The notes beneath the pieces are model-generated. The model was given only the letters and a program-made list of their open reading frames with translations. It ran no database searches and had not been told where the DNA came from. This document shows positions 1 to 64,000 of a stretch of DNA of 64,000 nt, piece after piece. Each line of letters starts with the position of its first letter. Positions within the stretch are counted from its first letter, which is position 1. The translations under genes and the position numbers were made by a program. The stretch comes from an uncultured archaeon. Its GTDB lineage: Archaea; EX4484-52; JAADEF01. The DNA lies in assembly GCA_964407715.1 (NCBI GenBank), contig CAYOWP010000001.1, positions 32,001 to 96,000 on the forward strand. The letters are read 5' to 3'.

Positions 1-487
1 GAACATCTAATCTGACGCTTTTATTCCAATTCCTTTCTAAGATTGAGTATATCCACATATCCAATTCCCTTATAAGGAAATCAATATCTTTTGAGGGATC
101 ATAATTTCCATAGCCTATAAATTCTCCTTCTTCATTTGTGGAACCTGAGGCGTCTATTACTAAGATGAGAGCATCAGCTTGACGCAAATTATCTAAGAAT
201 TTATTTCCTAAGCCTCTTCCTTCATGGGCTCCCGGAACTAGGCCTGGTACATCTATTATCTCTATTGGCACAAATCTATACTTTCCTTTAAGGAAACCAT
301 ATCGAGGATTAGAAGCAACACCAAATTCATATCCTGGATCCTCAACTCTTACATATCCAATTCCTTTATTTGCCTCTATAGTTGTAAAAGGATACTCTGC
401 TATAGCAACATCCACGAGTGTCATTGCCTTAAACAAACTGCTTTTTCCCACAGAAGGTTTCCCTACTAATCCTATAGTAATGCTCAT
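1..487 (-). CDS. ychF: Obg-family redox-regulated ATPase YchF (runs off window start)
   Basis: Manual translation from ATG at 487: MSITIGLVGKPSVGKSSLF...YPFTT...DVPGLVPGAHEGRGLGNKFLD; not in ORF track. Confidence 0.9.
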   Translation of the reverse strand, partial: MSITIGLVGKPSVGKSSLFKAMTLVDVAIAEYPFTTIEANKGIGYVRVEDPGYEFGVASNPRYGFLKGKYRFVPIEIIDVPGLVPGAHEGRGLGNKFLDNLRQADALILVIDASGSTNEEGEFIGYGNYDPSKDIDFLIRELDMWIYSILERNWNKSVRLDV

Positions 488-532
488 AAAAGTAAATTTT
501 ATATTGAATTAATTTTTTAAAAAGACACAAAA

Positions 533-814
533 TGGATAGGTTATGTTTTCCGTTAACCATTTTTAAAATAATTGGTTAACGGGAAGCATAACCTATCCAA
601 AGCATATTGCAGCAAGGTATCCTTTCAAAAAGGTTAGCTGCTTCAGTCTGCTGGATAAAAGGGTTATGTTTTCCGTTAACCAAATTTTTATTTTAATGAA
701 AAATGGTTAACGGGAGGAAATCGCTTTCTCAAGGCACATTAGAGCATGCTAACCCTCTACAAAAGGTTAGCTACTTCAATACGCCAAATGAAAGGGTTAT
801 ACTTCCCGTTAACC
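533..814. repeat. Palindromic repeat array: half unit 533-558, full units 574-681 and 705-814
   Basis: GGTTAACGGGA...TTCC(C)GTTAACC termini, inner (GC)TAACC/GGTTAGC, AT-rich linkers. Confidence 0.95.
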
Positions 815-875
815 GATTATTTTGCATAAATAAAAAATAGAAAAATTTTTTAATTTATGTGAGAAAGGAAGATTT

Positions 876-2192
876 ATGCCATTAAAGAGATCTTTGGGTT
901 TGTTTGAGGTTACTCTTTATGGTGTGGGAATGATTATAGGAGCTGGTATCTATGTTCTTATAGGTAAAGTTGCTGGATTGGCTGGTTATGGAATATGGCT
1001 AAGCTTTCTACTCTCCTCGTTCATCGCTATTTTTACAGGTTTAAGTTATGCTGAGCTATCTAGCATATTTAAAGAGGATGGAGCAGAGTATGTGTATGTT
1101 AGAGAGACAATACAAAAAGAATATCTGGCATATCTTGCAGGTTGGTTTGTGCTTTTTGGGAGTATTATATCAGCATCTGTTGTAGCATTGGGTTTTGCTG
1201 GATATATGAGTGGCATACTAAATATAAATTATATAACTCCCATAGCTATAGGGATGATTTTTCTATTAACATATATTAATTATCGCGGAATAAATCTCTC
1301 TGCAAAGGTAAATGATATCGCTACTTTTTTAGAAATAGGCGGTTTACTTTTTCTTATTATAGGTATCTCGGCTATAACACTAAAAGAAAACATTTCAATA
1401 CCAGACTTTACTTCCTTTCATATTGGAGGAGTTCTTAATGGTGTCATTTTAGCTTTCTTTGCTTATTTAGGTTTTGGAAGTATAGCAAAGATAAGCGAGG
1501 AAGTCAAAAATCCTGGAAAAACTGTGCCTCTTGCCATTATATTATCCATCTTAATAACCACTTTATTATATGTTTCTGTAGCCTTGATAAGTGTAATTGC
1601 TGTTCCTCCCGAGGAGTTAGCTAAATCGAATGAACCTGCTTCTTTAATAGCATCAAAAATTCATCCTTCATCAGCATTTCTACTCTCCATTATTGCTTTA
1701 TTTTCAACAGGAAATACTCTACTACTTATCTTAGTCTCGTCATCGCGTATGCTTTATGGATTATCAAAGTATGGTGTGTTTCCAAGATGCTTTACCAAGA
1801 TAAGTAAGAGCACCTCAACCCCATATTTGGCTGTTTTAATGGTTGGGCTAATCAGTGCTATATTGTCGCTATTTAAAAAGATTGAAATTGTAGCATCAGT
1901 AACCAATATATGGGTCTTCATAGCTTATATCTTTGTAAATCTTTCAGTAATATTTCTCAGAATAAAAGAAAGACCTTTTAAAGGATTCAGAGCACCTATG
2001 AACATTGGAAAATTTCCTGTGTTTGCGGTATTGGGGATTATCTCTTCATTAATAATGATTATATACCATTTTGCTTATACTCATACAAGCATTAAACATC
2101 CAGATGTATATCTAACAATTTTGCTTATTACAGCTGCAACAATATATTATCTCTATAAGAGGAAAACCGCGATTACACATTCCACTCATTGA
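876..2192 (+). CDS. APC family amino acid permease
   Basis: GMIIGAGIY, YAELSS, FFAYLGF..SEEVKNP motifs; about 12 TM segments. Confidence 0.9.
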   Translation: MPLKRSLGLFEVTLYGVGMIIGAGIYVLIGKVAGLAGYGIWLSFLLSSFIAIFTGLSYAELSSIFKEDGAEYVYVRETIQKEYLAYLAGWFVLFGSIISASVVALGFAGYMSGILNINYITPIAIGMIFLLTYINYRGINLSAKVNDIATFLEIGGLLFLIIGISAITLKENISIPDFTSFHIGGVLNGVILAFFAYLGFGSIAKISEEVKNPGKTVPLAIILSILITTLLYVSVALISVIAVPPEELAKSNEPASLIASKIHPSSAFLLSIIALFSTGNTLLLILVSSSRMLYGLSKYGVFPRCFTKISKSTSTPYLAVLMVGLISAILSLFKKIEIVASVTNIWVFIAYIFVNLSVIFLRIKERPFKGFRAPMNIGKFPVFAVLGIISSLIMIIYHFAYTHTSIKHPDVYLTILLITAATIYYLYKRKTAITHSTH

Positions 2193-2820
2193 AGAATCTT
2201 CTTAAGAACTCCTCCATAAATCTATACCTTTCCTGAGCCATCTCTTTTGCAGTAGGTGTGTTCATCAAATCCTTGAGTTTTAATAGTTTCTCATAGAAAT
2301 GATTGATACTTGTGGATTTGGCTTTCTTGTATTCCTCAAATGATTTGAATTCCTTTGGATGTATATCAGGATCATATATTGCTCTACCTAATTTACCTCC
2401 TGTAGCAAAGCATCTTGCTATGCCTATTGCACCCATTGCATCTAATCTATCTGCATCTTGAACTATTTTTCCTTCCTTTGAGGATGGAACACTTTTACCA
2501 GTGCCTCTAAATGAGATGTCCTTTATGATCTCAAGAACCTTTTGTGTTGTTTCCTTATCAACGCCAAATTTTTTTAGTATCTTGCGTGCATTTTTCAACT
2601 CTTTGCTTTTTTCATTTAATTTCCAATCATCTAAGTCATGCAAAAGAGCTGCCAATTGCAGAACTCTTAAGTTTACATTTCCTTCTTTTTCAGCAATCTT
2701 CAAGGATAGTTTCCATACCCTATAGATATGCCACCAATCATGACCGCTACTTTCATTATAGGTTATTTTCTTTATGTGTTCAGCTATCTCATTGATAAGA
2801 GAATCGTTGCTGAGCTTCAT
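2173..2820 (-). CDS. HD-domain phosphohydrolase (YedJ-like)
   Basis: GHDWWHI..LLHD..QDADRLDAMGAIGIARCF..HFYEKLL; probable start MKLSND at 2820. Confidence 0.85.
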   Translation of the reverse strand: MKLSNDSLINEIAEHIKKITYNESSGHDWWHIYRVWKLSLKIAEKEGNVNLRVLQLAALLHDLDDWKLNEKSKELKNARKILKKFGVDKETTQKVLEIIKDISFRGTGKSVPSSKEGKIVQDADRLDAMGAIGIARCFATGGKLGRAIYDPDIHPKEFKSFEEYKKAKSTSINHFYEKLLKLKDLMNTPTAKEMAQERYRFMEEFLRRFFNEWNV

Positions 2821-2921
2821 AAAAACAAAAATAAGAGAGGATAAATTTAAAAACTTTACTAAATTATATCTACTTATAGGTGGTTGCAGTGGAGAATAAA
2901 GAGAGATTATCAAGAGCATTA

Positions 2922-3119
2922 ATGTTTGAATTTGAGAAGATAGATTCAAATGAAGGAATAGTAAAGGAACTTATGATAGTTGAGAATCCGTTAGCGGGAA
3001 GTTTTAAGGTAAGTAATGGAGAGATTACAGCATACATTTATATGCACAATAAAACTGTAGAGGTCTTTGTGATAGACGAGAATGGAAACATAAAGAATAA
3101 AGAAATTTCCTTAGAGTAA
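2922..3119 (+). CDS. small hypothetical protein
   Basis: ORF in intergenic gap with protein-like composition (MFEFEKIDS...). Confidence 0.5.
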   Translation: MFEFEKIDSNEGIVKELMIVENPLAGSFKVSNGEITAYIYMHNKTVEVFVIDENGNIKNKEISLE

Positions 3120-3125
3120 AAAGAT

Positions 3126-3329
3126 TCAACCTCTTGATGCTATTCTAAAAATTTTTATTTCATCCTCATCATTTATTAAATCTTCATCAGTTACTATCTT
3201 ATTATTTCTTTTCACTATCACTTCTTCAGGATTAATGCCGAGGTTTAAAAGTAGTTCTTTGAGTTTTATTTTCTTTTCTATCTTTATTTTATCAATGCCT
3301 TTTTTATAATTATAGGATATCTTTACCAT
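3126..3329 (-). CDS. ThiS/MoaD-family ubiquitin-like sulfur carrier (SAMP-like)
   Basis: LLLNLGINPEEVIVKRNNKIV..D.I.I.. beta-grasp pattern; ends ASRG. Confidence 0.75.
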   Translation of the reverse strand: MVKISYNYKKGIDKIKIEKKIKLKELLLNLGINPEEVIVKRNNKIVTDEDLINDEDEIKIFRIASRG

Positions 3330-3373
3330 GACTTTATTTAACAAACTTAAGATTTTAAATATGTTGACCTTAT

Positions 3374-3495
3374 AGTATTGAGCAGCAAACTTTGTTAACG
3401 GGAAGCATAGCTTTATACAAAGGGTTAACTGCTCTCATACACTTCTTTGAGAGGTTATGTTTCCGCTTAACAATAAAGAATTATTGGACAATGCC
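3374..3495. mobile_element. MITE-like element containing a short palindrome core; 9-bp TSD TGACCTTAT
   Basis: Right end ATTATTGGACAATGCC, degenerate left end AGTATTG; TGACCTTAT at 3365-3373 and 3496-3504. Confidence 0.8.
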
Positions 3496-3528
3496 TGACC
3501 TTATATAACTGCAGAAACTTATTTAAAT

Positions 3529-4788
3529 ATGGTATATTTTATTCCTTATATGCATACAAAAACTAAGGAAGATCTAAAGGAAATTGATTTACCTGTGATG
3601 AATATAGGCATAGTAGGGCATGTGGATCATGGAAAAACAACTCTTACACAGATGCTTACAGGAAAGTTCACTGATGAACATAGCGAGGAGTTAAAGAGAG
3701 GGATATCAATAAGATTAGGATATGCTGATTTAAAAATAAAAAGATGTCCAAAATGCGGGACATATACTACATTGGATATATGCTTCAATGATAACACTCC
3801 AACACAACTATTGAGAACATATTCTATAATTGATGTACCTGGACACGAGACATTGATAGCTACAGTATTAACAGGAACAGCCCTGATAGATGCTGCTATC
3901 TTAGTAATAGCAGCAAATGAGCCATGTCCTCAACCACAAACAGAAGAGCATTTAACAGCATTAGAAATTGCTGGCATTGACAAAATAATCATTGTACAAA
4001 ATAAAATAGATTTAGTAACAAAGCAACAAGCAATTGAACATTACAAACAGATAAAGGAATTTATAAAAGGCACAATTGCAGAGAATGCTCCTATTATTCC
4101 TGTATCAGCTCATCACAATACCAACTTAGAAGTCCTTTTGGAGTACATTTATAATCTCTTTGTTCCTCCAAAGAGAGATGAAACCTTATCACCAATAATG
4201 TATGTTGCGAGGAGCTTTGATGTCAATAAACCCGGAACAAGAATAAAGGATTTGGTTGGAGGTGTATTAGGTGGTGCTATAAGGCAGGGAATATTTAAGA
4301 TTGGTGATGAAATAAAGATACTTCCCGGTATAAAGAAAGGAGAAAGGTTTATGCCTGTATATACAAAGATAGAGAATATGATGCAGTCTAATAGGAAAAT
4401 AAAAATAGCGAGACCAGGCGGCTTGATAGCTATTTCCACTCTTTTGGATCCTTATTTTACAAAGGGAGATAGTATGGTTGGAAATATAGTGGTCAAGAAA
4501 GATAATGAGGAAGTAGAGGTATATGAGGTGTTACGAGTTAAATATACTCTTATTGAAAGAATTATAGAAAATGAAAGAAAGAAAATTGTTGAGGATATCA
4601 ATGTAAATGATGTGATTTTAATAAACATAGGAACAGCAAGAACCATTGGGATATGCACAAAAAAAGAAAGGGACGTTATTGAATTAAAACTGAAATTGCC
4701 TATTGCAGCTTTTAAGGGAGATAGATGCGTATTATCAATGCAAGTAGATGGTAGGTGGAGATTAATAGGCTATGGAGAGGTGGTGTAG
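3529..4788 (+). CDS. eif2g: translation initiation factor 2 subunit gamma
   Basis: GHVDHGKTT, RGISIRLGY, DVPGHE, QNKID, C-terminal RWRLIGYG. Confidence 0.97.
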   Translation: MVYFIPYMHTKTKEDLKEIDLPVMNIGIVGHVDHGKTTLTQMLTGKFTDEHSEELKRGISIRLGYADLKIKRCPKCGTYTTLDICFNDNTPTQLLRTYSIIDVPGHETLIATVLTGTALIDAAILVIAANEPCPQPQTEEHLTALEIAGIDKIIIVQNKIDLVTKQQAIEHYKQIKEFIKGTIAENAPIIPVSAHHNTNLEVLLEYIYNLFVPPKRDETLSPIMYVARSFDVNKPGTRIKDLVGGVLGGAIRQGIFKIGDEIKILPGIKKGERFMPVYTKIENMMQSNRKIKIARPGGLIAISTLLDPYFTKGDSMVGNIVVKKDNEEVEVYEVLRVKYTLIERIIENERKKIVEDINVNDVILINIGTARTIGICTKKERDVIELKLKLPIAAFKGDRCVLSMQVDGRWRLIGYGEVV

Positions 4789-4789
4789 A

Positions 4790-5134
4790 ATGGCAGAGAA
4801 GCAATTTGATAAATTAAAGAATCATTATTGTGAATCTTTTATTAAGGATATTGATGATACATTCCTTAGATGCAGGATATTGGGAAAAATTATAGAGATT
4901 AAAGATGTCTCTCTTATTATTGATGATGGTACAGGTATTATTGAGGTTATATTTAATGAGGACATAACCAAGAATCGAACATCTTTTGAGGTTGGTAAAG
5001 ATGTGTTAATTTTTGGTAAGGTGATAAATATAGATAATCAATATAAGATATTTGCTGATATAATAAGGGATGTTGATGATTTGAGTTTAAAGCATTATCG
5101 TAAGATTGTTAAGATATGGAAAGACTTTGTTTAA
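4790..5134 (+). CDS. OB-fold nucleic-acid-binding protein (RPA2-like)
   Basis: IIDDGTG.IEV..GKDVLIFGKV OB-fold pattern. Confidence 0.7.
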   Translation: MAEKQFDKLKNHYCESFIKDIDDTFLRCRILGKIIEIKDVSLIIDDGTGIIEVIFNEDITKNRTSFEVGKDVLIFGKVINIDNQYKIFADIIRDVDDLSLKHYRKIVKIWKDFV

Positions 5135-5165
5135 AATATTAGAAGTGTTTTCTTGGTGTTAGGCT

Positions 5166-5702
5166 ATGAGGATTGCAGTATGTGGATTATCATCTTCAGG
5201 GAAATCTACATTGGCAAAAAGAATAGCAAAAGAATTTAACCTTGAGCTGTATTCCTCTGGTGAAATTTTTAGGGAAATTGCTAAACAGAGAGGCTTGAGG
5301 TTGGAGGAATTGAGCAAAGCAACCGAGAAGGAAATAGATATAGAAATAGATGAAAAAACAAAAAGAATATGCAAAGAAAAAGATAATTTTGTTATTGAAG
5401 GAAGATTACCATGTTTTTTTTGTAAAGATTCCTTTAAGATATATTTACATGCTCCTTTGAATGTAAGAGTTAGAAGATGTGCCTTAAGGGATGGAATATT
5501 GTATGAAGATGCCTTAAAATTGGTTGAGGAGAGAGATATGAATGATTTGAGAAGATATAAGATTCTGTACGGAATAGATGACTATGACAAAACAATGAAG
5601 GAAATTGCTGATTTGGTTATAGATACTGAGCGCTATTCCATAGAGGAGATGTGCTCTTTAGCGTTTGAAGCTATAAGAGAGCATATCTCATTTAATCCTT
5701 AA
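5166..5702 (+). CDS. cmk: cytidylate kinase (archaeal type)
   Basis: GLSSSGKST P-loop, SSGEIFR, EGRL, RYKILYGID. Confidence 0.9.
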   Translation: MRIAVCGLSSSGKSTLAKRIAKEFNLELYSSGEIFREIAKQRGLRLEELSKATEKEIDIEIDEKTKRICKEKDNFVIEGRLPCFFCKDSFKIYLHAPLNVRVRRCALRDGILYEDALKLVEERDMNDLRRYKILYGIDDYDKTMKEIADLVIDTERYSIEEMCSLAFEAIREHISFNP

Positions 5703-6243
5703 TTGGCTTAACATGTCTTAATGTAGTGATATACCATATCATTATTACTATGAAGGAATTAAGAATTGCTAAAAGGATGTGGTCGTATATTCTATAAAAT
5801 TGTGCATTTGTCATCATTACCAATATTAAAGCAAGAGAAATTCTGCAGATGTTTATGAATAAAGCAAGAAAGGGAGAGATAGCAAGCAAGACAATTTTTC
5901 TTTTGATGGAGACATTTGGAGTGGCTAATATTAAAGCAAAGAGAAATGCAAATGTTTTGAAACCTATGCATTCCTTTGTAATTGAGATGTATAACCCTTG
6001 GTCGTGCATTTGTAATGTGTTACCTAATCTTTCCAAATTGAATATATACGATAGTATAAGAGCTTCATATATCTGGAAATTATAAAAGTCATGCTTATAA
6101 TAAATCCAAAACATAAAAGAAAGCGAAGAAAACAGGATTATTGAGAATTTAAATAATGCAAGTAGCTTTTTATTTCTTATGTTGTTAACCTGCAATCCCC
6201 TCTTCGCTTTTCTTTTCATCTTTAACTCCTTCTTGCGTTTCAT
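5692..6243 (-). CDS. exosortase/archaeosortase family membrane protein
   Basis: ECIGF (Cys), NICRI (Arg), DH motif within TM helices. Confidence 0.75.
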   Translation of the reverse strand: MKRKKELKMKRKAKRGLQVNNIRNKKLLALFKFSIILFSSLSFMFWIYYKHDFYNFQIYEALILSYIFNLERLGNTLQMHDQGLYISITKECIGFKTFAFLFALILATPNVSIKRKIVLLAISPFLALFINICRISLALILVMMTNAQFYRIYDHILLAILNSFIVIMIWYITTLRHVKPIKD

Positions 6244-6363
6244 TTACTAAAGACTCTATATCAAGTTTCTCTTCTTTTTTGCTTTTTTTCTTTACTATCA
6301 CCATAAAATCCCCTATTATCTTATATGTTTGTGGTTATATATATAATTTAAAGTAAAAATTTT

Positions 6364-6861
6364 GGTTAACAGGAAAAATCCATTTTACAACCACATTGCA
6401 GCGTGATAACCTTTTTATTTTTGGTTATCTGCTTTGCAATGAGCTTTTTAGCAGATCCTGTTTCCTGTTAACCATTTTTGTTTTGGTTAACGGGAAACAT
6501 ACCTTATCGAGAAACCACATTACAGCATCTAACCATTCTAAAGAGGTTAGCATGCTGTAATTTGGCTTTGAAAAGCGATCTCTTCCCGTTAACCATTTTT
6601 GTTTTGGTTAACAGGAAACATACCTTATCGAGAAACCACATTACAGCAGCTAACCCTTTAAAGCGGTTAGCATGCTGTAATGTGCCTCGGAAAAGTGATT
6701 CTCTCCCGTTAACCAATTTTTATTATTTTTTAAATTGGTTAACTGGAAACATACCTTTTTCATTTGAGGTATTAGAGCAGCTAACCTTTCACTTGGGTTA
6801 GCATGCCGCAAGAGCTTTATGATAGCGATTTCTTCCCGTTAACCATTTATCTGCGTTAACC
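6364..6861. repeat. Palindromic repeat array: units 6364-6473, 6485-6594, 6606-6714, 6737-6844
   Basis: Four 108-110 bp nested palindromes, linkers of 11-22 bp. Confidence 0.95.
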
Positions 6862-6946
6862 ATTATCTTTAAAATAAATCAAGAGATTGTTTCAGAGAAG
6901 CAGAGATATTGTGGTATCAAAGAAATTTGTGTAAATATGAAGAGAA

Positions 6947-7891
6947 TCAATACTGTATTTCGCCTTCTTTATGGAGCCTATCAAGAACATTGAACATCAT
7001 CAATGGAAAGAGGATTGTGGCATCTCCTCTAATTGTAATGCTGTCTGCATCACTGCTTATTTTACCCCAGCTCTTACCTTCATTTGTTGTGGCTCCGCTT
7101 AAACTTCCAGAGTACTCGCTTGAAGTTGTGATATATACAGCATAATCAGTTCCGCCATTTATTAATGTAGCAAGAAGAGCATAGTGCTTGCTTACTCCTC
7201 CACCTAATGCAATTAGTCCTTTTTTGTCATCATAAGTTAAATAAGAAATCATCCTACCAAAATCATCTATCACATCCACAATAAAATCTTTATGATCCTG
7301 CTTTAACATAAAAAGGTGAAAGCCAATAGCACCATCTGCAATTGCTGGACAGAAAATGGGCACTTTCTTAAGATATGCCTGCCTAAGTATGCTATTCTTA
7401 TCATTTAATCTTTTTCCTATTTCCCATAATAAATCGCAAGTTGCCATATGTTTTCTTTCTTTATAAATTTCCTCTAAAACCCTATGCATGAACCCTTCAA
7501 GTTTCATATAGGAATCTGTAGTAATATAAAGGTTTCCTATTCTATTATATCCCTTTTCATAAAGATCAATATCATCAGCCTCGAAACGCGTAATATAAAA
7601 TCTTTCACCTATTGCTTTCATAATATCTTCTTCTATGCTTCCTGCTGTGGTAACAACCATATCAACAAAACCTAGGGAAATAAGTTGTGCAAAGAAACCT
7701 CTCAAACCTGTGGTAACAAGGTTAGATGGAAAAGACAAGATTATCTTAGCATTTTCTTTTTTCATTTTATACACTATATCAGCGCCCTTTCCAAGATGTA
7801 TGCTTTGAAATCCTACATTTTTGAGAGATTCAACAAGAGATGATGCTGAGGAATTAGGAGACCAAAGAACATCTTTAACATAATCAGACAT
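6947..7891 (-). CDS. dys: deoxyhypusine synthase
   Basis: NRIGNL, CPAIADG, GGGVSKH, GSLSGA..EGKSWGKI. Confidence 0.95.
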   Translation of the reverse strand: MSDYVKDVLWSPNSSASSLVESLKNVGFQSIHLGKGADIVYKMKKENAKIILSFPSNLVTTGLRGFFAQLISLGFVDMVVTTAGSIEEDIMKAIGERFYITRFEADDIDLYEKGYNRIGNLYITTDSYMKLEGFMHRVLEEIYKERKHMATCDLLWEIGKRLNDKNSILRQAYLKKVPIFCPAIADGAIGFHLFMLKQDHKDFIVDVIDDFGRMISYLTYDDKKGLIALGGGVSKHYALLATLINGGTDYAVYITTSSEYSGSLSGATTNEGKSWGKISSDADSITIRGDATILFPLMMFNVLDRLHKEGEIQY

Positions 7892-7951
7892 AAAAATAAT
7901 AAATAGGAAAAAATTTAAAATAGTTGATATAAGTATAATTTAATTTAAAAG

Positions 7952-9139
7952 GTGCTTAAAATGATGCGACATTATCAGGATAAAAAGAAAATTGCTTTTC
8001 ATTTTGTTCTTCTTATGGGTATTGTTAGCCTCTTTGGAGATATAACATATGAAGGAGCAAGAAGCATCATAGGCCCTTATCTGGCTATATTAGGTGCAAG
8101 CGCTACTGTAGTAGGTTTGGCATCAGGTTTAGGGGAATTTGTTGGATATGGATTACGATTAATTTCTGGTTATATTGCAGACAAAACTAAAATGTATTGG
8201 CTATTCACCGTTATAGGTTATGGATTAATTCTCTCGATACCTTTATTAGCCTTTGCTGGTCATTGGGAGATTGCTGTTCTCCTTATTATCTTAGAACGAA
8301 TGGGAAAAGCCATAAGAACACCTGCCAGAGATGCTATCTTATCACATGTAACAACGCAAATAGGAAGAGGCTTAGGCTTTGGCATTCACGAGGCTTTAGA
8401 TCAAGTTGGTGCTTTCATTGGTCCGCTGGTTTTTTCTGTGCTACTTATGTTGGGTGGTGAATACAGGTATGGATTTATTGCCCTGTTGATACCTGCTATT
8501 TTGACATTGATTTTTCTTATGATAGCAAAAAGTAAAGTACCTTTGCCAGAGAAATTTGAAAGAACTCATAGTACAAAGACCAATAAACTTCCAAAGGTTT
8601 TTTGGTTCTACATGTTGTTCACTATTCTAAGTGTCATAGGATTTGCTAACTTTCCATTGATTTCATATCATCTTAAGGTTCAATCAATTCTTTCAGATTT
8701 CCAGATTCCCATACTCTATGCGATTGCAATGGGCGTAGATGCTTTAATCGCGGTTTTTATAGGCAGGATATACGATAAGATAGGATTGGCATCTTTGATA
8801 ACAATACCTCTATTATCTCTTTTTATTCCTTTCTTTGCTTTTTCTCATAGCTTGACCTTTGCAGTTATAGGAATGATATTATGGGGATCAGCAATGGGCA
8901 TCCAAGAAACAATAATGCGAGCAGCCATCGGAGATATAACGCCAATTGCACATAGAGGGTTTGCATACGGTATATTTAACGCGGCATATGGAGCATCTTT
9001 ATTTGTTGGGAGCACAATTATGGGGTTGCTATATGATGTCTCTATAAAGTATATTATTGTTTTTGTAATTTTTATGGAAATGCTCTCCATATTTGTGTTC
9101 CTCTCACTTAAATGGCAATATAACAAGAGAGCATTTTAA
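7952..9139 (+). CDS. MFS transporter
   Basis: Hydrophobic 12-TM protein; ERMGKAIRTPARDA motif. Confidence 0.9.
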   Translation: MLKMMRHYQDKKKIAFHFVLLMGIVSLFGDITYEGARSIIGPYLAILGASATVVGLASGLGEFVGYGLRLISGYIADKTKMYWLFTVIGYGLILSIPLLAFAGHWEIAVLLIILERMGKAIRTPARDAILSHVTTQIGRGLGFGIHEALDQVGAFIGPLVFSVLLMLGGEYRYGFIALLIPAILTLIFLMIAKSKVPLPEKFERTHSTKTNKLPKVFWFYMLFTILSVIGFANFPLISYHLKVQSILSDFQIPILYAIAMGVDALIAVFIGRIYDKIGLASLITIPLLSLFIPFFAFSHSLTFAVIGMILWGSAMGIQETIMRAAIGDITPIAHRGFAYGIFNAAYGASLFVGSTIMGLLYDVSIKYIIVFVIFMEMLSIFVFLSLKWQYNKRAF

Positions 9140-10089
9140 AGTTTTCTTTTTAAAATAACCTGAGTATCTCCCCAACTATAAGCATTAGCAATGAACCCAT
9201 ACTTTTGAAAACCTAATCCTCTATAAAATCTCAGTGCTCTCTCATTTTTGCTTGATGTTTTTGCAACTACAAAATCCTTATTTTTCTTTTTTGCAAGATA
9301 TAAAGCATGCTCAACCATGGCACTTCCAATACCTCTATTCTGATAATCCCTATGTACAGCTAACCATTCAATCTCGATCTCATGTGCTCTTTCAATCAAA
9401 CTCATAAAACCAACTTCTTTTCCTTCATAATAAGCAAAATACATCTCTCCTTTCAATGCTTCTATCTCCTGTTTTGATGGATTATAAAATTTAAAATTTA
9501 TAGAACCACAGTTCTTATGTATTTCAAATGCCTTATTCACATCTCGAGACCTTTTTATTTCTATCTTAGCATGCTTTTTTCTTTTAACTCTCTTAAAATC
9601 AAACACATATTCCATTTTAAGGTTATTTCTCCATCTATTGGAGTATTTTATTTCTCTCTCCTCAAATGCCGAGTATTCAAATCCTACACTTTCATAGCAT
9701 CTTCTAGCCCTAATATTTTCCTCATCTACATCCAAGCATACTTTATAAAATCCTTTTTCTTTTGCTATGTTTATAAGTTTTCTAACAATCTCTTTGCATA
9801 ATCCCTTACCCCAAAATTTCTTTCTTATCCATAATCCTATTTCTGCATATCTTTCCTTAAATCTTATTTCTCCTATGCCTGCAGGTTCACCATTGTAAAG
9901 GATTATTATATTTTTAGATGTCTTCTCCCTCAACTTTTTTCTGATCCATTCTTTTTCATCTTCTATACTGAACTTTTTATTACACAATTTAGCAAAATTC
10001 AAAAGGTGTTCTCTTATTTCTCTATCATTTATCTCTATCAACCACTCCGCATCTTTTACATGTAAATCGCGAAATGATATCTTTTTCAT
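9136..10089 (-). CDS. tandem GNAT acetyltransferase
   Basis: Two acetyl-CoA motifs (FWGKGL, YQNRGIG) and two N..A..Y...GF motifs. Confidence 0.85.
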   Translation of the reverse strand: MKKISFRDLHVKDAEWLIEINDREIREHLLNFAKLCNKKFSIEDEKEWIRKKLREKTSKNIIILYNGEPAGIGEIRFKERYAEIGLWIRKKFWGKGLCKEIVRKLINIAKEKGFYKVCLDVDEENIRARRCYESVGFEYSAFEEREIKYSNRWRNNLKMEYVFDFKRVKRKKHAKIEIKRSRDVNKAFEIHKNCGSINFKFYNPSKQEIEALKGEMYFAYYEGKEVGFMSLIERAHEIEIEWLAVHRDYQNRGIGSAMVEHALYLAKKKNKDFVVAKTSSKNERALRFYRGLGFQKYGFIANAYSWGDTQVILKRKL

Positions 10090-10178
10090 TTTTATACCTC
10101 TTCAACTCTTATTCTTTAGGGTGACATTAACATCCCTACCCCATTAAGCCACCTCATGCGTAGGCTCAGTGACTATCG

Positions 10179-11507
10179 CTATCCCTTCAATAGCCATTTC
10201 CATAATGGAACAAATCTTATCTTCCCGCGTTTCCTCCGCCACTCCACTTCGCGAGTATCCTCATAATCCCATGTTATCACTGTTAGAGGTACATTATCAC
10301 CAAGCTTTAGTTCTTCTTTAGCATGTAATAAAGCGCGTATCTCTCTTTCAGGTATTTCCTCATAGGAATTTGCATAGCATACCTGCATCAATTCCTTTAT
10401 TTTCATACCTTCCTTAATCAAGAAATCTACCTCATAACCTTCGCGTGTTTCGTAAAAATAATATTCATAGAAAGGATGATTGTTTTGCTGTCTAAGTAAC
10501 TCAACAAATACCAAATTTTCCATTATTCTTTCTTTGCTTAGTTCAAAATTAAAGTAATGTGATAGTCCTAAATCAACAACATAAATCTTCTTTGGCCAAT
10601 TCTTTCTGATATATATTTTCTGAGAATATCTCTCTAAAAAGAAAATACATAATGTATCTTCTATGAGTGATAAATACTCATATAATGTTTTTTTGGATAA
10701 TGGAACTTTTGATTTCAAATAAGATTCCACTTTTGAGATGCTCAATTTTGTTGAATAATTCTGAAAACAAAACTCAAAAAGAAATCTGCTGAGATCTACA
10801 CTTTTAATTTTATGTCTTTCAATAAAATCCTTTAAGAAAATCTCATCAAGGTATGTCTTCAAAATTTTTTTCTTTATTTCTTCTTGATTAGAAATCACAA
10901 CTTCTGGATATCCACCATATTTTATGTATTCTTCTAAAAGTTCAAGTATAGATAACTTTTCTGATAAAGATAAAAAAGGAAACTTCTCTAATAATGATTG
11001 ATCTTTATATTTTATGAATTCTCTAAAACTAAAAGGCAAAAGAAAGTACCATAAAGATCTTCCTCTCAATTGAGTTGCAATTTCTTTGCTTGAAAGTTTA
11101 GAAGATGAGCCAGTAATCACAATGTTATACTCCCTATCAATTAAACTTCTTAAAACAGACTCCCAATCCTTAATCTCTTGAATTTCATCTAATAAGAGTA
11201 AAGAAGGCTCCTTTCCTTTAATTTTTTTAAAAAGAAAGATTATCTCAATTAAGTCCTTAAAACTTATGTTTTTTAAAAACACTTCTTCAAAATTCAAATA
11301 CAATACTTCTTTATCTTTGTATTTATTTAGAAGATAAATCATATAAAAGGTTTTCCCTGCCCTTCTTGGACCAAGCAAAGAAATTATTTTATGTGGTATA
11401 ATTTTTATATTAAGTTCTCTTAATACACCTTCAAATTTTCTTTCTTTTTTTAAATACTCCACGATAATTTCCTTATCTATCATAATATCATATAATGATA
11501 TTTTCAT
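10179..11507 (-). CDS. AAA+ ATPase (AAA_14/DUF4143 family)
   Basis: GPRRAGKT, LLDEIQ, ITGSSS, YGGYPE, EVDF, PLWKWLL. Confidence 0.9.
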   Translation of the reverse strand: MKISLYDIMIDKEIIVEYLKKERKFEGVLRELNIKIIPHKIISLLGPRRAGKTFYMIYLLNKYKDKEVLYLNFEEVFLKNISFKDLIEIIFLFKKIKGKEPSLLLLDEIQEIKDWESVLRSLIDREYNIVITGSSSKLSSKEIATQLRGRSLWYFLLPFSFREFIKYKDQSLLEKFPFLSLSEKLSILELLEEYIKYGGYPEVVISNQEEIKKKILKTYLDEIFLKDFIERHKIKSVDLSRFLFEFCFQNYSTKLSISKVESYLKSKVPLSKKTLYEYLSLIEDTLCIFFLERYSQKIYIRKNWPKKIYVVDLGLSHYFNFELSKERIMENLVFVELLRQQNNHPFYEYYFYETREGYEVDFLIKEGMKIKELMQVCYANSYEEIPEREIRALLHAKEELKLGDNVPLTVITWDYEDTREVEWRRKRGKIRFVPLWKWLLKG

Positions 11508-11560
11508 TTTAAAAAGTTTCTTGAGGAAACTATTTTCATAAATTTTAGTTCCCTAAGGGG

Positions 11561-12499
11561 TCAAAAATTTTTACTTTTATGTAATTCAGAAATTTTTTGC
11601 AAATATTTCTTTATCTCTCTTTTATCTTCATAAAATGTAATAGCAAAATATTTATTATCATCCTTTTTTCTAATATAAAATTCTTCATGCTCTTTCTGGA
11701 GGAGAAGAGGAGCATTATATCCTAAGAATAGACTATCCACTAACCAGTTATCAGTTGCTTCATTAGGTTGTGGAGAAAGTTTAATATAAATCTTTGAAAG
11801 ATTTTCAGCTATGTTTTTTACTCCTACAGATTGAACAAATCTCTTTGCAGTACAATAAGCCTTTTCTAATTCTTTTTTATTTTCATGAAGCTTGTAAAAA
11901 TGATATCTAAGCAATTCTAAATGTTCTGGAAACTTTTCTGGTTCAGCACGACAAAGTCCAAGGAAAGCCAATGGTGCAAGAGAAAACTCGAATTTTGAGC
12001 TATTAACAAGATCTCGAAGATAATCTGCTACTCTATACCCCGAAGACATTTCCGATATAATATATAATCCAATAGGGAACAATTCTTTATCTTTTTCTTC
12101 TTTAATAGTATCACAAGTGATACTTTCAACTATAGCGGGAATAGTTTCAACAGCTTTGACTTCAAGAACTAAAAATAACAGGTACTTTAAAATTTTCTTG
12201 GAAAATTTTTCTTCTGGAATGTTGAGAATAGCAATTTTCAGTCCTTCTCTGAATTTTTTCTTTCCTCTATATGACAGCGATTCATAAATACTCTTTAAAA
12301 TTTCTATCATATCTTCATATTTCTGACTTAAGATATATCTTTGTTGAGATGTTCTTAATTCTGTTACCAGCCATTTACTAATTTCTTTGCTATTCATATT
12401 TTCTATCTTCTTTTTTTCTTCTTTAATGATAATATAATCATATATATCCTTAAGCATGCTATTTTGTTTTTTACCTTCAATTTTTTCTTTAAATTCCAT
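11561..12499 (-). CDS. hypothetical helical protein (degraded paralog at ~62.2-62.7 kb)
   Basis: 312-aa ORF; homology to the pseudogene is seen directly. Confidence 0.75.
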   Translation of the reverse strand: MEFKEKIEGKKQNSMLKDIYDYIIIKEEKKKIENMNSKEISKWLVTELRTSQQRYILSQKYEDMIEILKSIYESLSYRGKKKFREGLKIAILNIPEEKFSKKILKYLLFLVLEVKAVETIPAIVESITCDTIKEEKDKELFPIGLYIISEMSSGYRVADYLRDLVNSSKFEFSLAPLAFLGLCRAEPEKFPEHLELLRYHFYKLHENKKELEKAYCTAKRFVQSVGVKNIAENLSKIYIKLSPQPNEATDNWLVDSLFLGYNAPLLLQKEHEEFYIRKKDDNKYFAITFYEDKREIKKYLQKISELHKSKNF

Positions 12500-12591
12500 T
12501 TTGTTCTCCCTCCTATCTTCATATTAACAAGTTTTTGATATACTGGAAAACCGTTAAATATATATATAAGTTTGAACTATAATATATTTTA

Positions 12592-12651
12592 CTCTTGGTT
12601 CATTTAGAACCAAGAGGGTTCCCCTAGGAAGGTCCTTTATAGGACCTTCCT
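12592..12651. other. two adjacent perfect hairpins (10- and 11-bp stems)
   Basis: CTCTTGGTTC-attta-GAACCAAGAG; AGGAAGGTCCT-ttat-AGGACCTTCCT. Confidence 0.7.
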
Positions 12652-12707
12652 TTATGCTCTTTCTATTATACAATAATTTTAAAATTTTTAGTCTTATATT
12701 TGACTAT

Positions 12708-13763
12708 ATGAAAAAATTTAAGAGATGTGTACTTTATGAGAAATTGGAAAATAAGAAAGTGAGATGTTTCGCATGTAGGCATAGATGTGTAATCAATGAG
12801 AATCACACAGGTATTTGTGGTGTAAGAGCGAATTTTTCTGGTGATCTCTATCTCATAGTGCATTCTAAACCTTCAGCATATCACATAGATCCCATAGAGA
12901 AAAAACCTTTCTATCACTTTCTACCATCAGAACAAGCATTATCCTTAGGTACAGTAGGATGTAATTTTAGATGTGCATGGTGTCAAAATCATGATTTGAG
13001 CCAAGGAATTAAGGAATACTCTATGTTTAATGCAGAAAAGGCAGTGAAATTTTTAGAGCACAATTCATTTGAAGGTTTAGAACCAGAGAGGATTGTTGAA
13101 GATGCTATTAATTTTGGAGTGAAAATAATAGCATATACATATAATGAGCCTACGATATGGATGGAGTATGCGATAGATATTGCGAAACTTGCGAAAAAGG
13201 AAGGTATAAAAAATGTATTTGTTTCATCAGGATATGAGAGCGAGGAAGGATTAAAGTTTATCTCGCGCTACATAGATGCCTTTAACATTGATCTCAAGGC
13301 ATTTAGAGATGAAACCTACAGGAAATACATAGGAGCAACATTAGATGGTGTGTTAAAAACCATAAAGGAGATAAAGAAAAAAGGAAAATGGTTGGAGATA
13401 ACAACACTTTTGATACCTGATATAAATGATAGCATTGAGGAAATAGAGGAGATAGCAGATTTTATATGTTCAATAGATAAAGATATTCCTTGGCATATAT
13501 CAAGATTTTTTCCACATTATAAGATAACAAACAAACCTCCAACACCAATATCTAAATTAGTAAAAGCAAGAGAAATAGGAATAGAACATGGTTTAAGACA
13601 TGTGTATTTGGGCAATATTATCGATAAAAAATATGAGAGCACATACTGCCCAGAATGCAAGAATATAGTAATAGAGAGAGAGGGATATTTTGTAAAGAAC
13701 TACCTTGATGAAAACGGAAAATGCCCTTATTGTGGTTATAAAATAAAAGGAGTTTGGAAATAA
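12708..13763 (+). CDS. amrS: AmmeMemoRadiSam system radical SAM enzyme
   Basis: N-terminal CxxCxxxC, DPIEKKP, GCNFRCAWCQN, YTYNEP, C-terminal CPxC pairs. Confidence 0.9.
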   Translation: MKKFKRCVLYEKLENKKVRCFACRHRCVINENHTGICGVRANFSGDLYLIVHSKPSAYHIDPIEKKPFYHFLPSEQALSLGTVGCNFRCAWCQNHDLSQGIKEYSMFNAEKAVKFLEHNSFEGLEPERIVEDAINFGVKIIAYTYNEPTIWMEYAIDIAKLAKKEGIKNVFVSSGYESEEGLKFISRYIDAFNIDLKAFRDETYRKYIGATLDGVLKTIKEIKKKGKWLEITTLLIPDINDSIEEIEEIADFICSIDKDIPWHISRFFPHYKITNKPPTPISKLVKAREIGIEHGLRHVYLGNIIDKKYESTYCPECKNIVIEREGYFVKNYLDENGKCPYCGYKIKGVWK

Positions 13764-13770
13764 AAATCTC

Positions 13771-14172
13771 CTATCTTTTTACTTCCTTTACCACATATAT
13801 ATCTCCTTTTTCATCTCTAGCACCAACTCCAATCGTATCAAGACCGTCTATCACTGGAATATCTTGAAATACCTTTCTAAGAGAAAAGCTACCTGCTGCA
13901 CATCCAAGAGAGACAATAGCATCAATATCTCCTTCTAAGTTTATTTGCTTTTTTATCATATCTATATCGCACATTATTGGAATAACATTTTTGTATGCTA
14001 TATTAAAACCCTCTTTCTTTAAAGCCTCACTAACCTCTTCTAATCCTTTATCTCCACCAGTACCACATATCCTTGCACAAGCGTTACATGCGATTACAGC
14101 AATTCTTTTGGCATTTATTTCCTCTAATTGTGCCTTTATTACGCCGAGAGGTTTTCTGTCGGTTACTATCAT
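13771..14172 (-). CDS. Cys-rich small protein resembling the N-terminal part of MetV (MTHFR C-terminal-domain family)
   Basis: CNACARICGTGG, MC, LGCAAG cysteine pattern. Confidence 0.55.
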   Translation of the reverse strand: MIVTDRKPLGVIKAQLEEINAKRIAVIACNACARICGTGGDKGLEEVSEALKKEGFNIAYKNVIPIMCDIDMIKKQINLEGDIDAIVSLGCAAGSFSLRKVFQDIPVIDGLDTIGVGARDEKGDIYVVKEVKR

Positions 14173-14241
14173 AATCTCACCTCACATAATTATTATAAAA
14201 TCTTAAAATTATATATAATTTAATTTTGTTTTTATAGGGTG

Positions 14242-14375
14242 AGCATTGTCCAATAATGTGTTTTGAGAAATTTTGTTAACGGGAAACATAGCTATATTTA
14301 AAGGATTAAACTGCTATAAGTGTTATTTGCGCGTTAAGTTTCCACTTAACAAATGGAGGATTATTGGACAATGCC
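14242..14375. mobile_element. MITE-like element, perfect 15-bp TIR, 9-bp TSD (1 mismatch)
   Basis: GCATTGTCCAATAAT 14243-14257 / ATTATTGGACAATGC 14360-14374; TATAGGGTG 14233-14241 vs TATAAGGTG 14376-14384. Confidence 0.85.
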
Positions 14376-14391
14376 TATAAGGTGCAAATTT

Positions 14392-15375
14392 ATGGTAACA
14401 TCCATAGAAAAGAGTATAAATCACTTTGTAGATTATTTCAAAGAAGCGTTTGAGATGTATAAAAACATAGATGTGGAAGATATTAAAAACAAATTCTCTT
14501 CAAATAAAGAGATTATCATTTGTGGTATGGGAGGTTCTGGAATAGCAGGCATGATTGTTGAGCGTTTATTCGAAGATAAAAATATCATAGGAATGACAAC
14601 AGATGAAATACCTAGCAAATATAAAGACGCAAATTTTATATTGGTCAGCTATTCTGGGAATACACATGAGGTATTAAATGCGTTTGATAAATATAAAAAT
14701 AATGTAGTGTGTGCTATAACAACAGGAGGTAAATTAAAAGAAAAATGTGAAAACAATGGAATAAAAGCTTTTGAATTACCTTCGGGATTTATCCCCAGAA
14801 GTACATTACCCCATATGATCGTATTGCTCTCTTATATTCTTAATAGACTAGGCGTAATTTCTGAATCAGACATAGAGAAAATAAGGGAAGCTATTAATGA
14901 ACTTGAAGTTGTGAAAGATATGCTTTTGAATAATGCTAAAGAGATTGCAAAAAACATAAATCATGATGATATTTTAGTATTTCTTACATCCTATACCTTA
15001 TATCCTGCAGCATACCGAACAAAAACTCAAATAAATGAAACTTGCAAAATGCATTCATATGCAGAGTTTTTTTCTGAGCATAATCACAATAGTATAATGG
15101 CTATAAAGCAACATGTTAAAAATGTTTTCTATGTAATATATAAAGATCCATTTGATAATCAACTCAAAAAAAGGTTTGAGTTCTTTATTAACAAACTTAG
15201 AGGATTTAGATATAGATATGTGGATATAGAGATAGAGGCAAAAAGCAGAGAAATGGCTATGCTATCATATATACTATATGGAGATTATTTAAGCGTTGAA
15301 ATAGCAAAAAGGTTTAATATAGATATGGAAACAGGAGATATTATCAAGGAGTTAAAAGAATTTTTGAATGGATAA
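14392..15375 (+). CDS. bifunctional phosphoglucose/phosphomannose isomerase (SIS)
   Basis: CGMGGSG, SYSGNT.E, TGGKL, PR, QINE, EHNHN; ORF-track start at 14353 lies inside the MITE. Confidence 0.9.
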   Translation: MVTSIEKSINHFVDYFKEAFEMYKNIDVEDIKNKFSSNKEIIICGMGGSGIAGMIVERLFEDKNIIGMTTDEIPSKYKDANFILVSYSGNTHEVLNAFDKYKNNVVCAITTGGKLKEKCENNGIKAFELPSGFIPRSTLPHMIVLLSYILNRLGVISESDIEKIREAINELEVVKDMLLNNAKEIAKNINHDDILVFLTSYTLYPAAYRTKTQINETCKMHSYAEFFSEHNHNSIMAIKQHVKNVFYVIYKDPFDNQLKKRFEFFINKLRGFRYRYVDIEIEAKSREMAMLSYILYGDYLSVEIAKRFNIDMETGDIIKELKEFLNG

Positions 15376-15713
15376 ATATTTGATTAACCTAAAAATTGCT
15401 CTCAAAAAGGATAGTGTGCTATGATATGCTTTTTGGGATATTTAATCTTTCAAGTTTTACTAATAGAAAGCTATTGGACGATGTTCATTTTTGAAAGGAA
15501 GAATAGAAGAACTGGGGCGTTATAATAAAAATTTTGAAGGATATATCATAAAGATAGATAACATCGCCTCTTTTATTTCTCCTAAATTAAAGGATTTCTT
15601 ATGGAGAAGAGGAGAGAAATATAGAGATATTGACCCTCGAATACCATATAACTATAAAAGATATGGAAATGAGCTAAATGAAATCTATTGGAAAATTCTA
15701 TCTGAAAAGAAAT

Positions 15714-15979
15714 ATTCTTCTGTTAACCAAAAATAAAAAATGGTTAAAGGGAAGCATAGCCTATTCATTTGGCATGTTGAAGCAACTAACCTTTCATAGA
15801 GGTTAGCATGCTGTAATGTGCCTTGTAGAAGGGATATTCTTCCGTTAACCTTTTATTTTAAATAAAAAATGGTTGGGTGAAACATAACTTCTTAAGAGAG
15901 TATGTAACAGCAGCTAACCTGCTTAGAAAGGTTAGCTGTCTTGATATTCTGAATGAAGGGAGTAGCCTTTTCGTTAACC
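15714..15979. repeat. Palindromic repeat array: end fragment, units 15742-15850 and 15871-15979
   Basis: Same nested palindrome; linker TTTTATTTTAAATAAAAAAT. Confidence 0.9.
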
Positions 15980-16001
15980 TTTTTCATCAAATTTTTTGAT
16001 G

Positions 16002-16868
16002 TTAGGATAAAAGTTCATCTATCATGGCCTCGCATAGATCTCTTAGAAGTCTTACTGGTTCTGTGGTGTAGGAGTATTTTGTTTTTCTCAATTTTATATT
16101 CAATTTTTTTAAATCTTGGGTTATTGAAGAAAGCTCCTTAATATTTCTGTATGTATAGTATTGTACAGCTAAGGAAAACTTTTCTTCTAATATTTGAAGT
16201 ATGGTACTTATAGTTTCTTTATCTTTTTTTGAAAGTCTTTTTAACTCTCCTATATTTATGAGAGAATCTGCCATGTTTTCTATTATGGTTGCATATCTTG
16301 AGAGATATTCATTTGGATAGAGTCTCATTGAAAGATAATAGTATTTATCAACCTCTTTGTCCATTTCATCCATTTGCGAAAGTTTCTTTTTAGAGAATTT
16401 TGTGGTAATGCTATCACGTGAAATTTTCAAAAACCATTCTACCAAATAAAAGAGATGATATAAGATTTTGTGCCTGCTGAGTGAATATTCATCTGTTATA
16501 AAAAATATCTCCAATTCCTTCTGAGATGGTTTATATTCTATAAAACTTCCAAATAGACATTCTTCAACGAATTTTTTTATCTCAGGAAGTTTTTCTTTGG
16601 TTAGATTCGTAAGTACTATTTTGTCTATATTTCTTATATAAGCGCCTATTATTATCTGCTCTATTAAATGTTTTGGATATTTTTCAACATTCTTTTCTAT
16701 TTTTGTTTTTTCCATATCCTTTGGTTTTATTATAAGAAAGTTATTGAAATCCTCAATTAACACATCTTCATTTTTTTGTAAACTACATTTTCTGATCCAA
16801 TCTATAGGTAAACTTACGGTGTATGTGGTTTTACTTGTCTTTTGAATTTTTCTTTCATATTTTATCAT
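16002..16868 (-). CDS. AbrB/PhoU-type phosphate uptake regulator
   Basis: RKIQKT..TYTVSLP.DW N-terminus; D.EVDKYY, IENMAD. Confidence 0.8.
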   Translation of the reverse strand: MIKYERKIQKTSKTTYTVSLPIDWIRKCSLQKNEDVLIEDFNNFLIIKPKDMEKTKIEKNVEKYPKHLIEQIIIGAYIRNIDKIVLTNLTKEKLPEIKKFVEECLFGSFIEYKPSQKELEIFFITDEYSLSRHKILYHLFYLVEWFLKISRDSITTKFSKKKLSQMDEMDKEVDKYYYLSMRLYPNEYLSRYATIIENMADSLINIGELKRLSKKDKETISTILQILEEKFSLAVQYYTYRNIKELSSITQDLKKLNIKLRKTKYSYTTEPVRLLRDLCEAMIDELLS

Positions 16869-16956
16869 TTTATCACCTTCTTAATGTGGGTATATACATG
16901 TATATACATAAAAAACATAACATTTAAATAATTTATTGATATGTTATTATATCCTT

Positions 16957-17292
16957 ATGGTAGAAAAAAGAGACGTGATTAAGGAAATCTCTGAATATGA
17001 AAAGAAGGCGAGGGAGATTGTAGAAAAAGCAAAGAAGGATGCTTCTAAGGAAATAGCGAGATATGAGGAAAACTTAAAGAAAAGAAGAGAAAAAATGAAG
17101 AAGGAGTGTGATGAGAGGCTTGAAAGATATGAAAAAGAGAGATATAAAGATATAGAAAGAAAAATAAAAGAGTATAAAAAGAAGATGGATAAAGAAATAA
17201 AAACATTTAGAGCATTGCTCGATTCAAATTCTGAAAAAATTAAGAAAAGTCTTTCCTCGATTATATTAGAAACTCTTAAAGAAATTCAATGA
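16957..17292 (+). CDS. atpH: A/V-type ATP synthase subunit H (G)
   Basis: Charged helical protein heading the ATPase operon. Confidence 0.7.
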   Translation: MVEKRDVIKEISEYEKKAREIVEKAKKDASKEIARYEENLKKRREKMKKECDERLERYEKERYKDIERKIKEYKKKMDKEIKTFRALLDSNSEKIKKSLSSIILETLKEIQ

Positions 17293-17311
17293 GATATTTT
17301 GGTGATCTTCA

Positions 17312-19195
17312 ATGATTATACCTGAGAAAATGTGTAGGGTAACAATCATTGGATTAAAAGATAATATGAATAAAATTATAAATTATTTATATGCAAACTC
17401 TGTTATGCATTTAGAAAAGGTTAAAGTTGAGGGAAAAAGCATATCTCTTGCGGATGATGAATTAAGATATTTGGATTTGGATTCTAAGATAAATTCTTTA
17501 TTCTCAAATTTAGAGAAGGTTATAGAGATAAAGGAGCCTAAAACTTTTAAGAGAATAAATGATAAAGAATTGAAAAAAGGAGAGAAATTAATTGAAAGAT
17601 TTGCAAATTTATTTAGGGAACTTGATGAAATGGAAAAAGAGATGTCTTGTTTGAAAGAAGATTATGAAATCATCAATTTATTGGTTAGGATGGGCATCTC
17701 AGATTTGGGATATATGAAAGACATAGTGAAGCATCTTATTGTTGTTGGAACAATTTCCAAGGATAAAACATCAAAATTTATAGATACATTAACATACCTC
17801 AAAAAGAAGGAAAATATAGAGGTGTATCTAAAAAGAGGAAGGAACAGGGATTATGCTTTAGTTATTACACTAAAAGATAATCCTTACATAGGAGAGATCT
17901 TTTCATTGATGGATACTCATTATATCTTAGAGGAAGTATATAAAAGGTTTAAAACTAAACAAAGAAATGTACAAGCGTTGTTCAAGGAGATTTCAAATAA
18001 AATCTCAAGAATTGAAGAGAAATATAAAAGAACTCTTTCTGAGATTTGTATGCTATATAATAGTAATAAAGAACTGCTTTGGAATATGAGATATGACCTC
18101 GCTAATAAAGTAAACAAGATTAGAGGTTATGATAAGTTCAAAGAAAGGGAATATGTATACATCATTAAAGGATATATTCCTTCAAACAGAACAAAAAGCA
18201 TAATTAACGGAATAAAAAAAATAGATCCAAATGTAATGATAGAGATTGAGGAAATAGATGAAGGCGATGCTCCTGTGAGCTTAAAATATCCAAAGATTCT
18301 TAAAGGCATACATTTTCTCCTTGAGGCATATGGTTTACCGGCATATGGATATATAGATCCAAGCATCATTATGCTCTTTACTTTTCCTTTGTTTTACGGA
18401 TTTATATTGGGGGATATTGGATATGGTCTTTCTTTGCTTATTGCTTCTCTACTTCTTCGCAGAGTTATTAAATCTCAAGGCATAAAACTCTTAAGTAATG
18501 TTTTAATTTTGTCATCGATTTCTTCTATTATTTTTGGAATAATTTTTGGGGAGTTCTTTGGTGCTGAAGAAATTTTTGGATATAAAATGCATCCTTTGCT
18601 ACATAGAATGCATGAGATAAATGAGTTAATCATCATAAGCATAGTTATTGGAGTTCTTCACATAAATATGGGTTTGATTCTTGGAGTTATTCAGGATATC
18701 ATTCATAAAAAATATCTTCATGCATTAACACATAGAATTAGTTGGATGCTTCTTCAGTGTGGTGTTGCATGTCTAGGTTATGGGTATTATAGCAATATTT
18801 CTTTATATGTTCTTATGGGATATTTTCTCTTGATTTTTGGAATTGGAATGATTTATTATGCAGAGAAATTGAAAGGTATATTTGAGTTGCCTAGTATTTT
18901 CACTAACATTCTTTCGTATGTTAGGTTGGGTGCTGTTGGGTTGAGCTCTGTTTCAATTGCTTATGTTATTAATCTTTTTGTTGAGATGTTCTTTGAAAAA
19001 CATGCATTGTGGGGATATCTTATTGGCATGCTTATCTTTTTGATAGGACATGTTTTTAATCTTATATTAGGTGTTATTGGTCCTTTTCTTCACAGTTTAA
19101 GGTTGCATTATGTTGAGTTCTTTACAAAGTTTTATAAATCAGGTGGTGAAAAGTATACTCCTTATGGGTGGATAAAATACTTGAACACAAAATGA
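17312..19195 (+). CDS. atpI: A/V-type ATP synthase subunit I
   Basis: GDIGYG, LSYVRL, HSLRLHYVEFF. Confidence 0.95.
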   Translation: MIIPEKMCRVTIIGLKDNMNKIINYLYANSVMHLEKVKVEGKSISLADDELRYLDLDSKINSLFSNLEKVIEIKEPKTFKRINDKELKKGEKLIERFANLFRELDEMEKEMSCLKEDYEIINLLVRMGISDLGYMKDIVKHLIVVGTISKDKTSKFIDTLTYLKKKENIEVYLKRGRNRDYALVITLKDNPYIGEIFSLMDTHYILEEVYKRFKTKQRNVQALFKEISNKISRIEEKYKRTLSEICMLYNSNKELLWNMRYDLANKVNKIRGYDKFKEREYVYIIKGYIPSNRTKSIINGIKKIDPNVMIEIEEIDEGDAPVSLKYPKILKGIHFLLEAYGLPAYGYIDPSIIMLFTFPLFYGFILGDIGYGLSLLIASLLLRRVIKSQGIKLLSNVLILSSISSIIFGIIFGEFFGAEEIFGYKMHPLLHRMHEINELIIISIVIGVLHINMGLILGVIQDIIHKKYLHALTHRISWMLLQCGVACLGYGYYSNISLYVLMGYFLLIFGIGMIYYAEKLKGIFELPSIFTNILSYVRLGAVGLSSVSIAYVINLFVEMFFEKHALWGYLIGMLIFLIGHVFNLILGVIGPFLHSLRLHYVEFFTKFYKSGGEKYTPYGWIKYLNTK

Positions 19196-19217
19196 TGTCT
19201 TTTAGGAGGTGTTTTGT

Positions 19218-19439
19218 ATGGTAGAGGAGATTGGAATGAAAGCATTGGCTGCTTCATTAGCGCTGGGTATAAGTGCTTTGGGAAGTGGTATTGCAGAAGC
19301 AAAGATAGGTGCATCTGCTGTTGCCGCTATGGCAGAGGATGAGAAATTCTTTGGAAAGGGATTGTTGATGACTGTGATTCCTGAAACATTGGCAATATTT
19401 GGTTTTGCAGTAGCGTTGTTAATATTGTTTGTGATGTAG
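19218..19439 (+). CDS. atpK: A/V-type ATP synthase subunit K (c)
   Basis: Two TM helices, IPETLAIFG. Confidence 0.95.
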   Translation: MVEEIGMKALAASLALGISALGSGIAEAKIGASAVAAMAEDEKFFGKGLLMTVIPETLAIFGFAVALLILFVM

Positions 19440-19496
19440 CAGTAGAGATTTATTTTTTGATTTTGTTTCATTAATATGTCATTTGTGGTGATGATA

Positions 19497-20042
19497 ATGA
19501 ATAAAGGAGAAAGGTTAAAAGAAATCATATTGCTAAAGGCTGAGAAAGAAGCATTAAAGATTGAGGAAGACATTAAGAGAGAGATAAGTGAAAGAAAGAA
19601 GAAAGATGAGAAGGAGCTTAAAAAAGAGATGAAAGATTATGAGGAATCAAAAAAGAGAGAGATTGATAAAAGGATTGAGGAGGAATATTACAGAAGAATT
19701 TATGAAATAAAAAAATCTGTTAATCTAGAGAAAAAGAGATATGTTGAGGAGAAAATTGAAGAAATTTTGGGAGAGGTATTGAATATAAAAGATAAAGACA
19801 AAAGGAAGATATATGAGGAGATGAGAAGAATAATAGAAAGTTCATCGTTAAGAAATCCTGTAATTGTTTATCCTGAAAAAGATAAGGAAATTGTTGAGGA
19901 TGTCTTTCAAGGATATCAATTGAGATCCTCAAATGAAATAAAATTTGGTGTTATGGCTGTTGAGAAGAATGAAATCATAGATTTATCATTAACAGGAATA
20001 AGGGAGATTTTAGATGAGAAGATAAAGGCGATGTTAATATGA
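19497..20042 (+). CDS. atpE: A/V-type ATP synthase subunit E
   Basis: Operon position, coiled coil plus C-terminal FGV..ID.S. Confidence 0.8.
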   Translation: MNKGERLKEIILLKAEKEALKIEEDIKREISERKKKDEKELKKEMKDYEESKKREIDKRIEEEYYRRIYEIKKSVNLEKKRYVEEKIEEILGEVLNIKDKDKRKIYEEMRRIIESSSLRNPVIVYPEKDKEIVEDVFQGYQLRSSNEIKFGVMAVEKNEIIDLSLTGIREILDEKIKAMLI

Positions 20043-21022
20043 TGGAGCATATTTACACAAGGATGAGGAGCAGGAGTGTTAGATTATTAAGGAAAGAGGA
20101 TTGTGAGATGTTATTAGAAAAATCTGCTCCAGAAATCATAGAATTTTTGAAACCACACAGTAGATTCTATCGCATTTTCTCGCAGGAATATGCTTTGTTC
20201 TATTCTTCTGAGGATTTAATAAGCATAATAAGTAAAGGAAGGTATCTTTCACCTTTACTTGAATTTAAAGGATATGCTGAGCTGCTTAATGATGACAAAG
20301 CTAAGGTTCTGTTGGATTCTTATCTATATCAGTTCAAATCTAAGATTCTTATGGTATTGCTTGCAGGATTATATTCAAATAAGCCATTTGAGGAGATCAA
20401 ATCACTAATTATTACAACTCCTGCAATTAATAAGGTTTTAGAAGCAAGATATGCTCCTGCTCATGTATATGACTTAACATTTATGCTTTTGGACAATAAG
20501 GAGATAAGCATAAAAGTGCAAGATTTCTTTAATAAAGGAGATTTTGATGCTCTTACCAAGCTACTTCAAATGAGCAGATTAGAGAAATTGAATATCCTGT
20601 ATGATACCTTTAAAGAAGAAGATTTCATTAGAGCATATATTTATTATGAGATATTAGATATTTGTTTGAAATTAGAGAATCTCCATCTTGAATTAGAGTC
20701 AAATCATCTTCACATCATTAGGGAGATTAACAAATTTATGAAGGATAAGGGATATGCTTATAAGATACTCAAGAGATTCTTTGGAGAAGATATAGGAGGT
20801 GATGCCAATAAGAGAGTTCTTGATAAATTAAAAAGCATGCTTTATAAAAAGGCTCGAGATGTATTTATGAGACATCCATTTACATATAGCGCTTTATTGG
20901 GATATGTGCTCTTACTTGAAAGGGAATTTAGGGTTGTAAATTTGATTGCTAAATATAAGATATATGGAGAGAAGATAGGAGAAGAAAAAATAAGAAAGAC
21001 GATAAGTGAGTGCTATGATTAA
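20039..21022 (+). CDS. atpC: A/V-type ATP synthase subunit C
   Basis: Operon position; YTRMRS.., LLGYVLLLEREFRVV. Confidence 0.75.
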   Translation: MMEHIYTRMRSRSVRLLRKEDCEMLLEKSAPEIIEFLKPHSRFYRIFSQEYALFYSSEDLISIISKGRYLSPLLEFKGYAELLNDDKAKVLLDSYLYQFKSKILMVLLAGLYSNKPFEEIKSLIITTPAINKVLEARYAPAHVYDLTFMLLDNKEISIKVQDFFNKGDFDALTKLLQMSRLEKLNILYDTFKEEDFIRAYIYYEILDICLKLENLHLELESNHLHIIREINKFMKDKGYAYKILKRFFGEDIGGDANKRVLDKLKSMLYKKARDVFMRHPFTYSALLGYVLLLEREFRVVNLIAKYKIYGEKIGEEKIRKTISECYD

Positions 21023-21311
21023 GATTGTTGGTTATGGAGACTTTGTGAGAGGGTTTAGATTGATTGGGGTTAAAAACATTATGCTTATCAAAATAGGTTC
21101 AGAGAGCCATGTGGAGTCATTATTAGAGGAGGATATTCCACTAGTGATATTAGATGGAAGGGTCTTTGAGAAATTAAAACCATATATCAAGGATAAGATT
21201 ATTACCTCAAAAAAACCTTTGTTTTTTGTGTTAAATCCAGAGAAAAGTGATGATGAGAGCATGAGATTAATGATTAAGAGAGCATTAGGTGTTGAGATAG
21301 AGAACATATAA
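21015..21311 (+). CDS. atpF: A/V-type ATP synthase subunit F
   Basis: GFRLIGV, IKRALGV. Confidence 0.9.
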   Translation: MIKIVGYGDFVRGFRLIGVKNIMLIKIGSESHVESLLEEDIPLVILDGRVFEKLKPYIKDKIITSKKPLFFVLNPEKSDDESMRLMIKRALGVEIENI

Positions 21312-21329
21312 AATATGTGGGTGATTAAT

Positions 21330-23081
21330 ATGCCAAAAAAGGAGGGAAGGATTTATAGAGTATCTGGTCCTGTAATTATAGCAGAGAATTTGGATGCTAA
21401 TATGTATGATGTTGTCTATGTAGGGGAGGAAGAGCTTATAGGAGAGGTTATCCAGATTGATGGTAATAGAGTTACTGTTCAGGTTTATGAGGACACATCA
21501 GGCTTAAAACCTGGAGAAAAGGTTATAACTTATAATCAACCTTTGACAGTAGAGTTGGGCCCAGGGATATTAAAGAGTATTTATGATGGAATTCAAAGAC
21601 CACTAGATGTACTTAAGGGCTTGCAGGGAGATTTCATTAAAAGAGGAGCAAGAGTTAATGCCTTAGATAGAAAAAAGAAATGGAAGTTTAAGCCATTAGT
21701 CAAAAAGGGAGATGTAGTGAAGGCAGGAGATATTATAGGAGAGGTCAAAGAAACGGATCTCATTACTCACAAAATACTTGTGCCTCCTAACTATCGTGGA
21801 GGTAAAGTGGTTGAGATTAAAGATGGATCCTTTAGTGTTGAGGAGGTTATTGCAAAGTTGGATAGTGGTGAAGAAATAAAGATGATGCATATATGGCCAA
21901 TTAGAAAACCTAGACCTTATAAAGAAAAGTTACCTCCAGTTGTGCCAATGATTACTGGCATGAGAATTTTGGATGCTCTCTTTCCTATTGCAAAAGGAGG
22001 AACTGCAGCCATACCTGGGCCATTTGGTTCTGGTAAGACAGTCACACAACAAAGTTTGGCAAAATATTCGGATGCCCAGGTTATTGTTTATATTGGATGT
22101 GGGGAGCGTGGCAATGAGATGACAGAAGTGCTTGAGGAATTTCCTGAATTAATAGACCCTAATAGCGGTAAGCCATTAATGAATCGTACTGTCTTAGTGG
22201 CTAACACATCAAACATGCCTGTTGCAGCAAGAGAGGCAAGTATCTATACTGGGATTACGCTTGCTGAGTACTATAGGGACATGGGATATGATGTTGCTCT
22301 TATGGCTGACTCAACTTCAAGATGGGCAGAGGCTATGAGGGAGATAAGCTCTAGGTTGGAGGAGATTCCTGGAGAAGAGGGATATCCTGCAAAGCTTTCA
22401 TCTAAATTATCAGAGTTCTATGAAAGAGCAGGAAGAGTTGTGACTTTAAGCGGGAAAAAAGGATCTGTTACGGTTATTGGTGCTGTTTCTCCTCCTGGGG
22501 GAGACTTTTCAGAGCCTGTCACTCAAGGTACCTTGAGAATAGTAAAAGTATTCTGGGCTTTGGATGCAAAATTAGCAAGAAGAAAGCACTTTCCAGCCAT
22601 AAATTGGTTGCAAAGCTATAGCTTATATAAGGAAACCTTGTCAGAGTGGTTTGCTGAGAATGTTGCGAAGGATTGGGATAAGAAAATTAACCGAGCTATG
22701 AGCATACTTCAAGAAGAGGAGAAATTACAGGAGATTGTGCAGCTTGTTGGAAGTGATGCACTTCCTGATAAGGAGCAAGGAATTCTCTTAACTGCAAGGC
22801 TTTTAAGGGAGTTCTTTTTACAACAAAATGCATATGATGAGAATGATGCTTATAGCAATGTACAAAAGACAAACTTAATATTAGATGTTATATTGCAGGT
22901 TGATGACCTCATTAGAGATGCCATTTCTAAAGGCATAAAAGCCAAGGATCTTACTGGAATGAGGTCGCTTAGCAGAATAGCAGAGATAAGATATTCCAAG
23001 GATTATGCGAAGATTGCAAAAGAGGTAATGGAAGAGATAAAGGGAGAGATAGAAAATATAGAGAAATTATATGCTCAATGA
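21330..23081 (+). CDS. atpA: A/V-type ATP synthase subunit A
   Basis: PGPFGSGKTV, GCGERGNEM, no intein. Confidence 0.98.
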   Translation: MPKKEGRIYRVSGPVIIAENLDANMYDVVYVGEEELIGEVIQIDGNRVTVQVYEDTSGLKPGEKVITYNQPLTVELGPGILKSIYDGIQRPLDVLKGLQGDFIKRGARVNALDRKKKWKFKPLVKKGDVVKAGDIIGEVKETDLITHKILVPPNYRGGKVVEIKDGSFSVEEVIAKLDSGEEIKMMHIWPIRKPRPYKEKLPPVVPMITGMRILDALFPIAKGGTAAIPGPFGSGKTVTQQSLAKYSDAQVIVYIGCGERGNEMTEVLEEFPELIDPNSGKPLMNRTVLVANTSNMPVAAREASIYTGITLAEYYRDMGYDVALMADSTSRWAEAMREISSRLEEIPGEEGYPAKLSSKLSEFYERAGRVVTLSGKKGSVTVIGAVSPPGGDFSEPVTQGTLRIVKVFWALDAKLARRKHFPAINWLQSYSLYKETLSEWFAENVAKDWDKKINRAMSILQEEEKLQEIVQLVGSDALPDKEQGILLTARLLREFFLQQNAYDENDAYSNVQKTNLILDVILQVDDLIRDAISKGIKAKDLTGMRSLSRIAEIRYSKDYAKIAKEVMEEIKGEIENIEKLYAQ

Positions 23082-23110
23082 TTAATTAGGTGGATAAAGA
23101 GGTGATTATT

Positions 23111-24520
23111 ATGGGAAAAGCAGAAACCTTAAAGGAATACAAAACAATTGAGGCAATTAAAGGTCCACTATTATTTGTTAAGAAAACTCATGCTGTTGGA
23201 TATGGAGAAATTGTCAAGATAAAGTTGGATAATGGTGAAGTAAAACTTGGGCAGGTATTGGATACTAGCAAGGATCTTGTGGTTGTTCAGAGTTTTGAGG
23301 AAACCACAAGTATGAGCTTAACCACATCTGTTAGATTCCTAGGAGAGGTTTTTAGATTTAAGGTTAGTGATGAAATCATTGGCAGAATCTTTAATGGAAG
23401 AGGAGAATTAATAGATAAGGGTTTGGATATTGTAAAGGGAGAAAAATGGGATATTATAGGAAGTGCTATTAACCCTTATGCTCGTGCAAAACCTCAGGAT
23501 TTTATACAGACAGGTATCTCCACTATAGATGTGATGCATACTTTGGTAAGAGGACAGAAATTACCGATCTTCTCTGGCAGTGGTTTGCCTCACAATGATA
23601 TTGCTTTGCAGATTGCAAGACAAGCGCAAGTGCCAGGAAAGGAAGAGGATTTTGCAGTGGTTTTTGCTGCAATGGGTATTACTCATGAGGAGGCATATAA
23701 GTTCATAAATGAATTTGAGAAGACTGGTGCCATTGAAAGAGCAGTTGTGTTTTTGAATCTTGCAAGTGATCCAGCATCTGAGAGATTGCTAACTCCAAGA
23801 TTGGCTTTAACATCAGCAGAGTATTTGGCATATGAAAAAGGAATGCATGTTCTTGTTATTTTGACAGACATGACCAATTATGCTGAATCTCTAAGAGAGA
23901 TTGCATCTGCACGTGAAGAAATTCCTGGAAGGAGAGGATATCCAGGTTACATGTATACTGATTTTGCAACGATTTATGAAAGAGCAGGGATGATAAAAGG
24001 CAAGAAGGGTTCTATTACTCAGATGCCTATCTTAACTATGCCTGGAGATGACATTACACATCCAATTCCTGATCTTACTGGATACATAACTGAAGGACAA
24101 ATTGTGCTTGGTAGAGAGCTACACCGCAAAGGCATATATCCACCTGTGGATGTATTGCTTGGTTTGAGTAGATTGATGAATAATGGAATTGGTAAAGGCA
24201 AAACAAGAGAGGATCATAAGGAAGTTTATGAGCAGCTTTATTCTGCATATGCTGAAGGTAAGGATTTAAGGGGATTGGTTGCCATTGTTGGTAGGGATGC
24301 TCTTAGTGAGAGAGATATAAGGTTCTTAGATTTCGCTGATGCATTTGAGGATAAATTTGTAAGACAAGGAATGTATGAGAACAGAAGCATAGAGGAGAGT
24401 TTAGATTTAGCATGGGATTTGTTTAGTATGATTCCAGAGCATGAGTTGGTTAAGTTGAAGCCAGAGACAAAGAAGAAGTATTATAAGGGCTTCAAGGGTG
24501 ATTTTAGAGGGACAGCATGA
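23111..24520 (+). CDS. atpB: A/V-type ATP synthase subunit B
   Basis: [21 protein letters not shown]. Confidence 0.98.
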
Positions 24521-25134
24521 AAGATATAAAGCCTACACGAATGGAGCTTTTGGAGTTAAAGAAAAAGCTAAATTTAGCTATAAATGGCCATAGGCTCTTA
24601 AAGAAGAAGAGAGACGGCTTGATTATGGAATTGAGAAGTATGCTTAAAGATGTTAGGCATATCAAGGCTCAGCTTGTTGAGAAGTTACGCATGGCTAATG
24701 AGCTAATACTTAACATAGAGATGAATGAAAGTCCTGAGGAGATTGAGTTAGTGAGTGGTATAATGATGAAAAGTGCGCATGCAGAGGTGCTAATTAGGAA
24801 TGTCATGGGTGTGCCATTGCCAAAGATAAAGGGAGAAATTTCTGGTAGGGAATTTGAGAAAAGTAAATATGCCTTGACATTTTTTTCTTTGGATGTTATT
24901 AGGGCTGTGAGATTATATGAGGAGATATTCCTTGAGATTCTCAAAACGGCAGAGATAGATATGAGCATAAGAAATCTCCTTGAGGAGATTGAAAAAACAA
25001 AGAGGAGAGTTAATGCCTTGGAGAATAAAGTAATTCCTGAAATACAAGAAAGTATTGCGTGGATTAAGATGATGCTTGATGAAATGGAAAGGGAGAATCT
25101 CATCAGATTAAAAAGGATTAAAGGAAAAAGGTGA
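24517..25134 (+). CDS. atpD: A/V-type ATP synthase subunit D
   Basis: [22 protein letters not shown]. Confidence 0.95.
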
Positions 25135-25168
25135 TGTTTCACATCAACAAATTTCTCAAGAGAAATTT

Positions 25169-25440
25169 GGTTAACGAGAAAGCATCTTTTCCAAGAGGTT
25201 TAGAGCATGCTAACCATTGAAAAAGGTTATGTGCTGCAAGTCGGTTTTTGATATTGGGCATCTTCCCATTAACCAAATTTTCTAATAAAAAACAATTGTT
25301 AACAGGAAAATATCGATATTCTCCAGTGAATGCGGCATGCTAACCTTTTGATAAGGCTAGGTGCTGTAAATGTGCCATTTGAATGGCTATACTTTCCCTT
25401 AACCAATTTTAAATAAAAATTGTTAACGAGAAATATCATT
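25169..25440. repeat. Palindromic repeat array: units 25169-25274, 25297-25404, truncated third from 25421
   Basis: Degenerate copies between convergent atpD and hjc. Confidence 0.9.
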
Positions 25441-25785
25441 CTAACAAAACTCTGTTAGATCTATAAGATATATATCACCTTTCTTAATGATATTCGTTAA
25501 AGGTACAAAGTGAATTTTTGTATTATATTTGATTGCGTACATTCCTTCTCCATTAAATGCCTTGCTCACGTTTTCTAAGTTTTTAACTTCTTCTTTTTTT
25601 AGATAGAGTTGTGGTTTTGATGTTACTTTGCACTCCATTACCATTATTTTGCCATCTTTTCCAGCAATCAAATCAGGCTTCTTACTCCCTGCTGACCTTA
25701 TAACATACCATCCTTCCTTTTCAAGCATCTCTTTAACCTTTCTCTCAAGCTTGTACCCTTTAAAGTATTTTTTTCTGAGAGGCAT
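25441..25785 (-). CDS. hjc: archaeal Holliday junction resolvase
   Basis: G..LER, GWYVIRSAGS, PDLIA, MECK. Confidence 0.9.
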   Translation of the reverse strand: MPLRKKYFKGYKLERKVKEMLEKEGWYVIRSAGSKKPDLIAGKDGKIMVMECKVTSKPQLYLKKEEVKNLENVSKAFNGEGMYAIKYNTKIHFVPLTNIIKKGDIYLIDLTEFC

Positions 25786-25906
25786 ATATAAGATATAGGA
25801 TGATGAGGAATATATTATTAAGTGTTAGGTTTCACCGATAATACTTTAAAAAATGAAAATTTTTGTGTTTTTGCATTTTCATTTATTGGAAGCAAACTTC
25901 GAAAAT

Positions 25907-26315
25907 TTATCTCAACTTTTTTAAGGTAGCCGTTTGTAAGATACTGAAAATATCTTCTCCTTCTTTTAACTTTTTAAGTAAGTTTTGAAACAGTTGACCT
26001 TCAGGATAATTTGTCTTCTCTTGAAGCATGAGTGTTTGTTCCCCTTCGTTAATCTTTAACATGTGTTTAATCTCATTCGTCCTCAGCGGCTTCAAGAATT
26101 AGTTTTAAGTATTTCATAATTATAGCCTTACATTTATCATCTACTTTTGGTAATATTTGTAGTATTTGGCATATCCCATTACCTCCATCCCAATAAATTA
26201 CATCACACTCTTTACCCTCTGCTATCCAAACTCTCTCCCCAAGATATGGAATTTTTCTATGAGGTGTCCTATTGCCAATAATTTCTGATAAAGTATTCAC
26301 ATCAACTTCTACCAT
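25907..26315 (-). other. two short overlapping ORFs (80 and 62 aa), possible gene remnants in the R-M locus
   Basis: ORF track; coupled to upstream nuclease; no recognisable family. Confidence 0.35.
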
Positions 26316-27276
26316 TTTGCATCACCTCAAGATTCAAAATATTAAATAAACCCTCAAAAGTATACTCTGATTCCTGCTCTATATTTTCAAATGAATATTT
26401 CATTACCATGATATTATCAGAGAAATTTATTCTTCGTGGAAAATCTTTTGCTACGAGTATTCCACCTTTACATTCATTTCCATATTCCTGTATATAATTT
26501 TGAAGTTGCTGAAAATCTTTTATAGAAGCTTTTCCCTTTTTCACTTCTACTAGCAGATAAATATTACTTGTCTGTGGATGCTTTAACTTAATGAATATAT
26601 CTACAAAACCTTCTGGAAGAGCTTTTTCCCCTAAAATCTCAAAATCATCTGGTTTGTTGTTGATATCAAAATAATCCAATATATCCTCTATTTTTTCACT
26701 AAGTTTTTTGCGAACTAGTGATTGAAGAATTAACTCATGGAAACAGAATTTCTCTGGAATATTTTGCTTATCTTTTCTAAAGACAATTTTTGGAGTAAAA
26801 GTGTCCCTATTTAGATCTAATGACTCGCATTTTCCAGTAAAAACAGAACCCATAGTGGATACATTATAAAGGGTAATGGTGTCAGCTTGAAAATGTGTTT
26901 TTCTGTATCCACCCCTTAACAATAGATTTTCTGCAACATAAGCAAATTCAGGTCTAATCATAGGTTCATCTAAAGTCCTTTCCTGTTTTAAATATAATCT
27001 GAACGGAAAATAATAGGTTTTTCCTGACATTCTAAAAGTTACCGGTGGCCAAGGTGGAAGATTTTCAGCATCCTTGTAAGCTACCTTTTTAATGACCTTG
27101 TATAGGTTTCTCACTCTTGCTCCATAGAGAAAGGAGATATAATCTCCTTCTTCTATATCAAAATATGTCCATAGTCCATTTATACTGTTAGTAAATCCTG
27201 CAAGCGCGTATTTTATACATAATTCAAGATTTTTACGATTTGAAACAGATATGAGGAAATAATTTGGTGTTTTCAC
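26302..27276 (-). CDS. PD-(D/E)XK nuclease (NucS/Mrr-like C-terminus) with EVE/PUA-like N-terminus
   Basis: VDIFI..LLVEVK..QLQNY; N-terminal [16 protein letters not shown]. Confidence 0.65.
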
Positions 27277-27278
27277 AT

Positions 27279-27722
27279 TTATCCCCCTACTCTCAAAATT
27301 TTCTTTAGAATATTCTCTAACCTATCCAAAGTTAGCATTACAGCATCTATGTTTATATCAATACCAATTGCATTTCTAAAAAGTAATTTTGCTTCGATCA
27401 AAGTCGTTCCAGATCCTACAAATGGATCTAAAATTATATCTCCTTCATTTGAATACCTTAATATCAAATTCCTTGCAACTTGAGGTGCCCAATTTCCCCG
27501 ATATTTTGCATTGAGATAATGTGTAGCCCAATCACCACGCCTGGGAAAGCTCCAAACATTAGTTGCTTCCAACTCGAATTTTTCAGGTTGTAATGTTTTT
27601 ATTTTCCAATTTTTACCTATTTCAAGTTTTGTATCTTCTATTACCACGAATTTATGTTCTTTGATGAATTTAAGATACTCTTCATAGGTTACCTCTTTCA
27701 TGGAAAGGCATTTTTTAGTCAT
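27279..27722 (-). pseudogene. truncated N4/N6 DNA methyltransferase
   Basis: WSFP.RGDWATH..YRGNW, DPFVGSGTT present; no PPY catalytic motif before the stop at 147 aa. Confidence 0.75.
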
Positions 27723-27971
27723 CTTACTTCCTCCAACTGTATTTCTTTTACCTTTTTATTCATCCCTGATCTCAAACTTTTCATGCAAACATTTTATTTT
27801 CGCTTTTAGTAATCCCCATAAGAATAGTATGATAAGTTTTAATAAAATCATTTATTTAAAATTTTAAATTTTTTACTTTATAATCTTGTGAAAAATGACA
27901 TTATAAAAAAGTACACATAATATCTAACTGAAATGATGCTTAACTGAAGATACTCTTTTTATATTGTTAAT

Positions 27972-28505
27972 TCAAGTACCATTCCCCTCAACAACCTTAA
28001 TGCAATACTCTCCTTTCGGTAATTTCATCATGGCTCTTCTCAGAGCTTCCTTTGCTATCTCTACTTTGTCATTGTCAACTCTAATGAAATAAATTCCTTG
28101 ACCTTTTGCAACTCTTGCTGCTCTTGCTTTAGGCTTACCAAATGGATGGCTCATACCTTGATAAAATCTATCAGCCTGTGCAACAGCAGCCTGGGCATGT
28201 TCCCTCAATACATGATGAGGATAAACCTTAACCTTTAAAAAGAAGCTTTTATCATCCATCTTCTTTTTGAGATAATTCACAGCAGCCACTCTTCCTGCCT
28301 CTAATGCATTATGCCTTATCTGCACATTTTTCTTTGCTATTAAATATAATGTCTTATCAAACTCTTTTTCTTTATTTCCTATCTCAAATACTACTAATTT
28401 CATTCCAGGAACTCCCTTTATATATGCCTTTCTTGGAACCCTTACCGCGGTTCTTGTATAGGGTCTTTTCCATTTTCTATACACACGTGCAGGTCTTAAA
28501 CCCAT
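27972..28505 (-). CDS. rpl10e: 50S ribosomal protein L10e (uL16)
   Basis: MGLRPARVYR, ALEAGR, YPHHVLRE, ADR..QGM..PFGKP. Confidence 0.95.
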   Translation of the reverse strand: MGLRPARVYRKWKRPYTRTAVRVPRKAYIKGVPGMKLVVFEIGNKEKEFDKTLYLIAKKNVQIRHNALEAGRVAAVNYLKKKMDDKSFFLKVKVYPHHVLREHAQAAVAQADRFYQGMSHPFGKPKARAARVAKGQGIYFIRVDNDKVEIAKEALRRAMMKLPKGEYCIKVVEGNGT

Positions 28506-28551
28506 AACCATCACCTATAAAAGAGATTATATTGATAGATTTTAAAAAGTT

Positions 28552-29544
28552 TCAAATATCAAAGGCATCTTCAATCCTCCATCTACTTTTTATTTTTGCT
28601 TTATAAGGATCCCCTTTAAAGCCATGTTTGTAGTAATGATATCCTGCTATCGCGATCATGGCACCGTTATCACCAAGATACTCATCTTGAAGTTTGTACC
28701 ACTTTGCACCTCTTTCTTTTGCCATGATCCTTATCATTTCCTGTAATCTGCTATTCATTCCAACCCCACCAACCACACATACCTCATCCTTTTTTGCATA
28801 TGCCAATGCTCTTTCCACTGTTTCTGTGAGCATCGCAAAAGCATGTTCTTGAAATGAATATGCTATATCTTCTTTCTTATGTCCTTTTTTTAACATATTT
28901 ATAGCATATGTTAATATTCCTGAAAATGCCACATCCATTCCCTTAACTGTATATGGCATGCGAATATAATTTCCTTGTTTTGCTAAATTCTCTATTATTT
29001 TTCCACCAGGAAAACCATATCCTATCTCCCTTGCTAATTTATCTATTGCATTCCCTATAGCAATGTCCTCTGTTTCTCCATAAACAATAAATCTTGTGTT
29101 ATTCTCTAAGGATATTATTTGTGTATTTCCTCCAGATACATAAAGATAGATAGCATCATTTATGTTGCAAAGATATTTTGCTATTAATATGTGTGCTGCT
29201 CCATGGTGCACGGGTATCACAGGCAAATTATATTTTTTACCTATTGCCTTTGAAAAGATTGATGCTATTTGCAAACCACTCCCAAATCCTGGGCCATGAG
29301 AGTATGAGAGCATATCAATATCCTTTATTGATATGCCTGCTTTTTTCAAAGCTAACAGCGTTAAAGGTTTGATTTTACTTGCATGGTGCTCAGCTATTTG
29401 AGTTGGTATGAGCCCAGTTTGAGATGTTTTAACCACATCCTTCTCATTAGATAATATATTTACCTTTTTTTTCTTTATTTCTACTATTCCAACACCTATT
29501 GTATGGGCCGTGCTCTCTATACCAAGAATTCTCATATTTTTCAT
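28552..29544 (-). CDS. kae1: KEOPS tRNA N6-threonylcarbamoyltransferase Kae1
   Basis: LGIESTAHT, HHGAAH, YVSGGNTQ, DNGAMIA. Confidence 0.95.
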   Translation of the reverse strand: MKNMRILGIESTAHTIGVGIVEIKKKKVNILSNEKDVVKTSQTGLIPTQIAEHHASKIKPLTLLALKKAGISIKDIDMLSYSHGPGFGSGLQIASIFSKAIGKKYNLPVIPVHHGAAHILIAKYLCNINDAIYLYVSGGNTQIISLENNTRFIVYGETEDIAIGNAIDKLAREIGYGFPGGKIIENLAKQGNYIRMPYTVKGMDVAFSGILTYAINMLKKGHKKEDIAYSFQEHAFAMLTETVERALAYAKKDEVCVVGGVGMNSRLQEMIRIMAKERGAKWYKLQDEYLGDNGAMIAIAGYHYYKHGFKGDPYKAKIKSRWRIEDAFDI

Positions 29545-29592
29545 TATATTGTAGAAATAATTTTTTAAAACTATAATGATGTACCTTCTTTT

Positions 29593-30198
29593 ATGAAAGT
29601 GCTCTTTAGTTCTGATTTACATCTACGCAAGGAATTGGCAGAAGAGACTATTAAAATAGCATTAAGAGAGGATGTAGAGGTAGTGGTTAATACAGGTGAT
29701 TTTTTGTCATCTGATTTCGCAAATTATTTTGCTAAGTTAATTCATGATAGCGGAATGATTGGCTATTTTGTAGAAGGCAATTGGGATAATAACATTGAGA
29801 TAAAGTTTGATAGCGTAAAAGTATTAAGATATACTTGTGAGAAATACAAAAGGTTCTATTTCTTTGGAGTTTATGAAAAAGTATTGTTATCTTATGAGGA
29901 TTTGCTTGAGATTACTAAGCATATTAACAATAACAAACTAATCTTTCTAACCCATGAGCCACCATATGGTATTTTGGATATCATATGGAGTGGTAAGAGC
30001 ATAGGTAACGAGATATATCTGAAATTTGATATCATAAAACAACCAAAGATACATGCATTTGGTCATGTGCATGAAGGGAATGGATATCTTAAAAAGGAAA
30101 ATACGCTTTTTATAAATGCTGCCATGAATGATATTCCTTTTTGTTATGTTGTTGATTTAAAAAATGATGAGATAAAAAGGATAAAGGCAAAGCATTGA
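29593..30198 (+). CDS. metallophosphoesterase
   Basis: SDLH, GD, GNWD, THEPP, GHVHE. Confidence 0.9.
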   Translation: MKVLFSSDLHLRKELAEETIKIALREDVEVVVNTGDFLSSDFANYFAKLIHDSGMIGYFVEGNWDNNIEIKFDSVKVLRYTCEKYKRFYFFGVYEKVLLSYEDLLEITKHINNNKLIFLTHEPPYGILDIIWSGKSIGNEIYLKFDIIKQPKIHAFGHVHEGNGYLKKENTLFINAAMNDIPFCYVVDLKNDEIKRIKAKH

Positions 30199-30213
30199 GA
30201 TAAAACTTTCATT

Positions 30214-30837
30214 TTAGATTCTATAAATATGCACATACATGATATCTTTTATCTTTTTTACATTCTCTTTGTTAATTTTGCCAGATGATATGAGATCTTT
30301 AACAATATTGTTACCCACAATGTTTGCAGTATAGCAACTCTCAATAGCTTTTATTACTTCTCTAAATGTGCTTTCTTTTCCTTTATAAAAAGGAGAGGTT
30401 AAATCCAATACTTTGTTTTCTTCTTCATAATATTTTCCTAAGATTTCTTTATCCACCACTCCTACAATATCTCCCTTATGGGATTCGTGAACCGCTAAAA
30501 TATATTTTTTGTTTAATGATTTCTTTAAGACATTCAAGCATAGTGTTGCACATCCCATGGAAGAAGGAGAAATCTCTGTTCCAATAAGCTTTTTTATTGT
30601 TTCTTCATCAATCTTTTTTATTTCCTCTAAGGATTTTCCTTTTATATAATCAATCAATAAAGAAGCGCTTACCTGACTTATTACACATCCTTTTCCATCA
30701 AAACATGCATCCACAACAGTATCATTATGCACATCCAAAAATATCTCAACCTCATCCCCACACAGATTGTTAGTATCTTTTGCGTGATAATCCCATATTT
30801 CTTTTCGTCTTTTATTTTTCTTTATTAACTCTTCCAT
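30214..30837 (-). CDS. IscU/SufU-like domain fused to DUF424-like domain
   Basis: N: NLCGD, GKGCVISQVSAS, GCA; C: VVDKEILGK..FYKG..ANIVGNNIV. Confidence 0.7.
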   Translation of the reverse strand: MEELIKKNKRRKEIWDYHAKDTNNLCGDEVEIFLDVHNDTVVDACFDGKGCVISQVSASLLIDYIKGKSLEEIKKIDEETIKKLIGTEISPSSMGCATLCLNVLKKSLNKKYILAVHESHKGDIVGVVDKEILGKYYEEENKVLDLTSPFYKGKESTFREVIKAIESCYTANIVGNNIVKDLISSGKINKENVKKIKDIMYVHIYRI

Positions 30838-30935
30838 TTAAACACCTCTGATATTTATCTTGGAAGTACTATTTTCAAAAATTTTTTAAAATCAAAAATT
30901 TTTAATTTTTATTAAAAACTAAAAAGGGAATCTAT

Positions 30936-31439
30936 ATGGAGGAAAAAGAATTAGGTTTAAAAGTTTTATCCTTATTAGAAAAAATTGCTAAGCAATGGGG
31001 CTTAGGAAAACCTGTTGGTAGGGTATGGGGTTTTTTGGTATTTGAATCAAAACCTGTAACTCAAAAGAGAATAGAGGAATGTGTAGGATATAGTAGAGGT
31101 TTGGTTAGTATATGCTTGAAGAAGTTGAGAGAAGTAGGGCTAATCAATGTAAAAAAAGAAGGTAAGGAAATGCTATATGAAGCAAATACATCTTTAATTG
31201 ATGGATTTGAAAAGGTAGTGATGTATTTTCTTGAAAATGAGATTAAACCTTTAATTAAGTATCTCTCTGATAACATAGATAAGATAAAAGATCCTGCATT
31301 AAAATCCAGAGCAAGTAATGCGATTCAGGAGTATGAAAAATTAAAGATAGGAATCATGATTTTCTCGCGTAAAATGAAAAAGGTTTCTTCGTTTAGTGTT
31401 GAAACCTTAAAAGACATAGCCAAACTTCATGATCAATAA
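30936..31439 (+). CDS. GbsR/MarR-family transcriptional regulator
   Basis: WGL..VGRVW, SRGLVSICLKKL wHTH. Confidence 0.8.
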   Translation: MEEKELGLKVLSLLEKIAKQWGLGKPVGRVWGFLVFESKPVTQKRIEECVGYSRGLVSICLKKLREVGLINVKKEGKEMLYEANTSLIDGFEKVVMYFLENEIKPLIKYLSDNIDKIKDPALKSRASNAIQEYEKLKIGIMIFSRKMKKVSSFSVETLKDIAKLHDQ

Positions 31440-31445
31440 AAGGAG

Positions 31446-32624
31446 GTGTTAAGGATGAGGGAAAGTAAAGAAATGTTGCTCAAGGGAATGGTGGTGCTAA
31501 TAATAGCAGTGGCATTTTTTGGGTGTCTTTCCATGCATACAGCATATGCTGATACTGAAGATTATGGAGATGCTGATATAATTGTCGAGGACATATATCC
31601 TAATATCATATATCCTGGAGATATGTTTGATATCTATTTTAGGATCATCAATGAGGGCACGGATGACATTACTTTAAAAGATGTGAACATTACTCTTCCT
31701 GCAGGATTTGAGGTAATCTCCAAGGATCCGCTGGATGTTTCAAGGGTTTTGTGTGGTAAATGTTCATTACAAATGCATTACTCTCTTAAGACCTTGCCTT
31801 CAATAGATGTTGGCAAGCATACCATTGAATTTAATATCATCACAAAGGATTATACTTTAAAGAAGGAATATCTCATTGAGATACAAGGCGATGAAGACAT
31901 TTTTGTGAGTGTGTTATCTGCAAAAGGAAAAATTAATGGAGATGGAGAGATAGAGTTGGTTTTGTCTAACATAGGAGATGTTGATTTAAAGGATATTAAA
32001 GTTTATATTAATGATGCGAACATCAAAATAAAGAACGCATCCTTCATTTATATACCTTTACTTAAAAAAGGTGAAGAAAAAAGAATCGTTATACCTGTTA
32101 CTTTAACAAAAGACGTTAAAGAAGGAAAATATCATTTAAATATGAACATTACATATAAAGGAAGAAAACTTAATACCAACATATATTCCATATCTTTTAA
32201 TGTTTTGCCGAATGTTGAGCTGTATGTCTCTTCTATTTCTTTGGTGGAGAGACCAATCATAGGAAAAAGTACAGATTTGGTTATTAGGGTAGAGAATACT
32301 GGATATGGAAAGGCAAAGAACATAAGAATTTTGCTTGAAGGAGATGTAGAAATGGTGCAAAATGAATATTACTTAGGGGAACTTGAAAGTGAAGAGGATT
32401 CTTCGGCTGTGTTTACTATTACACCTTTAAAGAGAAAATCTACACTCACTTATAAGATAGTGTATAAGGAAGGTGATGAAGAGAAATCATTTGAGGGCAC
32501 ATTTACATTTAATTCTTTTATAGAGAGCCGTACCATATTTTGGATTGTTATAGGAATAGCTTTAGTGATTGTGCTATTGATTGTCTATAAGATATATAAA
32601 CATAAAAAAGAGGAAAAGGAATAA
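31446..32624 (+). CDS. COG1361-type S-layer/Ig-like membrane-anchored protein
   Basis: Signal peptide, repeated N.G..A/L.N motifs, C-terminal TM; precedes ABC genes. Confidence 0.8.
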   Translation: MLRMRESKEMLLKGMVVLIIAVAFFGCLSMHTAYADTEDYGDADIIVEDIYPNIIYPGDMFDIYFRIINEGTDDITLKDVNITLPAGFEVISKDPLDVSRVLCGKCSLQMHYSLKTLPSIDVGKHTIEFNIITKDYTLKKEYLIEIQGDEDIFVSVLSAKGKINGDGEIELVLSNIGDVDLKDIKVYINDANIKIKNASFIYIPLLKKGEEKRIVIPVTLTKDVKEGKYHLNMNITYKGRKLNTNIYSISFNVLPNVELYVSSISLVERPIIGKSTDLVIRVENTGYGKAKNIRILLEGDVEMVQNEYYLGELESEEDSSAVFTITPLKRKSTLTYKIVYKEGDEEKSFEGTFTFNSFIESRTIFWIVIGIALVIVLLIVYKIYKHKKEEKE

Positions 32625-32647
32625 CAAATCTTTGAAAAGATAAGAGG

Positions 32648-33874
32648 ATGAAGAGCATGGCATATAAATATAGAAAGGATTTAAGAGTTGCTGCATTTTT
32701 AGCATATAAAAGTTTATTATTCAACAAAAAAAGTTTGTTTTTAATTTCATGTATAATAGGGCTAACATATTTGAGCGGTATATTTATTGGTGGTGTGATA
32801 TATGGTATGAAGTTACGTGTAGAAAGAGAAGCAATAGATACTACATTAGGGAATATTATGCTTTTACCAAAGGAAAAAGAGGAATACATATATGATGTTG
32901 ATGAAATATTGAAGAAGCTAACAGGAATTCCGGGGATTATTGCTGTCTCTCCAAGATTTATAATGCCTGCAACATTAATGGATAAGGATGGAAAAACAAC
33001 AACAGTATTTCTAACAGTGGTAGAGCCTGAAAAGGAAAGGAAGGTTAATTACGCGTTTGATAACATTATTGAAGGAAAGTGCCTCTCTAAAGGAACACAA
33101 GATGGCATAATGATAGGAGGAGTAGTAACAAAGAAATATGGTATTTTTGAATCTGTTGAGAAGATAGATGTTTCTGCTGGGGATAAAGTTAAGGTAATTA
33201 CTCCTTTTGGTGAGAGAGAAATGAAAATCTTGGGTATTTTTAAAGCAGATTTGATGGATGTAGAGCTATATACCTATGTTAATAAGGAGCAAGTAAGAAG
33301 AGTATTTAATTTAAATCCTGAAGACTTAAATGTTGCTACGCAAATAGTAATCAAGACAGGAAAAAATGTAGATGAGAAGAAAATGGTAAAGATTCTTAAG
33401 CAATTAGGGATAGATGCTAGGATACATACATGGAAAGAAGAATTGGGTATATTGGATCAGTTTACAGGTAGTTTGATGATCATGAATAAAATAGCAATAA
33501 TTGTTAGTATTATTGTTGCTTTTGGAACAATATATATTATAATGTATATCAATGCATTACAAAAGAGATCACAACTAGGTATTCTAAAAGCTGTGGGAAT
33601 AAAGAGCAATGTTATTATTCTTTCATATACACTTCAAGCATTTATATATGGGTTGTGCGGTATATTAGCAGGGCTTATATTGATAAAGTTGGCAGTTAAA
33701 TACTTCACTTTCTATCCTATTCATACTCCAATTGGAGGAGTAACTCCAGTAATCCAAATGGATGTTATGTGTTTTAATGCCTTATTTATATTACTTTCCA
33801 GTATATTTGCTGGATATTTTGCCTCGAGAGGTATTGTTCATGAGAGAATACTTGATATGATATTCAAAGGATGA
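32648..33874 (+). CDS. ABC transporter permease (MacB/FtsX family)
   Basis: QLGILKAVG motif, large extracellular loop. Confidence 0.9.
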   Translation: MKSMAYKYRKDLRVAAFLAYKSLLFNKKSLFLISCIIGLTYLSGIFIGGVIYGMKLRVEREAIDTTLGNIMLLPKEKEEYIYDVDEILKKLTGIPGIIAVSPRFIMPATLMDKDGKTTTVFLTVVEPEKERKVNYAFDNIIEGKCLSKGTQDGIMIGGVVTKKYGIFESVEKIDVSAGDKVKVITPFGEREMKILGIFKADLMDVELYTYVNKEQVRRVFNLNPEDLNVATQIVIKTGKNVDEKKMVKILKQLGIDARIHTWKEELGILDQFTGSLMIMNKIAIIVSIIVAFGTIYIIMYINALQKRSQLGILKAVGIKSNVIILSYTLQAFIYGLCGILAGLILIKLAVKYFTFYPIHTPIGGVTPVIQMDVMCFNALFILLSSIFAGYFASRGIVHERILDMIFKG

Positions 33875-34593
33875 TGATTATGCAAAAAGGGAAAACTAAG
33901 GAAAATGTTATTGTTAAGGTACGTAATTTAAAAAGATATTATGGTAAAGGTAGCGCCTTAACTAAGGCCTTGGATGGAGTTGATTTTGAGATTTATAAAG
34001 GAGAGTTTTTAGGGATCATGGGCCCTAGTGGTTCTGGCAAATCTACTCTTTTACATTTATTAGGCTTATTGGATAAGCCTACGGATGGAGAGATTTATTT
34101 TTTAGGAGAGAGAATTGATACATTACCTGAGCATAAAAAAACAAGATTTAGGTTGGAAAAGATTGGTTATGTTTTTCAACAATACCGATTGATACCAGAG
34201 TTAAGGGCATATGAGAATGTTATGCTTCCTTTTGTTATGCGAACAGGAGATTTTATAAAAGCCAAGAAATGCGCGATAGAGATATTAAAGAAAGTAGGTA
34301 TTGGATATGTGTGGGATCACTATCCATTTGAGCTTTCAGGTGGTGAACAGCAAAGGGTTGCTATAGCAAGGGCATTGGTTAATGATCCTGTTATTATATA
34401 TGCGGATGAACCTACAGCAAGTCTTGATACGAATTCTGGTGAAATAATAATGAATCTTTTTATGGAAATAAATAAGAAGTATAATCATACTGTAGTGGTT
34501 GTAAGTCATGAGCCAGAGCACAAACGATATTTTGATAGAATCATCTACATTAGAAATGGTAAAATAGAGAGGATTGAGAGGAGAAAAGGATAG
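33871..34593 (+). CDS. ABC transporter ATP-binding protein (LolD-like)
   Basis: GPSGSGKST, LSGGEQQRV, ADEPT. Confidence 0.95.
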   Translation: MMIMQKGKTKENVIVKVRNLKRYYGKGSALTKALDGVDFEIYKGEFLGIMGPSGSGKSTLLHLLGLLDKPTDGEIYFLGERIDTLPEHKKTRFRLEKIGYVFQQYRLIPELRAYENVMLPFVMRTGDFIKAKKCAIEILKKVGIGYVWDHYPFELSGGEQQRVAIARALVNDPVIIYADEPTASLDTNSGEIIMNLFMEINKKYNHTVVVVSHEPEHKRYFDRIIYIRNGKIERIERRKG

Positions 34594-34642
34594 CCACTTC
34601 TTTTCACGAATCTATTAAAAATTATCTTATTAAACTAATATT

Positions 34643-35154
34643 ATGGTGCGAATTTTGATTTTTGGAGATAGTATAGCATATGGAGCTTGTGATAAAGAGG
34701 GAGGATGGGTTCAAAGGTTAAGAAAATTTTTTGATGAAAATTATGAAGATTATCTAATTTATAATTTAAGTATTTCTGGCGATACTACAGAGGAGTTAAT
34801 TAAAAGATTTGAATTTGAAGCAAAACAACGATTAAAGGAAAAAGATGAAACAATTATAATTTTTGCTATTGGGATAAATGATTCTCAGTTTGTTCATAGT
34901 AAAAATAAAAATAGAATAGCATTGGAAAAATTCAAAGAAAATCTTCGAAAATTAATTCAACTTGCTAAGAAATTTTCCTCAAAAATTATTTTTGTTGGTT
35001 TGACTCCTGTTGATGAAACAAAAACAACACCAATCATTTGGGATATAAATAAATTATACAAAAATGAATACATTCAAAAATAAATTCAGAAGGGCATCAG
35101 AAAATTTTTGAAATTGTAAAGGATTTCATGGTTGAAAGATTACTTTCTTCATAA
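34643..35154 (+). pseudogene. SGNH/GDSL hydrolase pseudogene (internal deletion plus frameshift)
   Basis: FGDSI, GIND present; stop at 35083; C-terminal NSEGHQKIFEIVKDF continues in another frame; catalytic DxxH missing. Confidence 0.75.
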
Positions 35155-35164
35155 TCGCTATGAA

Positions 35165-35236
35165 GTGTTAAACCGCTATAAGTGCTATTTGCGTGTTATG
35201 TTTCCGCTTAACAATAGAGAATTATTGGACAATGCC
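35165..35236. mobile_element. partial MITE-like element (one end)
   Basis: GCTATAAGTGCTATTTGCGTGTTATGTTTCCGCTTAACAATAGAGAATTATTGGACAATGCC matches the 14.3 and 48.1 kb copies. Confidence 0.8.
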
Positions 35237-35292
35237 TTTTTGAACCTTTATCTAAAAAAGTTATAAATATTTTCATTAATAAAATTATTTTT

Positions 35293-36147
35293 ATGCCTAA
35301 GAAAATTGCATTTAAAAAGGTGAGATTTGGGACTGCAGGTATACCTTTGAGTACAGAAAATCCCTCTACTGAGAGAGGAATTGAAAAGGTAAGAGAATTG
35401 AATCTTGATGCCATGGAGTTAGAGTTTGTGAGAGGCATAAATGTTACAATAGAGAAAGCGAAAATTATAAAGAAGATAGCAGAGGAAAATGATGTAGTTC
35501 TTACAGCACATGGTCCATACTATATTAACCTTAATGCAAGCGAGGAAAAGAAGTGGTATGCTAGTATTGAGAGAATAATCAACTCTGCAAAAATTCTGCA
35601 TTATGCTGGTGGATACAGTGTGGTATTTCATCCAGCATATTATATGAAAAGCACAAAGGAAGAAGCTTATAAAAAGGTTAGGGATGCATTAAATATTGTG
35701 GTTGAAACCATAAAAAAAGAGAGATATGATGTTTGGATTAGACCAGAAACAATGGGAAAGCCAACACAATTTGGTGATCTTGATGAACTAATTTCTTTAA
35801 GTAAAGAACTTGAAGGTTATGTTTTACCAGTAATAGATTTTGCTCATTTGCATGCAAGATACAATGGATTTTTCAAGAGTTATGAGGATTTTGCTAAGAT
35901 ATTTGAGAGATTGGAAAATGAGTTGGGAAAATATGCATTAAAAAATATGCACATCCATATTTCTGGTATTGAATACAATGAGAAAGGAGAAAAAAGACAT
36001 CTAAATCTCAAAGAAAGTGATTTGTTGTATAAGGCATTTGTGGAGGCTTTGATTAATTATGATGTTAGAGGAGTTGTGATAAGCGAATCTCCAAACATAG
36101 AGGGAGATGCTTTGTTACTTAAAAAGGAATATGAATCATTACTTTAA
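35293..36147 (+). CDS. nfo: endonuclease IV (AP endonuclease family 2)
   Basis: FGTAG.P, HGPYYINL, ETMGK, DFAH, HIHISG, ISESP. Confidence 0.9.
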   Translation: MPKKIAFKKVRFGTAGIPLSTENPSTERGIEKVRELNLDAMELEFVRGINVTIEKAKIIKKIAEENDVVLTAHGPYYINLNASEEKKWYASIERIINSAKILHYAGGYSVVFHPAYYMKSTKEEAYKKVRDALNIVVETIKKERYDVWIRPETMGKPTQFGDLDELISLSKELEGYVLPVIDFAHLHARYNGFFKSYEDFAKIFERLENELGKYALKNMHIHISGIEYNEKGEKRHLNLKESDLLYKAFVEALINYDVRGVVISESPNIEGDALLLKKEYESLL

Positions 36148-36159
36148 GGGTTTGATATC

Positions 36160-37530
36160 ATGAGTATATATGCGTTCTGTGTTACAGAAAAATTGGAAAT
36201 AGATTGGATTGATGACGAGGAGATTAAGAAAAAAATACGATGGTATTTCTCAAAAATTGTAAAAAGAAAAAGCATAGAGATATTTGAAAGCGCGGAAAAT
36301 GTTTATGTAATTGCATATATAGAAAAGTTAAACACCATATCTTTGATGAAGAAATTTGGGGAGCTTGTGAGATTTGTTGATGGAAAATTTGAGGAAACAC
36401 CAAAAATAGTGATAGATAACTTGGATGTGGATAAAGATTTTATTTATGAGATTGTTCAGTTGAGTAGATACAAATACTTTTCAAATAAAAGAGAAATCAT
36501 ACCTCTCAAGATAATACTAAAAAACGGCTCTCCATACAGGAATAAGGAGATAGATAATATTGTGGAGTGTGTATATAGAGCCAGAGATATAGTGAACCTT
36601 TCTTTGGCTGAGAAGTCTCCTTTAAGGGTTGTTGAAGAAGTAAAAAAGGATATTCAAGGACTATCCAACATAAATATAAAGATAATTCGTGGAAAGGAAT
36701 TGATAAAGGAGAAGCTTAATTTAGTATATGAGGTGGGCAAAGGAAGCGATAATGAGCCATGCGTTTTAATTTTGGAATATTTACCTTTAAAAAAGAATGA
36801 GGTGGATTTTGCTATTGTTGGTAAAGGAGTGGTATTTGATGCAGGAGGATATAACATCAAACTAAAAATGATGGAGGAAATGAGATTTGATCTCTCTGGA
36901 GGAGTAGCAGCGCTCTATTCATTAATTGGTTTGGCAAGGAAAGAAATTAAGAAGAACGTTATATGCGCAGTACCTCTTGTTGAAAATCTTGTTTCTGGAG
37001 GGAGCTATAAGCCTGGAGATGTTCTTTTTGCATATAACGGAAAATCTGTTGAGATAGCAAATACTGATGCAGAGGGAAGGCTAATACTTGCTGATGTCAT
37101 TGCATATGTGCAAGAGAAATATAGGATTAGGTGCTTGATTGATATTGCATCTTTAACGCTTGCATGCATGATTGCATTAGGTAGAGATATTGCAGGTATA
37201 ATGGGTAATGATAAAGAACTAATCAAAAAGTTTATGGAAGTAGGGGAGAGAATAGGAGAGAATGTTTGGGAATTTCCATTGATAGAGGAATATTTTGCGA
37301 ATATGCTTGAGAGCAAGATTGCTGATATAAGAAGCTTACCATATGATCCATGGGCAGGGTCTATAATAGGAGGTATGTTTTTGAAATTTTTTGTTAATAA
37401 GAATATAAGATGGGTGCACTTAGATATAGCAGGACCTTGCTATACAACAAAACCAAAATTTATATATTCTGCAGGTGCAACAGGTTTTGGAGTGAGATTA
37501 TTAACAAAGGTTATTGAGGAGGAAAGGTAG
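36160..37530 (+). CDS. pepA: M17 leucyl aminopeptidase
   Basis: GKGVVFDAGG, NTDAEGRL, HLDIAG, GATGFGV. Confidence 0.92.
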   Translation: MSIYAFCVTEKLEIDWIDDEEIKKKIRWYFSKIVKRKSIEIFESAENVYVIAYIEKLNTISLMKKFGELVRFVDGKFEETPKIVIDNLDVDKDFIYEIVQLSRYKYFSNKREIIPLKIILKNGSPYRNKEIDNIVECVYRARDIVNLSLAEKSPLRVVEEVKKDIQGLSNINIKIIRGKELIKEKLNLVYEVGKGSDNEPCVLILEYLPLKKNEVDFAIVGKGVVFDAGGYNIKLKMMEEMRFDLSGGVAALYSLIGLARKEIKKNVICAVPLVENLVSGGSYKPGDVLFAYNGKSVEIANTDAEGRLILADVIAYVQEKYRIRCLIDIASLTLACMIALGRDIAGIMGNDKELIKKFMEVGERIGENVWEFPLIEEYFANMLESKIADIRSLPYDPWAGSIIGGMFLKFFVNKNIRWVHLDIAGPCYTTKPKFIYSAGATGFGVRLLTKVIEEER

Positions 37531-37537
37531 AGGTTTT

Positions 37538-38920
37538 ATGGGCAGTGAGCATTTTAGTTTGTCTTTTATTTTCTTTATTATTGTGATAATGATAATGCTT
37601 TTTATAGAGAAAAAGAACTTTAAGAGAGAGGGAATAGTGTTTCTAAGAAGGAGCTCTAAAGGTTTAGCATTTTTGAAAAAACTTTCTAAGAAGTATGGGA
37701 GAATAATAAATTATCTTGGCGATTTTGCCGTGGTTTTGAGTTATGGTTTGTTCTCATGGAGATATATATTCAAAGAAAGCAAAAATAAGAGATATGCCTT
37801 TTGCTTATTAGCAATATATTTCTTTATAGCGTGGTTGGTGTATGATCACTTTAAGTTCTTGGAATCTGCCATACTTGGGATATGGAACTCAGAAAGATAT
37901 TCCTCCTTAATTATTAATATATCAAGATTATTTGGATATGGGCTTGGAATAGGAGGTTTAGCTTTTTTCTTACTTTCAATAGGCTCTTTCTCCATTCTTT
38001 ACAATTCTTTGTTCCTCCTTAAAGAGGTGCAACCTCCTCTTCAAATAGTTCTTCCTATAAGTGTTCCATCAAAATACAATCTTCCAGTCCTAAGCGTGCC
38101 ATTTGATAAATGGCTTATAAGTGTGGTTGTGCTTGTAATAGTGCATGAATTCGCTCATGCGATAATGTCAGCATCCAACAATATTAGGGTTAAGAGTGTT
38201 GGTTATGGATTTATGCTGTTTTTGCCTTTAGGATTTGCAGAGCCTGATGAGAGACAATTAAAAAAGAGCAAACTCATTAATAAGCTCCGCGTCTATGCTG
38301 CAGGGAGTTTCTCAAATTTTATTTTTGCATTAATATTTGGCCTTCTTTTTATTCCTTTTAATTTTGGGTTAAAGCATATGGATGTATATGAGTTTCAGGG
38401 AATATGCTATAATGGACTTGTAAAGTGGACCAATGCACCATCAGTATTGCCTGTTAATGGAACTATAACCCACATTGATGGAGTACAATTGCATAATTTC
38501 ACTCATTTTGCAAAAGTTTTGAATTCATATCATCCTGGCGAGAATATAACACTCACAATAAATGGCACCAACTATACTGTTACCTTATGTGAAAGTCCTA
38601 AGAATTCATCTTTGCCTTTTATAGGGATAATGCATGTAGGAGAGAGATATGAGATGAAGGAAGATGTAAAAAACAATCTTCTTAAGAAAATAACCTTCTA
38701 TCTTCTCCTTTATTTTGGTTCTTTATTTATGTGGATAAGTCTGCTCAATTTAGGTATAGGAATCGCGAACTTACTTCCATTAATACCACTAGATGGAGGG
38801 CTTATGATTAAGGAAATGTTGGAAAGGCATAGAGCAATATATCTTACTATCTTTATCTTGACTTTCCTTCTATTAGTCTTTTCTTTGTTTGGTAAATTTA
38901 TCATCAAGATATTCCTATGA
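37538..38920 (+). CDS. site-2 protease (M50) with PDZ-like insert
   Basis: HEFAH, FAEPD, AAGSFSN, NLLPLIPLDGG. Confidence 0.92.
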   Translation: MGSEHFSLSFIFFIIVIMIMLFIEKKNFKREGIVFLRRSSKGLAFLKKLSKKYGRIINYLGDFAVVLSYGLFSWRYIFKESKNKRYAFCLLAIYFFIAWLVYDHFKFLESAILGIWNSERYSSLIINISRLFGYGLGIGGLAFFLLSIGSFSILYNSLFLLKEVQPPLQIVLPISVPSKYNLPVLSVPFDKWLISVVVLVIVHEFAHAIMSASNNIRVKSVGYGFMLFLPLGFAEPDERQLKKSKLINKLRVYAAGSFSNFIFALIFGLLFIPFNFGLKHMDVYEFQGICYNGLVKWTNAPSVLPVNGTITHIDGVQLHNFTHFAKVLNSYHPGENITLTINGTNYTVTLCESPKNSSLPFIGIMHVGERYEMKEDVKNNLLKKITFYLLLYFGSLFMWISLLNLGIGIANLLPLIPLDGGLMIKEMLERHRAIYLTIFILTFLLLVFSLFGKFIIKIFL

Positions 38921-40354
38921 AGGCCTGGGTATTCGTGCTCCTTCATCTCTTAAGTGCCTCAATATCTCAATACCATAACGATACACAAGATTATTTAAAA
39001 GTGCTTCTGAGTTGTCCATCATCTTAATCTCTTCCTTTATGATTTTTGGATCAACATATCCAAAATAATCCAAGGCTATTTTTAATTCTTTATGTTTTTT
39101 GGCATACTTTGGAAGAGCAATACATTTTGCTATTGCATCTGCTGCCTGTCTAAAAGACTTTGCCCCTCCCTCCACACCTAATGGATGGCCATGTACTCCA
39201 CCACCTCCTTGAAATACAAAATCTTTGCCATGAATAACACTCAAAGCATCCCCCTTGCCGGCATCTAACCCACCAGATGCTACTGGCATGACAGGCTTAA
39301 TATGAGGAGAATACTTAAAATCCAAACATCCCAAGTATGGTATTTTTCTAACTTTTCTGTTTACTGCTAACTCATGAAGATATGATATGTATTTTGATGA
39401 CCCCTCCATTTTGCCAACGCCTGTACCAATATGAAGCTGATCAACACCAAGCATTCTGTATATCTTAAGCAAAATCTTGAAATCATATCCATACACTCCT
39501 CTATGCATAGCAGCATATCCTGCTCTATGTGCATGAACTATCAATCTTTTCTTATGCGCATATTTCACAAGCTCATAAGTTAAAGCAAACCCTAACATGA
39601 ACACATCAAGCATTACACATTTTCCTCCTCTTTCTGCAATATAATCTATTCTCTCGTACATTCTATGAATGTCTTGATCAGTGATATTGCTTGCGTAGAG
39701 CTTCCTCTCGCCGGTTTTGTTCTCGGCTTTTGACATCTTATCAAAAACCAAATCAAAGCGATCCCTCCATCTGCAAAAATCTTGATCAACTAAATTCTCA
39801 TCATCCTTTACAAAATCCATGCCATTAACATAGCATTTATATGCCACGTCACTCCATTCCTCTGGACTTAATCCAACCTTTGGTTTAACAATCGTACCAA
39901 CATGAGGTCTCCTTGTTTTTGTTGTGCCTATATACTTTCTAATACCATCTAATCCATATTTTGGACCCGGAAACATATTTTGGAATCTTTTTGGAAACTT
40001 TATGTCAAGAATCATCAATTCCTCTATTTCTTTTAAACCATATACATTGCCCAAGACAGAGGCAAGGAATTGTAAGAGATTCTTGCTATCAAAATGCTCG
40101 TATGGATATGCAAGATAAACAAAACCACTATTATTTTTTACATGCACAAGATGATACACTCTTGCGCGATAATCACGAAAGATATTCTCGCTCATAGTGC
40201 TTATTTTTGTCCACGTACCTACAGAGCTCTCTGCTGCTAATCCCTCTGCCAAAACCTCCAAGGGAGCATCTCCTTTTACCCATGCCAATACCAAAAAATC
40301 GCTTTCTTTTGGTACATAATTTAAATCCAAATAAAGATATCCACCATAACTCAT
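38915..40354 (-). CDS. rbcL: RuBisCO large subunit, form III-like
   Basis: AAESSVGTW, TIVKPK, DFVKDDE, HAHRA, GVGKMEG, ASGG, GGGGVHGHP. Confidence 0.92.
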   Translation of the reverse strand: MSYGGYLYLDLNYVPKESDFLVLAWVKGDAPLEVLAEGLAAESSVGTWTKISTMSENIFRDYRARVYHLVHVKNNSGFVYLAYPYEHFDSKNLLQFLASVLGNVYGLKEIEELMILDIKFPKRFQNMFPGPKYGLDGIRKYIGTTKTRRPHVGTIVKPKVGLSPEEWSDVAYKCYVNGMDFVKDDENLVDQDFCRWRDRFDLVFDKMSKAENKTGERKLYASNITDQDIHRMYERIDYIAERGGKCVMLDVFMLGFALTYELVKYAHKKRLIVHAHRAGYAAMHRGVYGYDFKILLKIYRMLGVDQLHIGTGVGKMEGSSKYISYLHELAVNRKVRKIPYLGCLDFKYSPHIKPVMPVASGGLDAGKGDALSVIHGKDFVFQGGGGVHGHPLGVEGGAKSFRQAADAIAKCIALPKYAKKHKELKIALDYFGYVDPKIIKEEIKMMDNSEALLNNLVYRYGIEILRHLRDEGARIPRPS

Positions 40355-40375
40355 ATATTGCGCCTCCTTAATTAT

Positions 40376-41233
40376 TCATATTAGCTCATCAAGAGGATTC
40401 CTAACTTTTCTTAATTCCTCTAAACTAACCTTGGTATATATTTGGGTGGTTTGTAAGTTGGCATGTCCAAGGAGTTCTTGGATCTTCCTTAAACTTTCAC
40501 CTTGCTCCAACAAATGTGTTGCAAATGTATGCCTGAGTACATGAGGAGTTACCTCTTTTTGAATTGCTGCTTCTTCCCTTAATCTTTGAATAATCTTTTG
40601 AACCAATCTAACAGAAATGTGGTTTCTTTTATGCTTGGAAAAGAACACATAATCTTCGCCAACAAGATTATGCTTGTTGAAGTATCTTCTTAGAAGATCA
40701 ACAATTTTCTCTCCTAAAACGACAATACGATCTTTTTTCCCTTTTCCTCCCCTGACCCTTAAGATTCTTTCATTCAAATCAAAATCTTTAACTTTAAGAT
40801 TAACCAATTCACTCACTCTTAAACCAGTGGAATAAAGGAGGAGGCATATCATTTTGTCTCTGTCTTTTTCAGCAGTATTGATGAGCCTTTTAACCTCTTC
40901 TCGCGTTAGCACTATTGGTAGCTTTTTGTCTCTTTTTGGTGTAGGTAAATCCTCTTCGCTAATTCTAAGGTTTTTGATTCTTTTTAAGTAGAAAACGATT
41001 GCTGCTTTAACTGCAGCAATGCTTGATGGAGTATAGCCTTCTTCATCTATAAGATATGATAGAAATCTCTTTGCAGAATCTACAGATATCTTTAATCCTT
41101 TCTTTTCAATGTATCTAAGATACATATTCACATGAATAAGATATGACTTCAAGGTTTGCTCGGTATATCCACTCAACAAAATCTCTGACCTAAGCTTCTC
41201 CAATTCCTGCTGAATCCTTTTATTTGTTTCCAT
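40376..41233 (-). CDS. xerA: tyrosine recombinase XerA
   Basis: TGLRVSE, GKGKKDR, HVLRHTFATH, LLGH..TTQIY; no IntI-specific insertion. Confidence 0.9.
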   Translation of the reverse strand: METNKRIQQELEKLRSEILLSGYTEQTLKSYLIHVNMYLRYIEKKGLKISVDSAKRFLSYLIDEEGYTPSSIAAVKAAIVFYLKRIKNLRISEEDLPTPKRDKKLPIVLTREEVKRLINTAEKDRDKMICLLLYSTGLRVSELVNLKVKDFDLNERILRVRGGKGKKDRIVVLGEKIVDLLRRYFNKHNLVGEDYVFFSKHKRNHISVRLVQKIIQRLREEAAIQKEVTPHVLRHTFATHLLEQGESLRKIQELLGHANLQTTQIYTKVSLEELRKVRNPLDELI

Positions 41234-41236
41234 ATT

Positions 41237-42241
41237 TTATGGCACCTCTATCCTTTCTAATATTTCATCAATTATGGTGTCTGTGTTCAATCCTATTGCC
41301 TTACCTTCATAGTTCAATATGATTCTATGTCTCAAGACATCATGAGCCACATATCTCACATCTTCCGGCAAGACATATGGTCTTCCCTCTAAGAAAGCCT
41401 TTGCTTTTGCAGAGATGTATAGAGCAATATTGGCTCTTGGAGATCCTCCCCAGGCAATGTATTTTCCATATTCTATGCCATAATTCTCAGGATTTCTTGT
41501 TGCATCTACTATATCAACAATATATTTTTTGATTTCATCTGATGCATATATTCTTTTTGTAATTTCTTGCATCTTTGGAAAATCTTCTTTATTAAACACT
41601 GGCATGATTTGAAAACTCTCAAATTTATGAATAGTAGTATTCTTATCAAGAATGATTAATTCTTCCTCTTTTGTTGGATAATACACATATACTTTAAAAA
41701 GAAACCTATCAACTTGAGCTTCTGGTAATGGATACGTACCTTGCTGCTCTATCGGGTTTTGAGTTGCCATCACAAAAAAAGGTTCCTCTAAAGTAAAGAT
41801 TTCCTTACCTATAACCACCTGTCTCTCCTGCATAACTGAAAGCATAGCACTCTGCACCTTAGGCGGTGCTCTGTTAATCTCATCTGCTAAAATGAAATTA
41901 GCAAATACAGGTCCTTTAACAACATAAAATCCCCTGTTTGGATCATAAGCAGTTATACCTGTGATATCTGCTGGCAAAAGGTCAGGGGTAAACTGGATTC
42001 TTTGAAATTTTGCATTCCTAACAGTTCTTGCTATTGTCATAACAAGCAGCGTTTTGGCTAATCCAGGTGCTCCCTCTAAGAGAATATGCCCTCTTGATAG
42101 CATTGATAAAATAGCAGCTTCAAGCACTTTTTCCTGTCCAACAAAAACTTTTCTCACTTCCTTTTTGAACATATCTATTTTTTCATTATAAAACTCAATT
42201 TCCTCTGAGATTTCTCTCATCATTGCAGAAAGCTGTACCAT
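41237..42241 (-). CDS. moxR: MoxR family AAA+ ATPase
   Basis: EGAPGLAKT, RIQFTPDLLP, DEINRAPPKVQSA, ATQNPIE. Confidence 0.95.
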   Translation of the reverse strand: MVQLSAMMREISEEIEFYNEKIDMFKKEVRKVFVGQEKVLEAAILSMLSRGHILLEGAPGLAKTLLVMTIARTVRNAKFQRIQFTPDLLPADITGITAYDPNRGFYVVKGPVFANFILADEINRAPPKVQSAMLSVMQERQVVIGKEIFTLEEPFFVMATQNPIEQQGTYPLPEAQVDRFLFKVYVYYPTKEEELIILDKNTTIHKFESFQIMPVFNKEDFPKMQEITKRIYASDEIKKYIVDIVDATRNPENYGIEYGKYIAWGGSPRANIALYISAKAKAFLEGRPYVLPEDVRYVAHDVLRHRIILNYEGKAIGLNTDTIIDEILERIEVP

Positions 42242-42308
42242 AATTTATATATTAATTAAGGAAACATATATTATTTATCTATTATTTGATGTCTATAAAG
42301 GTGATAAT

Positions 42309-42605
42309 ATGCCTGAAGGAGAAGAAAAAGATATCATGGAAATTTTTAGAGAGATAAAAGAGAAGATTGCGAAGATAAATGAGGAAAAGAATGAGCTTGA
42401 AAGGAAATATCACGAGATACAGGAACAATTAAAACAAGTTCAAGCAAAAGAGATAGAGCTTAGGGATGCAATTGCAAAGTTTGCTCAAAAGGAAAGTGAA
42501 TTGAACGCGCAAAGAATCTCTATTGAAAAAAAATTAAAGGAAATAAACGATAAACTTGAGAAATTAATGAAAGTTCAAAAAGAACTTAAGGAAATATGGG
42601 GATAA
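42309..42605 (+). CDS. coiled-coil protein
   Basis: Heptad-rich E/K sequence, AGGTGA RBS. Confidence 0.75.
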   Translation: MPEGEEKDIMEIFREIKEKIAKINEEKNELERKYHEIQEQLKQVQAKEIELRDAIAKFAQKESELNAQRISIEKKLKEINDKLEKLMKVQKELKEIWG

Positions 42606-42627
42606 TGCATAGAGCAAGGTAATTACA

Positions 42628-43932
42628 ATGTCTGGAACTCAAGTTATTACAGAGAAAAATATTAAGAAAAATGTGATAGTAACAGAAAAGAATTTGGAAG
42701 CTGAGAATATCTTAAAAGATTTGGAAGAGAGCTATAAAGAGGGGTTAATATCAAAAGAGACATATGAAAAAGCAAAACGTTCTGTTTTGATGAATAAAGA
42801 AGATAAAAGTGAAAAGGAAGAAGTTCAAGAGGTTAAGGAGAAGAAAAAGGATAGAAAAAAAGAAGAGAGAGATAAGAAAATCTCTTTTATAAAGAGAAGA
42901 CATGTAGAAGAACTTAAAAAGATGAAGGAAAATTGGATAAAGGATCTCGAGTCTCTAAGAAGTTTGTATGAGCATGGCGTAATCTCTGAGGAAGAATATG
43001 AGAGAAGTAAAATAGATATCGAGGAAAAAATTGGTAAGATAGAGGAGATAATAAAAAAGGAATTGGAGGTTGAGGAATTAGAGGAATTAAAAGAGAGAAT
43101 CGAGAAAGAAATAAGGGAGGCATTTGATAAAGGGATATTTAAAGAAGAGGAAAGTAAACTAAAAAAGGATCTTGAAGCATTGGATTCGCTATTTGAAAGA
43201 GGTCTAATTTCCAAAGAGGAATACCAGAAAAAGAGGGAACTTATAGAAAGCCAACTTGAGAACTATTCTAAGTTAATAGATTTAATTGATGCAATATTTG
43301 ATAAATTCATTGAGGAAATAAATCAGAAGATTGAAGAAAACAAGGAAGCCACAAAACAGAAAGAGATTGAGGAACCAAAAGAAGGAGAGGTAAAGAAAGA
43401 GGTTAAAAAATATCCTTGGTATCTCAAACTTCTTCATATACTTGGATTATATGAAATAAAAGAAGAGGAAATAGCAGAGATAAATGAGATAGAAGAGCAA
43501 ATCAAAAAGGCATATAAGGAGAGTGAGATGAGATTCAAAATAAGCAATATGGCTCTTGTTATAAAGAGGAGAGTTAAGGAAATAATGAATATAGATAAGG
43601 CATTAACCTATAAGGAATTAATAGATTATATAGATAAATCTGACAAATTTGATGAGAATATTAAGGTAAAGCTTAGATCCTATTTCCAAGCTGTAATGCT
43701 TAAGGAATATCTTGAAAAGGAAGATGAGAAAGATATTGAAAACATCTATAAAGAGAGTTTAGAGATTGCTAAGTTATTAAGCAATATAGAGGAGAAAAAG
43801 AGAACTCAGAAGAAACCTGAAAAAGAGAAATCTATTGAAGAAAAAGGAAAAGAAGAGGTGGAAGAGAAAAAAGAAGAAAAAGAGAAAAAGAAAGGAATTT
43901 TTGAGAGGATAAATGAGTTCTTTGGTGTGTAA
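42628..43932 (+). CDS. coiled-coil protein with three SHOCT-like repeats
   Basis: L..L(Y/F)..G(L/V)IS.EEY...K occurs three times. Confidence 0.75.
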   Translation: MSGTQVITEKNIKKNVIVTEKNLEAENILKDLEESYKEGLISKETYEKAKRSVLMNKEDKSEKEEVQEVKEKKKDRKKEERDKKISFIKRRHVEELKKMKENWIKDLESLRSLYEHGVISEEEYERSKIDIEEKIGKIEEIIKKELEVEELEELKERIEKEIREAFDKGIFKEEESKLKKDLEALDSLFERGLISKEEYQKKRELIESQLENYSKLIDLIDAIFDKFIEEINQKIEENKEATKQKEIEEPKEGEVKKEVKKYPWYLKLLHILGLYEIKEEEIAEINEIEEQIKKAYKESEMRFKISNMALVIKRRVKEIMNIDKALTYKELIDYIDKSDKFDENIKVKLRSYFQAVMLKEYLEKEDEKDIENIYKESLEIAKLLSNIEEKKRTQKKPEKEKSIEEKGKEEVEEKKEEKEKKKGIFERINEFFGV

Positions 43933-43934
43933 TA

Positions 43935-44543
43935 ATGAGATATATTAGCGAGGGAAGATATGATATTTTGTTCATAATTGGCATATGCTTATATCTTATC
44001 TTTAGTAGCTATATTGTGCCTTTTACACATGAAGCAGGACATGTGCTATTCTTAAAGCTTTTTCACTGTCATTACTGGGCACATCTTGAGTATGGGTTTT
44101 TTAATTCATTTTATGGTGTTATATATGAAAAATGTGATTTAACGCAAAGAGAATTGGCATTGGTGTATATTGGTGGAGTATTGCTTACCTTTATTATTGG
44201 TATTTTTTTGCTTATTCTTGAGTATATCCTTCACAGAAAGCACAAGACAGAAATAGCCGTCCCAATCTTGTTTGTTTCGTATTCATATCTTCTTGACATT
44301 ACAAATTATCTCTTTTTTAAGGAAGGAGACATTGTAGAGTTCATGAGGACTGTTGGATTGGAAGAAAAAATAAGATATCTTCCATTGCTTGGTATACTTA
44401 TCGTGGTGTTATTGTTAACATATCTTTATGTGGATCTTCAAAGAGAACTTCATGTAATCATCGAAGAGGAAGAGCATCTCTTAAAGAGAATAATCAAAAA
44501 AATTAAGAAGCATCTTCGTTCAAAAACCTCGTCTCACAAATAA
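43935..44543 (+). CDS. membrane protein with M50-like HExxH motif
   Basis: THEAGH, YIGG in TM context. Confidence 0.65.
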   Translation: MRYISEGRYDILFIIGICLYLIFSSYIVPFTHEAGHVLFLKLFHCHYWAHLEYGFFNSFYGVIYEKCDLTQRELALVYIGGVLLTFIIGIFLLILEYILHRKHKTEIAVPILFVSYSYLLDITNYLFFKEGDIVEFMRTVGLEEKIRYLPLLGILIVVLLLTYLYVDLQRELHVIIEEEEHLLKRIIKKIKKHLRSKTSSHK

Positions 44544-44548
44544 GAAGA

Positions 44549-45215
44549 TTATGCGTTTAACCTTAAAAAGCGATTTGAAACAGATAACCTTTTTAAAGCA
44601 GTTAGCTGCTTAAAAAACCTTTGTGTTATTGAGATTTTCCCGTTAACAAATTAAAAATTTTTAATAAAAATGGTTAACGGGAAGATATCACTATCACAAG
44701 CACATTACAGCATGCTACCCTCTTAAAAAAGGTTAGCTGCTTGAAAACGCTAAATGAAAGGGTTATGCTTCCCGTTAACAAATTATTTAAAAAATAAAAA
44801 ATGGTTAACGGGAGGAAATCGCTATCATATAAAGTTTTGCAAGCATGCTAACCTCTACAAAAGGTTAGCTGCTTCTTAACCGCTTTAGAAAGGTTAGCTG
44901 CTTCAATACGCCAAATGAAAGGGTTATGCTTCCCGTTAACCAATTATTTTAAAAATAAAAAATGGTTAACGGGAGGAAATCGCTTTCTCAAGGCACATCG
45001 CAGCATGCTAACCTCTTTTCAGGTTAGCTGCTTCAAACCGCTCGAGAAAAGGAGCTATGCTTTGATGCGCTATTGATAAGGTATGCTTCCCATTAACAAT
45101 TTTTTAAATAATTTGGTTAACATGAGACCTCTCTTATCAATAGCACATTAAAGCATGGCATCCTTTCTTGAGCGGTTTGAAGCAGCTAATCTTTTAACCC
45201 TTAATTTGGTTAATA
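44549..45215. repeat. Palindromic repeat array: partial ~44557-44648, units 44672-44780, 44803-44941, 44964-45098, partial from 45115
   Basis: Largest uninterrupted array; includes long double-loop variants. Confidence 0.95.
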
Positions 45216-45287
45216 TGCCGCAACTTACAGATTGACAAAAAAATTTGATATAATTTTAAAAAATTATTTTTACATAATATAATCTTT

Positions 45288-45893
45288 ATGGTTAATTCCA
45301 AGATTTTTGATTTGCTTATTCAGGCAAACGCAATAGAGTTGGGAGGGCATTATGAGATATTTCCAAATACATATTCTCCAATATATTTCGATTTTAGGAA
45401 ATTCTTTGAGAATCCAAGATTGTTTGATATCTTGACAGATTTACTTGCTGATGTGACAAGAGAAATCAATCCAGAAAAGATTGCCGGTGCTTTTACTTCA
45501 GGCATTCCATTAGCTACTGCTATCTCTTTAAAAACCAACCTACCTATTGTTTTTGTTAGAAGACAGCCAAAGGAATATGGAAGCAGGGCAATGATAGAGG
45601 GTACGGTAAAAGAGGGAGAGAATGTGATGATAGTGGATGATATCTTTTCAACCTTAAAAAATAATGAAGCATATATAAACGCGCTAAGATCAGCAAAGGC
45701 AAATGTAAGATACTTTTTGGTTATATTTGATTATGGCATGACACCACCAGAAAAGCTATTAGAGGCTGGGATAGAGGTTATCTCTCTTATCACTGCTAAG
45801 GATTTGCTAATAAAATTAGAGAAATGGGGCAAGATAACAAAGGAGGAAAGAATGGAGTATATGAGGATACTAAAATATTCCAAGGTGTTCTAA
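45288..45893 (+). CDS. pyrE: orotate phosphoribosyltransferase
   Basis: SPIYFDFR, RRQPKEYG, IVDDI. Confidence 0.85.
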   Translation: MVNSKIFDLLIQANAIELGGHYEIFPNTYSPIYFDFRKFFENPRLFDILTDLLADVTREINPEKIAGAFTSGIPLATAISLKTNLPIVFVRRQPKEYGSRAMIEGTVKEGENVMIVDDIFSTLKNNEAYINALRSAKANVRYFLVIFDYGMTPPEKLLEAGIEVISLITAKDLLIKLEKWGKITKEERMEYMRILKYSKVF

Positions 45894-45912
45894 GATTGGA
45901 GGAAGAGCAAAT

Positions 45913-46488
45913 ATGGTGGGATTAGCTTATAGCGATCTAAAGGAAAAGATATTAAAGGAAAAAATGATAGAGGGATATGAAGATATTGAAAAACAATTGA
46001 CGCCAAATGGTTTTGATGTAAGAGCCTGTACAATTATTGAGGTAAAAGAAGCAGGAGAAGTTGGGATATCAAAAGAGGAAAACAAATCTCCTATTTTAGG
46101 CAAGGCATATGTACTTGAAGGACACGAGAAGATATTGGAAAATTTAAACATAGAGAAAATAATTACAATGAAATATGGAGAAAAACTTCCTTTATATAGG
46201 CTAAAACCATATCTTCTAATAACATGTGAGAAAATAAATACTCCTGAGGATTTATATTTCAAAATTGAGATAAGAAGTACTTTGTTCAGATATGGACAGA
46301 TGATACTGGAAACTGCGTTTGGAGATGCAGGTTATAAAGGAAGGCTAACTTTTTTGTTATTGCCAACATTAGATACCAAGTTGGCATTGGGTTGCAGAGT
46401 TGCACAAATATCTTTTGTTACTTTAACATCAAGAGCACATTATGAAAACCAAAAAGAATGTGGTTATCAAGGTGGAAAGATTTTATAA
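45913..46488 (+). CDS. dCTP deaminase/dUTPase family protein
   Basis: QLTPNGFD, RSTLFR.G, DAGYKG, RVAQ. Confidence 0.8.
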   Translation: MVGLAYSDLKEKILKEKMIEGYEDIEKQLTPNGFDVRACTIIEVKEAGEVGISKEENKSPILGKAYVLEGHEKILENLNIEKIITMKYGEKLPLYRLKPYLLITCEKINTPEDLYFKIEIRSTLFRYGQMILETAFGDAGYKGRLTFLLLPTLDTKLALGCRVAQISFVTLTSRAHYENQKECGYQGGKIL

Positions 46489-46512
46489 AAATAGAGCTTT
46501 TTCTTAACTCTT

Positions 46513-47205
46513 ATGAGAGTAGGAGTATTATTTTCTGGAGGAAAGGATTCTACTTTGGCATTGCATCTTGCTAAAGAACAGGGGTTAAAAATTGAATGCT
46601 TACTTTCCATTATTCCAAAAACACCAGAAAGCTATATGTTTCACTATCCTAACATGCATCTGGTTGATGTACAAGCAAAGGCGATGGGCATACCGATAAT
46701 AAATAGAATCACAAAAGGAAATAAAGAAGAGGAGCTAAAAGATTTAAAGTATCTATTGAGTAAAGCTATCTCAAGATACAACATAGAAGGAATAGTAACA
46801 GGAGTAATAAGATCCTCATACCAAGCAACAAGAATAAAAAGAATCGCTAAGGAATTATCTTTGAAGGTATTTAATCCCTTGTGGTTAAAAGATGATGAGG
46901 AAGTATATTCCATGTTATCCGAAAGGAATTTTAGAGTGATTATTGTTGGAGTATATGCTTATCCTTTATCAGAGAAATATTTAGGTGAAGAATTGAGCAA
47001 AGAGGTGTATGAGGAGCTGCTAAGATATAAGAAAGAATATGGCATTAGTCTTGTTGGAGAGGGAGGAGAATTGGAAACCTTTGTTGTGGATGCCCCTCTT
47101 TTTAATTTTATGATTGAAATAATAGAATGCTCTAAGGAATATAAGAGATATGAAGGAACATTAAAAATAAAAAAAGTGAGATTGGTAAAAAAGGATAAAA
47201 AATAA
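46513..47205 (+). CDS. diphthine--ammonia ligase (PP-loop)
   Basis: FSGGKDS, SYMFH, PLW, GEGGELET. Confidence 0.9.
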   Translation: MRVGVLFSGGKDSTLALHLAKEQGLKIECLLSIIPKTPESYMFHYPNMHLVDVQAKAMGIPIINRITKGNKEEELKDLKYLLSKAISRYNIEGIVTGVIRSSYQATRIKRIAKELSLKVFNPLWLKDDEEVYSMLSERNFRVIIVGVYAYPLSEKYLGEELSKEVYEELLRYKKEYGISLVGEGGELETFVVDAPLFNFMIEIIECSKEYKRYEGTLKIKKVRLVKKDKK

Positions 47206-47279
47206 GCCCCAGGCGGGATTCGAACCCGCGGCCTCCACCTTACCAAGGTGGCGCTCTAACCAGGCTGAGCTACTGGGGC
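47205..47279 (-). tRNA. tRNA-Thr(GGU)
   Basis: GCCCCAG acceptor stem, anticodon loop TTGGTAA, GGTTCGAATCC; CCA not encoded. Confidence 0.95.
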
Positions 47280-47288
47280 AAACAACCT

Positions 47289-48041
47289 TCATATTTTACT
47301 GAATAACTCTCTAAGAATAAAGTACTTTTTGTTTATCTCCTTATTGCTCTTTCTTATTTTTTCTAAGCGTTTTTCCAGTTCCTTCACTTTCTCTTCAATC
47401 TTTGCCGGATGCTTTCTGATGTCCTTCTCTATGGCTTTTATAATTTTTATCTCTTTAATGATTTTTTCCTTTTCCATTTCAAATTCTTTAAATGCATTTT
47501 CTAAGCTTTCCAACTTTTTCATTCTTTTGTCAATGATATCTGTAACGTTTTTAAGATCCTTCTCCAACTCTGCCTCTTCTTCTTTTATCTTATTGAATAC
47601 CTCAAGGATCTCTTTTTCCTTCTCTCTTATTCTTTTTAACAAATCCTCCATTTCCTCCCTTTTTTTCAAGTCTCTCTCTAACACATTTTCCAATTCTTTA
47701 AGTATCTCTATTTCCTTTTTCAATACCTTTTCCTTTTCTTGAACATTATACTCAATCTCTTTAATCGTTTTTTCACTGTCATCATATAATTTTTGAGTTA
47801 CTTCCTTTGATTTTTCTTCTACATCATGCGGGAGAGTTACATAAATTCTTCCAAAGGAGTATTCCAAGTTCACTAAGCCCTCTCCTTCCAATGCCTTAGC
47901 CCATTTCTCCACTACCTCTATTGGAAGAGAGAGAGCATTGGATACTTCTTTAATACTTACTTTACCTTTTGTGGAAACAATCTCTAAGAATTTATCTATA
48001 TCGCTTCCTTTTTTTATCTCCTCTAATATCTCTTTAGCCAT
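47289..48041 (-). CDS. wHTH plus coiled-coil hypothetical protein
   Basis: VSIKEVS..L..VEKWAKALE.EGLV N-terminus, long coiled coil. Confidence 0.7.
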   Translation of the reverse strand: MAKEILEEIKKGSDIDKFLEIVSTKGKVSIKEVSNALSLPIEVVEKWAKALEGEGLVNLEYSFGRIYVTLPHDVEEKSKEVTQKLYDDSEKTIKEIEYNVQEKEKVLKKEIEILKELENVLERDLKKREEMEDLLKRIREKEKEILEVFNKIKEEEAELEKDLKNVTDIIDKRMKKLESLENAFKEFEMEKEKIIKEIKIIKAIEKDIRKHPAKIEEKVKELEKRLEKIRKSNKEINKKYFILRELFSKI

Positions 48042-48122
48042 ATATTATCCAACCTCTTTATGATAATAAATTAAATATTAAATTTGAAATTTTTTATATC
48101 TTTATGGTTCTAATGGCTTTAT

Positions 48123-48270
48123 GGCATTGTCCAATAATTCTTTATTGTTAAGCGGAAACTTAACGCGCAAATAGCACTTATAGCAGTAATCGCATTAGCT
48201 CCATAAGGTTAGCTTTCTCTGATGCGCTTCTTTGAAATGTTACTTTCATAGGGAATTATTGGACAACACC
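48123..48270. mobile_element. MITE-like element, 9-bp TSD (T/C)GGCTTTAT, overlapping signal peptidase 3' end
   Basis: GGCATTGTCCAATAATTC / GAATTATTGGACAACACC; TSD 48114-48122 and 48271-48279. Confidence 0.85.
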
Positions 48271-48786
48271 CGGCTTTATTTCTATCTTAGTGTTGCATCC
48301 TTTGACATCTTCTCCAAATAAATATCCCAACCATAAACGAGGATATCCGAGATAAGGTATTCTATAGATTACTTTTCCCTCTACATTCTCAATTGGTATT
48401 AGCCAAGGGTCAGGTTGAGAGTTATTATCTCCCCATGCAACCACATATTTATGCGAATCTTCAAGTAATTTCTTATATGCTCTATGAACTATCAACCTAT
48501 CCTGAAGAGGCTCATAATATACAATAATTGTAGAATTTGGATCCTTCCATTTTTCATTAGCAACAATCTCATCCCACGAGACACCTTTAACAATGATTAC
48601 ATCTCCTCTCTCCAATGTTGGTACCATTGAACAAGACACCACAACTAACATTGGATAATCTGTTCCCAAAGCCAATCCCAAACCTTTATAAAGACAAACT
48701 GCTAAAATAAAAGCGATTATTACATCCTTAAGGTTTTCCCAAACATATGCTTTTAGAAACCTTATGATCTTTTTTCTTTCTGACAT
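48256..48786 (-). CDS. sec11: signal peptidase I (S26B, Sec11-like)
   Basis: VVSCSMVPTLERGD, IVHR, GDNN..D, IPYLG. Confidence 0.92.
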   Translation of the reverse strand: MSERKKIIRFLKAYVWENLKDVIIAFILAVCLYKGLGLALGTDYPMLVVVSCSMVPTLERGDVIIVKGVSWDEIVANEKWKDPNSTIIVYYEPLQDRLIVHRAYKKLLEDSHKYVVAWGDNNSQPDPWLIPIENVEGKVIYRIPYLGYPRLWLGYLFGEDVKGCNTKIEIKPGVVQ

Positions 48787-48891
48787 AATTTTACATATGG
48801 TGTAGAATATATTTAAAACTTTTAAATAACCTAAATATTTTTAAATTTTTATTTTCTTAAATTATATATCGATGTCAAAATGGTGATTTTA

Positions 48892-49170
48892 ATGCGAAGA
48901 TCAAAGGGGTTAAGGAGAGGTACAAGAAAATCTCTTCAGTCATATAAGAGACTTAAAATAACAGATATCATAAGGGAGTTTAATATAGGGGATAAGGTTG
49001 CCATGGTAATAAATCCTTCATATCATAAAGGTATGCCATTTAGAAGGTTTCATGGTAAGGTTGGTGAAGTAATTGGTAAAAGAGGTAATGCTTATATTGT
49101 TAAGTTTAAAGATGGGAACAAAGAAAAGATTCAAATTGTCATGCCTGCACACCTTAAAAAGGTTGCTTAA
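48892..49170 (+). CDS. rpl21e: 50S ribosomal protein L21e
   Basis: RSKG.RRGTR, HKGMP.RRFHG, PAHLK. Confidence 0.95.
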   Translation: MRRSKGLRRGTRKSLQSYKRLKITDIIREFNIGDKVAMVINPSYHKGMPFRRFHGKVGEVIGKRGNAYIVKFKDGNKEKIQIVMPAHLKKVA

Positions 49171-49187
49171 ATAAAAGGTGATCTACT

Positions 49188-49511
49188 ATGAAAATCATTG
49201 AGGAAAAGACAATTCCGAATTTTGAGGTGAAAAAGATCTTAGAAAACTTTAAGGATGAGGAATTGATTTTTGATCAAAAAATCACCAAAGATTTTCTAAA
49301 TAAATATTATGATATTGATGAAAAGATATATGCTGAGGTAAAGAAAAACCTACAAGAGAGAGGATTTCCTGAGCACATTGTTTCTATGATACTTAACGTC
49401 TTACCAGAGTATGAGGAGCAACTTGTTGCTATATTTGCAAAAGAAAGAAATAAGCCATCAGCAGAGGATATAAAATTCATTTTGGATGAAATAGCGAAAA
49501 TAATAAAGTGA
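49188..49511 (+). CDS. rpo4: RNA polymerase subunit Rpo4 (F)
   Basis: Conserved position after rpl21e; ILNVLP...L.AIFAKE. Confidence 0.85.
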   Translation: MKIIEEKTIPNFEVKKILENFKDEELIFDQKITKDFLNKYYDIDEKIYAEVKKNLQERGFPEHIVSMILNVLPEYEEQLVAIFAKERNKPSAEDIKFILDEIAKIIK

Positions 49512-49559
49512 TCTTTTTCTTATTGCTTTTTTATATTTCATTGAGAGGAGGTGTTTCTC

Positions 49560-50204
49560 ATGACAAAGATTAATCCAACCAAACCAGAGAGTAGAATCAG
49601 AGAGAAAAAAGAAAGAAGAGATGAATATGCCATAATTTTGGATTTCTTACCTCGTGGATATGCAAAAAGTAAAATTTCCATGCCTATTGCACAAGCAATA
49701 GCAACTACAACATTAACTTTGCTTGAGTTAAAATCAAAGCCTAATGTTTCTCTTGCTATAGGTGAAAAAGTATACATAGGAAGTGGGGAGAGAGATAAGA
49801 TAGAAAGCATATTAAGGAGATTATATTATAGAAATCTCACAGCGACAGCACAGAAAGAGTTGGAAAGGGCTTTACAAAAAATAATAGAGGAGAATGAGTT
49901 ACATTTTGTTGAATTTTTCAATAAGGCAGAGAGCATAAATATACGTGAACATCAATTGGATTTGCTTCCTGGTATGGGTAAAAAAACACTATGGCAGATT
50001 CTTGAGGAAAGAAAAAAAGAACCTTTCAAGAGTTTTGAGGATATCAAGAATAGAGTTCCTTCTATGATAGATCCAAAAAAAGCAATAATTAAAAGAATCA
50101 TTGAGGAATTAAAGGGAGAGGAAAAAATTTATTTGTTTACAAGACCTCCATATAGAGGAACCAGAAGAAAAAAGATGATGAGAAGATTTATGAAAAGAAG
50201 ATGA
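49560..50204 (+). CDS. DUF655 family RNA-binding protein
   Basis: ILDFLP.G, LLEL, HQLDLLPGMGKK, PFKSFEDI. Confidence 0.9.
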   Translation: MTKINPTKPESRIREKKERRDEYAIILDFLPRGYAKSKISMPIAQAIATTTLTLLELKSKPNVSLAIGEKVYIGSGERDKIESILRRLYYRNLTATAQKELERALQKIIEENELHFVEFFNKAESINIREHQLDLLPGMGKKTLWQILEERKKEPFKSFEDIKNRVPSMIDPKKAIIKRIIEELKGEEKIYLFTRPPYRGTRRKKMMRRFMKRR

Positions 50205-50280
50205 TGTTTAAATTTTCCCAAGAGATTATAGGAGCAAGCGCATATTTATTTTGGAAAAATTTTAGAAAGGTTTAGAATTC

Positions 50281-50515
50281 AGTTAACAGAAAACATATCC
50301 AATTCATCAGGAGGATTTTAGTGTTGTAATACTTAAAAAGCGGTTAGGAGCGGGTATCCTTTTACATGGATCATCCTGCTATAATATCCTAATGATAGAG
50401 ATATTTTCCTGTTAACTATTTTATTAAAGAATTTGTAACCATATCAAAAGCATTCCGTATAGCAGTTAACCTTTTAAGGAAATGAGGGCATTATCCAATA
50501 CTTCTTTATTGTTAA
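50281..50515. repeat. degenerate palindrome unit 50281-50417, fragment ~50435-50475, MITE end 50487-50515
   Basis: AGTTAACAGAAAACATA...TTCCTGTTAAC; GGCATTATCCAATACTTCTTTATTGTTAA. Confidence 0.7.
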
Positions 50516-50679
50516 ATGAGATCTATAAGATAACATTATTTTCATTTTATATTCTCCATTATATATTTTTAAGTATATTAACATAATTATGTTTAATCAC
50601 TACAATATATATTTTGAAATGTTAAAATCACTTAAAAGTAGTGAAAAGGAATTTTGTGGCTCCTTTATCTTTCATATGT

Positions 50680-51255
50680 TTATGCGAACAAAAATTCAGT
50701 TAACGAAAAAATGTGCTTCTTGATATCTCTCAGGTTTGCAGCATGGTAATCTCAATAAAGGGTTAGCTGCTTTCTAACCGCTTCGGAAAGGTTAGTATGT
50801 TCTGATATGCTATTGATAAAGTACTCTTCCTGTTAACCAATATTTTATTTTGAACCCTCTCGCAGCATACTACCCTCTACAAAAGCCATCAATGTGTTCG
50901 CATAAGGTTTATTATGCGAATTTTATTACTTGGTTAAGGGAAAGCATAGCCATATCCAAAAACCACTTTCAAGCAGCTAACCCTTTATTGAGGTTACCAT
51001 GCAGCAATGTGGTTGTGAAAGTGATTTCCTCCCATTAACCATTTTTATTTTGGTTAACGGGCAGCATAACCTATTCATTCAGCATATCGAAGCAGCTAAC
51101 CTTCTTAAGCGGTTAGTATGCTGCAATGTGCCTTAAAGAGGTGATATCCTCCCGTTAACCTTTTATTTTAAATAAAAATGGTTAAGGGGAAGAATCCCTT
51201 CTTAAAAAAAGTGTATCGAAGCAGCTAACCTTTATAGAAGGAATTGTTCGCATAA
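50680..51255. repeat. palindrome arrays (units 50698-50838, 50932-51040, 51052-51160, partial from 51180) bracketed by TTATGCGAACA/TGTTCGCATAA arms
   Basis: Arms at 50680-50690, 50895-50905, 50912-50922, 51245-51255. Confidence 0.9.
50895..50922. other. dif-like Xer recombination site candidate
   Basis: TGTTCGCATAA-GGTTTA-TTATGCGAATT: 11-6-11 with the CATAA/TTATG core of dif sites; xerA about 10 kb away. Confidence 0.6.
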
Positions 51256-51325
51256 AAATATTTCCTTTAAGATATATTTTGCAGTGTATTAACATATTTT
51301 TGTTGAAATACTATGAAATATATAT

Positions 51326-51658
51326 TTGATGATATATAATTGGGGACATAGAAATCGTAAAAATTTTAAAACTTTTCTATTTAAAGAAAAAATAAATATT
51401 CCTACATATTATGGGATGTTAGAATATAAAGGACATTATTTTCTTATCATGGAAAAAATAAATGGAATAACTTTAGCAGATCTCTATAACGACAAGGAGA
51501 TTCAATATAAGATAATAAGAAACATTGAAAAGAAACTAGAAAAGATCCCTAAAATAAAAGAAGTTAAAGACAGACATGCATATAATGTTATGATAAATAA
51601 CAAAAACAAACTTTATCTTATTGATTTAGAAGGAATAAAGATAAATGATTTCGCATAA
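51326..51658 (+). pseudogene. protein-kinase-like fragment (RIO/Bud32/APH-like C-lobe)
   Basis: LIMEKINGITL, DRHAYNVMI, LYLIDLE; N-lobe Gly loop/Lys absent. Confidence 0.55.
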
Positions 51659-51739
51659 CCTGAAAAAATAAAATATATATTAGAATATATACAATATTGA
51701 ATAGAAATATTTTTAAAATGTAACTACTATATAATAATT

Positions 51740-52306
51740 ATGGATGGAAATTATAAAAAGAAAATATCTCGTAGGGAGTTTTTAGAGAGGTCTTTGATTT
51801 TAGGGGGAGCATCCTGTGTTGCATTGAGTGGACTTTATAATATTGCCAAACAATTTTTTCCTTCACTATCACATATTTATTATGAAAATCAATTCAACAA
51901 TATCATCAAAAAGAGTGAAAGAAAATATAATTATGTCCGTTTATCTAACATTAAAAGTGCTAAAGAAATGTTAAATAGGATCTATATGGAAAAGAATATG
52001 ATACTAACCATCTATGCAAATGCCAAAGATGTTAAAGAGAAAGGGATAATAGAGAATGTTTATAGATGTATAGTAAAAGAAGTATACAAGCAAAATCCCA
52101 AATTAGTAATAGATTATGCAAAACAAATGCTAAATAAAGATCCTTTTAAAAACCATGATATTTCTTTATATTTTGTGATTAAACCCAACAAGTCATCAAA
52201 TCTTATAATGTATGATTCTTATAAAAATAAGGGAGTTATCATAAATGCTGCGAATCTCTCTAAAACCACTTATATTATTTCCTATTCTGTTTTTTCATTA
52301 AGATAG
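51740..52306 (+). CDS. hypothetical protein with twin-arginine-like signal
   Basis: ISRREFL followed by a hydrophobic stretch. Confidence 0.65.
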   Translation: MDGNYKKKISRREFLERSLILGGASCVALSGLYNIAKQFFPSLSHIYYENQFNNIIKKSERKYNYVRLSNIKSAKEMLNRIYMEKNMILTIYANAKDVKEKGIIENVYRCIVKEVYKQNPKLVIDYAKQMLNKDPFKNHDISLYFVIKPNKSSNLIMYDSYKNKGVIINAANLSKTTYIISYSVFSLR

Positions 52307-52329
52307 TTGCCGGTTGTTACAAAAACCTT

Positions 52330-53571
52330 TTACAGTTTATACCTCAAAATAGCCCCAATACCTGAGAACATACAAAATTGTTTTCCTTCTGGAGATTCAT
52401 CACTTATTACATAAACCTCTGTTCCATAGAGATTTGCTTGCTCTTTAATCAATTTGAGATAATGCTCCTTCTCATAACTAACTTCATCACTTCCACAAAA
52501 TGGACATCTCAAAGAGATGCTCTCCCCTTTTCTTATTATCCTATAGAACTCTCCACCACAAGCATTGCACTTTGCTTTTATGCCTTCAAAATCCGCATTT
52601 CCTGAAATAAGAAGCTTCCCCACAGCTCCTTGTTCCAATGCTTCCATTACATCATCAAACCCATACCTTACCAATGCCTCATTTTTGTTAAGCATAGAAA
52701 AAAATTCATTAACAACCTTTTTTTCTTTAAGATACTCACTTTCCCTAATAAGTTCCTCCCCTCTTTCAATAGCCTCTTTCAAGCCAGGTTCACCAGCATA
52801 GCCAGTATCAACAAGCCCTAAAACCTTTCTCTTAAGATTCTCAGGAAGATAGTTTCCATCATAAAACTCTTGTTTAAGAGGACCTGGCCCGCCAATAATA
52901 ATGCCTTTTAGATTCTCTACACCTTCAAAAATTGATTTTGCAGTTTCTCCAAGTTCTTTAAGATAAGCATTTAATAACCCCTCTCTTACACGCATAAACC
53001 TTTGAGCACTTTGTCCTCCTTTTGCTGTTTTACCTGGCACTAAACTTTCGATTCTCTTAATCATCTCTATCCTTTTGCCTTTAAGAAAACCTATTGCAGC
53101 TTCTTGTCTATCCAACGAGATAATCCCATAAACATCCTTGCTTTCTAAAAGAGATTCCAAGATATCAGTTACAAATACCTGGTCACATCTATATAGCTTC
53201 ACATTTATGGGATCTGGAGGTTCAATCTTCCAAATTCTAATATCCTGTGATCCTTCTTTTTCTGATACATTTCCTGCAAAGATTACCATGCCATTTTTTG
53301 GGGTTTGATTAAAATACTTTAATGCGTTTGCTATCTTAGATAGCGCACTTATCACATTGTTTCTTGTGGTCTTTGATTTGATATTTTGCGCAGTACTTAT
53401 CTCCTTAGATACCATATCTTTAATCTCATTAATATTATATCCTGCAGGTATGTAAATACTAACTAGCTCAGTATGTCTACCCCTAATTGATTTCAAAAAA
53501 TCAAGAAGATATCTTAACTCATCCTTGTCTGGTCTCAATATGCTTTCTTCATATATGTTAAATAATATCAC
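52330..53571 (-). CDS. prf1: peptide chain release factor aRF1
   Basis: GRHTELVS.YIP, NIKS, YRCD, GGQS, GIGAILRY; CxxC..CxxC insert. Confidence 0.97.
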   Translation of the reverse strand: MILFNIYEESILRPDKDELRYLLDFLKSIRGRHTELVSIYIPAGYNINEIKDMVSKEISTAQNIKSKTTRNNVISALSKIANALKYFNQTPKNGMVIFAGNVSEKEGSQDIRIWKIEPPDPINVKLYRCDQVFVTDILESLLESKDVYGIISLDRQEAAIGFLKGKRIEMIKRIESLVPGKTAKGGQSAQRFMRVREGLLNAYLKELGETAKSIFEGVENLKGIIIGGPGPLKQEFYDGNYLPENLKRKVLGLVDTGYAGEPGLKEAIERGEELIRESEYLKEKKVVNEFFSMLNKNEALVRYGFDDVMEALEQGAVGKLLISGNADFEGIKAKCNACGGEFYRIIRKGESISLRCPFCGSDEVSYEKEHYLKLIKEQANLYGTEVYVISDESPEGKQFCMFSGIGAILRYKL

Positions 53572-53574
53572 CTC

Positions 53575-54033
53575 TTAATAAATCCAATCCTCATCAATTC
53601 TTTTGTATTCTATGATTTCATTTATATTGAAAAATAAATCGATCTCCCTATCTGCAGATTCTTTGCTATCAGATGCATGAATTATATTTTTGCCGATATG
53701 CAATCCATAATCATGTCTTATAGTTCCAGGTAATGCTTCCTCTGGATTTGTTGCACCAACCATTTTTCTCACATTGGATATAGCATTTCTTCCTTCAACT
53801 ACAAACACAACAATGGGCCCAGAAGTAATAAATTCAACCAATTCTTTATAGAAAGGTTTATCTTTATGCTCAATATAATGCTTTTCAGCCAATTTTGGGT
53901 CAACTTTCATCATCTTTAACCCAATAATTTTAAATCCTTTTTTCTCAAATCGTGAGATTATTTCTCCCATAAACCCTCTTTGAATGGCATCTGGTTTCAA
54001 AATAACCAAAGTTCTCTCTATATTTCCAGCCAT
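53575..54033 (-). CDS. ndk: nucleoside diphosphate kinase
   Basis: ERTLVILKPD, GATNP..PGTIR, NIIHASDS. Confidence 0.97.
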   Translation of the reverse strand: MAGNIERTLVILKPDAIQRGFMGEIISRFEKKGFKIIGLKMMKVDPKLAEKHYIEHKDKPFYKELVEFITSGPIVVFVVEGRNAISNVRKMVGATNPEEALPGTIRHDYGLHIGKNIIHASDSKESADREIDLFFNINEIIEYKRIDEDWIY

Positions 54034-54040
54034 GTTTTAC

Positions 54041-54271
54041 TCAACCTCCTTTAATTCTTTTTCTAAGAGGATTTTTGTGTTTGATTGTTTTTAAGTGTAT
54101 TTCCTTTGCTTTCCTATATTTCTTTGTCCATTTTACTTTTGCAGGATTTCTCATATGAAAGTTCGCATAACATTTATGAGAGCAGAAGTAAAATACTTCT
54201 CCATTATTTTTTACAAGCATTATTCCTTTACCCTCTTTCACATTATTACCACAAAATGCACATATAAACAT
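54041..54271 (-). CDS. rpl24e: 50S ribosomal protein L24e
   Basis: CAFCG, FCSHKC, RNPAKVKWT. Confidence 0.95.
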   Translation of the reverse strand: MFICAFCGNNVKEGKGIMLVKNNGEVFYFCSHKCYANFHMRNPAKVKWTKKYRKAKEIHLKTIKHKNPLRKRIKGG

Positions 54272-54287
54272 AAAGCATTACCTCCCT

Positions 54288-54485
54288 TTATTCTATAACT
54301 CCCGCAACTTCCATAGCAACCTCTTTAATCATAACAATATCTCCTACCTTAATTGGTCCCATCACATTTCTTATCACAATCTTATCTTTATACTTTCCCT
54401 CAAGGATCTTGCATCTTACTCTTTTAACTCCTTTAGTACCTGCAATATCCAATATTGCAATTACCTCTGCAGGAACAGCACTCAT
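54288..54485 (-). CDS. rps28e: 30S ribosomal protein S28e
   Basis: VRCKILEG, RNVMGPIKVGD; operon context. Confidence 0.92.
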   Translation of the reverse strand: MSAVPAEVIAILDIAGTKGVKRVRCKILEGKYKDKIVIRNVMGPIKVGDIVMIKEVAMEVAGVIE

Positions 54486-54500
54486 CTATAACACCTCTTT

Positions 54501-54866
54501 TTATTTAGTTAGTTCCTCAAATTTTTTTAGAAGAGCCTCAAATTCTTTTTTTGCTCTTCCAATATCTATTACAGCAACAGATGATGCATTAACATCTATT
54601 CCTGCGGCTTTTCCTAATTGTTCTTTACTCTTTACAGGAATTAAAGGTACATTTTTCTCCTTAGCTAATGCGGGTAAATGCATCACTATTTCAATAGGAT
54701 CAACATCTTCAGCAACCACAACAAGTTTTGCAAAACCTCTCTCCAAGGACTTTGTGGTTTCATTAACACCTCTTTTTATTTTTCCACCTTTTTCTCTTAC
54801 GGTTTCAAGGAAATCATACACCTCCTCGCTAAATTCCTCTGGAAGTTCCTTATCTATAATCTTCAT
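54501..54866 (-). CDS. rpl7ae: 50S ribosomal protein L7Ae
   Basis: RGVNETTKSLERG, AEDVDP, LGKAAG. Confidence 0.97.
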   Translation of the reverse strand: MKIIDKELPEEFSEEVYDFLETVREKGGKIKRGVNETTKSLERGFAKLVVVAEDVDPIEIVMHLPALAKEKNVPLIPVKSKEQLGKAAGIDVNASSVAVIDIGRAKKEFEALLKKFEELTK

Positions 54867-54912
54867 ATTTCATCTCCTCCATTTGCTTTTTCATTGTCAT
54901 TGATCATCAAAA

Positions 54913-54985
54913 CGCCCCGGCCAGGACTCGAACCTGGGACCTCGTGGTTAACAGCCACGCGCTCTACCTACTGAGCTACCGGGGC
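54913..54985 (-). tRNA. tRNA-Asn(GUU)
   Basis: Cloverleaf, anticodon loop CTGTTAA, GGTTCGAGTCC. Confidence 0.95.
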
Positions 54986-55000
54986 TTAGCATTTATTATA

Positions 55001-55074
55001 TGGACCCCGTGGGATTCGAACCCACGGCCTCCCGCTTGCAAGGCGGGCGTTCTACCAGACTGAACTAGGGGCCC
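55001..55074 (-). tRNA. tRNA-Ala(UGC)
   Basis: G3:U70 pair, anticodon loop CTTGCAA, GGTTCGAATCC. Confidence 0.95.
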
Positions 55075-55171
55075 TCAATAAACCTCTAACAAAAATAGAT
55101 AACCATACCTATCATATCAATTTAAATAAAACACATATAATTTTAAAAATATTTCCATATAAAATTTTAGT

Positions 55172-55861
55172 ATGAAAGAAAAAAGCAAAGGAACTCTAAG
55201 TATCCAATTTATCCTTGGTACAACATTTTTTGTATTGGTTGTAATATTTTCGATTATGATTCTTGTAGTATATTCTTTCAAATATTTCTCATATATGTAT
55301 AAAAAAGAGCTTTATTTAGAAGGTTTAAGAATCATAGATAACTTCTATTCTTTAGCATACTTACCCAATAACACATTAAATTCAACCTTCTTTAATATGA
55401 TTCAAAGATGCGAATCTTCTCCTTTTTTTGATCCTACAATAGGGATCAATAGAGAGTATATTCAACTTGTGAATATGATTTCAAAAGAGAAAATTAATTC
55501 TATGAGTATAAAAAGAGAAATTTATCTTGTATTATACGCTCCTTATATGTATAATTTCACATCACATATAGGAAAATTCAATCATACAATTGAAATAAGA
55601 ATAGAAAGAAAAGATTCAGAACATCCTTATGAATATCTCTATTTTGATAACAAGTATTATAGATCAGGGGATCTCATAAATTATAAAAATAAGACATTTA
55701 TCTTGGATTATATTGATAAGGATGGTTATGTTGCATTTTTAAAAACTAACATATCATATATTTGCGGTCCAAAACTTCCAAAAGATAAAGAAATAATATC
55801 CCTTAGTTTATACATAGATAGATATGGATATTTAGAAAAATATATATTTTATATATGGTGA
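55172..55861 (+). CDS. prepilin-like (class III signal) protein
   Basis: KSKG/TLSIQF plus hydrophobic helix. Confidence 0.6.
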   Translation: MKEKSKGTLSIQFILGTTFFVLVVIFSIMILVVYSFKYFSYMYKKELYLEGLRIIDNFYSLAYLPNNTLNSTFFNMIQRCESSPFFDPTIGINREYIQLVNMISKEKINSMSIKREIYLVLYAPYMYNFTSHIGKFNHTIEIRIERKDSEHPYEYLYFDNKYYRSGDLINYKNKTFILDYIDKDGYVAFLKTNISYICGPKLPKDKEIISLSLYIDRYGYLEKYIFYIW

Positions 55862-55867
55862 AATAAA

Positions 55868-57826
55868 ATGAAAAAAAATAAAAAGATAATTAAAGGATTA
55901 ATATATGGATTTGAAGCTATGTTTGCAGGAATACTTATAATGCTTTATCTTACAATGATGATTAAAGATTTTAAGGAATATTCAGGGGAGGAAGAAAAAA
56001 TTCTTTTATATAGAAAATCTATAATGTCTTTTGAAAGATATCTCTCTCAATCAGAAGATTTCAGAAATTTGCTAAATGAAGGTGAGGAAAAAGTGTTGCC
56101 TATATTTAATTATTTTTTATCTCCAATCTCAAGTTACGATGTTTATATTTACAAAAAACCTAAACATAAGCCAATTATTGGTATATATACATATAAGAAT
56201 AGATCAATAAGAACAAACTTCTCAACATTATACTTCTTAAATATAAGTGAATGTAGAAAAAAAGTCTCAATAACTTTACCAAACAATACAGAATGTAAAG
56301 AAGGATATTCGTCAAAAATAGATTTTTCATATTTGTTATTGAAGATAAAAGATAAAAGGACTTTTATATATTTTCTATTTATCGATAAAAATAAAGATGG
56401 AACTTATCAACCACAATATCAAGAGGGTCCCTTTGTTGAAGAAAATATTGTTACTATAGGAAATACTTCCATTTATGTAGATGAATTAACGGAAGATGAT
56501 AATGTATCATTTATGTATGTAATGGATAATAAAGAAAAAGCCTTGTTATATTTTATTCGCAATACTTTTCTTCAAAAAATAGATAATGTATCTTTTATTC
56601 CTAGAATTTCATTTCTTACAGAAGAAGGAAATCTTGATAGGTTTGATGTAGTATTTCTGAATAAATCATTCCAATCCACTGCATTCCCAGATAAATTATA
56701 TTCATATTTTTTAAATGGAGGAAATATTATAATATCAAAAAATAGGAACCTTATTCCTTTCCTTACAAAAGTTGGATTTAAAAATTTATCCTTATATTAC
56801 GTTATAGATAATGAATCTTCAAATGGGGCTTATGGATATATAAATAATAAGATAGAGGAAAACATAAGAAAATATCAGATATTAGGATATTATAATAACA
56901 CTCCAATTAAACTTAATCTCTATCATCCTTCTTCTTCATGTAGTTATAATTCGCTACAACCTTATGATGCATTAAAAATTGCCTCATTAAATTTAACAAA
57001 AAGATATTTTATTGCTGTAAAATGGTATAATAATAGTATAGAAATCTTTGTGGATTATGATGGAGATTGCAATTTTGATGAATCTCCAGATAATCAATCT
57101 TTATCAGTAGGAGATAATTTTAAAATAGAAAAGATTCTTTTTGAAATTTATTCTGTAAATAGCGAACATATCACTTTAAAGATTGTAAATGGATATATAG
57201 GATTGATAAATGTTCCGCTTTATGATCTCATGATATATACTAATAAAGATACTACAGAGAGAAATTATAATGCATTGTTATCTATTAAAAATGTTTACCT
57301 TGCACTTTCTGATAGTTATAAAATAGGAGATAATATTGATATTCCTCTCACTAATGTAAGTACAAATTTATGGAAGGGAGTTTTAAATTTAAATATCAAT
57401 CATACCTATATATTTTATGTTGAAAAAAAAGGAGATGACGAATATTTATACTTTGAAAACAACCCTCTCCTTAAATATAGATCAGGAGATTTTATGAGAA
57501 TAGATACAGAAATCTTTGTAGTAATGTTTAATACTACTTTATCTTCAAATGTTAGATTTGTATTAGCTGAGAGAAATGAGGTGCCTATAGTTACAGATAT
57601 AAGAAATAATATGGGAGGAGATGTAATATATTACTATGCAAATATTAATAAACTCTCTGAAAAAACATTACTTGTTGATCTTTTATTTTTTGTATTAAAT
57701 AATGAAAAAATAGAGATATATAGATCAGATAAAAAAGAGGCGAACACAGGATTAGTATTATATCCTATAAAAATGGGAAAAAATACTAAGAATACATGTT
57801 TAATAGGAATAAGGAGGTATGTATAA
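55868..57826 (+). CDS. large prepilin-like surface protein
   Basis: IKG/LIYGFE plus hydrophobic helix; N/Y-rich with many NxS/T. Confidence 0.6.
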   Translation: MKKNKKIIKGLIYGFEAMFAGILIMLYLTMMIKDFKEYSGEEEKILLYRKSIMSFERYLSQSEDFRNLLNEGEEKVLPIFNYFLSPISSYDVYIYKKPKHKPIIGIYTYKNRSIRTNFSTLYFLNISECRKKVSITLPNNTECKEGYSSKIDFSYLLLKIKDKRTFIYFLFIDKNKDGTYQPQYQEGPFVEENIVTIGNTSIYVDELTEDDNVSFMYVMDNKEKALLYFIRNTFLQKIDNVSFIPRISFLTEEGNLDRFDVVFLNKSFQSTAFPDKLYSYFLNGGNIIISKNRNLIPFLTKVGFKNLSLYYVIDNESSNGAYGYINNKIEENIRKYQILGYYNNTPIKLNLYHPSSSCSYNSLQPYDALKIASLNLTKRYFIAVKWYNNSIEIFVDYDGDCNFDESPDNQSLSVGDNFKIEKILFEIYSVNSEHITLKIVNGYIGLINVPLYDLMIYTNKDTTERNYNALLSIKNVYLALSDSYKIGDNIDIPLTNVSTNLWKGVLNLNINHTYIFYVEKKGDDEYLYFENNPLLKYRSGDFMRIDTEIFVVMFNTTLSSNVRFVLAERNEVPIVTDIRNNMGGDVIYYYANINKLSEKTLLVDLLFFVLNNEKIEIYRSDKKEANTGLVLYPIKMGKNTKNTCLIGIRRYV

Positions 57827-58188
57827 TGAAGAAAAAAAAGAAAGGAGAATTTTTTATGATTTCAAGTTTTATAGTAATATTTTTGATGTATTTGTTTAGT
57901 ATAGCAATTATAAAACAAGAATCTTTATCATATAGAGATTTAGAATATTTGGAAAAGAGCGAGGAAATTCTATTTTATGTTAATAGCACAATGAAGAAAA
58001 TAGATTTGACAGACAAAAATGATACTTATATTTTGTTGCTTAATTTGCAACATGATCTCAAATTAATCTCAAAATTAAACAATATGGAGAAGGTAAAGTT
58101 AGATTATGTATATGATGAAAGTATTGGTAAATGGAATGTTACTTTAAAAATTGATAATAAGTATATTTATATTGAAAAATCATGGTAA
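57826..58188 (+). CDS. prepilin-like (class III signal) protein
   Basis: MKKKKKG/EFFMISS plus hydrophobic helix. Confidence 0.6.
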   Translation: MKKKKKGEFFMISSFIVIFLMYLFSIAIIKQESLSYRDLEYLEKSEEILFYVNSTMKKIDLTDKNDTYILLLNLQHDLKLISKLNNMEKVKLDYVYDESIGKWNVTLKIDNKYIYIEKSW

Positions 58189-58204
58189 AAGGAGGTGCAA
58201 TAAC

Positions 58205-58474
58205 ATGGGAAGAAAAGTATTGATAACATATAAAGTAATGCCAGCAGATGTTGATGTAAATCTTGAGGAATTGAAATCAAAGATAATCGAAAGCATATCT
58301 GATAAATGCGAGATAAAAGACACTAAAGAAGAGCCAATAGCATTTGGATTAAAGGCTTTAAAAATTCTTGTAATGATAGAGGAAAAAGAGGGTCTTGCTG
58401 AGAAAATAGAGAACAGCATTCTTAATATTGACAAGGTTGAATCTGTGGAAGTAGAAAGTCTAACATTAATATGA
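58205..58474 (+). CDS. ef1b: elongation factor 1-beta
   Basis: KVMP, EEPIAFGLKAL, VESVEV. Confidence 0.95.
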   Translation: MGRKVLITYKVMPADVDVNLEELKSKIIESISDKCEIKDTKEEPIAFGLKALKILVMIEEKEGLAEKIENSILNIDKVESVEVESLTLI

Positions 58475-58475
58475 C

Positions 58476-59153
58476 TCAAAATAATCTTTTTTGTTTTATT
58501 TTTCCTTTTATATTATAGATAGTGCTCCACATTGTCCTTGCCTCTTCTGGAAATTTTTTGTTCTCCTTGAAAAAATTTTCCAAGAATGTAATTGTTCTTC
58601 TATCAGAAGGATACCCACTGCCAATATCACCATACTTTTCATATTTTTTTCGTATTGCATCCATTTCCCTCTCGCGATAATACTTTGCAATTATGCTCGC
58701 AGCAGATACAACTTCATATTTACTATCTGCTCCATGCTCCACCACAAAAACCTTTTTTGGAAACTTATCATTAAATGCAACCTTTAATTTATTTGCATTT
58801 GGATAAAAGGCATCTATAAAGATTTTTGATGCCTTAGTTTTTTCAATCAATTTTGAGAATCCTGCATACTCTATCTCATTTAATGTGTTAAACATCATAT
58901 AAGCATTAATTTTGTATGGATCAATAATCTCTACAAATACGTTATTTGCGATTTTCTTTATTTGCTTAAAAAGAAAACTTATGTTATTAAAAGAAAGCTC
59001 TTTGCTATCTCTAACATTGATTTCCCTTAGAAGTTCTATATCTTTTTCGTATATCTCAACCCCTGCAATAATCAACGGCCCAAGAACAGGACCTCTACCT
59101 GCCTCATCTATGCCAAAAATCATATTATTTCTTTTCATATTCTTTATTTTCAT
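58476..59153 (-). CDS. rnhB: ribonuclease HII
   Basis: GIDEAGRGPVLGP, DSK, VSAASIIAK, GSGYPSD. Confidence 0.97.
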   Translation of the reverse strand: MKIKNMKRNNMIFGIDEAGRGPVLGPLIIAGVEIYEKDIELLREINVRDSKELSFNNISFLFKQIKKIANNVFVEIIDPYKINAYMMFNTLNEIEYAGFSKLIEKTKASKIFIDAFYPNANKLKVAFNDKFPKKVFVVEHGADSKYEVVSAASIIAKYYREREMDAIRKKYEKYGDIGSGYPSDRRTITFLENFFKENKKFPEEARTMWSTIYNIKGKIKQKRLF

Positions 59154-59472
59154 TTTTTCTTTTTAAAATATTATATATCCTCCGAATTGGTGAGGAAATA
59201 ATCAGAATCATCTCCCTTATCACCTCATATACATTAACAAAAAGATTTAGGAACTCAAATAAGGCATATATCAAAAACACAAATGCCAAGAGAATCAAAT
59301 AATGAATTATGGAGAGATTTAATGAAAAAACCCTTTCAACAATAAACAAAACGATTAACGCAGAAATAGCAAGAATCATAAGATTTCTAAGAATATTAAA
59401 TAAATAAAACAAAATCAAAATTGCTATTAAAATAAGAAATAGATAAAGAAAATTTATTTCCATAATTCTCAT
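59125..59472 (-). CDS. small membrane protein
   Basis: Three hydrophobic segments. Confidence 0.6.
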   Translation of the reverse strand: MRIMEINFLYLFLILIAILILFYLFNILRNLMILAISALIVLFIVERVFSLNLSIIHYLILLAFVFLIYALFEFLNLFVNVYEVIREMILIISSPIRRIYNILKRKNENKEYEKK

Positions 59473-60176
59473 CCTATTTTGGCTGGAGTTAATAACACAT
59501 CTGTCTTTATTATTCCTTCTCCTTTAAATACAATCTTGTTTCCTTTTAAGGTAAGGGTACCTTTTATCCTCAGAATTTTTACATCTTTATTTGATGTAAC
59601 ATATGAAATTTTATCATTCTTTATTTTTATATTTATATTGCCTTTGAATCCCTTTAACTCTATAACATCTTGAGTTATATGCTCTAATTCCATTTTCTCT
59701 AAATCAGTAATAGAAGAATTGCAAAGTATTTTTCCTTCTTTCTCTATCTCAAAGCTTGCAGAAGGTAAAATAAGCTTTTTTACTTTTCCTTCAAGAATGA
59801 AAGTATTCATTTCAGGATAATAAAGAACATCACCGCTATAATTGATAAGATTTACCTCTTTTTGTACATTTAATTTTCCAGAATCTAAGGAAATGTTTAT
59901 AGGAGCGTCTTTCTTATATATAGCAATATTTATGTTATCGACTTTCATTCTTATATCTCCGTGAAAGCTGCCATTTAATTCTAAGAAAGCATAAATATAC
60001 TCATTATCCTTCTCCTTAAATTTTGTTAAAAAACCAGAAGGAAGAGAATTAACAAATCTTAAATCTGCAATAGAATCAAAATTGATATTTTTTTCATTAA
60101 AAAAGAGATATCCTGAAAGTAAAATGGCTGAGATGCCAAGTATCATAAAAGCTAATGCTCGATGAATTGCAGCCAT
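59469..60176 (-). CDS. membrane-anchored beta-rich hypothetical protein
   Basis: N-terminal TM helix, 235 aa. Confidence 0.65.
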   Translation of the reverse strand: MAAIHRALAFMILGISAILLSGYLFFNEKNINFDSIADLRFVNSLPSGFLTKFKEKDNEYIYAFLELNGSFHGDIRMKVDNINIAIYKKDAPINISLDSGKLNVQKEVNLINYSGDVLYYPEMNTFILEGKVKKLILPSASFEIEKEGKILCNSSITDLEKMELEHITQDVIELKGFKGNINIKIKNDKISYVTSNKDVKILRIKGTLTLKGNKIVFKGEGIIKTDVLLTPAKIG

Positions 60177-60232
60177 AAGAATTATATTATTATAATAAAC
60201 TTTTTAAATTTTTCTATACCGCAAATAATAAT

Positions 60233-60403
60233 ATGGTAAGATTAAACAAGAAATTAAAGAAGTACTTACCACAAACAACAGCAGGATTAGTAAGGTATTA
60301 TGAAGAGGATCGCTCTAAGATTCAAATAGATCCAAAAACACTCATAGCTGTTTCATCTGCCTTAATTGTGATAGGAATTATATATCATCTCTTATTTTTA
60401 TAA
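60233..60403 (+). CDS. secG: preprotein translocase subunit Sec61beta
   Basis: Manual translation LPQTTAGLVRYYEED.SKIQIDP plus TM; below ORF-track cutoff. Confidence 0.9.
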   Translation: MVRLNKKLKKYLPQTTAGLVRYYEEDRSKIQIDPKTLIAVSSALIVIGIIYHLLFL

Positions 60404-60415
60404 GGGAGATTTCCT

Positions 60416-60796
60416 ATGAGAAGATATCCAAAATATAAAAGAAAGGAATATATGGAAAAGCTTTATGAAATAATAAATAAACTTCTTGAATTAAAAGACC
60501 ACATCTTCATAGTAGAAGGTAAGAAAGACATAGAAAGTCTTATGTTCTTAGGAATAAGCAAAAAGCAAATATATGCTGTCTCTAACAAGGAAATAAGCAA
60601 AATACTGTGTGCTGTTCAAGGCAAAAAATTAATTGATTTTTTAGATAACGATAAAGAAGGTATTAATATAAAGGAAAATCTTTTAAGGCATAACATATAT
60701 GTTGACTCAAAATATAAGAATGATCTCTTCAAACTTCTACAAATTACAAAAACTGAAGAGATAAAAAGGAGAATAATGAAACTCAGATTATTCTAG
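60416..60796 (+). CDS. small Toprim-domain protein
   Basis: IVEGKKD..L, FLDNDKEG. Confidence 0.8.
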   Translation: MRRYPKYKRKEYMEKLYEIINKLLELKDHIFIVEGKKDIESLMFLGISKKQIYAVSNKEISKILCAVQGKKLIDFLDNDKEGINIKENLLRHNIYVDSKYKNDLFKLLQITKTEEIKRRIMKLRLF

Positions 60797-61639
60797 CATA
60801 TTCCATATGAGATCAAAAGTCCTAGATGCAAAGTTCTTAACAAAGTGTTGTGATCCTGTCCATATAGAAGATTGAGCCACAGGATGTTTCTGTTTGTCAT
60901 GTGTTAGATGCATCAATGTTTCTTTGTCATCACTTATTGCTAAACGTGTATATGGAAGTTGATCTTTCATTTTATTTGCATCCTTTATTTCTGCAATATC
61001 AGATAAAACTTCATATGCTTTTTTATTTTCTTCTGTGATAGGGGCTATTATTCTTATTTTGATTCCTCTTTCATAAGCATCTCTCAAAATTGGATAATAT
61101 CTTCTATAGATGTCATTTAATCCTGTATCAGATACCATGATATCTATCTTCTTTTTAGCATTCTTAAAAAGATATTCTTCGTGATTATCTATAACAAATT
61201 TTCCTTTTATAGTGCTTACGAGATCTCCTTCTTCCTCTTCTTTCATTTTATTTTTATGCAATTCTTCTAATTGAGAAACAACTTCTGTCTCTTTGAAACT
61301 TTCAATAAGCTTTGCTGTTTTCTGAGCTCTTTCTATGATATTCCTTGCAGCTCTACTCAATGCTTCTTTTGGAGGTACGGCAATATATTTCATAGGTTTA
61401 GAATGCTGAATCATAACAAAACCTTTATCTGCAAGGCTCATAAGAACATCATATACTCTTGCTCTTGGAACTCCTGATAAATCAGCCAATTCTCCTGCTG
61501 TTGATGTCCCACGCAAAAGTAACCATACATATAGTTTTCTTTCATATAAATTTAATCCTATAGTCTTTAGCATTTCCAATGCCTCATGAGGTAATGCTTC
61601 CTTATGTGGCATAATTTCCTTCTCTCTCACATATACCAC
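60788..61639 (-). CDS. TrmB family transcriptional regulator
   Basis: GLNLYE..Y, SGVPRARVYDVL, PLD-like C-terminus. Confidence 0.9.
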   Translation of the reverse strand: MVYVREKEIMPHKEALPHEALEMLKTIGLNLYERKLYVWLLLRGTSTAGELADLSGVPRARVYDVLMSLADKGFVMIQHSKPMKYIAVPPKEALSRAARNIIERAQKTAKLIESFKETEVVSQLEELHKNKMKEEEEGDLVSTIKGKFVIDNHEEYLFKNAKKKIDIMVSDTGLNDIYRRYYPILRDAYERGIKIRIIAPITEENKKAYEVLSDIAEIKDANKMKDQLPYTRLAISDDKETLMHLTHDKQKHPVAQSSIWTGSQHFVKNFASRTFDLIWNMLE

Positions 61640-61729
61640 CCATAACCCTTTAGAATCAGAAATTCTTCACTCAATTAATATTATAATTTGAATAAATTTT
61701 TAAATTTTAAGGTTAAAAAATTTTTGAAA

Positions 61730-61860
61730 GGGATTGTCCAATAATTCTCTATTTGTTAAGCGGAAAAGTAACCTCTTAAAGAAGCGTATTAAAGCAGCAA
61801 ATCTCGTAGAACGTTTTTAAAGCAGCTAACCACTAAAGATAAGGCTGGCATGCCCTAATG
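61730..61860. mobile_element. partial MITE-like element with palindrome core
   Basis: GGGATTGTCCAATAATTCTCTATTTGTTAAGCGGAAA...GCAGCTAACC...GGCATGC. Confidence 0.75.
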
Positions 61861-61928
61861 CGATTGTAAGAACGAATTTTTTATTGCAGAAGAAAGTATT
61901 TTAAAGAAATATTTTCCATTTATAAATT

Positions 61929-62168
61929 ATGGGTGAAGTAAAACCTGGAAAATATAGGCATTACAAGGGAAAATTCTATAAGGTTATCGGTGTTGCCTTA
62001 CATAGCGAGACCCTTGAGGAATTGGTTGTGTATAGGGCTTTGTATGAGGATGAAAAATTTGGTAAGAATGCTTTATGGGTAAGACCTAAAAAGATGTTTA
62101 TGGAAATAGTAACTGTTGATGGTAAGAAGGTGGCAAGGTTTGAATTTGTTGATGAGAAGACGGTATAA
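61929..62168 (+). CDS. DUF1653 family protein
   Basis: GKYRHYKG, HSET.E.LVVYRALY, WVRP..MF. Confidence 0.9.
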   Translation: MGEVKPGKYRHYKGKFYKVIGVALHSETLEELVVYRALYEDEKFGKNALWVRPKKMFMEIVTVDGKKVARFEFVDEKTV

Positions 62169-62189
62169 AATGAAAAAGAATTTTTATAG

Positions 62190-62750
62190 AATATTTTACT
62201 TATTGAAGCATTATTATCAAAAGATATTTTAAGATATTTATTATTTCTTTCTTTAGAGGTGTATGCAAAAGAAGCAATACCTGCTATTGCAAAGAGGAGA
62301 GGATATAATTTCTTTGGTGATGATGAGAAAAGTAGAGAGTTAATGGCCTTTGGTATCCAAGTTATTTCGGAAATGTCTCCATTTGAATGTGTTAAAAAGC
62401 ACTTTATGATCTTGTAAGTAGTCCAAAATATTAATCACTCATTATTCCTATAACTTTCATAGACCTTTGTAAAGCAGAACCAGAAAACCTCCAAGAACAT
62501 TTAAGATTATTAAGAAATCACTTCTATGAGATACATAAGGATAAAAATATCTTAAAAGAAGCATATATCACTGCTATGCATTTTGTTAATATCGTTGGCG
62601 TTAATGAAATAGATAAAAAAGAACTTTTTACATATCACAAAAATAAAAAGAGTTATTTTAAGGTTATAAATCCTTCAAAAAATAAAAGTTCAATTTAGAT
62701 TTACTTTTATATCTAAATGAAATATATGAGAAGTTAAGTAAATCTAAATG
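62190..62750 (+). pseudogene. degraded paralog of the 11561-12499 protein
   Basis: SKDILRYLLFLSLEVYAKEAIPAI..ISEMS..LCKAEPENLQEHLRLLRNHFY; frameshift near 62400, internal TAA. Confidence 0.8.
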
Positions 62751-62976
62751 AAGATTTTTTAATTTTAAATAAACAATTCTTAATAAGATGAGATGTTCTT
62801 TTTTAGTCGTTTTTATAAGCAGCCCATTTCTAAAAGCTACTTAAAGACATCCTCTTATGAAAGAACCACAATAAATGAATTTAAATAGTTCTCTTTATAT
62901 CTTCCCTTTTTGGTATTTTTTGTTTGTGTAAAGAAAAAACATAACGTTTTTAATATACGGATGTCATTAGATATTT

Positions 62977-63591
62977 ATGGTTTCATATATTTACATAGAC
63001 GAAAGCGGAGATTTAGGGTTAAGAGGATCACGATATTTTATTATAGTTGCAGTTATATGTAATGATCCTAAAGAATTAGGAAGAATCATAAAGAAGCTTA
63101 GACAAAGAAAGCTTAAAAAACATATAAAGAATCTGCCTGAGATTAAAGCTAATAATTCAAGAAGAGAGATTAGAGAATATGTTTTAAGGAAATTTCGCAA
63201 TTTGGATGTTTCCACTTATGCGCTTATAGTTGATAAATCAAAGATATTGCCACGACTTTATGATGTTAAGAATAGACTTTATAATTATTTTGCAGGAATT
63301 TTAATAGATGATCTTGAACATGAAAAGGAAGTTTCAATAGTAATAGATAAGAAAGATACAAACGCTTTAATAAGGAGAGATTTTAATTCTTATATTAAGA
63401 GGAAAATTACAAAGAAGAGATATAATATTAAGATTGAGATTAAACATATACCATCAATAAACTCAAATGAATTACAAGTTGTAGATTTTATTGCATGGGC
63501 TGTGTTCAGGAATTTTGATAGGGGAGATAGCTACTATTTTGATATGATTAAAGATAAAATTAAAATCAAAGAATTATGGAATGATAAATAA
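62977..63591 (+). CDS. DUF3800 family protein
   Basis: YIYIDESGDLG, EIK, IVID, S..LQVVDFIAW. Confidence 0.9.
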   Translation: MVSYIYIDESGDLGLRGSRYFIIVAVICNDPKELGRIIKKLRQRKLKKHIKNLPEIKANNSRREIREYVLRKFRNLDVSTYALIVDKSKILPRLYDVKNRLYNYFAGILIDDLEHEKEVSIVIDKKDTNALIRRDFNSYIKRKITKKRYNIKIEIKHIPSINSNELQVVDFIAWAVFRNFDRGDSYYFDMIKDKIKIKELWNDK

Positions 63592-63594
63592 GAT

Positions 63595-63661
63595 GGCGGA
63601 CCCATGCAGGCCTTTAAGGTGCACCATCCGGTACACCGGCCCTCGCATGGCCTTACCCGCC
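63595..63661 (+). ncRNA. candidate DUF3800-associated structured RNA
   Basis: GC-rich island just after the stop; GGCGG/CCGCC, CCATGC/GCATGG, CCGG-taca-CCGG stems. Confidence 0.65.
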
Positions 63662-63710
63662 TATAATATATTATAGTTAAAATGAATTTATAAAGTTTTT
63701 GGTGTAATAA

Positions 63711-64000
63711 ATGTTAAATAAAGAAATTAAGATTTTTTGGAAAAAAGTAACACGAGAGACAGGGTCTTTAGGTAATAATAAAAGAAATAATAGAAAAAAT
63801 AATGATAAAAAAAGATATTATATTGGAAATTCTGTTGAGGATGTTCTTATTATGTTATGTTTTGCTCTTATTATCCTATGGATAATTTATTTATTGATAC
63901 TAAATGTACCTTTGGAGAATATAATTATTTTACCATTTTTATTAGCTTCTATTATAGTTGGGTTATTAATTTATTTAATATTACCTTTCGTTATTCTTTC
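63711..64000 (+). CDS. membrane protein (runs off window end)
   Basis: Open frame from ATG 63711, hydrophobic segments. Confidence 0.55.
   Translation, partial: MLNKEIKIFWKKVTRETGSLGNNKRNNRKNNDKKRYYIGNSVEDVLIMLCFALIILWIIYLLILNVPLENIIILPFLLASIIVGLLIYLILPFVIL

Follow-up and report, generated by a model that had tools for sequence, protein, structure and literature searches.

A heavy load of palindromic, MITE-related repeats in the intergenic DNA of a DPANN archaeon

Here, we describe a family of hairpin-shaped repeats, several hundred copies of 108 or 136 bases, stacked in the intergenic DNA of an archaeal genome. Although undescribed, the family is selfish DNA of an ordinary kind and stands out mainly by its load: in a very small, tightly packed archaeal genome, this one repeat family still takes up 4.6% of the sequence and about 30% of all non-ORF DNA. 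Its behaviour is that of selfish DNA which decays and recombines and is related to a small transposon, rather than that of an RNA gene or of a mobile system of a new type. No new mechanism is demonstrated for it.

Results

Repeats in the 64-kb window

The window, the 64-kb stretch of DNA that was analysed, contains 28 copies of the terminal 12-mer of the repeat (at most one mismatch), where 0.09 are expected and none of 100 shuffles reaches 28. A profile search with nhmmer finds 11 tracts, 2,559 bp in all, at the sites named by an earlier sequence-only reading, which had proposed a dispersed repeat family. The family is thus real. That reading had counted about 17 complete units; its sites stand, and the count becomes 16 units in the 11 tracts, 15 by strict parse and one more (44964-45098) with a degenerate end. 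Four are long units. The features are as follows.

533..814, minus strand: array between divergent genes, with a unit remnant (533-558) and short units 574-681 and 705-814
3393..3495, no strand: MITE-type fragment, with a unit-like terminus at 3393 and one outer inverted repeat ending at 3495
6364..6868, plus strand: array of four short units (6364-6473 reversed; 6485-6594, 6606-6714 and 6737-6844 forward), with two identical 11-bp linkers and a terminal remnant up to 6868
14242..14375, no strand: complete 134-bp MITE, a shortened unit inside outer inverted repeats, with 9-bp flanks alike at 8/9
15742..15979, plus strand: short unit 15742-15850 and degenerate unit 15879-15979
25169..25404, minus strand: short units 25169-25274 and 25297-25404, flanked by the ATP synthase D gene and hjc
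35150..35236, no strand: MITE-type fragment whose single outer inverted repeat ends near 35236; left boundary approximate
44563..45224, minus strand: the largest array of the window, in which a partial unit and a fragment (45164-45224) accompany short unit 44672-44780 and long units 44803-44941 and 44964-45098
48123..48270, no strand: complete 148-bp MITE with outer inverted repeats and a 9-bp flanking direct repeat (8/9)
50281..50417, plus strand: degenerate long unit, 137 bp
50487..50506, plus strand: outer inverted repeat of the MITE sub-family, degenerate and on its own
50698..51241, plus strand: long unit 50698-50838, short units 50932-51040 and 51052-51160, half unit 51180-51241
61730..61881, plus strand: MITE-type fragment in which a partial unit follows one outer inverted repeat

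Genome census and unit architecture

The host is a small vent archaeon of a DPANN lineage. Its genes are tightly packed, with median gaps of 7–17 bp between co-directional or convergent genes. The de-duplicated genome of 854.5 kb, from an assembly that is 92% complete, holds 183 complete units in 133 tracts; contig C9, an exact copy of part of C8, was left out of genome counts. A profile search with C9 removed gives 427 matches, showing that many copies are degenerate, and the tracts cover 39,581 of 854,509 bp. Only 990 bp of this overlap ORFs of at least 90 aa. The family is absent from the 41 related genomes searched, including the congener and the wider group (model R1, 0/41). Among the listed sequencing runs in which this DNA occurs, none is recorded as RNA.

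Ninety-nine of the 183 units measure 103–111 bp, 77 measure 132–141 bp and 7 are of odd length. The genome therefore has two length classes, and not the single conserved length of 106–110 bp claimed earlier. A unit starts with GGTTAAC and is built from 12-bp terminal inverted repeats, two ~30-bp arms and either one or two hairpin modules in its centre, with two differing sub-terminal ends that give it a direction. The motif order first described (terminus, arm, central hairpin, arm, terminus) is correct, as are the A/T-rich linkers, which are ~21 bp long (range 9–27 bp). Stacking is head-to-tail at 76 of the 83 junctions at which both orientations are known; another 25 junctions are of undetermined orientation. 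Termini and central hairpin are conserved far better than the arms, with the conservation of the termini partly built in by the procedure that selected the units. The conserved central hairpin is imperfect and has an asymmetric bulge. Divergence between units is ~26%, no pair of short-class units exceeds 90% identity, and adjacent units (76.7%) are barely more alike than distant ones (74.0%).

A related MITE sub-family

The sites at 3.4, 14.2, 35.2, 48.1 and 61.7 kb, originally taken for shortened cores of the unit, represent a sub-family that is separate but related, has outer inverted repeats of its own and makes target duplications of 9 bp. These elements are intergenic, non-coding and 130–160 bp long. 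Of 48 elements with outer repeats at their ends, 15 have 9-bp flanks that agree with at most one mismatch; among 5,000 control pairs, 6 do. Against the IS903B inverted repeat (IRL/IRR), the outer repeat has 14 identical bases out of 18 and a variant of it has 15. PMC10569121 prints this inverted repeat and lists, for IS903B, a direct repeat of 9 bp. A unit of the kind described above is the core of a true MITE with IS903-like (IS5-family) inverted repeats and 9-bp target duplications, and complete units are found inside two MITEs. This upholds the MITE relationship proposed from the sequence. Most of the novelty claimed alongside it falls, since by that reading's own test what counts is resemblance to a described IS end together with a lack of covariation (see below), and both are found.

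In its outer repeats, 9-bp target duplication, length, intergenic position and non-coding nature, the sub-family is like the IS903-group MITEs. Most of the family, the array units, is unlike them in having neither outer repeats nor target duplications and in being stacked head-to-tail. Outer repeats face inward in only 4 of 75 arrays, the 12-bp terminal repeats of array units do not resemble the IS903B inverted repeat, and direct repeats of at least 8 nt border 6 of 75 arrays versus 80 of 2,000 controls, which is no target duplication above background.

A further difference from IS903-group MITEs is that the assembly has no DDE_Tnp_1 transposase. The DDE families PF01609, PF05598 and PF13586 gave no match in the 92%-complete assembly; PF01609 is present in 19 of 41 relatives, and at 10 PF01609 loci from relatives no copy of the repeat was found with up to 2 mismatches. 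PF01797 (Y1_Tnp / RAYT) likewise gave no match in the assembly, a control search being positive in 6 of 14 genomes, and PF07282 (TnpB zinc-ribbon) gave just two matches of 16–17 bits, below the cut-off. The window does contain a tyrosine recombinase gene (40376-41233, minus strand), which is a housekeeping XerA equivalog without flanking repeats. The suggestion that the repeats are spread by an enzyme encoded elsewhere is not borne out by these searches of the assembly. Because no transposase was found for the MITE or the units, mobility is read from scars only.

Genomic context and validity of the arrays

Tracts had been described as lying between divergent, convergent and co-directional genes alike. 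Every context is indeed occupied, but divergent gaps are enriched: 50 of 138 (36%) carry a tract, versus 55 of 568 other gaps (convergent 14/139, co-directional 41/429; Fisher odds ratio 5.3, p = 7e-13). Tracts end ~60–90 nt before start codons. Their edges lie at least 59 nt from the start codon and within 13 nt of the stop codon (10th percentile). Array direction shows no tie to gene direction (13 vs 8 in co-directional contexts). The view that these repeats are not simple promoters or terminators is supported.

The arrays are not assembly artefacts. It is true that the assembly has a redundant contig (C9) and that short-read contigs break within the array at 44.8–45.0 kb, as faulty assembly or binning might produce. 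Against this, second-sample contigs span 50457-51326 and 44928-45677 with 1–3 differing letters and 1–2 gaps, and a contig from an independent metagenome carries a near-identical seven-unit array, matching that of C11 at 99% identity. Units as divergent as these are, moreover, hard to collapse or chimerise. An artefact of either kind has next to no chance of explaining the arrays.

The hairpin is a property of the consensus

Every unit folds as a long hairpin. The units had been regarded as structure-selected. The hairpin is a property of the consensus only. Positions of the consensus hairpin are paired in 74.4% of cells among 82 oriented units, compared with 75.2% when partners are shuffled (498 of 500 shuffles reach or exceed the observed value), and the covariation score is 0.124 versus 0.135 in shuffles (494 of 500). 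Watson-Crick cells make up at most 38% in the top 15 mutual-information column pairs. Complementarity between arms is about equal whether they come from different units (1.27) or from the same unit (1.39; 77 units). G:U cells number 303 and A:C cells 255; in the arms there is a slight G:U excess (165 vs 109). Mean folding energy is equal on the two strands (-30.7 vs -31.2 kcal/mol; 78 vs 82 of 160), and Rfam gives no match at gathering, nor at E up to 1 near any family threshold. Selection for structure is thus not supported, since shuffled sets reach at least the same pairing and covariation.

A family of genes for small structured RNAs, or of RNA elements with their transcription driven from the linkers, is accordingly disfavoured already, and we consider it very unlikely. 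Besides the folding of every unit, this reading could draw on the T-runs of the A/T-rich linkers, which might act as an archaeal TATA box or terminator, and on the position of tracts upstream of genes. Compensatory covariation is absent, however, both strands fold equally well, orientation shows no bias with respect to genes, and neither Rfam nor the 41 related genomes contain a counterpart. The arms are also randomly shuffled, as described next.

Recombination among units

Similarity of A arms is uncorrelated with similarity of B arms (r = 0.04; 10,440 unit pairs), and of the 26 pairs whose A arms are alike to 90% or more, none reaches that level in the B arms. We found no linkage across linkers. 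The four-unit array G000:C4:40112-40750 is a visible patchwork of shared arms, and in 11 of 59 cases the linkers on either side of a unit share 90% identity or more, compared with 0.6% of control pairs. A strain contig, L066, matches C11 at ~99–100% in the flanks, and differs by one extra unit with its linker, by lacking one 28-nt hairpin module and by ~12 changes packed into one unit. The independent assortment of arms and the gain or loss of one whole unit in a near-identical strain point to recombination at conserved motifs.

We conclude that these are probably lineage-specific, non-coding repeats, palindromic and selfish or neutral, whose arrays arise through recombination and whose hairpin is decaying rather than maintained as a structure. 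Homologous recombination at the termini and the central hairpin, the conserved parts, would lengthen, shorten and reshuffle the head-to-tail arrays, by unequal crossing-over as well as short-tract gene conversion; stepwise insertion of single units is a less likely route. The hairpin shape is probably inherited from a palindromic ancestor and decaying, kept as neither RNA nor DNA structure, with selection probably doing no more than excluding tracts from genes and core promoters. Several observations run against this explanation. The chimeric units that unequal crossing-over predicts are clear in only ~4 of the 11 identical-linker cases, neighbouring units are barely more alike than distant ones, few arrays have inward-facing outer repeats, and the conservation of termini and central hairpin could reflect function. 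Since array units have no target duplication, the model also leaves the first seeding of ~130 loci unaccounted for.

Discussion

Alternative routes to the arrays

It is unlikely, in our view, that a single-strand transposase of the HUH/Y1 type moves units singly, in the manner of REP/RAYT or of palindromic elements derived from IS200/IS605. Insertion beside a target carried by the element itself would stack units head-to-tail and leave no target duplication; the enzyme would since have been lost or be encoded in unbinned DNA or in the host. Unit borders without target duplication, directional units stacked as seen here, the bulged central hairpin and the slight G:U excess of the arms are all consistent with such an enzyme, and the first two would fit IS200/IS605-derived elements in particular. 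However, those elements lack terminal inverted repeats such as the 12-bp repeats of the units, and the assembly shows no Y1_Tnp match and only sub-threshold TnpB zinc-ribbon matches. The unlinked arms and the absence of short-class pairs above 90% identity also argue against it; because the arms are unlinked, whole-unit copying is not the main process.

Conserved function is another matter to be weighed. The GGTTA-type motifs (terminal, sub-terminal and central) are candidate sites for a host DNA-binding protein, with the arrays domesticated, for example as promoter insulators or in nucleoid organisation. The motifs are much better conserved than the arms, over a third of divergent gaps carry a tract, and tracts stop some 60–90 nt short of start codons. 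Tolerance alone predicts the divergent enrichment equally well, though, because the other gaps are short (medians of 7–15 bp). Many copies are degenerate, and the absence of the family from the congener and the wider group leaves no room for a conserved function. We regard domestication as quite improbable. We attach a similarly small probability to the GTTAAC-type termini and bulged hairpin being candidate recombinase sites, for XerA or another enzyme, at which arms would be swapped and units gained or lost without a transposase, a process undescribed in archaea. If so, arrays would result from site-directed shuffling and amplification, not from passive homologous recombination.

Comparison with known repeat systems

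The earlier statement that these are not CRISPR arrays holds. Units ~26% divergent and separated by A/T-rich linkers of only 9–27 bp led us to reject CRISPR, and the real CRISPR array of the genome (G000:C4:76561-77860, 20 repeats of 30 nt) has a repeat unrelated to the palindrome family. None of its 19 spacers matches the family.

The label REP/BIME/REPIN does not fit. In the passages of PMC3733652 that describe them, REPs are 20–40 bp long, carry a GTAG or CGTC tag, lie mostly downstream of genes and are often in opposite orientation, and GTAG REPs accompany RAYT genes. Our family is like these systems in its abundant intergenic imperfect palindromes, mosaic arrays, species specificity and combination of conserved stems with variable parts. 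It differs in unit length (~108 or ~136 bp), in having no GTAG/CGTC tag at the consensus termini or central hairpin, in head-to-tail rather than inverted or alternating stacking, in upstream and divergent-enriched rather than mainly downstream location, and in the lack of a RAYT gene; each of these tells against the label. BOX elements of Streptococcus pneumoniae are modular, boxA-boxB(n)-boxC, with a variable copy number of the internal module, and are dispersed singly. They too are modular hairpin repeats, and one versus two central hairpins here parallels the boxB(n) variation. They are bacterial, however, unrelated in sequence, and single rather than in long head-to-tail arrays.

Load is where the family stands out. 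At least 183 complete units and 48 MITE-type elements occupy 0.85 Mb. Passages of a MITE-Tracker census of 183,000 genomes (PMC11602168) place DPANN genomes at the top in archaeal MITE density, with 146 per Mb in Altiarchaeum and 105 per Mb in a Woesearchaeal genome, and the highest genome share they name is 1.23%, below the 4.6% found here.

Arrays of this kind can mimic a structured RNA or a new mobile system, and this should serve as a warning. They also provide a clean example of repeat sub-parts in near-complete linkage equilibrium, which makes them useful for the study of short-tract recombination in uncultured DPANN and as a strain marker.

Reality and extent of the repeat arrays

We conclude that the hairpin repeats of this DPANN genome form a real, undescribed and lineage-specific family of an ordinary selfish kind. 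The assembly (G000) comprises 898.5 kb in 16 contigs, with 32% G+C, and the window corresponds to C1:32001-96000. Contig C9 (44 kb) duplicates C8:7161-50856 in reverse complement with 100% identity. This redundancy, from assembly or binning, adds about 5% to the genome size and to any count of repeats; C9 was left out, and genome-wide counts refer to 854,509 bp. The genes of the window are archaeal (eIF2-gamma, Hjc, A-type ATP synthase, deoxyhypusine synthase, large-subunit RuBisCO), and the stretch recurs in six sequencing runs of vent or sediment metagenomes, all listed as DNA. The arrays are real and not assembly artefacts, because contigs from a second sample span both 50457-51326 and 44928-45677. 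Contig joints at 44.6-45.1 kb were disregarded, since at 90% likeness other repeat copies could produce them.

Allowing one mismatch, the window contains 28 copies of the terminal 12-mer picked out in the sequence-only reading, versus 0.09 expected by chance, and the architecture proposed there was borne out on inspection of the units at 0.5, 6.4, 44.6 and 50.2-51.3 kb. Genome-wide, a profile built from oriented units gives 427 non-overlapping matches (35,057 bp). Once merged, they leave 133 tracts that span 39,581 bp and account for 4.6% of the genome. Their overlap with open reading frames of at least 90 aa is limited to 990 bp. Such frames make up 84.9% of the genome, and the tracts occupy about 30% of the remainder. 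A strict parse by both termini yields 183 complete units, of which 99 are 103-111 bp long, 77 are 132-141 bp and seven are of odd length; the long units carry the 28-nt central hairpin module in duplicate. The 11 tracts of the window total 2,559 bp and contain 15 strictly parsed units together with one whose end is degenerate.

Units are asymmetric, with different sub-terminal motifs at their A and B ends and an asymmetric bulge in the central hairpin. The three direction markers are concordant, 30 units being fully consistent; the exceptions are three units in which end type conflicts with central asymmetry and seven with A-type ends on both sides. The units form 75 arrays of one to seven members. 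Where both orientations are known, 76 of 83 junctions are head-to-tail, and a further 25 junctions include a unit of undetermined direction. Linkers joining same-direction units measure 9-25 bp, mostly 20-22 bp, and are A/T-rich; nearly all begin with A and end with T.

Selection on the hairpin

Among 82 oriented short units, the consensus hairpin is paired in 74.4% of alignment cells, versus 35-48% when partners are slid out of register, and the consensus is therefore truly palindromic. The earlier suggestion that units are selected for their structure is unsupported, since pairing and covariation are no higher than in shuffles and the two strands fold alike. When 3′ partners are shuffled among sequences, pairing is 75.2%, and 498 of 500 shuffles equal or exceed the observed value. 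The covariation score is 0.124, versus 0.135 after shuffling, and the 15 top-ranking column pairs by corrected mutual information contain at most 38% Watson-Crick cells, most of these pairs lying only 4-6 columns apart. An arm complements its own partner no better than the arms of other units (1.27 within versus 1.39 across units). Folding energies of the two strands are -30.7 and -31.2 kcal/mol, each strand being the better one in 78 and 82 of 160 units, respectively, and G:U cells are in only slight surplus over A:C cells (303 versus 255). RNAalifold recovers 19 pairs, all in the terminal and central stems, from 12 window units, and zero pairs from the 82 units. At gathering thresholds, Rfam reports three tRNAs only and leaves the repeats unmatched; at E-values up to 1 it adds microRNA-type noise far below thresholds. 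Array direction bears no relation to the direction of neighbouring genes. Hence, the unit hairpin is not under selection.

Tracts lie in 50 of 138 divergent gaps versus 55 of 568 other gaps (odds ratio 5.3, p = 7e-13), an enrichment that tolerance alone predicts because the other gaps have median sizes of just 7-15 bp. The distance from tract edge to start codon is at least 59 nt at the 10th percentile, and tracts approach stop codons to within 13 nt. This spacing is consistent with selection acting only against hits in core promoters.

Arrays as mosaics

Mean identity between units of different arrays is 74%, versus 76.7% for adjacent short units. No pair of short units exceeds 90%, and just 15 of 89 units have their nearest relative within their own array. 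Divergence is mosaic rather than clock-like. Across 10,440 unit pairs, A-arm and B-arm similarity are uncorrelated (r = 0.04); the A arms are at least 90% identical in 26 pairs, and in none of these do the B arms reach that level. Arms likewise show no linkage to the adjoining linker or to the arm of the next unit. In one array (C4:40112-40750), four long units have arms in common in a criss-cross pattern. In 11 of 59 cases the linkers on either side of a unit share at least 90% identity, versus 0.6% of controls, and in about four of these 11, though not in the rest, the enclosed unit is the chimera expected if its neighbours had undergone unequal crossing-over. Two strains were compared through contig C11 and L066, an independent metagenome contig. 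They hardly differ in the flanks and in four units. About 12 changes fall in one unit; one strain alone has a further unit with its linker, and the other alone has one 28-nt hairpin module. From these patterns we infer that recombination at the conserved termini and at the hairpin would build, trim and reshuffle the arrays.

We find no target duplication at units or arrays above the A/T-rich background. A long (~20 bp) duplication giving rise to the linkers was rejected, being absent from solitary units and array edges. Inward-facing outer repeats bound only four of the 75 arrays. A possible restriction-site link of the motif GTTAAC was also dropped: 162 sites lie outside tracts versus 278 expected, which is unremarkable beside other hexamers.

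A MITE sub-family and the search for its enzyme

The elements at 3.4, 14.2, 35.2, 48.1 and 61.7 kb, initially read as shortened cores, carry an extra outer inverted repeat. Ends of this type number about 100 in G000, versus zero or one per relative. Among 48 elements bounded by two outer repeats, 15 have 9-bp flanks that match with at most one mismatch (six of them perfectly); among 5,000 control pairs, only six do. This sub-family is a true MITE, and MITE membership holds for it solely. Compared with the IS903B inverted repeat shown in PMC10569121, the end is identical at 14 of 18 bases, and a variant with six copies in G000 at 15 of 18; the passage that gives this repeat also lists a 9-bp direct repeat for IS903B. 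The interior is a unit-like hairpin with termini related to those of array units, and complete array-type units lie inside two MITEs. MITE copies resemble one another more closely than array units do, with a median nearest-neighbour identity of 0.91 versus 0.82-0.83. Among viral contigs the outer-repeat pattern has eight single matches, none extending into the element. In a genome of the same family, one outer repeat with one mismatch lies 33 bp from a contig end (G003:C94:34-51). A related element may have left it behind, in which case the MITE lineage would be older than this species.

The 92%-complete assembly contains no match to Y1_Tnp/RAYT, DDE_Tnp_1, DUF772 or DDE_Tnp_1_2, and RVT_1 (reverse transcriptase), the rve integrase and the IS5 N-terminal domain are absent from it. 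The TnpB zinc ribbon has just two sub-threshold matches. The sole tyrosine recombinase, encoded at 40376-41233 (-), is a XerA equivalog (261 bits, cut-off 220) with no repeats beside its gene, which lies directly downstream of the large-subunit RuBisCO gene (38915-40354). DDE_Tnp_1 (PF01609) genes occur in 19 of 41 relatives. A search for an autonomous IS among them was unsuccessful: none of the 10 PF01609 loci fetched carries the MITE end, and the two nearest show no convincing inverted repeats.

Distribution and affinity

Outside G000, a covariance model of the unit finds nothing in 40 relatives, or in 41 with all available genomes of the class or phylum searched; the negative set includes a congener (G001) whose proteins are just 69-80% identical. 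A strict 22-base pattern gives two single bacterial matches in 185,579 species genomes, both negative with the covariance model, and none in viral contigs. Of five loci in metagenome contigs, only L066 carries the family, and it represents a near-identical strain of C11 (99.1% identity over 2,051 bp). Plasmids and phages yield no blastn match. The orthologous gaps of the congener were rejected as clean empty sites: contig C225 stops 32 bp past the ATP synthase D gene, at the very position of an array in G000, and at the deoxyhypusine synthase locus (C251) synteny is altered, with another gene directly next. In the searchable literature, the unit motifs return nothing beyond two chance plant-primer matches.

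Membership in the REP/BIME class, as suggested earlier, fails; relative to the definition in the abstract of PMC3733652, the units differ in size, tag, orientation, genomic location and RAYT. The repeats were rightly held not to be CRISPRs. The actual array of the genome (C4:76561-77860) consists of 20 unrelated 30-nt repeats separated by spacers of 36-38 nt, and its 19 spacers match neither the hairpin family nor, beyond chance, any other part of G000. The proposal of a new mobile system is unsupported by the evidence. What sets the family apart is its load and the free assortment of its modules. In the part available of a census of 183,232 genomes (PMC11602168), DPANN genomes are the most MITE-dense among archaea, two of them reaching 146 and 105 per Mb, and 1.23% is the highest share of a genome named; the load in G000 exceeds these figures. 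On MITEs in DPANN, our literature search returned this census and its preprint, and otherwise an unrelated preprint on diversity-generating retroelements.

Other features of the window and genome

A gene for a DUF3800-family protein lies at 62977-63591 (+), in an A/T-rich stretch at 56-64 kb (25-28% G+C) that could be foreign DNA. The gene at 42628-43932 (+) encodes a protein of 434 aa that has SHOCT domains and a low-complexity stretch rich in lysine and glutamate, visible as tandem repeats at 43794-43889. Elsewhere, 3-7.5 tandem copies of a 69-nt repeat lie at C14:19437-20481, C2:112927-113226 and C8:6047-6260. These are unrelated to the hairpin family and resemble repeats within the coding sequence of a surface or beta-helix-type protein.

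What the first reader, a model, noticed from the sequence alone, without database searches (positions are those of the whole stretch)
50680..51255. Repeat modules bounded by Xer-like arms and fused through an 11-6-11 dif-like site
Seen: TTATGCGAACA (50680-50690)...array...TGTTCGCATAA-GGTTTA-TTATGCGAATT (50895-50922)...array...TGTTCGCATAA (51245-51255). That is two consecutive modules, each enclosed by inverted 11-bp arms. Established: dif sites are 11-6-11 with a CATAA-N6-TTATG core (E. coli GGTGCGCATAA TGTATA TTATGTTAAAT), and archaea use a single XerA on near-symmetric sites. Inference: this is either the chromosomal dif accumulating repeat cassettes by XerA recombination (pdif/IMEX-like cargo made of non-coding palindromes), or a third type of element end. 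The two outer positions are half-sites only.
Basis: partly seen in the sequence, partly recalled or inferred. Interest (0 to 1): 0.75.

Follow-up and report, generated by a model that had tools for sequence, protein, structure and literature searches.

The report
Archaeal dif site with polar half-sites
The central palindrome is almost certainly the chromosome-dimer resolution site (dif) of a tiny DPANN archaeon, and the two outer "arms" belong to a larger set of single dif-arm copies that all point towards dif, whereas the hairpin repeats between them are the genome's ordinary filler repeats, not cargo.

Summary
TTATGCGAACA/TGTTCGCATAA lie at 50680, 50895 and 51245, with a 9/11 arm at 50912. 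The 28-mer at 50895-50922 is the only full site in the assembly.

I read it as dif:
- The same palindrome, with a variable spacer, is single-copy in related genomes.
- The genome's only tyrosine recombinase is an XerA, 9.7 kb away.
- xerA-dif linkage recurs across the order.

The "repeat cassette" reading fails:
- The array is a genome-wide hairpin family in 141 clusters, and only 3 clusters abut an arm.
- Two relatives keep the arm-dif-arm layout but hold orphan ORFs there instead of hairpins.

The new result is that the exact 9-mer arm TTATGCGAA is concentrated and polarised on the dif contig.
- With the locus masked, 14 of its 23 copies lie on that contig, rank 1 of 26,926 words.
- All 14 flip orientation exactly at dif, rank 1 of 2,522 words.
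- Gene orientation, synonymous variants and one-mismatch variants do not explain this.

Best reading: dif plus selected, polar, lone XerA half-sites marking the terminus region, like XDS or KOPS. Their function is inferred. The long-range evidence rests on one MAG contig. The scan had noted the hairpin family before, but not this.

The parts
50895..50922 (.). dif site: TGTTCGCATAA-GGTTTA-TTATGCGAATT (11-6-11, arms 9/11 complementary)
   Evidence: Only full site in the assembly. [T/G]TCGCATAA-N6-TTATGCGA[A/C] is present once in 13 of 41 genomes of the order at <=2 mismatches, 11 of them with clean palindromic arms; the reversed control matched in 1 of 41. The same palindrome occurs in 119 or more bacterial and archaeal loci.
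40376..41233 (-). xerA, the only tyrosine recombinase gene of the assembly (285 aa), 9,662 nt from dif
   Evidence: PF00589 gives 1 match in the genome. NCBIfam NF040815 recomb_XerA_Arch scores 261 bits against a cut-off of 220. Best solved structures are P. abyssi XerA 4a8e (E 2.8e-53) and T. acidophilum XerA 5hxy.
50680..50690 (+). Lone half-site, left of dif (TTATGCGAACA), 217 nt from the left dif arm
   Evidence: The partner arm matches 4/11.
51245..51255 (-). Lone half-site, right of dif (TGTTCGCATAA on +)
   Evidence: The partner arm matches 4-5/11.
51650..51658 (-). Lone half-site (TTCGCATAA on +). Its TAA is the stop codon of ORF 51326-51658.
54162..54170 (-). Lone half-site right of dif, inside a small minus-strand ORF
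48449..48457 (+). Lone half-site left of dif, antisense to the signal-peptidase-like gene
34235..34245 (+). Lone half-site left of dif (exact 11-mer), inside a 245-aa ORF
23003..23011 (+). Lone half-site left of dif, inside a 589-aa ORF
50692..50844 (-). Hairpin-repeat units (genome-wide family) filling the space between the left half-site and dif. Not part of the Xer system.
   Evidence: nhmmer hits at C1:82692-82844. The family has 854 two-strand hits, 43.5 kb and 141 clusters.
50929..51241 (+). Hairpin-repeat units A, B and a truncated C, filling the space between dif and the right half-site. Not part of the Xer system.
50543..50624 (+). Local promoter-like palindromic element e1. Copies e2 (51253-51329) and e3 (51670-51745) precede the two small ORFs right of dif.
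   Evidence: nhmmer finds only these 3 copies in the genome. Similar stretches lie on the dif contig of G003.

Best explanation
The site at 50895-50922 is the chromosomal dif site. Two monomers of the genome's single XerA (window 40376-41233) bind the two inverted arms. They exchange strands across the 6-bp spacer GGTTTA and resolve chromosome dimers, as shown biochemically for Pyrococcus and Thermoplasma XerA. Here this is inferred from homology and site conservation (my odds about 0.9).

The outer 11-mers are not cassette ends. They are lone copies of the dif arm, the innermost of at least 14 further exact copies of TTATGCGAA spread over the whole 126-kb contig. Every copy left of dif reads TTATGCGAA on the + strand and every copy right of dif reads it on the - strand. 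Each lone site therefore turns its spacer-proximal TTA end away from dif.

I take them to be selected XerA monomer-binding sites that cannot recombine because they have no partner arm (odds about 0.6-0.65). I think they mark the dif/terminus region in a direction-dependent way. The most likely roles are a polar docking site or roadblock for something arriving from the origin side, namely the Smc-ScpAB complex that this genome encodes or a replication fork. This would be analogous to XerD/XDS in Bacillus or to KOPS (odds about 0.3; pure inference).

The hairpin arrays are copies of the genome's ubiquitous MITE-derived repeat. They filled the unconstrained DNA between constrained sites, which is why they stop within 1-8 nt of the lone arms and the right dif arm (about 23-50 nt short of the left dif arm).
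For: dif identity:
- The palindrome is unique in the assembly.
- It is single-copy in 13 of 41 order-level relatives, and in 7 of 10 good-quality genomes. Arms are conserved and spacers differ. The reversed control matched in 1 of 41.
- The same palindrome occurs in 119 or more bacterial and archaeal loci.
- It shares TAA-N6-TTA and, by my hand count, 15/28 positions with the T. kodakarensis dif printed in PMC11840125.
- The sole tyrosine recombinase is XerA.
- xerA and dif lie on one contig in G000 (9.7 kb apart), G005 (8.9 kb), G017 (7 kb) and G006 (about 100 bp). In 6 of the 9 metagenome xerA loci that hold a candidate palindrome, out of 80 loci examined, the palindrome lies within 500 nt upstream of xerA.
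- Orc1/Cdc6 genes lie on other contigs.

Lone half-sites:
- With the locus masked, TTATGCGAA ranks 1 of 26,926 9-mers for concentration on contig C1: 14 of 23 copies on 14.1% of the assembly, p=2.8e-7.
- It ranks 1 of 2,522 9-mers for polarity about dif: 14 of 14, 8 left and 6 right.
- For the variants TTATGCNAA, counts on C1 versus the rest are A 5/25, C 0/18, T 1/14, G 18/9.
- One-mismatch variants are neither enriched nor polar: 31 on C1 against 202 on the rest (C9 excluded), and 19 of 31 concordant.
- The copies sit in three sense frames and two antisense frames, and the 4 antisense copies also obey the polarity.
- Coding-strand bias is only 60% (left) and 55% (right).
- The word is over-represented against its reversed control in all 5 genomes of the family: 27/11, 25/7, 34/5, 28/9 and 11/5. 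It is not over-represented in two families without this site: 16/17 and 25/27.
- The lone-arm/dif/lone-arm layout recurs in G001 (-508, +610) and G003 (-330, +289, +471, +1397) without hairpins.
- In G017, three copies within 115 nt lie in different frames.
- In G005 and G017 the first possible xerA start codon lies inside a copy of the arm. This suggests that XerA uses lone arms.
- Smc (847 aa, TIGR02168 604 bits against a cut-off of 567), ScpA and ScpB are encoded, all on C1.

Hairpins as filler.
Against: - The long-range pattern rests on one contig of one MAG, with n=14. No other genome of the family has a long dif contig.
- G001's copies do not map to orthologous positions or to C1-orthologous DNA, so positions are not conserved.
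- Family f3 (arm TTATGCGAC) shows no extra copies on its dif contigs.
- In 119 mixed loci, extra arms are not polar: 29 of 50 concordant.
- Extra arms are rare in the 9 metagenome xerA loci with a site.
- Same-contig orientation concordance is also high in a control genome: G011, 6 of 7 adjacent pairs. I do not count that statistic.
- General skew indicators peak between about 81 and 100 kb of C1 rather than sharply at dif, which lies at 82.9 kb.
- In T. kodakarensis, XerA ChIP-seq showed dif as the binding site, and the dif-adjacent Smc boundary needed neither XerA nor dif (PMC11840125, passages).
- No FtsK-type translocase scored above the cut-off.
- Binding of XerA to any of these sites is untested.
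Confidence: 0.6

Rival explanations
1. Circular DNA modules are captured at dif by XerA recombination, as with IMEX elements or Acinetobacter pdif modules. The lone arms are the decayed junction sites of successive insertions.
For: - DNA next to dif is variable and orphan-rich. The four small ORFs that sit between arm and dif in G001 and G003 have no match in G000 at E<=1e-3 and no Pfam family.
- A methyltransferase gene about 0.6 kb from dif in G003 lies 28.5 kb from dif in G000.
- To the right of dif in G000 the order half-site, local promoter-like element, small ORF repeats twice.
- ORF 51326-51658 looks like a kinase fragment that ends in a half-site (ABC1, E 0.0026, below the cut-off).
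Against: - The outer sites have no partner arm, 3-5 of 11 matches.
- An attachment site lacking one arm would leave R-type arms left of dif and L-type arms right of dif. The opposite is seen. This is inference from the strand-exchange geometry.
- Arm copies lie inside large conserved genes up to 80 kb away, in several frames.
- The 'cargo' in this window is the genome-wide hairpin family, which elsewhere lacks arms.
- No contig joins across a module, and the layout is the same in two samples (contigs only).
Confidence: 0.12
2. The lone arms are by-products without function. They could arise from sequence spread by mis-targeted XerA activity or gene conversion near dif, or be a statistical accident of a single contig.
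For: - Positions are not conserved between G000 and G001.
- Only one long contig is available.
- The phenomenon is absent from family f3 and from most other dif loci.
Against: - Two unbiased genome-wide word scans both put the exact arm word at rank 1.
- Specificity for the exact 9-mer is sharp.
- The word is over-represented in all five genomes of the family.
- The near-dif layout recurs in three genomes.
- Hairpin arrays stop within 1-8 nt of the lone arms and the right dif arm (23-50 nt from the left dif arm), as expected if the arms are constrained.
Confidence: 0.15
3. The arms are terminal inverted repeats of a small transposable element (a 'third type of element end'). The dif-like palindrome would then be two such ends that happen to abut.
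For: - The outer arms extend to an 18-nt inverted repeat, 94% complementary (I14).
- The genome is rich in MITEs (earlier notes).
Against: - The 11-mer has only 5 copies in the assembly, 3 of them here.
- Elsewhere the 9-mer lies in coding DNA without a shared flank.
- The abutting 'ends' form a palindrome that is conserved as a single copy across an order and beyond, next to xerA.
Confidence: 0.03
4. The intergenic region is a replication origin, and the repeats and arms are initiator-binding boxes.
For: It is a long (1.1 kb), AT-rich, repeat-filled intergenic region with inverted repeats.
Against: - Both Orc1/Cdc6 genes lie on other contigs.
- The cumulative coding-strand and GC skews rise toward this region, which is the convergent, terminus-like pattern.
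- The repeats are genome-wide.
- The palindrome is of the dif type.
Confidence: 0.02

Closest known systems
Archaeal XerA/dif dimer-resolution system (Pyrococcus abyssi, Thermococcus kodakarensis, Thermoplasma acidophilum; PMC2958812 passages, PMC11840125 passages, PMC5357621 passages)
   Same: - A single XerA recombinase.
- A unique, non-coding 28-bp site of two 11-bp inverted arms and a 6-bp spacer with TAA-N6-TTA.
- No FtsK.
- The site is not next to an origin gene.
- xerA is sometimes adjacent to dif and sometimes kilobases away.
   Different: - The arm sequence (TTCGCATAA) is closer to the bacterial consensus than to the Thermococcales ATATAA type.
- The host is a DPANN archaeon.
- dif is surrounded by exact lone copies of its own arm, which the passages I read do not describe. 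In T. kodakarensis, XerA ChIP-seq gave dif as the binding site.
XerD/XDS of Bacillus subtilis (Karaboja et al. 2021). The paper is not held. I know it only through statements in PMC11840125 and PMC11894783; that XDS resemble half dif sites is my recollection.
   Same: - Dif-like sites that bind a Xer recombinase without serving recombination.
- They are scattered in the terminus region.
- The genome encodes Smc-ScpAB.
   Different: - The host is an archaeon with one Xer protein.
- The copies are strictly polar about dif.
- Function and binding are untested.
- In T. kodakarensis the dif-side Smc boundary is XerA-independent.
KOPS (FtsK-orienting polar sequences) and archaeal ASPS (PMC2958812, passages)
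   Same: Over-represented oriented words whose skew inverts at dif.
   Different: - KOPS and ASPS are unrelated in sequence to dif and are spread over whole replichores. ASPS are 4-mers.
- Here the polar word is the dif arm itself. It is concentrated on the dif contig (14 of 23 copies), and no FtsK was found above the cut-off.
IMEX elements and plasmid pdif modules (PMC5357621, passages on IMEX; pdif modules recalled)
   Same: Variable DNA next to dif, bounded by Xer-type sequences.
   Different: - Those elements are bounded by full, or half-degenerate but two-armed, sites.
- Here the outer sites are single arms in the orientation opposite to what integration would leave, and the 'cargo' is a genome-wide repeat.
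MatP/matS Ter macrodomain of E. coli (mentioned in PMC11894783 passage; details recalled)
   Same: A short specific site confined to the terminus part of the chromosome, about 14% or more of it here.
   Different: - matS is palindromic and non-polar, and is bound by a dedicated protein.
- Here the sites are asymmetric and identical to a recombinase half-site.

Membership tests
Xer/dif (archaeal XerA type) | 28-bp site: two about 11-bp inverted arms, a 6-bp spacer and a TAA-N6-TTA core | tested here: met
   TGTTCGCATAA-GGTTTA-TTATGCGAATT, arms 9/11 complementary.
Xer/dif (archaeal XerA type) | One site per chromosome, in non-coding DNA | tested here: met
   Only one full site in the 898-kb assembly, which is 92% complete. 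It lies in a 1.1-kb gap between ORFs.
Xer/dif (archaeal XerA type) | Site conserved in relatives, with arms conserved more than the spacer | tested here: met
   13 of 41 genomes of the order at <=2 mismatches (11 clean), each spacer different; the reversed control matched in 1 of 41.
Xer/dif (archaeal XerA type) | Cognate Xer recombinase encoded | tested here: met
   The single PF00589 hit is NF040815 XerA at 261 bits against a cut-off of 220; 4a8e E 2.8e-53. xerA is linked to dif in 4 genomes.
Xer/dif (archaeal XerA type) | Location in the replication-termination region or at the skew inversion | tested here: inconclusive
   Orc1/Cdc6 genes lie on other contigs. The cumulative GC and coding-strand curves have a broad apex at 81-100 kb of C1, with dif at 82.9 kb. 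The assembly is fragmented.
Xer/dif (archaeal XerA type) | XerA binds and recombines the site | not testable with these tools
   Needs EMSA or an in vitro recombination assay.
IMEX / pdif-type Xer cassettes | Element bounded by two two-armed Xer sites (one may be degenerate) | tested here: not met
   The partner arms of all five near-dif lone sites match 3-5 of 11.
IMEX / pdif-type Xer cassettes | The bounding sites travel with the cargo at other loci | tested here: not met
   3 of 141 hairpin clusters have an arm within 30 nt, 2 of them here.
IMEX / pdif-type Xer cassettes | Excised circle or empty site detectable | tested here: inconclusive
   No joint across a module in contigs of 4 runs. 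Contigs cannot show rare forms.
XDS-like Xer docking sites | Xer-arm-only sites dispersed around dif in the terminus region | tested here: met
   14 lone exact arms on the dif contig, against 9 on the other 86% of the assembly.
XDS-like Xer docking sites | Smc-ScpAB present | tested here: met
   Smc TIGR02168 at 604 bits against a cut-off of 567; ScpA 27.9 bits against 24.6; ScpB 111.7 bits.
XDS-like Xer docking sites | The Xer protein occupies the sites and unloads or stalls SMC | not testable with these tools
   Needs ChIP-seq or Hi-C, or in vitro assays.
KOPS-like polar guide sequences | Over-represented oriented word whose orientation switches at dif | tested here: met
   14 of 14, rank 1 of 2,522 9-mers. 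The cumulative skew apex lies at the locus.
KOPS-like polar guide sequences | FtsK/SpoIIIE translocase that reads the word | tested here: not met
   The best PF01580 hit scores 23.3 bits, below the cut-off of 24, and covers only a P-loop stretch.
MITE / transposon ends | Many copies of a TIR-bounded element with target-site duplications | tested here: not met
   The 11-mer has 5 copies in the genome, with no shared flanks elsewhere.

The most novel reading that the evidence does not exclude
In this FtsK-less DPANN lineage the XerA half-site has a second role as a polar chromosome-organisation signal. Lone dif arms, all facing away from dif, are concentrated over at least 126 kb around dif. They bind XerA monomers that mark the terminus domain and act directionally on Smc-ScpAB or on replication forks. 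This would be an archaeal functional counterpart of XDS, KOPS or Ter built from the recombinase's own site. In a sister family a copy of the arm on the xerA start codon may also provide autoregulation.
Probability: 0.3. Interest if true: 0.8.

Novelty: new variant of a known kind. Interest (0 to 1): 0.6.

Why it matters
How archaea without FtsK find and use dif, and how they define a terminus domain, is unsettled. The only polar words reported so far (ASPS) are 4-mers of unknown reader. In Thermococcus the dif-side Smc boundary turned out not to need XerA.

A lineage in which the exact dif arm is itself the most contig-concentrated and most polar word around dif gives a concrete, testable candidate for a protein-read polarity or terminus signal in archaea. 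The same recombinant XerA and a few oligonucleotides would test it.

It also gives a practical warning. In repeat-rich DPANN genomes, hairpin arrays that end at short conserved words can mimic cassettes.

Tried and rejected
- Rfam and tRNA scans of the window found only three tRNAs and nothing at the locus. Tandem Repeats Finder found no array there.
- I mapped G001's arm copies onto G000 to test polarity on a second genome. The two genomes are only about 70% identical and are rearranged. The copies map to other contigs or not at all, so the test was uninformative.
- I dropped same-contig orientation concordance as a polarity statistic, because a control genome without the site also shows it (G011, 6 of 7).
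- The metagenome scan with XerA found no close relative of this family (best 48% identity). It gave only general xerA-dif linkage.
- Genome-wide ASPS-type words (GTTG, GTTC, TGGT) give no sharp apex at dif on this contig.
- Read laying on four runs showed no joint across a module. One 88-nt skip inside hairpin unit B most likely comes from a paralogous repeat. These are contigs only, so the result is no evidence either way.
- Karaboja et al. 2021 (XDS) could not be read.
- No structure or complex prediction was run, because the tools cannot model protein-DNA binding.

Full report
**What is there**

The window is G000:C1:32001-96000 of an 898-kb, 16-contig, 32% GC assembly. The genes around the locus are archaeal: L21e, a DUF655 protein, aRF1, Ndk and L7Ae. 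Earlier notes of this scan call the organism a DPANN archaeon.

- TTATGCGAACA at 50680.
- TGTTCGCATAA-GGTTTA-TTATGCGAATT at 50895-50922.
- TGTTCGCATAA at 51245.

Dinucleotide shuffles of the window expect 0.01 copies of the 11-mer, and 4 are seen. They expect 0.47 copies of the 9-mer, and 9 are seen. No shuffle out of 100 reaches either count.

The outer sites are lone half-sites. Sequences at the position of a partner arm match 3-5 of 11. A second sample holds a contig spanning 50457-51326 with one substitution and one gap, so the layout is real.

**The central site is dif**

- The full palindrome is unique in the assembly.
- [T/G]TCGCATAA-N6-TTATGCGA[A/C] occurs once per genome in 13 of 41 genomes of the same order (7 of 10 good-quality ones) at up to 2 mismatches. 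Eleven have clean palindromic arms, two (G002, G013) look degenerate, and each has a different spacer. The reversed control pattern matched in 1 of 41.
- It has the TAA-N6-TTA core that PMC11840125 calls the most conserved feature of archaeal dif sites. By my hand count it shares 15 of 28 positions with the T. kodakarensis dif printed there.
- The genome has exactly one tyrosine recombinase, at window 40376-41233. It passes the NCBIfam XerA equivalog (261 bits, cut-off 220), and its best solved relatives are P. abyssi and T. acidophilum XerA.
- xerA and the site are on one contig in G000 (9.7 kb apart), G005 (8.9 kb), G017 (7 kb) and G006 (about 100 bp).
- Of 80 metagenome loci fetched with XerA, 9 hold a candidate palindrome. 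In 6 of those 9 it lies within 500 nt upstream of xerA.
- Both Orc1/Cdc6 genes are on other contigs.
- Cumulative GC and coding-strand curves on C1 rise towards a broad apex at 81-100 kb, and the site lies at 82.9 kb. That is compatible with a terminus but not sharp.

**The arrays are not cargo**

The units between the arms are about 110-120-nt hairpins. An iterated nhmmer profile finds 854 two-strand hits covering 43.5 kb (4.8% of the assembly) in 141 clusters on all contigs. Only 3 clusters have an arm copy within 30 nt of an edge: the two here and one on C5. This agrees with earlier notes on the same genome, which call the units MITE-derived filler.

Relatives G001 (same genus) and G003 (same family) have the same layout of lone arm, dif, lone arm(s), at -508/+610 and at -330/+289/+471/+1397. 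They have no hairpin units there and hold small ORFs instead.

My inference is that the hairpins invaded whatever DNA was free and stopped at constrained sequence. That explains why they end within 1-8 nt of the lone arms and the right dif arm; on the left side of dif the recognisable units end about 50 nt short of the arm.

**What the outer arms belong to**

The exact 9-mer TTATGCGAA occurs 27 times in the assembly, 18 of them on C1. With the locus masked:
- It is rank 1 of 26,926 9-mers for concentration on C1: 14 of 23 copies on 14.1% of the DNA, p=2.8e-7.
- It is rank 1 of 2,522 9-mers for polarity about the site: 14 of 14, 8 left on the + strand and 6 right on the - strand.

Controls:
- For TTATGCNAA, counts on C1 versus the rest are A 5/25, C 0/18, T 1/14, G 18/9.
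- One-mismatch variants are not enriched on C1 (31 against 202 on the rest, C9 excluded) and not polar (19 of 31).
- The copies lie in three sense and two antisense reading frames, and the four antisense copies obey the polarity too.
- Crude gene calls put only 60% of coding bases on + left of dif and 55% on - right of it.

The word is over-represented against its reversed control in all five genomes of the family (27/11, 25/7, 34/5, 28/9, 11/5). It is not over-represented in two families that lack the site (16/17, 25/27). In G017, three copies within 115 nt lie in different frames. In G005 and G017 the only possible start codon of xerA lies inside a copy of the arm. In one metagenome locus an arm lies 12 nt upstream of the xerA start.

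**Limits**

- The long-range result rests on one contig of one MAG.
- G001's copies do not map to orthologous positions.
- Family f3 shows no extra arms on its dif contigs.
- In 119 mixed loci, extra arms are not polar: 29 of 50.
- Same-contig concordance is uninformative, because the control genome G011 shows 6 of 7.
- In T. kodakarensis, XerA ChIP-seq gave dif as the binding site, and the Smc boundary beside dif needed TrmBL2, not XerA or dif (PMC11840125, passages).
- No FtsK was found above the cut-off.

**Mechanism**

Inferred from homology: XerA resolves dimers at the 28-mer.

Inferred: lone arms bind XerA monomers but cannot recombine. Every lone arm turns its spacer-proximal TTA end away from dif, towards whatever arrives from the origin side. 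The genome encodes Smc (847 aa), ScpA and ScpB, all on the dif contig.

The closest analogy is XerD/XDS in Bacillus, which I know only through PMC11840125 and PMC11894783 because the primary paper is not held. KOPS/ASPS is the closest analogy for the polarity (PMC2958812, passages).

**The cassette rival**

This rival keeps some weight because the DNA beside dif is orphan-rich and variable among relatives. A local promoter-like element also repeats with each small ORF.

However, integration through a one-armed attachment site would leave the opposite arm orientation. Arm copies inside large conserved genes 15-80 kb away also cannot be cassette ends.

**Verdict**

- The dif reading is supported.
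- The repeat-cassette reading is rejected.
- A polar, dif-centred set of lone XerA arms is the new and testable feature.

A word search of this scan's earlier notes for dif, XerA and half-sites found nothing. The hairpin family had been noted before in this genome.

Noticed in passing
G005:C7:47319-47327 (L153:19320) and G017:C15:71547-71555; L179:9978-9986: In two genomes of a sister family, the only possible xerA start codon is the ATG inside a copy of the dif arm (TT-ATG-CGA-AC), with no upstream in-frame start before the stop. In an unrelated metagenome locus an arm copy lies 12 nt upstream of the xerA start. This suggests XerA autoregulation through a lone half-site.
   Followed up: partly
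window 50543-50624, 51253-51329, 51670-51745: A promoter-like element of about 80 nt has only these three copies in the genome. Two of the three copies (e1, e2) carry the palindrome TTAACA-N6-TGTTKAA; all three have a TATA-like stretch. Copies e2 and e3 each directly precede a small ORF right of dif; e1 lies 56 nt upstream of the left lone arm. Similar stretches lie on the dif contig of G003 (L009:78 and 1110).
   Followed up: partly
window 51326-51658: A 110-aa ORF resembles the middle of an atypical kinase (Pfam ABC1, E 0.0026, below the cut-off). It ends with a stop codon that is part of a lone dif arm, so it may be a gene fragment truncated at the arm.
   Followed up: no
G000 contigs C8 and C9: 43.7 kb of C8 (7161-50856) is 100% identical to the reverse complement of C9. 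The assembly therefore holds about 44 kb twice, and its non-redundant size is about 855 kb.
   Followed up: yes
L015, L019, L029, L061, L098, L121 (genome-contig loci): In several unrelated bacterial contigs and one archaeal contig, the same palindrome is followed by an arm copy at +32 and an inverted one at +88/89. This recurring fixed arrangement looks like a mobile or structured element carrying dif-like arms.
   Followed up: no
G000:C1 whole contig: The words TGTTGAGA (15 of 15), GTTGAGAA (12 of 12) and TTGAGAAG (17 of 18) are also almost perfectly polar about the dif position. They contain GTTG, the ASPS word of Pyrococcus. It is unclear whether this is a coding bias or a second polar signal.
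   Followed up: no
G000:C1:2891-5434 (smc), 109717-110849 (scpB, scpA), 72376-73233 (xerA), 82895-82922 (dif): smc (unusually short, 847 aa), scpA, scpB, xerA and dif all lie on one 126-kb contig. One lone arm lies in smc, and one lies at the 5' end of the scpA frame.
   Followed up: partly
G006:C25:2788-3585 and 21152-21919: A genome of family f3 has two XerA-like genes on its dif contig, one about 100 bp from dif (an xerA/dif module).
   Followed up: no
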